A stretch of DNA of 64,000 nucleotides, taken from Styela clava. Lineage: Eukaryota. The position numbers and the translations under genes were made by a program. Of this stretch, positions 1 through 64,000 are shown one piece after another. Position 1 is the stretch's first letter. The number at the start of each line of letters is the position of its first letter. The notes under the pieces were generated by a model. It saw only the letters and a list, made by a program, of their open reading frames with translations. It searched no databases and was not told the origin of the DNA. The stretch lies in contig NC_135250.1 of the NCBI RefSeq assembly GCF_964204865.1, positions 25,482,001-25,546,000 on the forward strand, written 5' to 3'.

Positions 1-1479
1 CAAATATTATTTATCTGTCATTTTTCCTTTTCCACGTATATTTACAAAGATTTGAAAGATCACATATACAGCACAGGAAAGTTTTACACGACCCTGCTCA
101 TTGTTCAAATTTTGCTATATCACTCAAAATAGTTTTCATTCGGTGTAACTTATAAATAGCGAAATGCTTGTGAACGTCTCATGTTTCCTGTTTGCAGTGG
201 ACAGTAAAAATATTTTCACATTTAAACGCACCAACATTTATCCATTTGAATAGGGGAGACTTTTTATATATCGAGACTTAATTTTTATATAAACTTCTCT
301 GAGTACGTTCGTGAGAAAAGTTTGCAATATCAAAGTTTCTACCCTTATTTAATTACACATGGCCAATTTCCTAAAAATTTGGAATAGGTAACAAACTCAA
401 ATCTGCATTTGCGATCTTTTCAACTGCTTAACGTATATATATGTCTCAGTCACAAGTATTTCCAAGCACATTATTGTTCTTCACTAGAAATTAGAGGTAT
501 CGTTGCTGGATGTTCAAATGATATTAACTTTTGCTCGTCTTAATAAGATTATAATAATAGGTCTGTACAAATAAAGCAGCAACATTTACAAATACCAATA
601 AAGAAAAATTAACAAAGTAAACAAAATGTCGCAGTAATGTGAAACACTCTTTAAAGTCAAAATTTCCTTTTCTGAGAAAATACAATAAAAATTTAGAAAC
701 TTAAGAAGGTCTGATAGATCATCATCGAGTCAGCGATACTCCAATTAATTAAAATGCGAAACAAAAATGTCAAGTGAAAATGCATAAAACAATAGAATTA
801 AACACCACATGGTTTTAGCTTGATGCATTTGCAGGACCTGGTAAATAAAAATCTCTAGACTCAACTGGTGACGATTTGCAAAATTACAGACAGGCGCATC
901 ACGTACCAGGGGTAATCCCATGTCCGATGAAATGACTGCATTTCATACATAACATCCAATTGCTATAAGAACGGACTATTTTTAGTCATAAGAAGCAATC
1001 TTTCATTTTTCTCTTCTATTTTTAGTCAACAAGAAGAATTCTTTCATTCTTTGAAAATGACACTATAAAACTTTCCTATTTTATAGTATATGCGTATTAG
1101 TTGTCGAGCATGGAAATTATAACGAGCAAGACAAAATGAGTGAACTTCTCAAGTGAGGTTTTTGATTTTTATTGCTGTATTATAATACACAGACTTAACC
1201 GGAACTACAAGTCGTTTACAAGAATGCATGCTGGAATATACATGTTTGCGACATGACCTACAGAGCTGATTACACTCTGGGTGAAAAAGTGAATCGATAC
1301 TGAGGATTGCTCTGTCCCGGCTATGAGATAGAGAAGTCGATCGACACCAACTTGACTGACTACTTCAATAATAACGACATTGTATGTAACAAGTATACCT
1401 AGTGTTTTGTCAATAAACAACTATTTTGAATTTTTTACATTTTGTAATTTGCTGATAGTTACTGCTTAGCTGAAATTCA

Positions 1480-4400
1480 TCAGGCGTTGTAAGATTCGTA
1501 AGCTGTTTCCACTTGTGTTTGCTTAGTTGTCGCAGGCAGAGCTTGTTCGTAACCGGCAGTTTCTTGCAGGACATTTGATGATGATGGTTGTTCGTAAGCT
1601 GATTCCACTTGTGTTTGCTTAGTTGTCGCAGGCAGAGCTTGTTCGTAACCGGCAGTTTCTTGCAGGACATTTGATGATGATGGTTGTTCGTAAGCTGATT
1701 CCACTTGTGTTTGCTTAGTTGTCGCAGGCAGAACTTGTTCGTAACCGGCAGTTTCTTGCAAGACATTTGAATATGATGGTTGTGAAGCTGGATTGTTGGG
1801 AGGAGTTGCTAATTAATTTAAAGAATGTAATTAGCAACCACAGAACAAACAAAAATCGATTTAAAATACTTATCTTGTTAGAAATCAGATCTAAGTGAAC
1901 CTGTGGTAGACAGTGTGTTAAAATAATAATTTTTTAAATAAAATATCTCAGTTTTTTTCCATCACTTCATAGAAGGTATGTTCACAGACCTAGCTCTTTC
2001 AAATTTTTAGTAATTTAATGGGCGTGACTCCTAGTAGGGCTTTAATTTTATTCACTTTTTATTTGCGGTGGCATTCCAATTTTGTATAAACTCGAGATAT
2101 TCAAATTGTATTGCCCCACTATTAGAACCTGTATTGATTGATAAACGTTTTCTATCCCATCAACATTGATGGCATGTGTTTATCATTGAAGTGGAGTTAC
2201 AACTTTTATTGTGACCGTATGCTGTTGTGTTTATACACTTTGAATGACACTTCGAATTTGATTTTATGGGAATAATATTTTATACATCAGTTCTGATTAT
2301 TTCTCACTACCTTTTTCTTCTATAGTTTCGTAATTATGTTCTTTTACTTCTGCCTTTTCCTTCAAATTCTTTATTTCTTTCTTCGATTTGTATATGATCC
2401 AGACAGAGACGACCAAGAAGACGAAAGGAATGAGAAAACCAATCACAAAACTGATGATGTTGAACTCGAACGCTTCTTTTTCTAAAACAAATACGTTACT
2501 CTGATTTCCCGTTGATATTTAAAGGTTTTGAGATTATAGTTTTATTAAAATTAGCAACATCATCTCTAGAATTACAAAGATAGTATATAACGTTCACAAT
2601 AAAAGAACACTTTATTCTTCTTTTAATTCTCAAAACTATTTGCTTGTTATCTTGTGTTGTTTGAAATTTGCTAATTTTTTTCATAATCTGGCTTTGAATT
2701 AACCAAATCTGAATATTTGTTATTCTTACCGGTATCGTTCTTAGCAGTAGTTTCTTGTTCACCTTGTTTCAACGTTATAGAGGGGCTTTGACTGAAATTT
2801 ATTTGGTCACCAGAGGGCGTGGAATAAACTATCGAGACACTGAAGTAAAATAAGTTATATTATGCATTGCGAAAATAAATTTCTCAAATGAAATAGGTAT
2901 ATATTATATTTGATTTGATAGCACCATTAAATAAGTAAATCAATCTAATTTGACGTTAACATATATCTTTACTGTCTGTCGGTTTTGAAATAGCATTATA
3001 TTAATACCAAAACTTTCAATTAAAAAATTAAAAGTCTATGATGATCTATATAACTCTAAGATATATATAGAATACCTGAACATCTTTTTATCTAATTTTT
3101 TGTTCCTTCCTGTGAATAAAATTTCTTTTCCAGAACTTTCTTCATTTTGTATCCCTGCTTTTCCGGTATTTATTACGTCACATGTTGTCATTGATTCATC
3201 ACCGAGTGTAATATTCATTCGCTTATCGTTCATGCTAAAATATTTTATTCAATGTAGAATAGAATATGATATGTTATGCAGGAAATATCGCTACTGCTCG
3301 AGACAATAGAAAAACCGCGTTGCAACGACGCATACAGGTATTTACACCTTGAAACTTTTCAAAATACATCTATGGTGGTACGAACATATGCAGTATCAAT
3401 GTATCTTCTTGCATGTGCGTTGTATGCCCATCCAATAGCCCAAAAGTATTGGAGTAAAGTATTCGTAGTACAATGCGTTTCGTTATAGTTTTTAGAAAAA
3501 ATCAACGTCAAAAATCTTATAAATTTATACCGAAATATCGCCGTTGTCCTGATATATTACGTAATACCTACATTGCCCTGGTACCGATTGCGAATAAATC
3601 TTTTATTCGATTAGTTAATCTTAATATCGCCAATAAACTTTCAATCATTTTCTTATGTTTCATATTTCAGGCAAAGTTTACAAATCATGTTTAACTAAAA
3701 CGCTTAATTAAATAATCACGCAATATAATTTTCTATAAATAAAAACTATTTACAACCTTGAAACAGGTATTGCTTTAGCAATATACTTATCACCGCTCTC
3801 TGTGTTGTTAATATTTATCATGTCAGTCAAGGAGAAGGCCACGTCGTGTTCCTTCAAATTTGTGCGTACAAGTACGAATATGCAACTGTAAATTAATAGA
3901 TTATAGATTATACAATAACAGAAATTGTACCGACATCTTGTTTTGTTGAAGAATAAAGTTCATATTGAAAAATGATACTAATCAAAATTAATCAGAACTT
4001 TCGTGTCTTTTAAGCCGAGTGATTATATTGGTACAGGAGAGGAATAATATACCTAATACGATATATGAACAGGCACAATTGATTTTTTTTTCAGGCTAAT
4101 AGGAAGATGAATGTACTACCTTTATCGTCGATATATTATTTTCTACTCTGTTGCATTTAGCTTACCTGACAAGGCCATTAGTCTCATCTGGTGCTTGTAT
4201 TCCGAGTTTTTTGAATCCACATACGCTGCTAACTAGGTTATCTTCAAAACTATCAGGCGGAAAAACCTTTGTGGGAGCTAAAATACAAGACAGTGTTTAG
4301 TCAAAGGCATTACGATATCCTTGATTTTTTCTTCAGGATTCACATTTTTGCTGCAAACAGCGTTCTGCAAACGTGTCTAATTATCGTTTCAATTTGAAAA

Positions 4401-7400
4401 TTGATACATATTTAGAACGCAATGACTTACGCAACTTCGCATATCTTGGGTTAATCAGAGTTGTTGAGTAGATTAGTGATTACAAAATTGAATACACAAA
4501 CATTGAATTCTGAATATACCTCTAGGTTTTCCAAGACAACTGCCAGTAACAGATAAAATTTGACCAAATCCAGCACAACTGAATATTTTGATTGAAGCGG
4601 AATAGTTACGATTTGATTCTGGTTGAAACGAATACACGGATGATGACGTCACGTTTATTAGTTTCATGTCTGTCTTCAAGTTTGAATCTCGTGAGGAAGC
4701 CAGGGTTGAAGTTAGATTCAGTTCCTATTAATCATGAGATAAGTAATTACATCCGAAAGTCACTAAAAATGCTCTGAAAATTGATGTCAAATAAGGATGT
4801 TGAAGATAACGTAAAACCTTCCAGCTGATTGGAATATGAATTGGATATAAATTACTAATAAACAAAAAACAAATGTGCAATTTATATCAGCGGACCAAAA
4901 CAGATCTACGATCGTAAGTATAAACAGTCAAACTTCACGACTTAATGTGGACTTCATGATACACGTTGGGATTCTAAATTCAATTGACATATATTCAACC
5001 AAAGCTGTGTGTTTCGGATAATGTGAGTCAAAATAAAAATATTGCTTACCACAGTATATGGATCACCAGTCTCTGTCTTGTTAGATAAGATCCAAGAGAT
5101 GACGCAAGTTTGTGTATTCTTGTATTGTATAATAGACGACGATTCTGCAGATAACATTGCTCCCCCTGTTGTTGCGTTTCGGAAAGTAGAATATTTGGTT
5201 GGACAGTTATCTTTTGTTGCACATGCAGTAATCTGACAAAAGATATTTATATAGGCATTTTAATAACGAAAGTATAAATGGGGCAGTAAACTAATTTAGC
5301 CTTACAGGTAAAGGCGATCTTAAAAAGAGAGACCTTCTTCCACAGATATTCGCATGAAATTTATGCGGAACAATCGATGTGAACAATATAGTAAATCGTT
5401 ACTGCTTACTTTGATTGTATAGGTTGTGGTAGCCGACAAACTGGTTATTGTGGTTGACTGTTTCTCAGATGTTGGTGAATCCACCCATCTTGTTGATCCG
5501 CCTGAGGTCGAACTTACTTCTATCCTGTAAAACAGATGTGAGTTTATGCTGGCATTAATGCAAGTAACAACGGGTAGCAATATGCGTAATGGTATTGGGT
5601 CGTGACCAGAATGACAGATTTACGTTTTGACTTTTAGTAATACCTTTAATAAATTTAACAATGTAACTCGAGCAGCTCCAGCCGTTTTCTCAAATGACTT
5701 TATAACATTGTTGTCAAAACGAGTATTTACTCGGATTTGTCTAGAGGCCTGTTTCGTGTAAAAGAAGCACATAAACTAAATCTTGTGGATATATCAAATT
5801 ATTCATAAAGATGAACTCACTTGTGTGGGAATCCAACAGCATTTATATGTGGTTGCCATGAGATGATCAAGTTAGGGTTGCAGTTGTTATTTGATATTTG
5901 ATAGATTGTGGGATTTCCAGCCACTGGAAAAGTTAATACCAAAAACATAGCTGACAGAGATTACAAAAAGCAGATATCGGTATTTATATTCACCTTCATA
6001 TGATCCTGTTTTACCATGTTTCCAACTGTTGCCGTTTCGAAAATAACAATCATAAGACCCTTCAACTGCAATATTTGCGTTTTGCAAATCCAATGTTGCT
6101 GATCCAGTTTGTATCGTTTGATAAACTCTATTTGTAGTTGCGGTTGATACTTTGTTAGATGCTTTGTGCCATTCGAATTGTATTGCAGTGCTGCATTCTG
6201 TCGCAGAACATCTTTTCTGATTTCCGTTGATTGTTTGTATTCTAACGAACGGGCCTGGAAACACTGAAGCAGAATTTGTGAAACTTGAAGCCGTAAATAA
6301 CACAAATTGGTTTAGGATATGAAAACTATGTTGATTACTTTGGTTCATGCATGCAAAAACACTAAACTTTGAAAGTACCATAATTATATTTTTAGCAAAT
6401 AAAAGCATTTTTGAGTTGATACTATTAGGGCAACTCTGTTTGTTACAAAATTTCAATTAAGTGATAGAAGCGCAATAATTATATTACAGGCAATCAGTGG
6501 CACCGAAAGACAATACTTGTATCGTATAATTGTATTGATGCGACCTGCGGTTTCAATAGAATATTCCTAATTTGACATGTACTTTAACTCATATTTAATT
6601 GAGTGCTAGCTTATGGGACAGGAAGGTGATATTAATATTGGAGTTTCGTTATCTGATATATATCTGATTTTTGCTTTATTGTTTTCTTAGATAGAACCTA
6701 TGCAACTTGATACGTTTCCTTTACCTTCAGTTGAGCAAGCTTGCATATTCAGAACACTTGTACGATATCAGACAAATTTACGACAAAGCTAGAAAACCCA
6801 TGAGAATGTCATTATGAGGACGAGTTATACAATTCTGTTATCAAAACATAGTCATATAATGAATTCATTGAATAATGAATCATCAATGATACCTTTCTTT
6901 CAAATTGAGTCAAAAATAGAAAACCGAGTATCACCTTTCTGGCAAATGTAGTAGAAGTTTTCATCACAAGATACATCAACCCACTCATACCTTTCTCTTC
7001 CAACTGACAAACAGTCTTCAACAGCAGTATTTTGTGTAGTCTCACCATTTGGTTGATCATATTTCCTGATAAATTGACAAGCCTAATTAATTAAGTCTAA
7101 AAATTATGCAGGCTCTGATGAACTAATCTTAACAAAATTTTTTAACAAGATGGTGGTATTTCTCTTTACTATAATATTGATAATAAAAAAAACTGCATGG
7201 TATACGAGATCAAAAAACTAATTCGCTTAGTAAATAATATTATTTTTTTATTTTATTTTTGCAACTTTTCTAAATAAAATTGAAAAACAAACCAGTTTTG
7301 ATATCCTGTTTCTCCTCTCATTATCACATCAGTACCATCCTGCCATTTCCAATCTCCTTCTCTAGCTATGTCATTTCCTCCGATGTAAAATGTGTTATCA

Positions 7401-8591
7401 CTACCCTGTATGCTAAGAATATAAAAACTTTCTTAGTTTTTTTTTTTTTTAAGAAAATACCGGAGCGATCAATTGAAAATTGAAAAAACGATTGAGAGAA
7501 GAGCTGAAATATACCACGGAGCGCTAAGATAACTAAATAGCCTTTGTGTGATGAAGCAAAGTAGAAAAACGTTGATTATGCCAGGTAGTCCACAGTTAGT
7601 TCTGGTGTTTTGTAAACTTGAATGTATCTGTTTAATTAGTAATTACTGAAAAACTCATTGCGTATAACAGTTTTTGTTCAAGTTTCTTCAAATATACGAA
7701 CTTGTAAGCTATGAAAGTTTCATTGATTCTTGCTTTTAATCTATATACGAATAACTACTGCTTCAATGCAGCATAACTGAGGTAAATAAATCGCTGTGTA
7801 AAAATTAATATAAATACTGAGGCTGATTTTACCATTATAATGTGAAAATAATGAAGTACATATTTGGAACATGCTTCCTGAAAGTAAAATAAATCTTTAG
7901 CTCTCGTACATCACTGTACAAACAATATCCTATTTCAACTCACGTATATAATAAGTGTTTAATTTACATTGAGATGGTACAAACAACAGTGAGATAATCA
8001 ATCCCACCTATTTAGTGCTAAAATTTCATTCAATACATAGAACAATTCACATATTAAATAACACCAAGATATCAAAAATAAGTTACTTTTTAACTCACTG
8101 GAATGCTGAATTAATGACTGTCGTCATTCTCTCATTAACAACTTTAGCCAAGTAACCTCCCAATCCTTCACAGGAAGATTTTGCGCTGTTGTAAGTTTTA
8201 CGTTGTTTGAAGAAAAGCAGCTCGAATCCTTCAACACATTCTTTCTTCCAGGGATCTGAAACACAACAGTATTTGTAATTGTTCCAGTTGGTATATCAGT
8301 TCTAATATTGAACAATGAATATAAAGTTATTGAAGATGCTATTTGTTTTATTCAACAAAGAAGTCATTTTTAAACAAATTGAAATAGAATACTCCAACTG
8401 CTTCTAATGTTGTTGTTTTCTTCGTTTATTATAAAGAAACAGTTGTATTTGTTTGAGTGTAGGAAAATTCTATTCATCAACAAAAGTTTTGATAAGATAT
8501 AAATGGTTTTATACATAAAATTCAACTTACATTGAGCTGAAGCTCTTGTTATGAGGATCGAGACAAACAGCACCAAACTTGTAAGATTCAT
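1480..8591 (-). CDS. Receptor copy A (long form, apparently intact, 15 exons, 773 aa): SP-CTLD-Ig-FN3-FN3-juxtamembrane module-TM-Tyr-repeat tail
   Basis: Manually spliced exons (minus): 8591-8531 (MNLTSLVLFVSILITRASAQ), 8255-8099, 7412-7293, 7065-6935 (CTLD: C..C, YIGGND..EGDWKW.DG, YQNW..QPN, EDC, WVDVSC, YICQ), 6263-5994 (Ig: C..W..L.L.N....EGSYDC), 5923-5821, 5524-5410, 5232-5050, 4724-4520 (FN3-like), 4277-4166, 3885-3757, 3234-3076, 2839-2763 (juxtamembrane), 2481-2311 (TM IISFVIGFLIPFVFLVVSVWIIY), 1808-1480 (tail). All introns are GT-AG and phases are compatible; total 2322 nt with no internal stop. Confidence 0.85.
1490..1775 (-). repeat. Coding minisatellite, 96-bp unit x3 (SNVLQETAGYEQALPATTKQTQVESAYEQPSS)
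   Basis: Near-identical 96-bp units visible directly; matches ORF 1480..1761. Confidence 0.95.
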
Positions 8592-9740
8592 CTTTATTAT
8601 TCAAATGACACAGTTTTTAAAATTAGTGGTTATCTCAGATATTCTACCTTAATTTTAACTCCTTCTGATTAGGTCGTTTTGAAATTTAATTGGAATAACT
8701 GCAATGTGAAATATGTAATTCATTCAATGTCTTTTTAAAAAATAAAACATATAGCTACTGATTTTTTTGTAAATATAAAAAATAAACATATAACTATAAA
8801 AATTGAAAATCTCAATTATTGGCAAAGCAACTCAAGTATATAGACGTGACAAACATCACAGTTGTCATTGTTGAAGCAATATTATGAATAACGGCAAAAG
8901 ACGTCGACGGAATCAATCTTTTATGAAGCAGTAGATAGGTCTTTTCACCAGTATGCTCAACTACATCAATGCGCCCCTTCCTATATTCGGTTCGCATGTT
9001 GATCATAGATAGTTGTTGGCTAAAGACTGCACTGTCCTTAATATACTTCTTCCCCAATATCCATGAGTCTTTCTTATGGTAAATTACCAGCAGTAGGGCA
9101 TGTACATGGTGTGAAGCGAAAGCATTGAAACACCTTTTCACGAGAATACCTTGAAACAGTGATAACTAACTACACAACTTATACGTAAGTTCTTTCATTC
9201 ACATTTCAAAATAATTCCACTACTACAAACTGTTACTATTATTAAATTACCAACATTTCTCGAAACCTGCTCTACATACAATCATAAAAAATACACGTAA
9301 ATTATTACGTCTTTCTTATGAGTGGTTCAACTATACTCTGAGTCAGTCTATCACTTCCGCATATAATTGACTTCTGGAAACCGTTCCTCGGTCATAATGG
9401 ATTGTGTGTGTATTCATTAGTTATAGCTTATGGGATAGCACAATGCCATACGAAAGCATTGCCTCTATATCAAAGCCAATACAGCACTGGGAATGTGCTC
9501 GTCATCGTTATCATACGCGGATGTTATGAAACCAAGTAACATAACCAAGTAGAAACTGTTTTCTTCCGTCTTTCATCAGCTTGCACGCATCCTACATCGC
9601 ATCACACTTATCTTCGACATGTTTAACAATTCATGATAACGTTAATTTCAAAACGTAAATGTCTAATAACTAACTATCCACAATTAAGTTTATCTTAAAT
9701 TTTTTTAAGATAAAAAAGTTTGCAATATTGGCCCCTAAGT

Positions 9741-10220
9741 CAGGGGTGTGCAAACTACGGCCCGCTGGCCAAATGCGGCCCGCAAAAAAAGAATGTGCGG
9801 CCCGCGGAGAAGTGCCAATTTTGAATGGTCTGCCTAAAAAAAAAAGTTTTTGGTTTAGTTAATCTGGAAAGTGCGAGCAATTTCAATCTCATTACGTAGT
9901 AGCCTATAGCAGTCATATTAGCAAAACTAGCGAGCAATATCCTGTTGCATACTACACAATGTTATAAAAACGTATTTCTCACTGAATTCGTTTAAAGTCG
10001 GTTAGATAATAAATTTGAATAGCAGTTTATTCAGCAATTTATGCGTTTTAACTCACCATTCGTGCAAGGTCCCTTACCACTGCCGTACGATCAATAACAA
10101 AAAGAAACAATTTTTGGTGTCTGAAGCTACCAGAAAGACCATGTTCAATAAAGATGCGGCCCGCGGCTTCACCCAGTTACTTTTACCTAGCCCTCCTGTA
10201 ATAAAGGTTGCACACCTCTC
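9741..10220. mobile_element. hAT-like non-autonomous element (MITE)
   Basis: Terminal inverted repeats CAGGGGTGTGCAAAC ... GTTGCACACCTCTC, subterminal GCGGCCCGC motifs, imperfect 8-bp flanks (ccctaagt / atctaagt). Confidence 0.7.
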
Positions 10221-11117
10221 ATCTAAGTAATTCCTTTTATCTAAACCTCTCAGAAGTTTGAATAGAAGAATGTAGAAACAGATCGAACATATCTTCATTA
10301 GGTTATTGTGTTTGAATATTTGATAAAATACAGCATATTGTTCCAAAAAACGATGCCGCATTTAACCAACTGCCAGACGACCTTGCTTTATTGCACGTAA
10401 TTGAACACCTAATTGAACCTTATTGAGGAAACATAAGGTTATCAAGCAAGCTAGTAAAAAATTTGCTTTTGCTTGGTTCGTATTTAAATAATGTATTTTT
10501 TTTTTTGCGCTTTTCCTCTCCAAAAGTCTCTTTACAATCGGTCACTTAGGCTCGGAGGTGTATCGTTCATTCATAAAAAATAACAACGTTGAGACTTCGA
10601 CTGTAGTAACGCTTTCATAATATTTAATATAACAATATAATTCAATTGTAATATTTACACGACACCGCGTATTAGGTTTCAGTCTTTTATCCTAAGCGCA
10701 CGATGCACAAAACGTTTTTTTTATTATTTAGGTATTACGTGGAATTAGGCCACCATTCGCATTCTTCGTGGTTTTGGTGAGCATGCAACTTATTTTCGGA
10801 GTAGTCATCGATCCACGCAACGTTCTAATGAAAGTTTTACAAATATGTGCTCCAATGATTCATAATACGACGATTTTACAACTGAGATTATTTCACCCCA
10901 TGGTACAATTTCCCATTGAAAACGCTAACATTCGACGTCTTAATTAAAACAAAGGGTGAAGGGTTTCTGCTCGCAAACAAAGACGTAAGTTGAATAAAAT
11001 TACAAACTATACACATTTATGACTAATGTTGCCACTATTTCAGTGTGGGATGCGCTTTCGATGAAAAGGTCTAATTTCTGCCAATATTTTTTCCTTTGGA
11101 ACACATCAGAGTGACAT

Positions 11118-11740
11118 CTAGGGCTGGAACCTCGAATACTTAAGAGATGTGTAATTGTATGTGACTATTTTATGAAATGGGTCCTCTTATCACATAAGTT
11201 TCTGAAAACACACAATCCATCACCTATACAGTTCGCTAAGTGCTCACACACGACAAGAAACATTGTCTTAGATTTCCGCTCTAGGAGACCCTCATTAAAG
11301 GGTCGTTCTGTCTGTTTTTCTGTAGCGTCTAAACTATTGGGCCAGACTGGTCAAAATTTCTCACGTGGTTTATACTGTCACCCTAGTATTGTGCGTTTTG
11401 CCAAAAGCCCAGATTGATGTTTCGTTTCCATGACAGCAATAAAAAACGCGCTGATCGTTGAGAAATTTCTAGTTTTTCTACAATTTATCGCAATTATCTC
11501 GTAAACTACATCAAGAATTAAAATTTAGACATTGCTATCGCCACCGGCAGGTTTATCAATAACTCACTGGGACAAAAAGATTCCGATGTCAGGATTAAAT
11601 TTTGCTGTGTTTTCGCCTCAAACTATGGCGAACCGGAACAAAATCAAGATGGCGGCAATGCGAAGTTTTGGTTCGAATCGATTCGAATAATTCACCATTC
11701 GATTCGACTCGAATATTTTATTCGAAGTGCCGACCTCTAT
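11118..11740. mobile_element. Degenerate relative of the TAGGGCTGG hAT-like MITE
   Basis: Starts TAGGGCTGG and ends with TTCGAAT-rich subterminal repeats like the intact element at 61590-62007; a homologous decayed copy lies at about 35940-36480. Confidence 0.45.
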
Positions 11741-12169
11741 TGGTATCTTACAAAATGACTAGGAAATTACACAATAGCACGCAATACCAAACCAACAGTA
11801 TTTTAATTCGTATTAATGTCTATGATATATAATATTAGATAATGAAACATACTATTGAGCAATATACAAAACAAATATCATTCTGACATTTGAATAAAAG
11901 TTTTTTTGGTTGCATAATTGATTATGGGAGTCATCGATCCACAAAACGTTCGAATAAAAAACTTCCAATGTATGCTCCAATTATTCGTAATATATATATA
12001 TTACAATTTCACAACAGGGATGTTTCACCCTATTCCTATTTTACCTATCATTAGTATAAGTATCATTACAGATGATAATTCCCTTTTTGTAGCGTTTACA
12101 TCAAACGCAATAATTAAAACTAGAATGCGATGATCGAATATATGGAAACGAAGACCAAAACGAAGTAGT

Positions 12170-12500
12170 ATGAGTATGCAATCTGTCACATTATACTACC
12201 GGGACCGCCTGACCACCAGATCGCGAAACCACCACAAGGTTGCACGATTGTTTATTTTGACGACGTCATCGCACACAAAAACCAATCCTTCAGAGCCCAC
12301 AGAAATTTTTAAAAGAAATAAAAGTAATAAACTTTTAGCGAACCACTGAAAACCACTCAATATTTAAAAGCAATTGGCCTAGTAGTTTAGAGAAAAAAAA
12401 GATTTTATTCGTAACAACAGTAAAATAAAGTCTAACAACAACAACAACAACAACACAATAACAAACCCATCTGAAGTCTACTTTGTGTCCAGTGCATGAT
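12170..12500 (+). mobile_element. Interspersed repeat with (ACA)n microsatellite, related to the element at 56537-56799
   Basis: Shared blocks ttttga.gacgtcat, accactgaaa, aagcaattgg, an (aca)n tract and terminal gtgtcca. Confidence 0.5.
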
Positions 12501-12953
12501 AAAGTGGGTGCTAATAACGCAAATTTTCTGATCGCAGTTGATAATAAAAATAGTTTTACACACACACATATATATCTTAATAGTGAAGAATTTTTATAAT
12601 TAGCCCAATGGGTTTATTCTTGCGTATATATATAGATTAAAATATATTTGAATAAACTCAGTCTGTATAATATAAGTTTGTGTAACAAGTTGCCTATACT
12701 TGTGTTTCCATAAATTACCTAATATTCACACAAAGGTCCATTTCTTTTCCATACTAGACCAGCATTGTGCAAACCTTGCATTCTTGACTTTTGGTCCAAT
12801 TGGGAGGCTAACGCTATCAAGGTCTCTTGTGGGATAGTACGAGGAAAATCGAAGTGCCAAGGTAAAGTGGGTGCTCTGGCTCCGTTGAAAAGCATCACTT
12901 TTTTAGTCTGAAAAATAAAAATGTTTTACTAAGATATTGGGTTTGTTTTAGAC

Positions 12954-13274
12954 CAGGGCTACTCAACTAGCGGACCGCGGTCCGAATCCGGACCTTTCGA
13001 GTATTTGATTCGGAACGCACTTAATTCTTCCTTTTGAATCATTAGCCCCACATTTAAAGTTTCATTTAACAAAATGACTTTTATTGTTTTATATATATAT
13101 ATATGTGAAAAGAACGATAACACCATAGTAAAAAATCTTGATTATCTGGTATCATTATCCGTTCGAGAAAGTGCGCGTTTACGGATGCCAAAATATAATT
13201 TCTGGAAACACCGGACCCAAATAATTTTGAAGTTTTGTATGTGGATCTTCGGTAAAAATAGTTGAGTAGCCGTG
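12954..13274. mobile_element. hAT-like MITE in the last intron of the collectin-like gene
   Basis: TIRs CAGGGCTACTCAACTA / TAGTTGAGTAGCCGTG; degenerate 8-bp flanks. Confidence 0.65.
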
Positions 13275-14609
13275 TTCTGGATTTAAACACTATAGGCAAG
13301 AAGTAACAAAATTTGTTAGTTATACTTACTCTTGTGTTGTAGGTCATTCCAAGCCATACAACAACAGTTCTCGATTCTTTGCGTAAGTATTCAAGTACTA
13401 AGTTGTAGTGTTCCATTGAGTAGATATTTGCTAGCTCCCAACCTTTGGATTTGCACCATTTTTTAGCGTCTGGGTATTCCACATCTCGAATTTTATGCAA
13501 AATGGCTTGAAAACATTTCCCGTTGTATAAGAGCGTTGGACAGTGTTCTGAAAAAAAAAAATAATAGTAACTGTTTTAGACCATATGTTCCTACATGTGT
13601 GCTTTAAACGATGCAAAAGGTAGAAAATATTTTTGATTTTCAATGCAATTTTGAATGTAATCTAACTATATTGGTATTGTAGGGTTGGGACCAATAGCAT
13701 TCAGTGGTTAACTCAAGTCTACAGCATCTAAGATTTAACCAATTAGGCCAGACGAGCTGAATCTAAAGCACGACTTTCCTGTCATTATGAAACATTATGC
13801 TCTTATCTTAGAATCACCCGCTTGCAACGTACAGATAGAGTTATAATAAACTTCATCAACTTCAGACCTCATCAATAAATCTTCGGTGATTTGGGAAGCG
13901 CGAAATAAAATAGTGATTACGTGATGGGAACAGGCAATGATCTACATGTTAGTGACGCTATTAGACCTGGATAAATTAGCATGTATGAAATTTTGGCGCA
14001 GTAAATATTTTACAAAAAAAGTGTAGTGTCGTATTTATGTAGCCGAAAGAAATTGTGCTGGTTATAAAGTAGTTTTTGTCAAATTAAAAGTTTATTCTAG
14101 CAAGATTTCTTTTAAAAACGAATTATTTTTGCCAAACTACATTCTCGCACAAACACAGTCTTGTTATAGTCAGACCTGCACAAGCTTTTGGGTACTTCCG
14201 TACTATGTGTACCAGGTTAGGATTAGACCATGATTTTATTCCGATTTTTCTTTTTTTATTTATATCACGAGTTGGGAGGCTGTTTATATTAGTTAAGTGA
14301 ATAGGGTTTAATCTGTTAACATAGTTTGATGCAAAGAAGGTGAAAAAAATCTGTTACCTCAATATTGATACACATACTTTTGGAGCGCCAGTGTTCGCGA
14401 AAAATAACTCATCTAAAAAATTGAAAACCTGGTCGACACATTGTCTATTTCAATGGGCAAAATGGACTTTGTGTCGACCAGGATTTGAAATTTTAGATGC
14501 CCCGAGTCACTGCGAGTCTGGTTGACTCGTGTCCAAGTCGAGTCAATGACTCAAGGATCCCTAATATTGATGTCAACTATAATTATAGAAATGTTATCAA
14601 AAATTAACA

Positions 14610-14780
14610 AATTGGACACGAAATGGTCATATGGAATGTGTTGTTAATATTGTGTTGGTTTTAGTCATTTACTTCTTGTTGTTACCCTATGGGAAAATCG
14701 CTTTTCTCATCCGCTACTGGACAAATTGCTTTGAAAATTTCCAGCGCCCAAAGGTTGTATATTTCGCTAGAAGGTTATCA
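14610..14780 (-). mobile_element. Partial reverse-oriented copy of the 56537-56799 repeat family
   Basis: Reverse complement contains ttcaaagcaattt/ggtccagta..gagaaaagcga and the terminal gtgtccaat. Confidence 0.5.
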
Positions 14781-17700
14781 CTTTTATTTATCAGATTTTA
14801 TTTGCTATCGGTAACAGTATTTATTGTACAAAAAGTACTTTGTTTTGAATTTCGTGTCTTTATATTTGAGCATCGCTCTCTCGTTTTTGGTCGAAACTGA
14901 AAACCAACAAACCTAAAGTCTTTTGTTCTATTTTCATAATTGTGTCGCTCAATCTTGCCAACGCACTTTCAAATTTTTGTTCCATTTTATCGATCCTGGC
15001 ACTGAGCCTTGTAGTTGCTATAATATAAAAATAAATTTTTATTATTTTTTTTCCACATTATATTGTAATGCACCAAATGTAATACAACTCTGTAAACATA
15101 ATCAAGTCCATGCATCTGAAACAAATAACTGACTAACTAATCCCATACCCGACATTGAACAATCAACTCGCCCTCGGGATTAATAGGTTATTTTTTGCAA
15201 CATGGATATATTTTCGAATAAGTTAGCTCTGATGTTTTGATAATTTGTTGGAAGAGAAATGAAACAAAAAACGCATATGTGAAAGACGATGGCTAATTGG
15301 ACGCATTTCAAATCAAATGATCGAGGTTACTGATCGAGAAATGCTATTGATATTTCATAGTAAAAACTTTGTAAAAATTTTGTTCATTTCACAAAAGTCA
15401 TGATCTGACTTTACCATTCACAACTTTTGCTTCCAGCATATCATTGACTAGATTGTAATCCACGGTTCCTTTTGGTCCAATTACTCCCCTGTCACCATTG
15501 ACCCCCGGTGGACCCCGCTTTCCTGGTCTTCATTGAGTTGATTGGTTAACTGGTGACGTCACTGAGCTTTCTGTCGTCAAAACAATGAACATATATTTTG
15601 ACAAACTTGTTCTTGTTGTTGTTGGTCCGCAACGACGAACGAACGCGGTGTTACAAATATGTAGAGTAAAATGATAAATCCAACTAAATTCTTCATTTTG
15701 CATCCGAACGTTCAACTAACAGAACACAAATACTTGATTCAATTTTATCGCGAAGCCAAAATCGTTTGCCTATACTATAAAAAGTTGACTATTTTAATAA
15801 AAACACATAATCATCGTTTTATCAATTTGGATTGCTTTGACAGAATATATTACATCTTTCCATGAAGGTGTCCCAAATCTTAGCATTTATGACCTTATAT
15901 CTACTTCCAAATACCTTGAAATCCCTTAATTATAGCTTATTCAAATAGACTGACAAATTTGACTTACCGTGTAAACCATTCAACTTAAAGGATCATTTTT
16001 AACAGTCATCTCACCTTCCCTGTCTCAATAACACTCGGGTAACAATGTAAGAATCGGAAATTTTATCTGTGTTCTTGGTGTTATAGTATGATCCCCTTCA
16101 GCTAACACTGCAGTCCAAATTTGTTCTATACAAGGGCTTACATATTTGATACACTGAATTTTTTAACCGTTCAAAACCAGGGAGCAAGTAAGGGTTAAAT
16201 TGAAGTTAGCTGACATTTCTCAATGGATGATTTTAAGTTCATACAACGTTTAGCCCTTAGAAATAGGGTCGTTGTTCGATTCTACAATTCTGTGGCTCCC
16301 GTGAGGAAATATAAAAAAAATCAGAAAAATATGAAATCGACCGCGTAAGTAATTAGGTAATTTTAACCATAACAAAACGTTTACTCTAAGTCTGGAATAT
16401 CTCTCTTTTAAAAACAAGTCATTTGGTTTGCTGTTATATTATGAGCTAACTCAAAAAGATATTTGAACAACTGCTTGCTGCACCAACTTTGGCGCAAACA
16501 TTATGAGAACGAGTATTTATTGATTCGCTTCCTGCAAAGGGTACAGCGGAGTTGAGTCTACTTTAATCAGGCCAACATTTTTGTGAAATTTTCGCAAACT
16601 GTGTGCGTGACTAAAATTTTCAAAGCTTTTAAGTCTTGTTAATGTGTCATGTGAGTTGAGTTGTTCATTTGAAAGAGTTTGAACCGTAGAATATGAATAT
16701 TCTCCACTTAAATTGTAGTGAGTAACGAGTGGAAGTTTAACATGGACTTCAGGTTTTAGTCACGAATTTCACTTTCGAGATTTCAAATCCTAGTGACTTA
16801 CGTGAGCAGTATTGCATGTTCAACAAAAGTTAGACGATTCAAAAAAATGTTCATCTGGCCCCACCCTCCCGGTCTCGCGACTCGTAGTAATGTAACCACT
16901 GCTCCAAACGAAACAACCGAAACAGATGAAATTATGCTTCCGTATAACTACGACAAGGGAGTCTGTGGAGATCTCCTCTAAGACATCGTTAGACATCAGT
17001 GATTGCTTGCACCTAGACATGTTCGGAGCAGAAGGGGCAAGAAAAAAACAATTTAAAAAGTTTTTGCCCCCATAAAAATACTTTGGTCTGAATAAACTAG
17101 TTAGTTGTTTAGCGTAATTGGATATGTCACTTGTATGTATGGCGTCGTGTATTTAAATTTCACTTTTTTACATTTTTCATTGGAAAGCATTTGTATTTTA
17201 ACCAGGGCCATGGTGCTGGATTATCGGGTATTCTAAAGCTAATGTCGTTTGAGTCAATTTAGGCCAGCGTCCAGTCTAAAATGGTGTTATCCAAGAAATC
17301 GGGATCAAAATCTTTGTGAAGCCGGAATATGGAATAGGCGACGGACCTCGTAGGGTTTCCGTAAATAATTTTATGTAACCGTATATATTATTATTAGTAC
17401 TCCAATATCATAAAACAATTAGGGAATTTAGAAATAAATCATAAAAGTATCATTTATCATGAAAACAAAATACATATTCCTGAATTCATCATCAAAACAC
17501 TTCTTCGTTGATAAAACAAAATTGCACCAAAACGGAAGGATATCTTTGGTAAGGAAGACACGGATATTGTAACAAAATTTTGCCCCATGAGATATTGAAA
17601 AATCACGTTAGATTTTGGCTGTAAAACGTTGCAAAATAGTGACACAAAAAGGAATTTTATGTATATAAAATGTAAAAATAAATTCAGGGTGATGATATTA

Positions 17701-18066
17701 TTTCGATCATAATTTCTTTAACTACCAGATTCAAAAATTTTTCAGGCAACAGATTTATGGTTCAAAATAAGATGGAATCCGAATACTTTATGAGTTTGAC
17801 TTGTATGAAGTATTATCTATTTTGATATTCATATCCGAAAAAATATTTCATAAAAAAAAAGGAAATTAAATAATGGGTCAAATTACCAAATCGACACAAA
17901 TGACAAGCGAGGGTTTTTTCAATAATAAAGTTTTCGGTATTGTCTTACTATGCAGCAAGATATTGAAATTGATCGGAAGATAAGTAGGCTGATTGATTGA
18001 TAGAAAAAACTTTAAATGGGTAAGGCTACAGTTGCCTTACTTCATATGCAGGCTATGGGTGCATTA

Positions 18067-21000
18067 CTATACAGCTTCTTGTAGCACATTTGAAGAGGAT
18101 GGTTGTTCGTAAGCTGACTCCACTTGTCTTTGCTTAGTTGGCGCAGGAAGAGCTTGTTCGTAACCGGCAGCTTCTTGCAGCACATTTGAAGATGATAGTT
18201 GGTCGTAAGCTGACTCCACTTGTGTTTGCTTAGTTGGCGCAGGAAGAGCTTGGTCGTAACCGACAGTTTCTTGTAGCACGTTCGAATATGATGGTTGAGA
18301 AACTGGGTCGTTGGAAGGAGTTGCTGATTAATTAAAAAAAGTTCGATTAACGACTATAGGAGAAATATTAAATATCTTTAAAATATTGACGAAGAATTGG
18401 CGAACAGTGCAAGACATATCCAAATCTTTCTTATTTTTCATTGTCGTCACTCAAGAGCAAATTACACAATAAGGAAGAGTAAACGTTTGTATAATGACTA
18501 AACGATACAAAAAAGACTAGCAAAATATTTGTCATCTTTTAGTAATTTGAGATGAGAATGATACCGGAGAAGACATACATATTTTACTTAGGCAAATTAT
18601 CTTATCTTCCTGTTTAAATATTTTTGCATTGGTGATGAAAGGAAAGCTGGTGAATGTCATATTTATTTACTTATATTTCAGAATTTTCCGGTGGCTGATC
18701 AATAATAATGTATTTTACGGGAAATGGTGATTTTCGGATCTCACCACCTTTTTCTTGTATATTTTCGTAATTATGTTCTTTCGCTTCTGCATGTTTCTTT
18801 AACTTCTTTATCTTATTTATCAGTCTGTATATGATTAAGCCAAAGATTACGTAGAAGATCAAAGGAATCAAAAAACCGATCACAAAACTGACGATGTTCA
18901 ACTCAAACGATTTCTTTTCTGAAAAATTATATAAGCTAAAAAAAACTTAAATATTAGAAATTTTTTAAATAATTTTGAAAGTTTTAACAAAATTGACAAA
19001 ATTGACAATATTTTCATTTTAAAACCGAATAGTTGCATGAACATTATTCCTTAATCAAAAGAATAATTTTCTAAACAATATATATTTCAATAAATGATTC
19101 CCAAACTTTTTTCATTTTTTTTGAAGTAAAGTGTCTGCAAAAATCATAATTCACTTCCATAAAGTTTCGATTGGAATCTTATATAGTTCTCGGAACATAA
19201 TTAGTATCTAATTACTATTTCCCTTGAACTATTTCCTGAAACTTAATACTGATTCAGGTTTGAGCCGGGATCATACATCAATATAATACATACGGTTCTC
19301 TAATATTGGCCCATTAATAGCAAAAAGAAATTCAATATAAAGGTATTCTCGCAACAAGGATTGAAAATCAATTTCCGAAAAATATACAGTTTTATTTAGA
19401 TAATGCGACAACCACTGTCCATGAATTTCATACGAGTGAGTGAATTCTCAATGATTACACCCAATTGAGTAGAACAAATCTAAATACTTGGAAATATAAT
19501 AATTGAATTCAATTTATACCTTTTGGATTTCCCACACAAGAACCTATGACAGACCAATAGCAATTGAATATTTTGATCGAAACAGAATAATTACGATTTG
19601 GTTCTGGTTGAAATGAATACCCGGATGATGACGTCACTTCTATGAGCTTTGTGTCTATCTCCGAGTTTGCATCTTGCGAAGAAACTGGAGTTGAAGTTAG
19701 ATTCAGTTCCTATAAATAATCAGATAAAAAAATTGCATCAGAAATATTGAATTTTTATTTTAAATTTTCTAAATATTGGTGTCAAATAAATTGTTGAAGA
19801 TAACGCAATAAACCAAAACTTCCAGATAAATGGAATATGATTTTGATATAAAATATTGATAAAACAATATCTGTCATTTATATCAGTGAACCAAAACAGA
19901 TCTACGATCGTAAGCAACAGATTGCATGGCTGTGGAATCAGCCAAACTTTGTGACACAGAGTGAAGTCATATTACACGTATAAATTCTCAATCCAATATA
20001 CATACCATCAACCAAGTTGTTGTAGGACATGTCTTTCAAATAGTTTGTGTTAACAATGCAATTATCGACTCACCACGGTATAAGAATCACCAGTCTCTGT
20101 TTTGTTATATAAGATCCATGAGATGACGCAAGTTTGCGTATTCTTGTATTGTATTATAGACGAAGATTCAACAGATAACGTTGATCCGTCTTTTCTTGCG
20201 CTTCGGATGGTAGAATATTTGGTTGGACAGTTAACCTTTGTTACACATGCAGTTTTCTGAAATTTATATTAACAATATAATAAAGCAACGGATAAGTTGG
20301 ACAAAGTGGTCAAGTAGCATAGAACGTTTTAAACGTATTCCTGAGAGAGAAAGTCCGTTTGCCCGAATTAGAACCCACGCAATAAAAATTAAAAAGAAAT
20401 GATCCTTTACGGTATATTGAAACATTATTACTTACTTTGATTAGAAAGGTTGAGGTAGGCGACAAATTGGTTATTGTGGTTGACTGTTTCTCAGATGTTG
20501 GTGAATCCACCCATCTTGTTGATTCACCTGAGGTCGGACTTACTTCTATTCTGTGAAACAGATGTGAGTTGACAGTGACAAATTAATGCAAGTACCAACA
20601 TGTAACGATATTGGTAGTGATGTTGGGTACACGGGTCGTGACCAACATGATAGATTTACATGATGACACTCACCAATACGTCTAATAAATTTAACAATGT
20701 AACTTAAGCAGCTTACACCCTTTTCTTAGATGACATTATATCATTGTTGTGAAACGACTATTGATATGGATTTGTCTGGTAGCCTGTTTGGAGGAAGGGA
20801 TGACGTATGAACAAAATCTTGTAATTTATGAATAAATATTGATAAACCTAAACTCACTTATGTCGAAATCCAACAGCATTTGTATGTGGTTTCCATGAGA
20901 CGACCAAGTCAGAGTTGCAGACGGTATTTGATATTTGATGGATTGTGGGATTTCCAGCCACTGAAAGTAAATACCAAAAGATTAGTTAACATAGGTTACA

Positions 21001-24000
21001 AAATAAAAGATCGGTATTTATATTCACCTCCATATGATTCTGTTTCGCCGAGTTTCCAACTGTTGCCGTTTCGAAAATAACAACTATAGGATCCCGCATC
21101 AACAATATTTGCATTATGAAGATTCAATGTTGCTGATTCATTTTGTAACGTTTGATAAATTTACTTGTAGTTGCGGTTGATACTTTGCTGGATGATTTGT
21201 AACATTCAGCTTGTGTTGCAGTGCTGCAGTCTGTTGCAGAACAATTTTTCTGGTTTCCATTGATTGTTTGTATTCTAACGAACGGGCCTGGAAACACTGA
21301 AGCAGAATTTGTAAAATTTGAAGCCGTAAATAACACAAATTGGTTTAGAATAGGAAATCTAGGTTGATTACTCTGGTTCATGCAAGCAGAAACACTAAAC
21401 TTTGAAAGTACCATAATTATATTTTTTTCAAATAAAAGCATTTTTTAATTAGTACTGTTAGTGCAACTTTGTTTGTAACACAATTTAAATACAGTGATTG
21501 AGGTCCAATAATTCTATTATAAGCATTCAGTGGCACTGACAAACAATACTTGTATTGTATATTTGTATATGTGATCTGTATTGAACAGTTACAATTGAAT
21601 ATTCTCAATTTGACACTCTATTTCAATTCATATTTAATTTACAACCATTATTTGCGTGATAGCTTTTTGGACAGGAAGTTGAACTATTTGAGTTGTGCTG
21701 TGGGTAGTGCGGGTACTGTTATAGTAGTGTTCTGGGTTCTATAGCTTTTTCACAGTTCAAGCTTCGTTCAGAATATCGTATAATTTTTGTGGAATTGTTG
21801 GTATAATATTACGGTTTGACTTTCGTGTACATATATTTGAGTTTTGCTCTATTGTTTCTTTAGGTAAAATCTATGCGACTTGATACGTTCCCTTTACCTT
21901 CAATTGAGCAACCTTGCATATTCGGACCACTTGTACAAATTAATGAAAAAGCGGGAAAATCCATGAAAATATTAACATGAAGACGAGTCGCACAATTACG
22001 TTCTAAAACCATAGCCATCTAATTAATGTCATCGAAGGAAAAATATCAATGATACCTTTTTTCCTAATTAAAATACAACAACTGAATATTATCTTTCTGG
22101 CAAATGTAGTAGAAGTTTTCATCACAGGATATATCAACCCATTCATACGTTTCTCTACCGACTGTCAGACAATTTTTACCAGTCCCACCATTTGGCTGAT
22201 TATATTTCCTGATAAATTGAGAAGCCGTATTAATTAAGTATAAAATTTATGCGCGTTCTAAGCAATGGTTATTGTCAAGGTGTTGCGCAGATATGGCTAC
22301 CCATTATCTATAAGCAGGAGAAGTACTGATATATTGAATATAAAGTTAAAATCAATTGCAGCTTTGCTTAATTTATCATATTGCCCGTAATTCTAATCTA
22401 GTGACGTTTGTCATCATTTCACAACCGACAAAATGAATTAAACTACGGTAGTGAGGGAATATCATCATTGAAGTCATGCCGTGGTAGTTCTCTTCACTAT
22501 AATATTGAGAATACTGAATACTGCATGGTATACGTGTTTAAAAAACTATTTCTCGCAGCACATACGGTATGTTGTTTTTATTTTTTGAGACATTCCTAAA
22601 TAAAGTTAATGGACAAACCAGAATTGATATCCCACTTTTTCCTTCATTATTAATTGGTCAAGGTATTGGCGAAAATTCCGAAGTTAAGCAGATTTACGGT
22701 ACCTGCCGACCTGCACAAATTTCACTTTCCAATTTTAAAATCCTATTCACTTGTGTGCGCATGTTTGACAGAAATAAGGCGACTTCGGAAAATCTTCACG
22801 CGACCCAGAGTTTGGGAACCACTGATCTAAGCAATAGTTATTTACATGGCGACTTTTGTGAATAGAATTGAAAATCAAACCAGTTTTGATATCCCACTTC
22901 TCCTATCATTATCACATCAGTACCATTCTGCCATTTCCAATCTCCTTCTCTAGCTATGTCATTTCCTCCGATGAAAAAGGTGTTATATGCATTTTGTATG
23001 CTTAGAATATAAAAACCTTATTATTAGTTTTTTAAGAGACCGGAGCCATCAATTGAAAATTAAAAAATTGACTGAGAGAGCTGATTAGACCACAGACGGG
23101 CCGAGATACCTAAATAGCCTTTATGTGATGAAACAAAGTATTATTGAAAACGCTGATTATGCCACGTAGCCCGTAATCCAAAATCACCAGTTAGTTCCGG
23201 TGTTTACGTGTGATTTGCAATTTTGAATGTACATGTTAGTTAGTAATTACTGAAAAACCCATTGCATAAAGAACAGGTTTTGCTTCAATTTATTCAAATA
23301 TACAAACTTGTAAGCTATAGAAATTCTATTGATTCTTGCGTTTATTTTATTTACGAATAACTACTAGCTTCAATACAGCATATCCAAGGTAAATAAATCG
23401 CTGTGTAGAAATTAACATAAATACTGAGGCTGGTTTTACGATTATAATGTGAAAATAATGAAGTACATATTATCCCGATCCTACAACATGATTCCTAAAA
23501 GTAAAATATTTAGCTCTCGTACATCACTGTACAAACAATATCCTATTTCAACTCACGTATATAATAAGTGTTTAATCTACATTAAGATGGTACAAACAAC
23601 AGTGAGATAATCAAACCCACCTATTTAGTGCTAAAGTTTAATTCAATACATTGAGTAATTACCATGTAGTAAATAACACCAAGAGATCAAAAAATGAACT
23701 AAATAAATTTCTACTCACGGGAATGCTGAATTAATGACTGTCGTTATCTCTCATTATCAACTTTAGCCAAGTAACTTCCCAATCCTTCACAGGAAGATTT
23801 TGCCTTGTTGTAATTTCTACGTTGTTTGAAGAAAAGTAGTTCGAACCCATCAATACATTCTTTCTTCCAAGGATCTGAACCACAACGGTATCTGGAATTG
23901 TAATCGAATTCAAAATTGAACAACTAAATAAATAACAAATCTCATTTATTAACAAGGAATTTGACAGAGAGATTAAATTAATATATACAGTACTTTTAAC

Positions 24001-24172
24001 AGATGAGTTTTTTTTTCATTTATTATAAGAAGCTATTTCATTTGTCAGAGAGAAGAAACTTATTTATGAACAAAATGTTTGACAGGATAAATTCAACAGG
24101 ATTCAACTAACCTTGAGCTGAAGCACTGGTGATGAGGATTGAAAACAATATCGCCAAAACTGTAAGATTCAT
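18067..24172 (-). pseudogene. Receptor copy B (short form, pseudogene)
   Basis: Same exon series as copy D (SP from 24172, CTLD exons, Ig, FN3 exons, TM ~18918-18748, tail from ~18323). Lesions: 1-bp deletion giving TAA at 23746-23744 in exon 2; exon-4 donor GT>AT at 22092-22091; 1-bp deletion in the Ig exon near 21160 plus Trp>Cys; tail cut off in the third repeat near 18070 by unrelated sequence. Confidence 0.8.
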
Positions 24173-25285
24173 CTTTATTATTCAAAGGACACAGTTTTTG
24201 ACATTCGTGGTCAACTTAAATATTACAACCTAATTTTTAATTCTTTTTGATTAGGTCGTTTTGGTTTCAATTATCATAACTGCAATATACAAAATATAAT
24301 TAATTTAATGCCACTATAAAAAAATAAAAATATACTTATAAAAATATATATCAAGCAACTCCATTACGTGGACGTGATAGACATCACAGCTCCTATTGTT
24401 GAAGCAATATTATAAATAACGGCGAAAGACGCCGACTGACTTGAACCTTCGTGACGCAGAAGATCGGCCTTTCCACCTATATCCCCAACTACATAAATTC
24501 GCCCTTCCTTATATATATATTCAGTTTTAGGTTAATCACAGATCGTTGTTCGTTTACTGAATTGGTTTTTTTTTTCCGACATTGCGACGATATCCATGAG
24601 TCTTTCTTATGGTAAATTACAAGAAGCAGTACTGGCTGCACCTGATATGAAGCGAAAGCATTGCAACACCTTTTCTCGAGAATACTTCGATACAGTGATA
24701 ACTACAAGATATATGTGTAAGCTTCTTCATTCACATTTTAAAATAATTCTACTGCCCCAAACTGCTACTATTATTACCGTACCAACATTTCACGAAACCG
24801 GCTTTACATACAATCATGAAAAATGGACGTAAGTTGTCACGTATGGGTGTTGAACTGAGATGGTTCACTGAGTCAGTCTACCACTTCCCATCATACTAAC
24901 AAAAGAGTTGCAAACGCACGGAGACATTGACTTCCAATAACCGTTCCTTAGTCACAATGGATTGTGTGTGCATGCATCAGTTATACCTGATGTAATAGCA
25001 CAATTCCATAATTATGGAAGTATTGCCTTTTATACTTGTTAAGCAAACACTGCATTGTGATAATGCTTAGCATCGTTGTCATGAGTGGATGTTATGAAAA
25101 CCAAATAACATAAACAAGTGGAAATTGTTTTCCTCTGTCTTTCATTAGTGTGTACCTATAGCATCAACCCCCCCAAATGCAATTGAGATCTAATCTCAAC
25201 ATACCCACCATACACTGTATTACACAGATCTTCGACAGGTTCGATAACAAATCACTTAACAAATTTGCATTATTGTCATCTAAGA

Positions 25286-26769
25286 CATAGGTTCTCAAAG
25301 TGCTCCGTACGGAGCCCCAGGGCTCCGCGAGAGAAACCCAGGGGCTCCGCGAGCTATTGGATTACTTTTAAAAATACTGACTAATTTTGTAACTGTTCAA
25401 AGAAGCAATAACAGCTTTGATAAAATCTGACAACAATATAACCTCGAAATGTGGCAAAGAGGCGGAATTAAAAAATGACATTATTCATAAGCAGAAGCGC
25501 GGCCAGGATTCTTAAGAGAGAGGTGGTTCAAAATTGGAATCGGAAATTCTTCATTCTTCGCGATTAAATAAAGGGATAACGAGATTTCTGTTGTGTTGCG
25601 AGATTTCTTACTCACGTTTGATTCGAGATTACTATTAGTATTACTAAAATGGAATAATACTATTCTAAAATAACATAAAATATGTGATAAACTGCCAACT
25701 ATAAATAAATTGGAGTCGTATTTTTGCGATCTTGGGATTTGTCAAACTTGATTTGTTCTTTCGCACTTAAGATTATTTTTAAGCAAGATATCGCCGTTTT
25801 AAAAATCTTAAAGTCTGGGCAAAATACGAACAATTGAAATTTATTTCATTACATTCGGCTCCGTCGGTAGTTTCAGAATGAAAAAAAAGGTACATCGCGG
25901 ATCGCGCGCACAACTGATTGCGTGCGGCTCTGTCGGTAGTTTCAGAATGGGAAGAAAGGTACATCGCGCGCACAATTGACTGTGTTTCGATTTCGCAGTT
26001 ACTACGAAGAAAACCTAACATAACACCAAATTTTGTGATTTACAATGTCTATAAAAGCGTTTTCAATCTGAGGTGAGTCTGCTGAAACCAAACGTGTGAT
26101 CTTCCATTTTAATTTTTAGTTTTAATATTTTAGAATGCCGCTTCACAATCAAGAAATTTGAGTTGCGGATTTACCTTTTTATTAATTATTATTTTTAGCA
26201 TTTCGTCGCCGATGACTATAATATGGTGACATGTTTTTCACATTGAACTCATAATTCCCCACAAGAACAAAAAAGCAATTAACGTCGTCATTGTGTAACA
26301 ATACATGTACTCGTTGTGTAACAATACATGTACTCGTATATGCCGATAGAAATTTTTGATTTAGGGAGAATAAACACCGGCGTAACGAGGTTTAAAGGTT
26401 CAAAAACATGCCATGCTGACAAAAAAAATTGGCGATTGTAACAAAATACAATGGCGCACGTTAAAAGCGGCCTTTCAAGTCTTCTAAAAATGTCAAAAGG
26501 TAAAAGATTCGACCCCTAATTTATTCATATGTTTGTCAAGTGTCAGATTTACAGCTTTAGTATATATAATTTATGTTTAAAATTTAGAAATAATTATGAC
26601 TTGTATTAACCCTATTAAAAAGGTTCAGCATTTAAATTAGGTAAAGTACTTTTAACTTGCTCAGGAATATTAATCTGAAAGTAACAATTTTAACATTTCT
26701 TTTGGGGCTCCGTGATTAATAGTCAACCTTTTCAAGGGCTCCGCAACACCAAAAGTTTGAGAACCCCTG
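25286..26769. mobile_element. hAT-like non-autonomous transposon (~1.48 kb) with perfect 8-bp TSD
   Basis: TIRs CATAGGTTCTCAAA / TTTGAGAACCCCTG; TSD ATCTAAGA at 25278-25285 and 26770-26777; subterminal GGGCTCCG repeats; the homologous site upstream of copy D (~45570) is empty. Confidence 0.85.
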
Positions 26770-29700
26770 ATCTAAGACAAGTGATTCTTACCAGCTAGAA
26801 GAGGTTTGAGGTGAACGAAACTAACTCCCTATCTTCATCTATGCCGTTATGCTAGAGGTTTACTTAAAAATAATGTAGGAACATATTTTATTATTAAGTT
26901 GTTTTCTTCCATATTGAAAATACATCGAGTTCTGAATAAGGAATGCCGCATTGAACTAACTGCAAGACGACATTGCTTTATTGCACGTAATTGAACACCT
27001 AATTGAATTCTATCGAGGAAACGATATCTCTCGAAAAAGCTATCAGACAATAAGTTAATAAGGCCTTTTCATAAAATGATGAAGTGTCTTTTTATGGTTT
27101 ATCACAACTTTTCGGATCGTTTATTGCTTCTAAAAAACTCGTTCCATTTCTTACACTTTCGAGAATGCTAAATATTTCGTGCGAGGATGGAGTTTCGCTC
27201 GAACGAACTTTGGGAAAAACAGAGATCCCAGAGAATGTAGGATTGTATGTATATGATCACTGTATTGCTTCATCTAGTACTTCAGTGGATAACAGAGATG
27301 CCCCACCGATTCCCCAAGTTTAGGCTACAAAACCCTTGTATTCATGCTCTCGTTTTAACAACATTCAAAGTCTTACAATTATTGAATTATTCGCTCCTAT
27401 TTACTTTTTTTTTGAAATTGTATGACTTGAGTTTTAATTACAAAAAAGTGTGAAATTTGACCTTAATACCGGTAATATTTGTCCGCAGCACGACTTGATA
27501 AATCTTCGTCATTTCGAAACCAACACATGCAAAAAATGGAATAAACAACTATTCTTAATAAATGTGTTAGCAATAGGTCTTCGTGGAATCTGATCACCAG
27601 AGCACGAATTCGAATTTTCTTGTAGTTTATGTCAGATTACGCCATGCTTGTCCGACATCTTGGCAAAATTAAAATTCGTTAATCGTAGTTTTACAGAACT
27701 TACAAAGTTGAGTTAATTTTTTATTGAAAACAGTTTATAAAAAAAGACTGTGCTGTACTTTTCGTGGGATCTCAATTGATTCTGTCAATTTTCAAAGAGT
27801 TTTACTAAATTGCTGTTGTGGGCTGTTGCGCGTTACATTAAGATGTGATAACAATACTGGTTTGTCTTTGTTACTTGTGGCGTAGTGTTAGCGAATTCCG
27901 GTACACTCTCGGTGTAGAAATTGTTATCAAGATAATCGATCTAAAGAACGTATGTCTGACCACAGTTTGGCCAAACTAAACCTCGACACTCAACCGGTAC
28001 CAAGCCCCAGTGCCTACCGTTTTCGCACAACATTCAAAACACCACTAACTCCACCGACTTACATGAATCGATCAAGTTAACAAGAACTGGACAGGTCCCA
28101 CCATCTGTGCCCCAAAGAAAAACAGCTCAATACCCGCATCAAATCACAACACCATCGCAGCAATTGACCAAAACAGCACTTTAGGAAAGAATTTTTCACA
28201 TTCTGGCACAGTAGTCATATCATGAATTAGCACTCCACGCACTAATATTTCGCTATCCTGCCCCGGACTTACTACTACCAGGTGAAGCAACGTAAACGAT
28301 TCACAACGTTACTAGTTTTTTGTGTCGAACAGGAAACTATAGTCTATCACAAAATCACTGGATTGGGATGTCTTTGGACGACTGTAAAACGGTACAAACA
28401 GTAGTGATACCGCGTAAATAAAGTCCAAACCCACATTGCATTGAGTTACTTTTTTCATAAGACATGCAATGCTAAACGAACTGTATTTTTTCCGTATATA
28501 CAATATCAATATAAGATATTAATAACATATTGTTGAAGAATATAATGAACAAATATAAATTTAATATGTATGTCTGTCATTCTTAATTCACGTCTTCCTA
28601 TATTTACAAAAAATTTGGAATATCACATAGGCAGCACAGGGAGGTTTAACACGACTCTGCCAATAGTTTAATTTATGCAATATCGCTTAAAACTGATTAA
28701 TATCATTGTAATATTAATAAGTTTATTAATATCATTAATATTGATTTTAGTTATGATAAGCGAAATTCTTGTTCACACCACAGGTTTCTTGATTGCAGTA
28801 GTCAGTTAAAATAATTTCACATATTAACGGACCTATATATATATATCTGAATAAAGGAGACTTTTTAATATTTCGAGAGCCAATTTTAATATAAACTTCT
28901 TGGAGTGAGTCTGTGAGAAAAGTTTGCAGAACGAAAGTTTTTCCCTTATGTTAATAAAAATGGCCAGCTTCACGGAAATTTGAAATAACTGGCGAGACCA
29001 AATGTGCATTTGGGATCATTTCAACACATTACTCCATCTATACTTCTTTGACATAAATATGTATATGTTTCAGATACAAGTTTTTATAAACACAATAGTG
29101 TTCATTATATTCAAGGGGCTCAGTGCTGAACTTTCAAGTGAAATTATCTTTTGTTCGTCTTAATAAGATTAAAATACTTTTATCCATAGTTATACAAATA
29201 TAACAGCAACATTCACAAATAATAATAAATAAGAATCAGCAAAGGTTACAAAGTGCTTCAGTAAAACATTATTGAAAGTCAAAATTTCCTTTTCTGTGAA
29301 AATACAATAAAAATATAGAAACTCACAAAGGACGGATAGATCATCATCGAGTCAACGACACCCTAAGATAATTAAAAAGCGAAACAAAAAGGTCAAGTAA
29401 AAATTCAACAAACAATAGATTCAAACACCACACAGTATCCCTGAAAGAATTTGCAGGACCTGGTGAATAAAAGTCTCCAGCGTCAACTAGTGACGATCTG
29501 TATAATTACAGAGAGGCACATCACGTACCAGCGTAAACACGTGACGAATGAAATGTGTGCATTTTTAGACATATCATCTGATTAGTATGAGAATAATGGC
29601 CTATTGTTAGTCAAAAAAAACATTCTTCCATTTTTGTTTTCTATTTTCAGTCAACAATAAGAATTCCTTCATTCATGGAAATGACACTATGAAACTTTCC

Positions 29701-30056
29701 TATTTCATAGTATATGCGTATTAGTTGTCGGGCATGAAAATTATAACGAGCAAGACAAAATGAGTAAACTTTTCGAGTGAGGGTTTCTAATTTTTATAGT
29801 TGCATTATAAAAAGATACCCAGACCTAACCTAACCAACAAGTCGTTTATAATATTGCATAGAAAATACATGAGACAGATAATTGCGTTGATCCTTCTATG
29901 GGATGGAGGAGACAAGCGACAACAACATGATTGGATACTTCAACATCAACGGCCTTGTATATAACAAGTTTACCTATTGTTTTGTCAAAAAACAACATGT
30001 TTGGGACATTTTTACATTTTGTAATATGCTAATAGGTACTGCTTAGCTGAAATTCA

Positions 30057-33000
30057 TCAGGCGTTGTAAGTTTCGTAAGCTGTTTCCACTTGTGTTTGCT
30101 TAGTTGTCGCAGGCAGAGCTTGTTCGTAACCGGCAGTTTCTTGCAGGACATTTGATGATGATGGTTGTTCGTAAGCTGATTCCACTTGTGTTTGCTGAGT
30201 TGTTGCAGGAAGTGGTTGTTCGTATCCGGCAGTTTCTTGCAAAACATTTGAAGATGATGGTTGTGGAGCTGAATTGTTGGAAGGAGTTGCTAATTAATTG
30301 AAAAAATGAAATTATCAACCACAGAACAATTAAAATTCGATTTAAAATACTTATCTTGATAGAAATCAGATCTAAGTAAACCTGTGGTAGACAGTGTGTT
30401 AAAATAATAATTATTTAAATAAAATATCTCAGTTTTTTTCTATTACTTCATAGAAAGTATGTTCACAGACCAATCTCTTTCAAACTTTTAGTAATCTATT
30501 GGGCGTGACTCCTAGTAGGGCGGTAATTTTATTTATTTATTATTTGCGGTGGCATTCCAATTTTGTATAAACTCGAGATATACAAATTGTATTGCCCCAC
30601 TATTAGAACCTGTATTGATTCATAAACGTTTCCTATCCCATTAACATTGATGTCATGTGTTTATCATTGAAGTGGAGTTACAGCTTATATCGTGACCGTA
30701 TTCTGTTGTGTTTATACACTTTGAATAACACTTCGAATTTGATTTGTATAGGAATATTATCTTATACATCAGTTCTGATTATTTTTCACTACCTTTTTCT
30801 TTTATAGTTTCGTAATTGTGTTCTTTTACTTCTGCCTTTTCCTTCAAATTCTTTATTTCTTTCTTCAATTTGTATATGATCCAGACAGAGACGACCAATA
30901 AGACGAAAGGAATGAGAAAACCAATCACAAAACTGATGATGTTGAACTCGAACGCTCCTTTAGCTAAAACAAATACGTTACTCTGATTTCCTGTTGTTAT
31001 TTGAAGGTTTTGAGATTATAGTTTTATTGGAACGGCAACATCATCTCTAGAATTACAAAGATAGTATATAACGTTCACGATAAAAGAACACTTTATTTAT
31101 CTTTTAATTCTCGAAACTGTTCGCTTGTTATGTTGTGTTGTTTGAAGTTTGCTAATTTTTTTCATAATCTGGCTTTGAATTACCCAAATCTGAATATTTG
31201 TAATTCTTACCGGTATTGTTCTTAGCAGTAGTCTCTTGTTCACCTTGTTTCAACGTTATGGAGGGGCTTTGACTGAAATGTATTTGGTCATCAGAGGGCG
31301 TGGAATAAACTATCGAGACACTGAAGTAAAATAAGTTGTATTATGCATTGCGGAAATAAATTCATTAAATGAAATACTGACAAAACATCCGATATATTAT
31401 ATTTGATTTGATAGCATCATTAAATACATGAATCAATCTAATTTGACGTTAACATACATCTTTACTGTCTGTCGGTTTTGAAATAGCATTATAACAATAC
31501 CAAAACTTTCAATTAAAAATTAATAGTCTATGATGATCTATATAACCCTAAGATATATCTGGAATACCTGAACGTCTTTTTACCTAATTTTTTGTTCCTT
31601 CCTGTGAATAAAATTTCTTTTCTCAAGCTTTGTTCATTTTGTAACCCTACTTTTCCGGTATTTATCATGTCACAAGTTGTTATTGAATCTTCGCCGAGTG
31701 TGAAATTCATTTGCTTCCCATTCATGCTGAAATATTCAATGGGATTAAAATATGGTCTGTTTTACAGGAATTACCGCTGCTACTCGAGACAATAGAAAAA
31801 TGACGTTGCAACGACGCATACAAGTATATACAAATTGAAACTCTTAATATAGCAGTTTATATGAATTCAAAATACATGAATGGTGCGGTGGTACGCACAT
31901 CGCAGTATCAAAGTATCTTGTTGCATGTGCTTCGTATATGTTATAGCCAAAAATTATTGGAGTAAAGTATTAGTAGTACAATGTGTTTCGTTACGGTCGT
32001 TAGAAAATTCAACGTCAAAAATCTTATAAACTCTACAACAAATAATCGCTGTTGTCCTGATATATTACATAATACATCCACTAGCTAGACGTAAAATCAA
32101 GTTAACCGGGTAATCTAATTAAATGTTACTTTCTAATTGGCTTTGTCGGATTAGCAACCAGAAATAGCAAATGAAACAAATCATCCTAGTACTTCTTACG
32201 AGTGGGACTTTCATCCGATCTATTAATTTTAATATTACAAATAGAATTTTAATCGTTTATCTTATAATTCGTATTTTTTGTTTATAAATCCCGTTCAACT
32301 GAAAACACCCAATTGACAGATCACGTAAAATATTCTTCTGGAAAAAACGATTTCCAACCTTGTCATAGGTATTGCTTTAGCAATATATTCATCTCCGCTC
32401 ACTGTGTTGTTAATATTTATCATGTCAGTCATGGAAAAATCGTCGCCAAGTTCCTTCAAATTTGTGTGTACAAGTACAAATATGCAACTGTAGGTGAATA
32501 AAGTATACAATAATAAAAGTTGTACTGATAGCACTATTTGTTGAGGAATGAATTCCGTATTGTGGAATGATATTGATCAAAATAAATCAAAACTTCCGTG
32601 TCTAGTAAGCAAATTGACTATATTGGTGAGACAGATGCTTAATATACCTAATATGATATATTAACATGCTCGGTCGATTTTCATTCCAGGCTAACAATCA
32701 ACCATAGAGAAACAGACGTACTAATTTTTTAAACACCGATATATTATTTTCTACTCTGTTGCATTTAGCTTACCTGACAAGGCCATTAGTCTCATCCGGT
32801 GCCTGTATTGCCAGTTTTTTTATGCCGTACACGTTGATTAGGTTATCTTCAAAACTTTCTGGCGGGAAAACCTTTGCAGAAGCTAAAATAGGAGACAGTG
32901 TTTGCTAAAATAAATTGCGACAAACATGCTTACGATATCCATGATTTTTGCGTTAAGCATCACACTTTCGCTTCAAACAGGCCCCTGCAAAGGTGTCTAA

Positions 33001-34937
33001 CATTCAATGAAATTTGAACATTCATACGATTTCATTTCAAAAGACTTACGCGTCTCCACATATTTTGGTTTAATTAAATGGAGTTGTTAGGTAGATTGGT
33101 GACTGCAAAATTGATTTCATAAATATTAACTTTTTAATATACCTGTGGGGTTTCCTAGACAAGTACCAGCAACCAATAATTCTTGACCAAGACCAGCACA
33201 ATTAAATATTTTCATCGAAACAGAATAGTTACGATTTGGTTCTGGTTGAAATAAATACACGGATGATGATGTCACGTTTATTAGTTTCATGTCTGTCTTC
33301 AAGAACAAATCTCGCGAGGAAGCCAGGGTTGAAGTTAAATTCAGTTTCTATAAATCATCAGATAAAGAAAGATAAAGAATATTAAAGTTTTTATTGTAGT
33401 TACCTGAATATTGGTGTCAAATGAATTGTTGAAGATAACGTAATAAACCAAAACTTCCAGATAAGTGGAATATGATTTTGATATAAAATATTGATAAAAC
33501 AATATCTGTCATTTATATCAGTGAACCAAAACAGATCTACGATCGTGAGCAATAGAGTGGATGGCTGTAGAATCAGCCAAACTTCGTGACACAGAGTGAA
33601 GTCATATTACACGTAATAATTCTCAATACAATTTACACACCATCAACCAAGTTGTTGTAGGACTTGTGTCTCAAATAGTTTGTGTTAACAATGCAATTAT
33701 CGACTCACCACGGTATAAAAATCACCAGTCTCTGCTTTGTTATATAAGATCCATGAGATGACGCAAGTTTGCGTATTCTTGTATTGTATAATAGATGACG
33801 ATTCAACAGATAACTTTGATCCGTCTGTTCTTGCGCTTCGGATGGTAGAATATTGGGTTGGACAGTTATCCTTTGTTACACATGCAGTTATCTGAAATTT
33901 ATATTAACATTATAATAAAGCAACATAAAATTTGGGTGAAGTGGTCAAGTAGCATAGAACGTTTGAAACGTGTTCCTGAGACAGAAAGTCCGAATTAGAA
34001 CCCACGCAATCAAAATTAAAAAGAAATGATCATTTACGGTATATTGAAACATTATTACTTACTTTGATATGAGAGGTTGTGGTAGGCAACAAACTGATTA
34101 TTGTGGTTGACTGTTTCTCAGATGTTGGTGAATCCACCCATCTTGTTGATTCACCTGAGGTCGGACTTACTTCTATTCTGTGAAACAGATGTGAGTTGAC
34201 AGTGACAATTTGATGGAAGTAAAACAAATTGTAACAAGATGCGTAATGGTATTGGGTACACGGGTCGAAACCAACATGATAGATTTACATGTTGACACTC
34301 ACCAATACGACTGATAAATTTAACATGGTAACTTATGCAGTTTCAACCGTTTTCTTAGATGACATTATATCATTGTTGTGAAACGACTATTTTCTTAGAT
34401 TTGTCTAAAGGCATTTTCGGTTCGGATGAAGAGATGACGCATAAACAAGATGTTGAACTTTATGCCTAAATATTCATAAAGGTAAACTCACTTGTGTGGG
34501 AATCCAAGAGCATTTGTATGTGGTTGCCATGAAATGATCAAGTTAGAGTTGCAGACGTTATTCGATATTTGATGTATTGTGGGATTTCCATTCACTGGAA
34601 AAGTAAATACCAAAAGATTAGCTTACATAGAGTACAAAATTAAGCGGAGATTGTTATTTATATTCACCTTCAAATGATTCTGTTTCGCCAAGTTTCCAAC
34701 TGTTGCCGTTTCGAAAATAACAACTATAGGATCCCGCATCAGCAATATTTGCGTTATGAAGATTCAATGTTGCTGATTCATTTTGTAACGTTTGATAAAC
34801 TCTACTTATAGTTGCGGTTGATACTTTGTTAGATGATTCGTACCATTCAACTTTTGTTGCAGTGCTACAGTCTGTTGCAGAACAATTTTTCTGGTTTCCA
34901 CTGGTTGTTTGTATTCTAACGAACGGGCCTGGAAACA
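30057..34937 (-). pseudogene. Receptor copy C (long form lacking promoter, signal peptide and CTLD exons; exons 5-15 open)
   Basis: Ig exon from 34937, then FN3, juxtamembrane, TM and tail exons (2 repeats) all read in frame with GT-AG sites. Near 35240 intron-4 sequence joins directly to sequence homologous to the spacer upstream of copy A (~10370), so exons 1-4 are deleted. Confidence 0.75.
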
Positions 34938-37900
34938 CTAAAGCAGAATTTGTGAAACTTGAAGCCGTAAATGACACAAATTGGTTTAGAATATGAAAAC
35001 TAGGTTGATTACTTTGGTTCATGCAAGCAGAAACACTAAACTTTGAAAGTACCATGATTATATTTTTAGCAAATAAAAGCAGTTTTGAATTGATACTATT
35101 AGGGCAACTCTGTTTGTTACAAAATTTAAATTAAGTGATAGAAGCGCAATAATTCTATTATAGGCATTCAGTGGCACCGAAAGACAATACTTGTATCGTA
35201 TACGGTACTTGTATTGATGTGACCTGTATTGAACAGTTTCCCTAACTGCTAGACGACCTTGCTTTATTGCACGTAATTGAACACCTAATCGAAGCATATT
35301 GAGGAAACAATAGTTATCGACCAAGCTAGTAAACAATTAGCATTGCTTGGTTTGTATGTAATGATGTAATTTTTTTTTTGCCCGTTTTTTCTCCAAAAGT
35401 CTCTATACAATCGGTCACTTAGGCTTAGGAGCCCGAATCGTTCAATCGTAATTTAATTATTATATTTGCACTACACCGCATATTAAGTTTTAGTCTTTTA
35501 ACCTAAGTACACGATGCACAAAAAGTTTCTGTTTTTCATTATTACATGGAATTTTGCCTCCATTCGCGTTCTTTGTGGTCAAGTGCGCATGCAACTTATT
35601 TTTGGAGTAGTCATCGATTCACGCCACGTCCGAATGAAAGTTTTACAAATAGGTGCTTCATAAAACGACGATTTTGCGATTGAGATTTTTTACTGGATGG
35701 TACAATGTCACCTCTTAAACCGCTTACATTCAATGTCTTAATCAAAACTAAGGAGGAAATGGGTGCCCCTATCGCAGGGTTTCTGATCGAGACACGTAAG
35801 TTGAAAAAAAAAACAATAAAAAAACATACAAATTTATGACTAATGTTGTCAGTTTTTCTGTGTTGGATGCGCTTTTAATGACGAGGTCTAATTTCTGTCA
35901 AGATTTTTTTTTTTTCGGAACAAACGAGAGTGACAACAAGTCTGAGCATTTTCGAATAAATGGTGATTCAGAATCGAATCGAATTTTTTCGAATCGAATC
36001 TCGAATACTTAAAATATGTGTAATTGTATGTGAGTATTTTATGAAATGTGTCCTCCAAACACACGAGATCCTGAAAATACAGAATCCATCACTCATACAG
36101 TTCGCTAAGCGTTAACACACAATAAAAAACATTTTTATAGGATCTCCGCTCTAGGAGACCCTTATTCTTGCTTGTCCTGTCTGTCTGTTTAGCTGTAGCG
36201 TCTGAACTACTGGGCCGGTCGAAATTTATCACGTGGATTATACTGTCCCCCTATTATTGTGCGTTTCACCGAGAGTCCGGACTGATGTTTTGTTTCCATG
36301 GCAGCAATAAAAATCGCGCGATTGTTGAGAAATTTCTATTTTTTTCACAAGTTGTCGCCATTATCTCTCATAAACCACCACAAAAGTGAAAATTTTAAGA
36401 TCGGTATCGCCAGCGGCCTGTTTATCAATAACTCAAGATTTCGAAATTGGATTTTTAATGGTAAAATATGGCAACGCTAAGCGCAAAATCAAAAAATCAG
36501 GCACTTGTGAAATTTCAGGCACAGCACAGAAAACTATTGTTCTTCACGGAACCACAAGCTTTGTATGTCTTTGGGTGGCTGCTTGTCGAAACAGTACGAA
36601 CAGTAGTGACAACTTGCAAATAAACTGAACATATATACCCAGAATTAATTTGCTAAACCAACTGAATTTTATACTGTTTATTGTTTACAAAATTAATATT
36701 AGAAACTAATATCATATTGTTGAGCAACGTAATGAACAAATATAAATTGATTGCGGAGCAGAAATAGAATATTCATATTTTAGTTTCATAGATGATAATG
36801 TGTTTTAAGATTGGTATTGTTGGGAAACAATTTTGTCGAATATTGTTGTTTCTCTGTCATTTTTCCTCTTTCCACGTTCGTCTATATTTACGAAAAATTC
36901 GGAAGATTCCATATACAGCACAGGGAGGTTTTACACGACCCTGCTGTTTGTGCAAATGTTTTTGCAAATCACAGGATTCCCGATTGCAGTAGACAGTAAG
37001 AAATATTTCACATACATATATTTATACATCAAAATTCTAAATGGAAGAGACTTTTTAATCGATTGAGGGTTAATTTTTAAATAGAGAAATAAATAAATTT
37101 TAGTAAAGGAAAGTTTGCAAAACGAGCTTTGGCTCATTATTCACTCGTACAGTTATTTTATGTTCTAATGAACATGGCTAGCCTTCCAAAAATTTGGAAT
37201 TACCGACTTACCCAAATCTGCATTTGCGATCATTTTTACTCATTACTCTATTTATACATCTTTAAAACGTATATCTATGTGTTTCAAATTCAAGTATTTT
37301 TCAAACTCAGGAATTTTCCTTATATTTACTGGACATTAGAGGGTTGGGTGCTGGATGTTCAAGAGATGTTAAATTTTTCTCGTTTTTATAAGATTAATAT
37401 ACTTAAATCTTTACACATAAAGAAGCAACATTTAAAAATATTAATAAAGAATAATCAACAGTTTCGCAGTAATGTGAAATATTATTTTTCGGAAAAAATA
37501 CAATAAAAATATAGATAGTTATGAAGACGGATTGTTTCGTCATCGATTCAAATACACCTGAAACTAATTAAAAAACAAAACAAAATTTTTTAGCAAACAA
37601 TAGAAGCAAACAATAGTAAACATTACATGGTCTTCATCAAAGCATTTGCAGGATTTTGTGAAGTGAGAATCACTGACGTCACCTAGTGACGATTTGTAAA
37701 ATTACAGACATCACGTACCAAAGTAAAACCATGACCGGCATTCTAGACATGTAATCCGATTACTATGAGAATAATGGTGTATTTTAGTCAACTTTCAAAG
37801 AAGACTTCTTTTTTGGAAATGAGACCACGATAAACCTTTTATACATTATAGTATGTGCGTATCAGTTGTCGTGCTGGAAAATATAACGAGCAAGACAAAA

Positions 37901-37988
37901 TGAGCTTCCTGATTAGTTGCGTTGTAATAGAATGCACAAACTTAACCTAACTCACAAGTCGTTTGAATGAATTCATGTAAAATACATG

Positions 37989-38313
37989 GGATTATGGGCT
38001 CCGCCGGGGGAGGAGATTCTTCAGTCGGACTCATCTTTGGGGGGGATTCTTCAGTTGATCCCAACTGAAAAATATCCCCCTCCCCCAACCCACCCAAGCT
38101 GATAATACCAGTTGATCCTTTATTTGACCTGGTGAATACCAGTTGATTCTTTATTTGACCCGGACTAATCATTTGGTAGGGTTAGGGTTAGATGGTCTTA
38201 GTTGGGGTGGAGATTTTACAATTGGTCTCAGTTGGGTGGAGATTCAACAGTTGGTCTAACTTGGGGTGGAGATTCTTCAGTTGGTTATCATTGGGAGATT
38301 CTTTAGTTGATTT
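37989..38313. mobile_element. Short repeat-rich insertion downstream of copy D
   Basis: Flanked by duplicated AATACATG (37981-37988 / 38314-38321); internal GGAGATTCTTCAGTT repeats and GGTTAGGGTTAG; absent from the homologous flanks of A and F. Confidence 0.6.
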
Positions 38314-38573
38314 AATACATGTTTACGACATGAACTACAGAGCTGATTACACTCTGAGTGAGAAAGTTAATGGTGACTGATAATTTCGTTGATTCGGTTG
38401 TAATGTAAATATGTCTGGATGTGAAACCATAGACAGCGGCATGGCGGATTACTTCGACAGCAACGCGACATTGTATGTTGCACGTTTACGGAGTGTTTCA
38501 TCCAAAAAAAAAACATGTTTTGAATTTTTTACATTTTGTAATATGCTAATAGCCACTGCTTAGCTAAAATTCA

Positions 38574-41500
38574 TCAGGCGTTGTAAGTTTCGTAAGCTGT
38601 CTCCACTCGTGTTTTCATAGTTGTCGCAGATAGAGCTTGTTTGTAACCGGCAGCTTCTTGTAGCACATTTGAAGAGGATGGTTGTTCGTAAGCTGACTCT
38701 ACTTGTGTTTGCTTAGTTGGCGCAGGAAGAGCTTGTTCGTAACCGGCAGCTTCTTGCAGCACATTTGAAGATGATAGTTGTTCGTAAGCTGACTCCACTT
38801 GTGTTTGCTTAGTTGGCGCAGGAAGAGCTTGTTCGTAACCGGCAGTTTCTTGTAGCACGTTCGAATATGATGGTTGAGAAACTGGGTCGTTGGAAGGAGT
38901 TGCTGATTAATTAAAAAAAGTTCGATTACCGACTATAGGAGAAATATTAAATATCTTTAAAATATTGACGAAGAATTGGCGAACAGTGCAAGACATATCC
39001 AAATCATTTCTTATTTTTCATTGTCGTCACTCAAGAGCAAATTACACAATAAGGAAGAGTAAACGTTTGTATAATGACTAAACGATACAAAAATGACTAG
39101 CAAAATATTTGTCATCTTTTAGTAATTTGAGATGAGAATGATACCGGAGAAGACATACATATTTTACTTAGGCAAATTATCTTATCTTCCTGTTTAAATA
39201 TTTTTGCATTGGTGATGAAAGGAAAGCTGGTGAATGTCCTGTATTTACTTATATTTCAGAATTTTCCGGTGGCTGATCAATAATAATGTATTTTACGTGA
39301 AATGGTGATTTTCGGATCTCACTACCTTTTTCTTGTATATTTTCGTAATTATGTTCTTTCGCTTCTGCATGTTTCTTTAACTTTTTTATCTTATTTATCA
39401 GTCTGTATATGATTAAGCCAAAGATTACGTAGAAGATCAAAGGAATCAAAAAACCGATCACAAAAATGACGATGTTCAACTCAAACGATTTCTTTTCTGA
39501 AAAATTATATAAGCTAAAAAAAAAACTTAAATATTAGAAATTTTTTATATAATATTGAAAGTTTTAACAAAATTGACGAAATTGACAATATTTTCATTTT
39601 AAAACCGAATAGTTGCATGAACATTATTCCTTATTCAAAAGAATAATTTTCTAAACAATATATATTTCAGTAAATGATTCCCAAACTTTTTTCATTTTTT
39701 TGAAGTAAAGTGTCTGCAAAAATCATAATTCACTTTCATAAAGTTTCGATTGGAATCTTATATAGTTCTCGGAACATAATTAGTATCTAATTACTATTTC
39801 CCTTGAACTATTTCCTGAAACTTAATACTGATTCAGGTTTGAGCCGGGATCATACATCAATATAATACATACCGTTTTCTAATATCGGCCCATTAATAAC
39901 AAAAAGAAATTTAATATAAAGGTATTCTCGCAACAAGGACTGAAAATCAATTTCCGAAAAATATACAGTTTTATTTAGATAATGCGCTAACCACTGTCCA
40001 TGAATTCCATAGGAGTGAGTGAATTCTCAATGATTACGCCCAATTGAGTAGAACAAATCTAAATACTTGGAAATATAATAATTGAATTCAATTTATACCT
40101 TTTGGTTTTCCCACACAAGAACCTATGACAGACCAATAGCAATTGAATATTTTGATCGAAGCAGAATAATTACGATTTGGTTCTGGTTGAAATGAATACC
40201 CGGATGATGTCGTCACTTCTATGAGCTTTGTGGCTACCTCCGAGTTTGCATCTAGCGAAGAAACTGGAGTTGAAGTTAGATTCAGTTCCTATAAATAATC
40301 AGATAACAAAAATTGCATCAGAAATATTGAAGTTTTTATTTTAAATTTCCTAAATATTGGTGTCAAATAAATTGTTGAAGATAACGCAATAAACCAAAAC
40401 TTCCAGATAAGTGGAATATGATTTTGATATAAAATATTGATAAAACAATATCTGTCATTTATATCAGTGGACCAAAACAGATCTACGATCGTGAGCAATA
40501 GAGTGGATGGCTGTAGAATCAGCCAAACTTCGTGACACAGAGTGAAGTCATATTACACGTAATAATTCTCAATACAATTTATACACCATCAACCAAGTTG
40601 TTGTAGGACATGTGTCTCAAATAGTTTGTGTTAACAATGCAATTATCGACTCACCACGATATAAGAATCACCAGTCTCTGTTTTGTTATATAAGATCCAT
40701 GAGATGACGCAAGTTTGCGTATTCTTGTATTGTATAATAGATGACGATTCAACAGATAACTTTGATCCGCCTGTTCTTGCGCTTCGGATGGTAGAATATT
40801 GGGTTGGACAGTTATCCTTTGTTACACATGCAGTTATCTGAAATTTATATTAACAATATAATAAAGCAACATAAAATTTGGGTGAGGGGGTCAAGTAGCT
40901 TAGAACGTTTCGTACGTATTCCTGAGAGAGGAGACTTTTTGCCGGAAGTAGAACCCATGCAATAAAAATTAAAAAGAACTGATCATTTACGGTATAATGA
41001 AACATTATTACTTACTTTGATTTGAAAGGTTGTGGTAGGCGACAAATTGGTTATTGTGGTTGACTGTTTCTCAGGTGTTGGTGAATCCAACCATTTTGTT
41101 GATTCACCTGAGGTCGGACTTACTTCTATTCTGTGAAACAGATGTGAGTTGACAGTGACAAATTGATGCGAGTAAAACACCTTGTAACAATACACGTAAT
41201 GGTGTTGGGTAGACGGGTCGTGACCAACATGATAGATTTACATGTTGACACTCACCAATACGTCTAATAAATTTACCATGGTAACTTATACAGCTCCAAC
41301 CGTTTTCTTAGATGACATTATATCATTGTTGTGAAAACGAATATTGACTTAGATTTGTCTAACGACATTTTCGGTTCCGAGGAAGAGATGACGCATAAAC
41401 AAGATGTTGAAATTTATGCCTAAATATTCATAAAGGTAAACTCACTTGTGTGGAAATCCAACAGCATTTGTATGCGGTTGCCATGAGATGATCAAGTTAG

Positions 41501-44399
41501 AGTTGCAGACGTTATTTGATATTTGTTGAATTGTGGGATTTCCAGCCACTGAAAGTAATGACCAAAAGATTAGTTAACATAGATTACAAAATTAAAGAAC
41601 GTTATTTATATTCACCCTCATATGATTCAGTTGTATTTTTCTCGGTTTTGCCAATTCGATAACGACAACTATAAGATCCCGCATCTGCAATATTTGCGTT
41701 TTGAAGATTCAATATTGCTGATCCATTTTGTAACGTTTGATAAACTCTACTTGTAGTTGCGGTTGATACTTTGTTAGATGATTTGTACCAATCAACTTGT
41801 GTAACAGCGCTGCATTCTGTTGCAGAACACCTTTTCTGGTTTCCGTTGATGGTTTGTATTCTAACGAACGGGCCTGGAAATACTGAAGCAGAATGTGTGA
41901 AATTTGAAGCTGTAAATAACACAAATTGGTTTAGAATAAGAAAAACTAGGTTGATTACTTTGGTTCGTAGTTAGCGCAACTCTGTTTGTAACACAATTTG
42001 AATTGAGTGATTGAAGCCCAATAATTCTATTATGAGCATTCAGTGGCACCGAAAAACAATACTTGTATCGTATACTTGTATATGTGATCTGTATTGATCA
42101 GTTCCAATTGAATATTCTTAATTTGACAATCTATTTCAATTTATATTTAATTTACGATCAATATTTAAGTACTAGCTTATTGGACAGGAAGTTGATATAT
42201 TTGAGTTTTGCTGGGACAGTTACTGTAGTGTTCTGGGTACTATAGCATTTCAACAGTTCAAGCTTCCTTCTAATATCGTATGATTTTTGTGGAATTGTTG
42301 TTGAAAATTATGTTTGAACTTTGTGTGCATATATTTGAGTTTTGCTCCATTGTTTCTTTAGATAGAACCTATGCAACTTGTTACGTTTCCTTTACCTCCA
42401 GTTGCGCACGAATTGAGAAAAATCAATGAATATTACCTTTCTGGCAAATGTAGTAGATGATTTCATCACAAGATATATCAATCCACTCATACGTTTTTTT
42501 TCCAACTGCCAAACAATCTTCATTGCCAAAATTGTTTGGTTCATTCGAATACCTGATAAATTTAGAAGCCGAATTAATTATTCTAAAAATTATGCAGGCT
42601 CTAAGCAACTAATTTAAGAAATAGTTAGTGACAAGTTGTTACGCAGATATACCTTCTAAATATTTTCCGAACAGGAGAAGTATTGATATAATAAATATGG
42701 AATTAAAATTTTAAATTTTAGCTAGGCATAAGTTATTCAATTGCCCCTAACAGGTATCTAGTGAGGTTTTTCGGGATTTCACCTCCGACAAAATGAATTT
42801 GACTACGACGAATAATAAATGGCATTTTTGAAGTCATGCCGTGGTATTTCTCTTCACTATAATATTGATAATATGAATACCGCGTGGTATACAAGTTCTG
42901 AAAACTATTTCACGCAGAAAATATATTGTTTATTGAATTCTTTTGCAACTTTTATAAATAAAATTGAAAAACAAACCAGTTTTGATATCCCACTTCTCCT
43001 CTCATTATCACATTAGTACCATCCTGCCATTTCCAATCTTCTTCTATTGCTATGTCGTTTCCACCGATATAAAATGTGTTTACCATGTTTTGTAAGCTAA
43101 TAATATAAAATTGTATCATGTTTTTTTAAAGAAAATAACGGAATCATCGATTAAAAATTGAAAAAACGACCGAAAGAAGAGCTGAAATAGACCACGTACG
43201 CGCTATGATAACTAAAGAGCTTTTTTGTGATGAAGCAAAGTATAAATAAAAACGCTGATTATGCCAGGTAGCCAATAATCAAAAATACCTTTATTTGTTG
43301 AAGCAAAGTAGTATTAAAAAAGCGTTGATTATGCCAGGAAGTCCGCAATAAATAAATAAAATCAGTTAGTTCCGGTGTTTGTGTGATTTGCAAACTTGAA
43401 TTGATTTGTTTAAAAACTAATTCCTAAAAAACCCATTCCGTAAAGAACAGTTTTTGCTTCAATTTATTCAAATATACAAACTTGTGAGCTATATAAATTC
43501 TATTGATCCCTGCTTTTATTGTATTTACGATAGACTACTTGTTTCAATGCAACACATCCAAGGTAAATAAATCGCTATGTATATGTTAAAACTAAAAGGA
43601 TTTCTGGATACATCAGGCTGGGATTGGTTATACGATATATTGTAAAAATAAAAAAGTACATAGTTGGGATTATTGCAGTACTACTATATGCTTTCTAAAA
43701 GAAACATAAAACCTTCAGCTCTTTTACATCACTGTACAGACAATATCCTATTTCAACTCACGCTTATAATAAGTGTTTAATCTACATCGAGATGGTACAA
43801 ACAACAGTGAGATAATCAATTCCGCTTATTTACTGCTAAAGTTTCATTCAATACATAGAAATATTCACATATTAAATAACACCAAGATATCAAAAATAAG
43901 TTTCTTTTTAACTCACTCGAATGCTGAATTAATGACTGTCGTCATTCTCTCATTATCAACTTTAGCTAAGTAACCTCCCAATCTTTCACAGAATGTTTTT
44001 GCTTTTTCGTAAGTTTTACCTTGTTTGTAAAAAAGCAGTTCAAACCCATCAACACATTCTTTCTTCCAGGGATCTGAAACAAAACGGTATCTGGAATTGT
44101 AATCAGATTCAAATTTGAACAATTGAATAAATAACAATTCTCATTTATTAACTGAAAATTTGACAAAAGATAAAATTTGAATGATAGATTGAATAAGTAT
44201 ACAATACTTTAAAAACTGAGATTTTTTAATTTACTACAAGGAAACTTTGTATTTGTCCGTGAGAACGCAACCTATTCATAAACAAAAGGTTTTCATCAAG
44301 ATATGACCAAAAGTTTTTATTCATAAAATTCAACTAACCTTGAGCTGAAACACTGGTGATAAGGATCGAAAACAATATCACCAAAATTTTAAGATTCAT
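38574..44399 (-). CDS. Receptor copy D (short form, apparently intact, 11 exons, 603 aa): SP-CTLD(EPN)-Ig-FN3-FN3-TM-Tyr-repeat tail
   Basis: Exons 44399-44339, 44073-43917, 43096-42977, 42552-42437, 41882-41616, 41548-41446, 41130-41016, 40837-40655, 40288-40099, 39496-39326, 38902-38574. All introns GT-AG, 1812 nt, open throughout; CTLD has WYSNEPNNFGNEDC..WIDISC. Confidence 0.85.
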
Positions 44400-47300
44400 C
44401 TTTATTATTCGAAAGACACAGTTTTCGACATTTGTCGTCAACTTAAATATTACAACCTAATTTTATTTCTTTTTGATCAGGTCGTTTCGGGTTTCAATTA
44501 TCATAACTGCAATGTAAAGAATAAAATTAATAAATGCCACTTTAAAAAATAAAATTATAATTTATTGAAATATAAATCAAGCAACTCAAGTAAATGGACG
44601 TGAAAAACATCACAGTTCCTATTGTTGAAGCAATATTATGAATAACGGCGAATCACGTCGACTGATTTGAACCTTTGTGACGTAGAAGATCGACCTTTTC
44701 ACCAGTATGCCCAGCTACATAAATTCGTCCCTTCTCTTATATTCAGATTTTAGTTGATCATAGATCGTTGTTTGTTTAAGACTGAACTGGTTATTAATAT
44801 ATTTCGACATTGCGGCAATATCCATGAGTCTTTCTTGTGGTAAATTACAAGCAGCAGAAGTGGCTGTACCTGCTATGAAGCGAAAGCATTGGAACACTTT
44901 TTCACGAGAATACTTTGATACAGTGATAATAATTACATAACTTATGTGTAAGTTTCTTCATTCACATTTTGAAATAATTCCACTCCTACAAACCGCTACT
45001 AATATTACCGTACCAACATTTCTCGAAACCCGCTCTACATACAATCAGGAAAAGTGAACGTAAATTGTTACGTGTGGATGTTAAACTGAGATGGCTCACT
45101 GAGTCAGTCTACCACTTCCCATCATACTAACAAAAGAGTTGCAAACGCACGGAAACATTAACTTCCAATAATCGTTCCCAAATCACAATGGATTGTGTGT
45201 TCATGCATCAATTATACCTGATGTAATAGCACATATTCATAAGGAAGTATTGCCAGTATATTCGTTAAGCAAACACTGCATAGTGATTATGCTTAGCATC
45301 GTTGTCGCGAGTGGATGATATGAAAACCAAATAATATAACCAAGTGGAAATTGTTTTCCTCTGTCTTTGATTAGTATGTACCTATAGCATCATCCCCTCA
45401 AATGCAATTGAGATCTAATCTCAACACACCCACAATACACTGTATCACACAGATCCTCGACAGGTTCGATAACAAATCAGAATACGTTAATTACAAAACG
45501 TAACGTCTCAAACAAATATGTTGACTTAAATTTTTTTTTTCTCACACTTAAGAAATTCGCATTATTGTGATCTTAGACAAGTAATTCTTACCAGCTAGAC
45601 GAGGTTTGAGGTGAGTTGCGCGAGACTAACTCCCTCTCGTCATCTATGCCTTTATGCTAGAGGTTTGCTTGAAAATAATGTAGGAACATATTTTATTATT
45701 ATGTTGTTTTCTTCCATATTGAAAATACATCGAGTTCTGAATAAGGAATGCCGCATTGAACTAACTGCAAGACGACATTGCTTTAGTGAATTCTATTGAG
45801 GAAACGATATTTCCCGAGAAAGCTATTAGGCAATAACTTTATACGTCGCTTACATAATCTTTTCATGCTTTGTCACAACTTTTAGGATCGTTCATTGTTT
45901 CAAAATAACCCATTTCATTTTTTACACTTTCGAGAGAATACTTTTTTAATGAAATTATGATTTGCAAAAATGGACCGATTACGCGACTAGGTAATGAAAA
46001 TGCAGTATTATAAAGTGTAAAGTTTAATTTGCCAAATATAGGCCACGAAAACCTCTGTATTCATGCTCCCGTTTTAACAACATATAAAATCTTACAATTA
46101 TAATTTGTTTTCTGAATATTTCAATATGTTTATATTATTTTTTTTGAATTGGATGAATTGAGTTCTAATTCCCAAAAAGTTAACATTTGACTTTAATACG
46201 AGTTACATTCGTCCGCGGCACGACGTGACGGCACAACTTGGTCATTTCGAATCCAACACATACGAAAACAAACAACTATCGTTAATAAACGCTTCAACAA
46301 TATGTCTTACGCGGAATCTGGTCACTAGAGCATGAATTCGCATTTTCTTGTAGTTTATGCCAGAATACGCTATGTTAGTCGGACAGCTTGGGTCGAGTGT
46401 TCGAACAAACTAGTTTGGCTAAAATAAAACTCTAAAGCAGCTCGACAATAGAACGGTACTAAGCCCCAGTGTCGGTACGGAGACTGACGTTATCGCATTA
46501 CTTTTAATACACACTAAACTCCACCGCCTTATGTGGCTTGATCAAGCTCCCAGTAATTGCACCGGCCCCGCCATCTATGCCATCGGGAAACATGATCAGT
46601 CTAATATCGACATCACATCTCAACACCATCGTCGCAACAGCCCAATACAGCACTTCAAGGACGACCGTTTGGCATTTTGGCACAATAGCCATTTTTTGGA
46701 TTAGGAGTCACAGGGGATTCACAACTTTGCAAGTTATTAACGCCGAACAGGAAGCTATTGTTCTTAACGAAACCAAAGTTGTGTATGTCTTTGGGTGACT
46801 GCAAAACTGAACAAACAGTATTGACGCCTCGTAGAAATACTAAAAATTCACACCCACAATTCATTGAAACTATTGTTTTTACCGAAACCATGGCTTTGTA
46901 TGTCTCTGGGTGACTGCAAAACGGAAAGAACAGTATTGACGTCTCGTATAATTACTAAAAATTCACAACCTCAAATCATTGAGTCACGTTAGTATATGAG
47001 GTATGTATTGCTAAAGTGACAGTATTTTATTCTGTATATACAATGTTAATATATGAAAGTAAAAACATATTGCTGGGCAATTTAATGAACATATATAAAT
47101 TTAATGTGGAGCAGAAATATAATATATTAATATAATGTATATATAATATCGTTTCAAAGATGGCAATGTGTGGGATTTTGAGTTTGTTGGAGAACAATTT
47201 TGTCAAATCTTGTTTCTCCGTCATTACTGTTTTAATTTGGTGAAATGATAAAAAATTTAAATTATAAAAAACAAAAACACCATAAGTTTCTTGATTGCAG

Positions 47301-48101
47301 TAGTCAGTAAAAATAATTTCACATTCAAACTCACCAATATTTATACATCTAAATATACAAAAAAACTTTTAATCAAACGATGGTTAATTTCTACATCGAT
47401 TAAAATCTGGGTACGTTCGAGAGAAAAGTTTGCAATGCGAAAGTTTTTGGCATTTTGTTATTATACATTACCGGCTTCCCGAAAATTTGAAATAACTGAC
47501 GAGACCAAAACTGCATTTGCGATTATTTCAACTCATCACTCTATTTATACTTTTTGAAAACGTATATGTCTCAGATACAAGGAATTCCAAGCACAATATT
47601 GTCATTCACTAGAAATTAGAGGTATCGGTGCTAGATGTTCAAGTGATATTAACTTATTGCTCTTCATCTTCATAATAAGTTTATATTACTTATATCTGTA
47701 CAAATATATCAGCAACATTTAGAAATAATAAAAAAGAGAAATCAACAAAAAAAACAAAGTGTCGTAGTAATGTGAAACACTCTTTGAAGTCAAACTTTCC
47801 TTTTCTGTGAAAAAGCAATAAAAATATAGAAACTCACGAAGGACGGATTGCTCATTATCAATTCCCCATGATATTTAAAAAGCGAAACAAAGAGGGCAGG
47901 TGAAAATTCGACAAACAATATATTTAAATACCACACAGTATCGCTTAAAGCATTTGCAGGACCTGGCGAATAAAAACCTCTAGCGTCAACTAGTGACGAT
48001 TTGCAAAACTACAACAGTCATAACACGTATATTGTCACAATTTCGACATCTTCAGCAGATATTCCACTTTTACTATTATTGCTTAATTTATTTGTTTACA
48101 G

Positions 48102-50042
48102 TTGCATATTTGTACTCGTTCACAAAAATTTGAAGACATCTGATGACGTACTTTCTTTGACTGACATGATAAAACTTAACGATAAAGTGGATGGAGATGA
48201 ATATATTGCTAAAGCAATATCTGTGAAAAGGTTAGAAGTATTTATTTTTTTTTTCAAGTATTCTACAAGGTTATTTGAGTTGATTATGTGATTTCATGTA
48301 AATGATATTTGTCAAATTCAGGTGATGGATGTTATATATTGGGATATGAGATTTTGTTTGAACGTCATACCGAAATATATCATTGGAACTAAATGAATTT
48401 GACTTTTCTATGCTACGCATATTTACGCCGTTCGCTTGAAAATCACATTTTTTGTCCGTGTGAACGCCATGCCATTGAATATTTTAGCATGAAGGGGAAG
48501 CGAATGAATATCACACTCGGTGAAGAATCGATGACAACATGTGATGTAATAAATATCGGAGAGTCAGGAATACAAAATGAACAATCTTCTGGAAAAGAAA
48601 CTATATTAACGGGAAGAATTAGGAAACTAGATAAAGAGATCGTAATCTATACTTCTTCAAACACATGCTTTAATTGAAAGTTTTAGCATAAATGCAATCA
48701 ATACCTCTTAGTAGAGAAAAGATAAAGAAATTGAACATATTTTTTGACGCAAAATTAAATTTTTTACTTAATTCCTTCTTTAATATATAAATGTATATAA
48801 GTATATTTTTTTAATTTATACTTTATCATTTTGTCATAATGTATAAGATAACTTATCTTGCTTCAGCATCTCAATCGTTTATTCGACGTCATCTGGCGAC
48901 CAAATAATTTTCAAACAAAGTCCTTCAATCACTCTGAACAGCGCTGCTATAGATGATGAGGGTAAGGAAGACTATTCTATATTTCTGTGTAATAGAGAAT
49001 TTTGGTCTAGGTCAATAGGTTGAGATAAAAAAAGAAGTGAGTTATCTCAGTGAGAATATAAGCCTAACCCGGTTTGGGTCCAACTCCAAGCAATGTTACG
49101 AGAGAATACTTTTGAAAAATTTCCAGAAAAAGAAAACTTGACATGGAACATTGGCTCGAAGATGAAGTGTTATTTTATCGGAAGCACTTTTACTATCTTT
49201 TCGGATTTTTAAATATTGATCATGTGACTATTTTTAATGATTATGATTTTTTTCAATTTTATTAGTATTTTTGAAACCAAAGCTCTTCAAAATCATCTGG
49301 AATTAATGGTAATATTTTTTTTTAGAAAAACATTCATTCGAGTTCAACATCGCGAGTTTCGTGATCGGTTTTCTTATTCCTTTTGTCTTCTTGGTCGTCT
49401 CTGCCGGGATCATATACAAATTGAGGAAGAAAATAAAGAATCTGGAAAAATATGCTGAAGCAAAAGAACACAATTACGAGATTATAAAAGAAAAAGGTAC
49501 TTAGAATTAATGTTAATCAGAAAAGCATTATTCTTGTAGAAAATATTGTTCCTATATAACCAACTAGTTTTATGAATATTCAAAAAAATATTAATAATTA
49601 CTCATATTGTAAACACAACAGAATATGTTCGGGATCAAATTTGTATCTCCAATTTATTTATTATTACATAGAATGAATCTTAGTAAGATTTAAAAGTTTA
49701 GTAAGTTATTGATGTACAAATATTATAACCCGGCGATTTGCAATTTCAAAAAACCCCAAGAAAATTTGCATAATAAAACAAATGTAAATGTATTTCTGAG
49801 AGACATGTTCATCTTGAATTACTGAAATTTAAAATGGATTGGTCTAATATTAGCCCATTACACCAATATTATAAATCTTATTGGAATTTTTATTTAATTT
49901 GATTCTCAAGCAATTAGCAAATCCTTCCAACAACCAGTTGTATCCGAATGTACTGCAAGAAACTACCGAAAACAAACAAGCTTATTCTGCCACAACTATC
50001 CAAAGACATGGGGAATCAGCTTACGAAACTTACAACGCCTAA
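48102..50042 (+). pseudogene. Receptor copy E: inverted, divergent 3' fragment (exons 11-15)
   Basis: Plus-strand exons ~48102-48230 (CIFVLVHKNL..YIAKAI), ~48488-48640 (MNITLGEESMTTCDV), ~48867-48961 (ISIVYSTSSGDQI), 49326-49496 (TM FVIGFLIPFVFLVVSAGIIY..EHNYEII), 49918-50042 (single tail unit ending SAYETYNA*). No 5' exons in place; exon-12 donor is degenerate. Confidence 0.75.
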
Positions 50043-50390
50043 TAAACTCAATATCTATTCGCATATTATAAAAAGAAAAAAAGGTTGGTCTTCATAAAAC
50101 ACTCGGTGATGTTGTGACTAACAATGTCTTAGCTGTTGGTTAGAATATTTCAATCGTGATGGTGTCAATGGATAAAATTCTTACAAGTCGACTCAATTAT
50201 CAATCTCCATCCAATTTCTCTGAAGCTGATATGAATATACTAATATCATACGGCATGTATTCTCATTTTCAATTATGAAGAAAATTGACTTAAAATTAGC
50301 CACGTAGTAATTCGATGATATGCCCAAAATGCCCATCTTCCGTCGGCCAGGGTTTTTTTATTGATATGGATGTCTTAATCTGGTGCTCTC

Positions 50391-50600
50391 GAAATTTGCG
50401 TACCAAGATGGCGTACACCGGAACGTAGTATGTGTACCGCATGTGTAATTTTATTCCAATTTTCCATATTTTAGTTCTATTACGAGTTCGAGGACTAGCC
50501 AAGTGACTACCGTAGTATTTGTATCTGAAATTAAGGCTTAACCCTAACCTGGTACATATACTACGTTCCGGTGACCGCCATCTTGGTTCACATACTTCCC
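50391..50600. mobile_element. MITE with ~37-bp inverted repeats
   Basis: ACCAAGATGGCGTACACCGGAACGTAGTATGTGTACC (50402-50438) pairs with 50551-50587; internal CCCTAACC. Confidence 0.65.
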
Positions 50601-51029
50601 TTAATCTTACAAAACGTCACTAGACATTTTCAAATCACTTGATTATTTAAGTGAGTATTTAGCGAAACCACGTGATACCTATTTTTATTGTTCATTGCAT
50701 ATTCACTCGTCTTTGTTATTTCGTTTTTATTTTATTTTATTTTTTATTATATCTGAGGGTGTTGTTAGCTCCATAGCTAAACAATCCGTCATTCTCAACT
50801 CATAATATTTAAACATTTATCGTAACAACTTCGTCAATTCGTGATTTTTTGTGTAATAGATCCATTAATTCTGATTCTTAATATGAAAAATCATCATTCA
50901 ATTCTGAACCTTCGCTGACGCTGCAAATATCCCTATTATGTAAATCATTCTCGTACTTTTACTGGAAAAAGCAAATGTGACTTATTACGTTGATGTTATT
51001 ACCTTGGCTTATTACTTTAACTTATTATG

Positions 51030-51197
51030 CAGAGTGTCCATAAAGTCCCTTTACAATTTCAATTTTTGTTATGAAGCCAGTTTATATCTTAAGTATTTTT
51101 ACTTCATTTAATACATCTGTGAGGGCCAAAATAAAGTGGGGCATCGGTAAATTTCCTCTTGCAATTTTAAAAATGTCAAGACCTTATGGACACCCTA
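51030..51197. mobile_element. Tc1/mariner-like MITE
   Basis: TIRs CAGAGTGTCCATAA / TTATGGACACCCTA in AT-rich flanks. Confidence 0.55.
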
Positions 51198-51544
51198 TAT
51201 AATGAGTCAAAAATCAAAGGAATTTTCAAAGCTCACAAGTTTAAATATTTAAACAAATATATAGCCTACTTGTACAAAAACTGTTTTATACATAATTGAT
51301 TTTATAGTAATTATTAGCTATTATCAGTTAACCTGCCTGCGGATTATACTAGCAATATTCTTTATAGGCTATCTGGTTTTATCAACATTTTTTAATAGTA
51401 CTTTGCTTTATCACGCAAAGGCTATTATGTTATTTTAATACGTCTATAGTCTCAACTTTTCAGTCAGTACTCTTTACGATGTAAACTAAGGCTCTGGTCT
51501 TTACTTCAAAATAAAAAAAATGATAAGGTTTATATATTCTAAGC

Positions 51545-51660
51545 ATATATATAAGGTGATGAAAACACCATTCATATTAGTGAAACGACCTAGCTAGAGA
51601 GGGACATTGGAAATGGCAGGATGGTACTGATGTGATAATGATAGGTGAAGTTGAATATTA
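51545..51660 (+). pseudogene. Isolated decayed CTLD exon-3 fragment of the receptor family
   Basis: Acceptor ttctaag followed by frameshifted sequence reading ...DLAREGHWKWQDGTDVIMIGEVEY, homologous to exon 3 (DIAREGDWKWQDGTDVIM). Confidence 0.7.
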
Positions 51661-54600
51661 ATATATACCAACCAACCAAATTATTCTCTAAAAAGTCAAA
51701 GTATATACATACTGCATTTCTAAAAATGAGGTAGATTTTAGCTTAAGATAGTTCATCCAATTGGTGACTAGTACTTAACAAGTAATCCAAAAGGAGGAAT
51801 TCCCCTACGACAGACAATGGCATTATTGAAGTCTCGCTTGCCGTTGAATTTGCTACACTCTTGTGGATACTACACGACATGAAAGTTATAAAAAATAATT
51901 TAAGAAGCAATTTTTTTTTTTTTCAATTTTTTTAAATATAGTTGAGGACCAAATCAGTTTTGATATCTTACTTCACCTCTCATCATTTAAAATTCAAATT
52001 TATAAATACGAGAAAATTGTTTGCCGATCAATAATGGAATGGGTTCAATATGCTCAATTCTAACTTTCGTTCCGCCAATGATCAAGAATTGATTTTTTGC
52101 TGAGTTGCATTCTAGTCGGAACTGGTGTTGAGGAGTGACAACGGTACTGCTGTACTGGCTTGTTCACGTTTTAACCTGTGGTGCAGTGCAAGCTTAGCAA
52201 TCGCCGTTGTAATACTTAGCAAGATAGGTAGTAATTCATTCCAAAAGCATAAAGTTAAACTGTGGATAAGTACGCCGAACAATCGCCGAGTGCATAATGA
52301 AACAATTCGCTGGCATTGAATGAATACCAATAAGGAGCCTACATATGATGTAAAGATGAAAAGGACGTTAAGGCAGCATGACAGAATCGAAATATAATGA
52401 ATCAGGTTTATGAAGAAAAGTAATTGAAATTCAACTAACGCAGATAGGCCTACAGTAAAAGTTTTTATCGGTACTGCAAAATCTACCTATATATTGAATG
52501 ACAACTCAAACAATATCTTTGGTATTATATATGCATAAACAGTTTTATGGTCTTATAATTTGACCATGCCAATTCGCAACGTTTTTAACATTTTTTTAAT
52601 GGCGTGTTATTGTTTTGTTCTGTGTGCATATCGTTTTAAGAATATCGGTATTGGCCTCATCATTTACAGACCTGTACACGCGTGATTGGTGTGTTTCCTG
52701 TGAATTGCTTTTATAAGTGTCTGTGCACATAATTTACCAACATAGCTTCGATTAAAGTTTGTATTTTGCTTCTTTTAAACCAATGCCAAATCAGTTAAGT
52801 TATTCGTGGCTTCCGACTATTCTCGTTAGTCGTTACTTTGTCACATTGTATTTGTATCAGATTGAATAGATCATTATCAGCTTAAGTATTTTAAAAGTAG
52901 CCTACAACAGCCTGAACGTTCAATACGTTCGCGTATTTTTTGCGTGTTTATTTCTGGCCCATTCCTCGTTTAACAAAGTTTGTGTTTTTTGTTAGTGACT
53001 TGATCAAGCTACCAAGAATTGGACCAGTCCCTCCCACTATATCATCGGAAATGAAAAACTCAGTCTGATACCGGCATCAAATCTCAACAACACCTCTGTA
53101 ACACAACATAACAGCTATTTAAGTAAACATTGTTCACAGGTTGGGGGAATAGCTATATTTTGGATTGAGATTTCATGCGCAAATATTGCACTATCTCATC
53201 TATTACTATCAGGTGAAGAAAAATTAATATAATATTTACAACGTTGCTAGTTATTTGCGTCAAATCGGAAATCACTGTTATTCACGAAACCACAAGCTTC
53301 TTATGTCTTTTGGTTACTGCATGTCGAAACTGTACAAACAGTAGTGACACCTCGTAAAATGATTACAAGTTCACACCCACAATTCATTGAGTCACTTTTG
53401 TACATAAGACATGCATTGCTAAACCAACTGTATTTAATCTGTATATACACATTTAATATTAGATGTCAAAATCATATTGTTGAGCAATATAATGAACAAA
53501 TATAAATTTAATACGAAGCAAAAATAACATATATTTTAGTTTCATAGAAGATAATGTTTGAGATTTTTAAGATTGTTGTAAAACGAGTTTGTCAAATATT
53601 GTTTATCTGTTATTTTCCTTTTTCCACGTATATTTACAAATATTTGAAAGATCACATATACAGCACATGGAAGTTTTACACGACCCTGCTCAAATTTTGC
53701 TATATCACTTAAAACAGTTTTCATTCGGTGTAACTTATAAATAGCGAAATGCTTGTGCATGTCACATGTTTCCTGATTGCAGTAGACAGTGAAAATATTT
53801 TCACATTTAAACGCACCAACATGTATACATCTGAATAGAGGAGATTTTTTAATATATCAAGACTTAATTTCCATATAAACTTCTCTGAGTACGTTCGTGA
53901 GAAACGTTTGCAATATGTAAGTTTTTACCTTTATTTAATTACACATGGCCAACTTCCCGGAAATTTAAAATAAGTAACAAACTCAAATCTGAATTTGCGA
54001 TCTTTTCAACTGCTTACTCTATTTATACTTCTTGAAAACGTATATATATGTCTCAGTCACAAGTATTTCCAAGCACAATATTGTTCTTCAATGGAAATTA
54101 GAGGTATCGGTGCTGGATGTTCAAGTGATATTAACTTTTGCTCAATCTAATACGATTATAATAATAGGTCTGTACAAATAAAGCAGCAACATTTACAAAT
54201 GAAAATAAAGAAATCAACAAAGTAAACAAAATGTCGCAGTAATGTGAAACACTCTTTAAAGTCAAAATTTCCTTTTCTGAGAAAATACAATAAAAATTTA
54301 GAAACTTACGATAGACGGATAGATCGTCAGCGATACCCATAATTAATTAAAATGCGAAACAAAAATGTCTAGTGAAAATGCAAAAAACAATAGAATTAAA
54401 CACCACATGGTTTAGCTTGAGGCATTTGCAGGACCTGGTAAATAAAAATCTCTAGCCTCAACTGGTGACGATTTGCAAAATTACAGACAGGCGCATCACG
54501 TACCTGAGGAAATCCCATGTCCGATGAAATGCGTGCATTTCAGACATAACATCCAATTACTACTATAAGAATAACGGACTATTTTTAGTCGAAAGAAGCA

Positions 54601-55081
54601 TTCTTTCATTTTTGTTTTCTATTTTTAGTCAACAAGAAGAATTTATTCATTCTTGGAAATGAAACTATAAAACTTTCCTATTTTATTGTATATGCGTATT
54701 AGTTGTCGGGCATGGAAATTATAACGAGCAAGACAAAATGAGTGAACTTCTCAAGAAAGGTTTCGGATTTTTATTGCTGTATTATAATACACAGACTTAA
54801 CCCGAACTACAAGTCGTTTACAAGAATGCATGCTGGAATATACATGTTCGCGACATGACCTACAGAGCTGATTACACTCTGGGTGAAAAAGTGAATAGAT
54901 ACTGCTGATTGCTCTGTTCCGGCTATGACATAGAGATGACAATCGATACCAACTTGACTGACTACTTCAATAATAACGAGATTATATGTAACAAGTATAC
55001 CTAGTGTTTCGTCAATGAACAACTATTTTGAATTTTTTACATTTTGTAATTTGCTGATAGTTACTGCTCAGCTGAAATTCA

Positions 55082-58000
55082 TCAGGCGTTGTAAGATTCG
55101 TAAGCTGTTTCCACTTGTGTTTGCTTAGTTGTCGCAGGCAGAGCTTGTTCGTAACTGGCAGTTTCTTGCAGGACATTTGATGAAGATGGTTGTTCGTAAG
55201 CTGACTCCACTTGTGTTTTCTTAGTTGTCGCAGGCAGAGCTTGTTCGTAACCGGCAGTTTCTTGCAGGACATTTGATGATGATAGTTGTTCGTAAGCTGA
55301 CTCCACTTGTGTTTGCTTAGTTTTTGCAGGAAGTGGTTGTTCGTATCCGGCAGTTTCTTGCAAGACATTTGAAGATGATGGTTGTGGAGCTGAATTGTTG
55401 GAAGGAGTTGCTAATTAATTGAAAAAATAAAACTATCAACCACAAACAATTAAAATTCGATTTAAAATACTTATCTTGATAGAAATCAGATCTAGTATGT
55501 AAACCTGTGATAGACAGTGTGTTAAAATAATAATTATTTAAATAAAATATCTCAGTTTTTTTCCATCACTTCATAGAAGGTATGTTCACAGACCAATCTC
55601 TTTCAAATTTTTAGTAATCTAATGGGCGTGACTCCTAGTAGGGCGTTAATTTTATTTATTTTTTATTTGAGGTGGCATTCCAATTTTGTATAAATGCGAA
55701 TTATACAAATTGTATTGTCCCACTATTAGAACCTGTATTGATTGATAAACGTTTTCTATCCCATTAACATTGATGGCATGTGTTTATCATTGAAGTGGAG
55801 TTACAACTTTTATCGTGACCGTGTTCTGTTGCGTTTATACACTTTAAATGACACTTTGAATTTGATTTGTATGGGAATAATATTTTATACATCAGTTCTG
55901 ATTAATTCTCACTACCTTTTTCTTTTATAGTTTCGTAATTGTGTTCTTTTACTTCTGCCTTTTCCTCCAAATTCTTTATTTCTTTCTTCATTTTGTATAT
56001 GATCCAGACAGAGACGACCAAGAAGACGAAAGGAATGAGAAAACCAATCACAAAACTGATGATGTTGAACTCGAACGCTCCTTTCTCTAAAACAAATACG
56101 TTACTCTGATTTCCCGTTGATATTTAAAGGTTTTGGGATTATAGTTTTATTAAAATGAGCAACATCATCTCTAGAATTACAATGATAGTATCTAACGTTC
56201 ACGATAAAAGAACACTTTATTCTTCTTTTAATTCTCATAACTGTTTGCTTGTTATGTTGTGTTGTTTGAAGTTCGCTAATTTTTTTCATAATCTGGCTTT
56301 GAATTAACCAAATCTGAATATTTGTTATTCTTACCGGTATCGTTCTTAGCAGTAGTTTCTTGTTCACCTTGTTTCAACGTTATAGAGGGGCTTTGACTGA
56401 AATGTATTTGGTCACCAGAGGGCGTAGAATAAACTATCGAGACACTGAAGTAAAATAAGTTATATTATGCATTGCGGAAATAATTTTCTCAAATGAATTA
56501 CGTATATATTATATTTGATTTGATAGCACCATTAAACAAGAGAGCTATGCTCAAATATATGGACACGTAGCGCCACCCAATGGCAATAATTTTGATGACG
56601 TCATAGCGAAAAAAAAAGTAATAGCCTTCTGGAGAAAAATTTTATCTTCAACCACTGAAACTTTCAAAGCAATTGGTCCAGTATTCGAAGAGAAAAGCGA
56701 CTTTTTAAAAACGTGTCAAAGAACAACAACAAGGACAACAAGAACAAGAACAACAACAACATAATATTGAAACGATCGTTATGTCCACTACGTGTCCAAT
56801 AAGTAAATCAATCTAATTTGACGTTAACATATATCTTTACTGTCTGCCGGTTTTGAAATAGCATTATATTAATACCAAAACTTCCAATTAAAAAATTAAA
56901 AGTCTATGATGATCTATATGACCCTAAGATATATATAGAATACCTGAACATCTTTTTATCTAATTTTTTGTTCCTTCCTGTGAATAGAATTCCTTTTCCA
57001 GAACTTTGTTCATTTTGTATCCCTGCTTTTCCGATATTTATTACGTCACATGTTGTCATTGATTCATCACCGAGTGTTATATTCATTCGCTTACCGTTCA
57101 TGCTAAAATATTTTATTCAATGTAGAATAGAATATGATATGTTATGCAGGAAATACCGCTGCTGCTCGAGACAATAGAAAAATCGCGTTGCAACGACGCA
57201 TACAGGTATATACACATTGAAACTCTTCAAAATACATCTATGGTGATACGAACATATGCAGTATCAAAGTTTCTTCTTGCATGTGCGTTGTATGCCCATA
57301 CTATAGCCGAAAAGTATTGGAGTAAAGTATTCGTAGTACAAAGCGTTTCGTTATAGTTTTTCGAAAAAATCAACGTCAAAAATCTTATAAATTTATACCG
57401 AAATATCGCAGTTGTTCTGATATATTACGTAATACCTACATTGCCCTGGTACCGATTGCGAATAAATCTTTTATCCGATTAGTTAATTTTAATATCGCCA
57501 ATAAACTTTCAATCATTTTCTTATGTTTCATATTTCAGGCAAATTCTACAAATCATGTTTAACTAAAACGCCGATTTAAATATTCACGTAATATAATTTT
57601 CTAGAAATAAAAACTATTTACAACCTTGAAACAAGTATTGCTTTGGCAATATACTTATCACCGCTCACTGTGTTGTTAATATTTATCATGTCAGTCAAGG
57701 AGAGGGCCACGTCGTGTTCCTTCAAATTTGTGCGCACAAGTACGAATATGCAACTGTAAATTAATAGATTATACAATAACACAAATTGTACCGGCATCTT
57801 ATTTTGTTGAAGAATAAAGTTCATATTGTAAAATGATACTAATCAAAATTAATCAGAACTTTCGTGTCTAATAAGCCGAGTGATTATATTGGTACAGGAG
57901 AGGAATAATATACCCAATATGATATATGAACAGGCACAGTTGATTTTTTTTTTCAGGCTAATAGGAAGATGAATTTACTACCTTTATTGTCGATATATTA

Positions 58001-61000
58001 TTTTTACTCTGTTGCATTTAGCTTACCTGACAAGGCCATTAGTCTCATCTGGTGCTTGTATTCCGAGTTTTTTGAATTCACATACGCTGCTAACTAGGTT
58101 ATCTTCAAAACTATCAGGCGGAAAAACCTTTGTGGGAGCTAAAATACAAGACAGTGTTTAGTCAAAGGCATTATGATATCCTTGATTTTTGCATTATGAT
58201 TCACACTTTTGCTGCAAACTGCGTTCTGCAAATGTGTCTAATAATCGTTTCAATTTGAAAATTGATACATATTTAGAACGCAATGACTTACGCAACTTCG
58301 CATATCTTGGGTTAATCAGAGTTGTTGAGTAGATTAGTGATTAAAAAATTGAATTCACAAACATTGAATTCTGAATATACCTCTAGGTTTTCCGAGACAA
58401 CTGCCAGTAACAGATAAAACTTGACCAAATCCAGCACAACTGAATATTTTGATTGAAGCGGAATAGTTACGATTTGATTCTGGTTGAAACGAATACACAG
58501 ATGATGACGTCACGTTTATAAGTTTCATGTCTGTCTTCAAGTTTGAATCTCGTGAGGAAGCCAGGGTTGAAGTTAGATTCAGTTCCTATTAATCATGAGA
58601 TAAGTAATTACATCCGAAAGTCACTAAAAATGCTCTGAAAATTGATACCAAATAAGGATGTTGAAGATAACGTAAAACCTTCCAGCTGAGTGGAATAGGA
58701 ATTGGATATAAATTACTATTAAACAAAAAACCAATGTGCAATTTATATGAGCGGACCAAAACAGATCTACGATCGTAAGTATAAACAGTCAAACTTCACG
58801 ACTTAATGTGGACTTCATGATACACGTTGGGATTCTCAATTCAATTGACATATATTCAACCAAAGCTGTGTGTTTCGAATAATTTGAGTCAAAATAAAAA
58901 TATTGCTTACCACAGTATATGAATCACCAGTCTCTGTCTTGTTAGATAATATCCAAGAGATGACGCAAGTTTGTGTATTCTTGTATTGTATAATAGACGA
59001 CGATTCTGCAGATAACATTGCTCCCCCTGTTGTTGCGTTTCGGAAAGTAGAATATTTGGTTGGACAGTTATCTTTTGTTACACATGCAGTAATCTGACAA
59101 AAGATATTTATATAGGCATTTTAATAACGAAAGTATAAATGGGGCAGAAAACTAATTTAGCCTTACAGGTAAAGGCGATCTTGAAAAGAGAGACCTTCGT
59201 CCACAAATATTCGCATAAAATAAGTGCGGAACAATCGATGTGAACAATATAATAAATCGTTATTGTTTACTTTGATTGTATAGGTTGTGGTTGGCGACAA
59301 ACTGGTTATTGTGGTTGACTGTTTCTCAGATGTTGTTGAATCCACCCATCTTGTTGATCCGCCTGAGGTCGGACTTACTTCTATCCTGTAAAACAGATGT
59401 GAGTTTACGCTGGCATTAATGCAAGTAACAACGGGTAGCAATATGCGTAATGGTATTGGGTCGTGACCATCATGACAGATTTACGTTTTGACTTTTAGTA
59501 ATACCTTTAGTAAATTTAACAATGTAAATCGAGCAGCTTCAGCCGTTTTTTAACAATGTGGTCAAAACGAGTATTCCCTCGGATTTTTCTAGAGGCCTGT
59601 TCCATGTAAAAGATGACATATAAACTAAATCTTGTGGGTATATCAAATTATCCATAAAGATGAACTCACTTGTGTAGGAATCCAACAGCATTTATATGTG
59701 ATTGCCATGAGATGATCAAGTTAGAATTGCATTCGGTATTTGATATTTGGTAGATTGTGGGATTTCCAGTCACTGTAAAGTAAATACCAAAAACATAGCA
59801 GGCAGAGATTACAAAAAGCAGATATTTGTATTTATATTCACCTTCATAAGATTCTGTTTTACCATGTTTCCAACTGTTGCCGTTTCGAAAATAACAAGTA
59901 TAAGACCCTTCATCTGCAATATTTGCGTTTTGAAGATTGAAGGTTGCTGATCCAGTTTGTATCGTTTGATAAACTCCCCGTGTAGTTGCGGTTGATACTT
60001 TGTTAGATGCTTTGCGCCATTCAACTTGTGTTGCAGTGCTACAGTCTGTTGCAGAACACCTTTTCTGGTTTCCGTTAATAGTTTGTATTCTAACAAAAGG
60101 GCCCTGAAACACTGAAGCAGAATTTGTGAAATTTGAAGCCTTAAATAACACAAATTTTTTTAGAATAAGAAAAACTAGGTTGATTACTTTGGTTCATGCA
60201 AGCAGAAACACTGAACATTGAAAGTACCTTTATTATATTTTTAGCAAATAAAAAAAACATTTTTGATATAATACTGTTAGTGCAACTTTATTTGTAACAC
60301 AATTTGAATTAAGTGATTGAAGCCCAATAATTCTATTAAAAGCATTCAGTGGCACCGAAAAACAATACTTGTATCGAATCCTTGTATATGTGATCTGTAT
60401 TGATCAGTTCCAATTGAATATTCCTAATTTGACAATCTATTTCAATTCGTATTTAATTTACGATCAATAATTAAGTACTAGCTTATTGGACAGGAAATTG
60501 ATATATTTGAGTTTTGCTGGGACAGTGCGGTAGTTACTGTAGTGTTCTGGGTACTATAGCTTTTCCACAGTTCAAGCTTCCTCCATAATATCGTATGATT
60601 TTTGTGGAATTGTTGTTAAAATATTATGTTTGAACTTCGTGTGCATATGTTTGAGTTTTGCTCTATTGTTTCTTTAGATAGGAGCTATGCAACTTGTTAC
60701 GTTTTTTTTACCTCCAGTTGTGCACGAAAAATCAATTAATCATACCTTTCTGGCAAATGTAGTAGAAGTTTGCATCACAAGATATATCAACCCACCGATA
60801 CGTTTCTCTTCCAACTACCAAACAGTCTTCAACAGCAGTATTTTGTGTAGTCTCACCATTTGGTTGATTAGATTTCCTGATAAATTTAGAAGCCGAATAA
60901 ATTATTCTAAAAATTATGCAGGCTCTAAGCATTTAATGTAAGAAATAGTTAGTGACAAGTTGTTACGCTGATATAGCTCCTAAATATTTTTCGAACAGGG

Positions 61001-62985
61001 GAAGTATTGATATACTACATATGAAATTAGACTAAGTTTTTGCTTGGCATAGTTTATTCAATTGCCCCTAACATATAGCTAGTGAGGTTTGTCAGGATTT
61101 CACCTCCGACAAAATGAATTTGACTACGACGGATAATAAATAGCATTATTGAAGTTTTGCCGTGGTATTTCTCTTTACTATAATATTGATAATAATGAAT
61201 ACTGCGTGGTATACAAGTTCTGAAAACTATTTCACGCAGAAAATATATTGTTTATTAAATTCTTTTGTAACTTTTTTAAATAAAGTTGAGAAACACACCA
61301 GTTTTGATATCCTGTTTCTTCTTTCATGATCACATCAGTACCATCCTGCCACCTCCAATCTCCTTCGTTAGCTATGTCGTTTCCACCGATATAGAAAGTG
61401 TTATCACCACCTCGTATGCTGAGAATTTAAAAACCTTATCAGTTTTTTTAAAGAAAATAACGGAACCATAGATTAAAAATTGAGAAAACGACTGAGAGAA
61501 GAGCTGAAACATACCATGGACGCGCCAAGATACCTAAATAGCCTTTGTGTGAGGAAGCAAAATAGTATTAAAAAATGCTGAATCCACAGTAGGGCTGGGC
61601 ATTTCGAATCGAATATTCGAATCGAATCGAATAGTAAATTATTCGAATCGGTTCAGAGCTAAATTTCGAATCGCCGCCATCTTGTTTTTATCTTTCCGCT
61701 AATGGTCGAGGTGAATTCCCCAATTTTTTTCTCATTAGAGTCATATTTTTTTAACGAAATTCTAACATATGACTATTTTCTGTAGTGAGGTATTGATAAA
61801 ACGTGTTTGTTATTCTGTGTGAACGCTCAGTAATCTATCTGCGTGATTTATTCTATGTCTTCAGTAATTCATTTGTTGAGAGGACCAATTACTATATATA
61901 TTAAAGTCGCTTACAATTATATATTTTCAAGTATTCGAGATTCGATTCGAAAAAAATTATTCGATTCGATTCTGAAATCACAAGGTATTTGAAAATGCCC
62001 AGCCCTAATCCACAGTTATTTCTGGTGTTTAGGTGAGATTTGCAAATTTGAATGTATATGTTTAATTAGTAATTAGTGAAAAACTCATTGCGTATGACAG
62101 TTTTCGTTCAAGTTTATTCAAATATACGAACTTGTAAGCTATGAAAATTTCATTGATTCTTGCTTTCATTCTTTTTACGAATAACTACTAGCTTCAATAC
62201 AGCATATCCAAAGTAAATAAATTGCTGTGTAGAAATTAACAAAATAGTGAGGCTGATTTTACGATTATATTGTGAAAATAATGAAGTACATATTTGGAAT
62301 TATCCCGATCCTTCAACATAATTCCTATAAGTAAAATAAATCTTTAGCTCTCGTACATCACTGTACAAACAATATCCTATTTCAACTCACGCATATAATA
62401 AGTGTTTAATCTACATTGAGATGGTACAAATAACAGTGAGATAATTAATTTCATCTATTTAGTGCTAAAGTTTCATTCAACACATAGAACAATTCACATA
62501 TTAAATAACACCAAGATATCAAAAATTAGTTTCTTTTTAACTCACTCGAATGCTGAATTAATGACTGTCGTCATTCTCTCATTATCAACTTTAGCTAAGT
62601 AGCCTCCCAATCCCTCACAGGAATATTTGGCGCTGTTGTAAGTTTTATGTCGTTTGAAGAAAAGCAGTTCAAACCCATCAACACATTCTTTCTTCCAGGG
62701 ATCTGAAACACAACGGTATCTGGAATTGTAATCAGATTCAGATTTGAACAATTGAATAAATAACAATTCTCATTTATTAACATGAAATTTGAAGAATATG
62801 AGCTGAGGTTTTCTCATATATTATAGGAACATTTACATTTGTCCGAGAGAAAGAAACCTATTCATAAACAAAATATTGGACAGGAAAAAAGCAAATGGGT
62901 TTATTCATACAATATTCAACTAACCTTGGGCTGAAGCACTTGTGATGATAATCGAGACAATTATCACCAAAACAGTAGGATTCAT
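55082..62985 (-). CDS. Receptor copy F (long form, apparently intact, 15 exons, 773 aa)
   Basis: Exons 62985-62925, 62702-62546, 61418-61299, 60876-60746, 60111-59842, 59772-59670, 59385-59271, 59093-58911, 58585-58381, 58138-58027, 57753-57625, 57102-56944, 56444-56368, 56086-55916, 55410-55082. Exon lengths are identical to copy A and the frame is open; an in-frame upstream ATG lies at 62991. Confidence 0.85.
56537..56799 (+). mobile_element. 263-bp insertion, Helentron-associated (HINE/DINE-1-like) non-autonomous element
   Basis: Absent at the homologous site in copies A and C; no TSD; A/T-rich junctions; subterminal 11-bp inverted repeat TGGACACGTAG / CTACGTGTCCA; internal (ACA)n microsatellite. 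Confidence 0.6.
61590..62007. mobile_element. hAT-like MITE (418 bp) in intron 2 of copy F
   Basis: Perfect TIRs TAGGGCTGGGCATTT / AAATGCCCAGCCCTA; perfect 8-bp TSD ATCCACAG (61582-61589, 62008-62015); TTCGAAT subterminal repeats. Confidence 0.9.
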
Positions 62986-64000
62986 CTTCATTATTCGAAA
63001 GACACAGTTTTTGACATTTGTGGTCAACTTAAATATTACACCCTAATTCCAATTTTTCAACTCTTTCTGATCAAAATATTAGTTATTTAATGTTAGTATA
63101 AAAAATAAACATATAGCTATGAAAATGGATAATATATCTTCTTAGTTATTGGCAAATCAAATCAAGTACATGGACGTGATAAACATCACAGTTCCAATTC
63201 TTAAAGCAATATTTTGAATAACGGCGAAAGACGTGGAAAGAATAAATTTTTTATGAAGCAGTAGATAGGTCTTTTCACCAGTATGCCCAACTACATCAAT
63301 GCGCCCAATCCTATATTCGGTTTTCATGTTGATCATAGATAGTTGTTGGCTAAAGACTGCACTGTCCTTAATATACTTCTTCCCCAATATCTATGAGTCT
63401 GCAGGGCATGTACATGGTGTGAAGCGAAAGCATTGAAACATCTTTTCACGAGAATACTTTGATACAGTGATAACTACCCAACTTATACGTAAGTTCTTTC
63501 ATTCGCATTTCAAAATAATTCCACTACTACAAACTGTTACTATTATTAAATTACCAACTTTTCTCGAAACCTGCTCTACATACAATCATAAAAAATACAC
63601 GTAAATTATTACGTCTTTCTTATGAGTGGTTCAACTATACTCTGAGTCAGTCTATCACTTTCGCATATAATTGACTTCTGGAAACCGTTCCTCGGTCATA
63701 ATGGATTGTGTGTGTATTCATTAGTTATAGCTTATGGGATAGCACAATGCCATACGAAAGCATTGCCTCTATATCAAAGCCAATACAGCACTGGGAATGT
63801 GCTCGTCATCGTTATCATACGCGGATGTTATGAAACCAAGTAACATAACCAAGTAGAAACTGTTTTCTTCCGTCTTTCATCAGCTTGCACACATCCTACA
63901 TCGCATCACACTTATCTTCGACATGTTCAACAATTCATGATAACGTTAATTTCAAAACGTAAATGTCTGATAACGTACTATCCACAATTAAGTTTATCTT

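What the first reader, a model, noticed from the sequence alone, without database searches (positions are those of the whole stretch)
1480..62985. Tandem cluster of lectin-Ig-FN3 single-pass receptors with tyrosine-motif tails: candidate undescribed innate-immune or recognition receptor family
Seen: six paralogs sharing one exon series that splices into SP-CTLD-Ig-FN3-FN3-(module)-TM-cytoplasmic tail with many Tyr motifs and no catalytic domain; three copies are intact and three are disabled or partial. Established: clustered, birth-and-death families with variable ectodomains and Tyr-based tails are typical of immune and allorecognition receptors (vertebrate KIR/Ly49/Siglec, Hydractinia Alr Ig+FN3-like receptors). 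Lectin+Ig combinations I know of (snail CREPs, Drosophila contactin) are secreted or GPI-anchored. Inference: I do not recognise this architecture as a named family, and it may be a diversified glycan-recognition signalling system. It is invisible in the ORF track because exons are 60-330 bp.
Basis: partly seen in the sequence, partly recalled or inferred. Interest (0 to 1): 0.9.

Follow-up and report, generated by a model that had tools for sequence, protein, structure and literature searches.

The report
Phosphatase-less twins of sea-squirt lectin phosphatase receptors
The window holds a real, transcribed cluster of sea-squirt (Styela clava) membrane receptor genes with a lectin-antibody-like head and a tyrosine-rich tail; they are phosphatase-less copies of receptor tyrosine phosphatases that carry the same head, which looks like an undescribed paired-receptor arrangement of untested function.

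Summary
Six minus-strand paralogs lie at 1480-62985.
- A and F are intact: 15 GT-AG exons, 784 aa.
- D is an intact short form: 11 exons, 603 aa.
- B is frameshifted, C lacks exons 1-4, and E is an inverted fragment.

RNA contigs from three studies show A's splice junctions. My model equals a RefSeq protein of Styela clava named only 'uncharacterized'.

The architecture is signal peptide, C-type lectin domain (CTLD), Ig, FN3, FN3, a large FN3-like 'module', transmembrane helix (TM), and a 133-aa tail of 32-aa tyrosine repeats. The module plus the preceding FN3 best match human PTPRM FN3-4 (Z 14.5).

The new point is that the whole ectodomain is shared with tandem-phosphatase receptors (RPTPs) on the same chromosome: 70-79% identity in the head. 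Across four head lineages, a phosphatase form and a tail form are nearest relatives. One origin of the phosphatase forms is rejected (AU p 2e-30). All tail forms share one TM+tail cassette, found only in S. clava.

So these genes are phosphatase-less partners of lectin-headed RPTPs, probably a paired signalling system. An immune role and sugar binding are untested: dN/dS is 0.2-1.0, and the WND sugar-site Asn is lost.

First-stage readers of this scan noted the same family in the neighbouring window, and lectin-RPTP or paired systems on other pieces of this genome.

The parts
1480..8591 (-). Gene A (LOC144422822, P0136), intact long form, 15 exons, 784 aa
   Evidence: Open spliced frame. RNA joints. 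Identical to the RefSeq protein.
8531..8591 (-). A exon 1: start codon and signal peptide
   Evidence: ATG at 8591 and GTAAGT donor after 8531. Model helix 3-18.
6935..8255 (-). A exons 2-4 (8255-8099, 7412-7293, 7065-6935): C-type lectin domain
   Evidence: Pfam Lectin_C 6e-17. Z 16.5 to the SRCL, CL-K1 and DCIR lectin domains. QPN and EDC are kept; WND reads WVD.
5994..6263 (-). A exon 5: Ig domain, one phase-1/phase-1 exon
   Evidence: Weak Pfam I-set and Ig_3 matches. Joints 6263|6935 and 5923|5994. 51 matches in the genome.
5410..5923 (-). A exons 6-7 (5923-5821, 5524-5410): first FN3 domain
   Evidence: Weak Pfam fn3 match. FN3 fold matches, model 73-173, Z about 11.
4520..5232 (-). A exons 8-9 (5232-5050, 4724-4520): second FN3 domain
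   Evidence: Joints 5232|5410 and 4723|5049. Part of the PTPRM FN3-4 match.
2730..4277 (-). A exons 10-13 (4277-4166, 3885-3757, 3234-3076, 2839-2730): the 'module', a large FN3-like domain of the RPTP membrane-proximal type; absent from the short forms
   Evidence: Together with the preceding FN3 it gives the top match of 48,161 chains: human PTPRM FN3-4, Z 14.5, rmsd 4.2, 216 of 225 residues aligned. Language-model look-alikes carry Fn3_PTPRU, score 0.85. Aligns to ascidian RPTP stalks.
2311..2481 (-). A exon 14: transmembrane helix and the membrane-proximal NYETI motif
   Evidence: Model helix 627-666. Joint 1808|2311. Motif scan.
1480..1808 (-). A exon 15: tail made of three 96-nt (32-aa) repeats carrying YSNV, YEQx and YESY motifs, then the stop codon at 1482-1480
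   Evidence: Repeat 1495-1687 against 1591-1783 is 97% identical. Motifs. 44 matches in the genome.
55082..62985 (-). Gene F, intact long form, 15 exons, 784 aa, 90.8% identical to A
   Evidence: Exon-by-exon mapping, all AG/GT. Open frame.
38574..44399 (-). Gene D (LOC144425631, P0138), intact short form, 11 exons, 603 aa, no module
   Evidence: Threads exactly onto P0138 with GT-AG introns.
17995..24172 (-). Copy B (LOC144425196), disabled short form
   Evidence: -1 frameshifts in exon 2 and in the Ig exon, and an AT donor at exon 4. The RefSeq model P0014 avoids them.
30060..34937 (-). Copy C, exons 5-15 intact, no signal peptide or lectin exons; the tail has two repeats
48102..51666 (+). 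Copy E, inverted decayed fragment (pieces of exons 11-15 and of exon 3)

Best explanation
The six copies belong to a Styela clava family of type I membrane receptors: signal peptide, C-type lectin domain, Ig, two FN3 domains, an optional RPTP-type FN3-like stalk domain, TM helix, and a tyrosine-repeat tail. The family arose from lectin-headed receptor tyrosine phosphatases (RPTPs) when the TM plus tandem-phosphatase part was exchanged for a TM plus tyrosine-tail cassette.

Shown here:
- The heads of phosphatase forms and tail forms are nearest relatives in four separate head lineages.
- All tail forms share one cassette.
- Heads and tails have mosaic ages.

Inferred:
- A tail receptor and the RPTP with the matching head bind the same ligand.
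- The tail is phosphorylated on NYETI, YSNV and YEQx (YxxP, and in some copies the ITIM-like SAYEQL) by a Src-type kinase, and docks SH2 proteins.
- The matched RPTP sets or ends that signal. Its phosphatase domains are PTPRA/E-like.
- This would be a paired system in which the counter-receptor carries the phosphatase itself instead of recruiting one through an ITIM.

The ligand and the biological setting (immunity, self/non-self recognition, settlement) are unknown.
For: Gene models and transcription.

The same ectodomain occurs on RPTPs:
- P0131 and P0004 carry Lectin_C plus two Y_phosphatase domains with intact HCX5R.
- Identity of P0131 to gene A by domain: CTLD 79, Ig 70, FN3-1 73, FN3-2 60, module 43, TM 28%.
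- The other pairs: P0145 (PTP) against P0146 (tail) 90/77/79/73%; P0265 (tail) against P0150 (PTP) 69.6% over the whole ectodomain; P0266 against P0148 64.6%.

Tree and cassette:
- Head tree: three PTP/tail sister pairs (100/100, 100/100, 85/94), and the RPTPs P0131 and P0147 sit inside the main tail clade. At least 4 changes of state are needed, and PTP monophyly is rejected at AU p 2.4e-30.
- The TM+tail cassette is 40-47% identical (TM and membrane-proximal part) and 66-97% identical (exon matches) between subfamilies whose heads share only 26-40%.

Genome layout:
- PTP exons lie about 13 kb below the family's Ig exons at C1:26.29-26.39 Mb, with no tail exon between them.
- Tail exons are interleaved with PTP exons at 24.85-25.10 Mb.

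Stalk and phosphatase affinities:
- The stalk matches PTPRM FN3-4, Z 14.5. Foldseek's top hits are RPTP sigma, delta and mu ectodomains and contactins.
- The phosphatase domains are closest to vertebrate PTPRA at 38-39%, and the RPTP's C-terminus has Y-S-N where PTPRA has Y-A-N.

Constraint and mosaicism:
- The tail is under constraint: dN/dS 0.41 between A and F. Its exon is 100% identical at protein level in three genes whose Ig exons are 68-69% alike.
- Between A and F, dS is 0.22-0.38 in the 5' half and 0.04-0.06 in the 3' half, and the introns show the same split.
Against: - Nothing shows that a tail form and its RPTP partner sit on the same cell or bind one ligand.
- No phosphorylation data exist.
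- The tail has no canonical ITAM or ITSM, and gene A has no ITIM.
- The RPTP partners are RefSeq predictions that I did not check against RNA. One of them (P0145) is a truncated model.
- The nearest RPTPs with the window's head type lie 0.8 Mb away, not next door.
- The pairing pattern could be a by-product of frequent unequal exchange in a repetitive region, without functional coupling.
- The tail cassette was seen only in S. clava, but other styelid proteomes may be missing from the databases.
Confidence: 0.6

Rival explanations
1. They are stand-alone innate-immune or allorecognition receptors. A diversified lectin-Ig head senses glycans or non-self, and the tail signals through ITIM- or ITAM-like motifs. 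The kinship with RPTPs would be history only.
For: - Clustered birth-and-death family of about 26 loci with pseudogenes and fragments.
- Signalling motifs vary between paralogs: ITIM-consensus SAYEQL in D, F and B; YSNV lost in F and C.
- Sugar-loop indels and an EPN/QPN switch.
- In the same ascidian family, Botryllus uses clustered IgSF receptors with tyrosine-motif tails for allorecognition (PMC12582321).
Against: - No domain-wide positive selection: CTLD 0.34, Ig 0.28-0.65.
- The Asn of WND is lost, so canonical Ca-dependent sugar binding is doubtful.
- No ITAM, and no expression or challenge data.
- It does not explain why heads stay matched to RPTP heads in four lineages.
Confidence: 0.2
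2. They are decoys or dominant-negative partners. The phosphatase-less forms would compete with RPTPs, or dimerise with them, for ligand. The tail would serve only sorting or endocytosis through YxxI/V signals.
For: - Same heads as the RPTPs.
- NYETI and YSNV fit the YxxPhi sorting consensus.
- The short forms lack the stalk domain.
Against: - The tail is long (63-133 aa), repeated and conserved. Its repeat number is kept in A, D and F, and three genes have identical tail exons. That is more than a sorting signal needs.
- dN/dS of the cytoplasmic part is 0.41.
Confidence: 0.12
3. They are cell-adhesion or developmental guidance molecules (for example in larval settlement or metamorphosis), like the vertebrate Ig-FN3 RPTPs and contactins that their stalk resembles, with no role in recognising non-self.
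For: - Fold matches to RPTP sigma, delta and mu, LAR, contactins and neogenin.
- The S. clava genome paper links expanded lectin genes to metamorphosis (PMC7540406).
Against: - Adhesion and guidance genes are usually single-copy and conserved across species. This family has dozens of young copies, pseudogenes, and no orthologue found outside S. clava.
Confidence: 0.08

Closest known systems
Receptor-type protein tyrosine phosphatases: R2B (PTPRM/K/T/U) for the stalk, R4 (PTPRA/E) for the phosphatase domains of the paralogs
   Same: - Type I topology with an Ig-FN3 ectodomain.
- The membrane-proximal FN3 pair best matches PTPRM FN3-4 (Z 14.5).
- S. clava paralogs with the same ectodomain carry two PTP domains closest to PTPRA (38-39%), and have a basic furin-like site in the last FN3-like domain.
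   Different: - The window genes have no phosphatase domain at all.
- Their head starts with a C-type lectin domain, which none of the vertebrate RPTP ectodomains matched here has.
- The TM helix is unrelated to that of the RPTP paralogs (13-31% identity), and the furin-like site is absent.
Paired immune receptors of vertebrates (KIR, LILR, SIRP, PILR, Siglec-5/14, CEACAM1/3)
   Same: - Near-identical ectodomains joined to different signalling parts.
- Clustered genes with birth and death.
- Recurrent exchange between the two kinds (concept as in PMC3533184).
   Different: - One partner here is itself a tandem phosphatase rather than an ITIM receptor that recruits SHP-1/2.
- The other partner carries its own tyrosine tail rather than pairing with an ITAM adaptor through a charged TM residue.
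- Opposite signalling is not shown.
Myeloid and NK C-type lectin receptors (DCIR, Dectin, Mincle, Ly49)
   Same: CTLD fold, Z 15-16.5; membrane-bound; tyrosine motifs in the cytoplasmic part.
   Different: - Those are type II proteins with a C-terminal lectin domain and no Ig or FN3. Here the protein is type I with an N-terminal lectin domain.
- The WND Asn is replaced.
Botryllus schlosseri BsCLT (Pancer 1997) and the Fester/FcoR allorecognition families
   Same: - Same ascidian family (Styelidae).
- BsCLT has a CTLD followed by an Ig domain (PMC4944128).
- FcoR are clustered IgSF receptors whose tails carry ITIM, hemITAM and repeated 'core' tyrosine motifs about 30 residues apart (PMC12582321). 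The tail repeat here is 32 aa.
   Different: - As described in PMC4944128, BsCLT has only these two domains.
- FF and FcoR are described only as IgSF; no lectin or FN3 stalk is mentioned for them.
- Sequence homology to either could not be tested, because no sequence was available by reference.
Ascidian lectin-headed RPTPs (Ciona LOC100183702, Phallusia A0A6F9DQN0, many S. clava loci)
   Same: Lectin_C, sometimes with Ig, plus tandem PTP domains. Their stalks align to residues about 250-760 of gene A at 22-28% identity.
   Different: They keep the phosphatase domains. They are database predictions that no paper found here describes.

Membership tests
Receptor-type protein tyrosine phosphatase | At least one cytoplasmic PTP domain with the HCX5R catalytic loop | tested here: not met
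   - Pfam finds no Y_phosphatase in P0136, P0138 or the other tail forms.
- The cytoplasmic part is a 133-aa repeat tail.
- There is no PTP exon in the window.
- The paralogs P0131 and P0004 do have two such domains.
Receptor-type protein tyrosine phosphatase | Type I ectodomain of Ig/FN3 modules homologous to RPTP ectodomains | tested here: met
   - 34-57% identity over the whole ectodomain to the S. clava RPTPs P0147, P0148 and P0150.
- PTPRM FN3-4 is the best structural match.
C-type lectin receptors (sugar-binding CTLD) | CTLD fold with its conserved cysteines | tested here: met
   - Lectin_C 6e-17.
- Z 16.5, rmsd 2.6, 127 residues aligned to SRCL.
- Profile hits to the mannose receptor family.
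C-type lectin receptors (sugar-binding CTLD) | Complete Ca2+ site 2: EPN or QPD, a Glu, and WND | tested here: inconclusive
   - QPN (A) or EPN (D) and the Glu of EDC align with CLEC4F's QPD and EDC.
- WND is WVD in A, and WID, WLD, WTS or WRD in relatives.
- Four of the five ligands are kept. Binding was not assayed.
ITIM/ITAM immunoreceptors | Cytoplasmic ITIM ([SIVL]xYxx[IVL]) or ITAM (YxxL/I x6-12 YxxL/I) | tested here: inconclusive
   - No ITAM or ITSM in any copy.
- ITIM-consensus SAYEQL in D and F, and SAYDQL in B; none in A or C.
- Ser at position -2 is the weakest form of the consensus.
Paired receptors | Two receptor kinds with closely related ectodomains and different signalling parts | tested here: met
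   Four head lineages each hold a PTP form and a tail form.
Paired receptors | Shared ligand and opposing signals in the same cell | not testable with these tools
   This needs binding assays, co-expression data and signalling assays.
Botryllus FcoR / BsCLT | Detectable sequence homology | not tested
   No sequence was available by reference. None of the five same-architecture (single-Ig) hits of the Ig-profile search was from Botryllus, and the ten small hits that I looked up were unrelated Ig proteins, nine of them named and from vertebrates or a tick.

The most novel reading that the evidence does not exclude
A paired-receptor system of a new design. One ligand-binding head (lectin-Ig-FN3) is kept in step, by repeated exchange, between a receptor that is itself a tandem tyrosine phosphatase and a receptor whose tail is a repeat array of phosphotyrosine docking sites. 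A single ligand would then bring substrate and phosphatase together. It would be a direct-enzyme counterpart of ITIM/ITAM pairing, in the invertebrates closest to vertebrates.
Probability: 0.4. Interest if true: 0.85.

Novelty: new variant of a known kind. Interest (0 to 1): 0.66.

Why it matters
- Tunicates are the closest invertebrate relatives of vertebrates. How they build receptor repertoires without antibodies or MHC is an open question.
- This work turns an anonymous gene cluster into a concrete hypothesis. Dozens of receptors share their heads with receptor phosphatases, and at least four independent head-sharing pairs exist.
- If the pairs work together, this is a different wiring of the activating/inhibitory logic of NK and myeloid receptors, with the phosphatase built into the counter-receptor.
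- It would also give the large, unexplained expansion of lectin-headed RPTPs in ascidians a function.
- The hypothesis can be tested directly with heterologous expression, phosphopeptide pull-downs and single-cell RNA data.

Tried and rejected
- **Per-exon Pfam scans** gave only sub-threshold hits. Domains became clear only with the full RefSeq proteins.
- **Ab initio choice of splice sites** by consensus score was ambiguous at several junctions. RNA contigs settled them.
- **Joined model.** The joined frame was checked only inside the sandbox. It proved identical to a database protein (P0136), which I then used by its id.
- **Ig-exon profile against 1.8 billion representatives.** It found same-architecture proteins only in S. 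clava; the other hits are generic multi-Ig proteins.
- **Module identity by Pfam.** Pfam does not recognise the module or the second FN3 in any of 15 members.
- **Fold search with the full 784-aa model.** The list filled with lectin domains. A second model of a headless paralog was needed.
- **Positive selection.** Looked for and not found: A-F by domain, and A, F, C and D pairwise for Ig, FN3-1 and FN3-2. The higher divergence of the 5' exons is matched by their introns and by dS, so it reflects age or gene conversion, not selection.
- **Family or RPTP exons between the copies.** None at E 1e-6.
- **Literature.** Searches for lectin-headed RPTPs or this receptor family in ascidians found no description.
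- **Tail forms as alternative 3' ends of RPTP genes.** Rejected: the nearest PTP exons are more than 300 kb from the window.
- **RPTP models as read-through of a tail gene.** Rejected: no tail exon lies between their Ig and PTP exons.

Full report
**What is in the window.** The window is C1:25,482,001-25,546,000 of a 377-Mb animal genome with 33% G+C. RefSeq names on identical proteins identify the animal as the ascidian Styela clava. A self-comparison shows tandem units 66-93% identical. Translated searches with copy A's exons find the same exon series five more times.

**Gene A.** I laid RNA-type contigs of four runs from three studies on 1450-7440.
- They list CT..AC joints, which are GT..AG on the minus strand, for ten introns: 1808|2311, 2839|3076, 3234|3757, 3885|4166, 4277|4520, 4723|5049, 5232|5410, 5923|5994, 6263|6935 and 7064|7292.
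- Joints with one or two stray letters cover two more introns: 2479|2730 and 5523|5821.
- A loose end at 7412 continues into exon 2.
- With the two obvious 5' junctions, this gives 15 exons, all introns GT-AG, and an open frame of 784 aa ending at 1482-1480.

I joined the exons only inside the sandbox, to check the frame. The model proved identical to P0136, a RefSeq protein (LOC144422822, 'uncharacterized'). P0136 was returned by a search seeded with P0002, a hit of the Ig-exon profile search. I used it by id from then on.

**The other copies.**
- F (62985->55082) has 15 exons of the same lengths, all AG/GT, an open frame, and 90.8% identity to A.
- D (44399->38574) threads exactly onto RefSeq P0138 as 11 GT-AG exons. 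It lacks exons 10-13, so it is a short form.
- B has -1 frameshifts in exon 2 and in the Ig exon, and an AT donor at exon 4. Its RefSeq model P0014 changes frame and truncates exons to stay open.
- C has flawless exons 5-15 but no exons 1-4.
- E is an inverted, decayed piece.

**Architecture.**
- Lectin domain: Pfam gives Lectin_C at 6e-17. The predicted structure matches solved C-type lectin domains at Z 16.5.
- Ig and first FN3: these are weak but consistent Pfam hits across 13-15 of 15 family members.
- The rest of the ectodomain is invisible to Pfam.
- A second model, of the headless paralog P0141 with a 19-sequence alignment, reached pLDDT 76.5.
- In a search of 48,161 solved chains that does not lean on Foldseek, its best match is human PTPRM domains FN3-4: Z 14.5, rmsd 4.2 Å, 216 of 225 residues, model residues 170-431. 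That range is the second FN3 plus the 'module'. The match stands 2 Z units above the next one.
- Foldseek independently ranks RPTP sigma, delta and mu ectodomains and contactins first.
- Language-model look-alikes of the module carry Pfam Fn3_PTPRU (score 0.85, 182 of 256 features).
- So the module is a large FN3-like domain of the RPTP membrane-proximal type.
- A TM helix follows (model helix 627-666), then a 133-aa disordered tail with 9 Tyr.

**The tail.**
- It is a coding repeat of 96 nt, or 32 aa.
- The motifs are NYETI in the TM exon of all copies, YSNV, alternating YEQ[VAP] and YEQP/L, and a terminal YESY/YETY.
- There is no ITAM or ITSM.
- An ITIM-consensus SAYEQL is present in D and F, and as SAYDQL in B. 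It is absent from A and C. YSNV is lost in F and C.
- From general knowledge of SH2 specificities (not tested here): YEEI-like motifs suit Src-family SH2 domains, YxN suits Grb2, and YxxP suits Crk, Nck or Abl.

**The key relationship.**
- The Ig-exon profile search also returned P0004 and P0131 (LOC120335088). These have the same signal peptide, CTLD, Ig, FN3, FN3, module and TM, followed by two Y_phosphatase domains (4e-148) with intact HCX5R loops.
- Identity of this RPTP to gene A by domain is CTLD 79, Ig 70, FN3-1 73, FN3-2 60, module 43 and TM region 28%.
- In the genome, three sets of PTP exons at C1:26.29-26.37 Mb lie about 13 kb below family Ig exons, with no tail exon between them. 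These are therefore true RPTP genes and not read-through models.

**The pattern repeats in other head lineages.**
- The divergent RPTP P0145 and the tail form P0146 share 90/77/79/73% over CTLD, Ig, FN3-1 and FN3-2. P0146's TM region matches the window genes instead.
- At C1:24.85-25.10 Mb, tail exons of the window type alternate with PTP exons, although the window's Ig exon does not hit there.
- Two stretches fetched from that region encode heads 55-84% identical to the RPTPs P0148 and P0150, joined to TM and tail exons 66-97% identical to gene A's.
- The RefSeq tail forms P0265 and P0266 are 69.6% and 64.6% identical to P0150 and P0148 over the whole ectodomain, but only about 40% identical to gene A.

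**The head tree.**
- I built a maximum-likelihood tree of the head (CTLD to FN3-2) from 20 RefSeq proteins, leaving out second models of the same locus.
- It places a PTP form and a tail form as sisters three times (supports 100/100, 100/100 and 85/94).
- It nests the RPTPs P0131 and P0147 inside the main tail clade (100/100).
- At least four changes of cytoplasmic type are needed.
- Holding the PTP forms together costs 877 log-likelihood units (AU p 2.4e-30).

**Origin and range.**
- The PTP domains are closest to vertebrate PTPRA (38-39%).
- Many S. clava RPTPs, and predicted proteins of Ciona and Phallusia, combine Lectin_C with tandem PTP domains.
- The stalks of these proteins, and that of a Clavelina RPTP that has Ig and FN3 but no Lectin_C hit, align to residues about 250-760 of gene A at 22-28% identity.
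- The lectin-headed RPTP class is thus ascidian-wide.
- The TM+tail cassette was found only in S. clava, as were all whole-protein relatives. This comes with the caveat that other styelid proteomes may not be in the databases.

**Evolutionary dynamics.**
- Between A and F, dS and intron divergence are high in the 5' half (dS 0.22-0.38; introns 0.09-0.22) and low in the 3' half (0.04-0.06; 0.03-0.06). The genes are therefore mosaics of different ages.
- Three genes have tail exons 100% identical at protein level although their Ig exons are only 68-69% alike.
- dN/dS is 0.34 for the CTLD and 0.28-0.65 for Ig. For FN3-1 it is 0.45-1.03, the top value resting on 10 against 3 changes. For FN3-2 it is 0.23-0.62, and for the tail 0.41.
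- This is relaxed purifying selection, with no domain-wide diversifying signal.

**Sugar site.** Aligned to CLEC4F, gene A keeps QPN and the Glu of EDC but has WVD for WND. Relatives have WID, WLD, WTS or WRD. Canonical calcium-dependent sugar binding is doubtful, though not excluded.

**Interpretation.** The well-supported part is that these genes are phosphatase-less paralogs of lectin-headed RPTPs, with an exchanged TM+tail cassette and heads kept matched to RPTP heads in four lineages. The functional reading is inference. It holds that a tail receptor and its matched RPTP see the same ligand, so that the tail's phosphotyrosine docking is set by the partner phosphatase. Immune or allorecognition use is possible. 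Botryllus, in the same family, uses clustered IgSF receptors with tyrosine-motif tails for allorecognition (PMC12582321). But it is untested here.

**What is known.**
- No paper in the searched library describes this family or lectin-headed ascidian RPTPs.
- The S. clava genome paper reports only expanded 'collectin/MBL' genes (PMC7540406).
- A CTLD followed by an Ig domain was published for Botryllus BsCLT in 1997, as cited in PMC4944128.
- After reaching the RPTP result, I found first-stage notes of this scan proposing lectin-tipped RPTPs and paired systems on other pieces of this genome, and the same family in the neighbouring window. These are unchecked AI notes, not independent evidence.

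**Verdict.** The finding is a new variant of known kinds (RPTP-derived, paired-type receptors), of good interest. The function remains open.

Noticed in passing
window 13084-13575 (- strand): A separate C-type lectin exon lies between copies A and B and is unrelated to the family (Pfam Lectin_C 0.002; no family protein hits it). It has close copies at five places in this cluster and a 7-kb tandem array on C18:16.03-16.08 Mb.
   Followed up: partly
G000 C1:25563888, 25608413 versus window 1483-1806: Three genes have tail exons 100% identical at protein level while their Ig exons are only 68-69% alike. This points to gene conversion or a very recent cassette exchange.
   Followed up: partly
L001 (C1:24889500-24899499) and L002 (C1:24960500-24970499): A second receptor subfamily: heads 55-84% identical to the RPTPs P0148 and P0150, joined to the window-type TM and single-repeat tail. 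These genes are interleaved with RPTP genes over 24.80-25.17 Mb.
   Followed up: partly
window 17995-24172 (copy B): The RefSeq model XP_077970822.1 (P0014) stays open only by reading lectin exon 2 in another frame and cutting the Ig exon in half. The locus looks like a pseudogene.
   Followed up: yes
window 30060-44399 (copies D and C): Headless copy C lies directly downstream of intact D, on the same strand, with all splice sites intact. A D-head to C-body transcript is conceivable but could not be tested, because the reads call was already spent.
   Followed up: no
window 5896-6022: One RNA-type contig (run X1, no differences from the window) runs unspliced through the 70-nt intron 5. This is retained intron, pre-mRNA or DNA carry-over.
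   Followed up: no
whole genome G000: There are at least 152 PTP-domain exon matches, in clusters on C1, C2, C3, C6, C10, C13, C14 and C17. Many RefSeq RPTPs of S. clava carry Lectin_C, so receptor phosphatases are strongly expanded in this species.
   Followed up: partly
P0131, P0004 and P0002, module region (paralogs outside the window): The RPTP paralogs and the tail form P0002 have a basic furin-like site (RKRKKRS / KRRKRS) in a loop of the last FN3-like domain. The window copies have lost it.
   Followed up: no
G000 C1:25.23-25.64 Mb: The Ig exons at 25.23-25.32 Mb are all on the + strand and those at 25.35-25.63 Mb nearly all on the - strand (one + hit at 25.414 Mb); the stretch between is mixed. 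The cluster looks like two inverted blocks.
   Followed up: no
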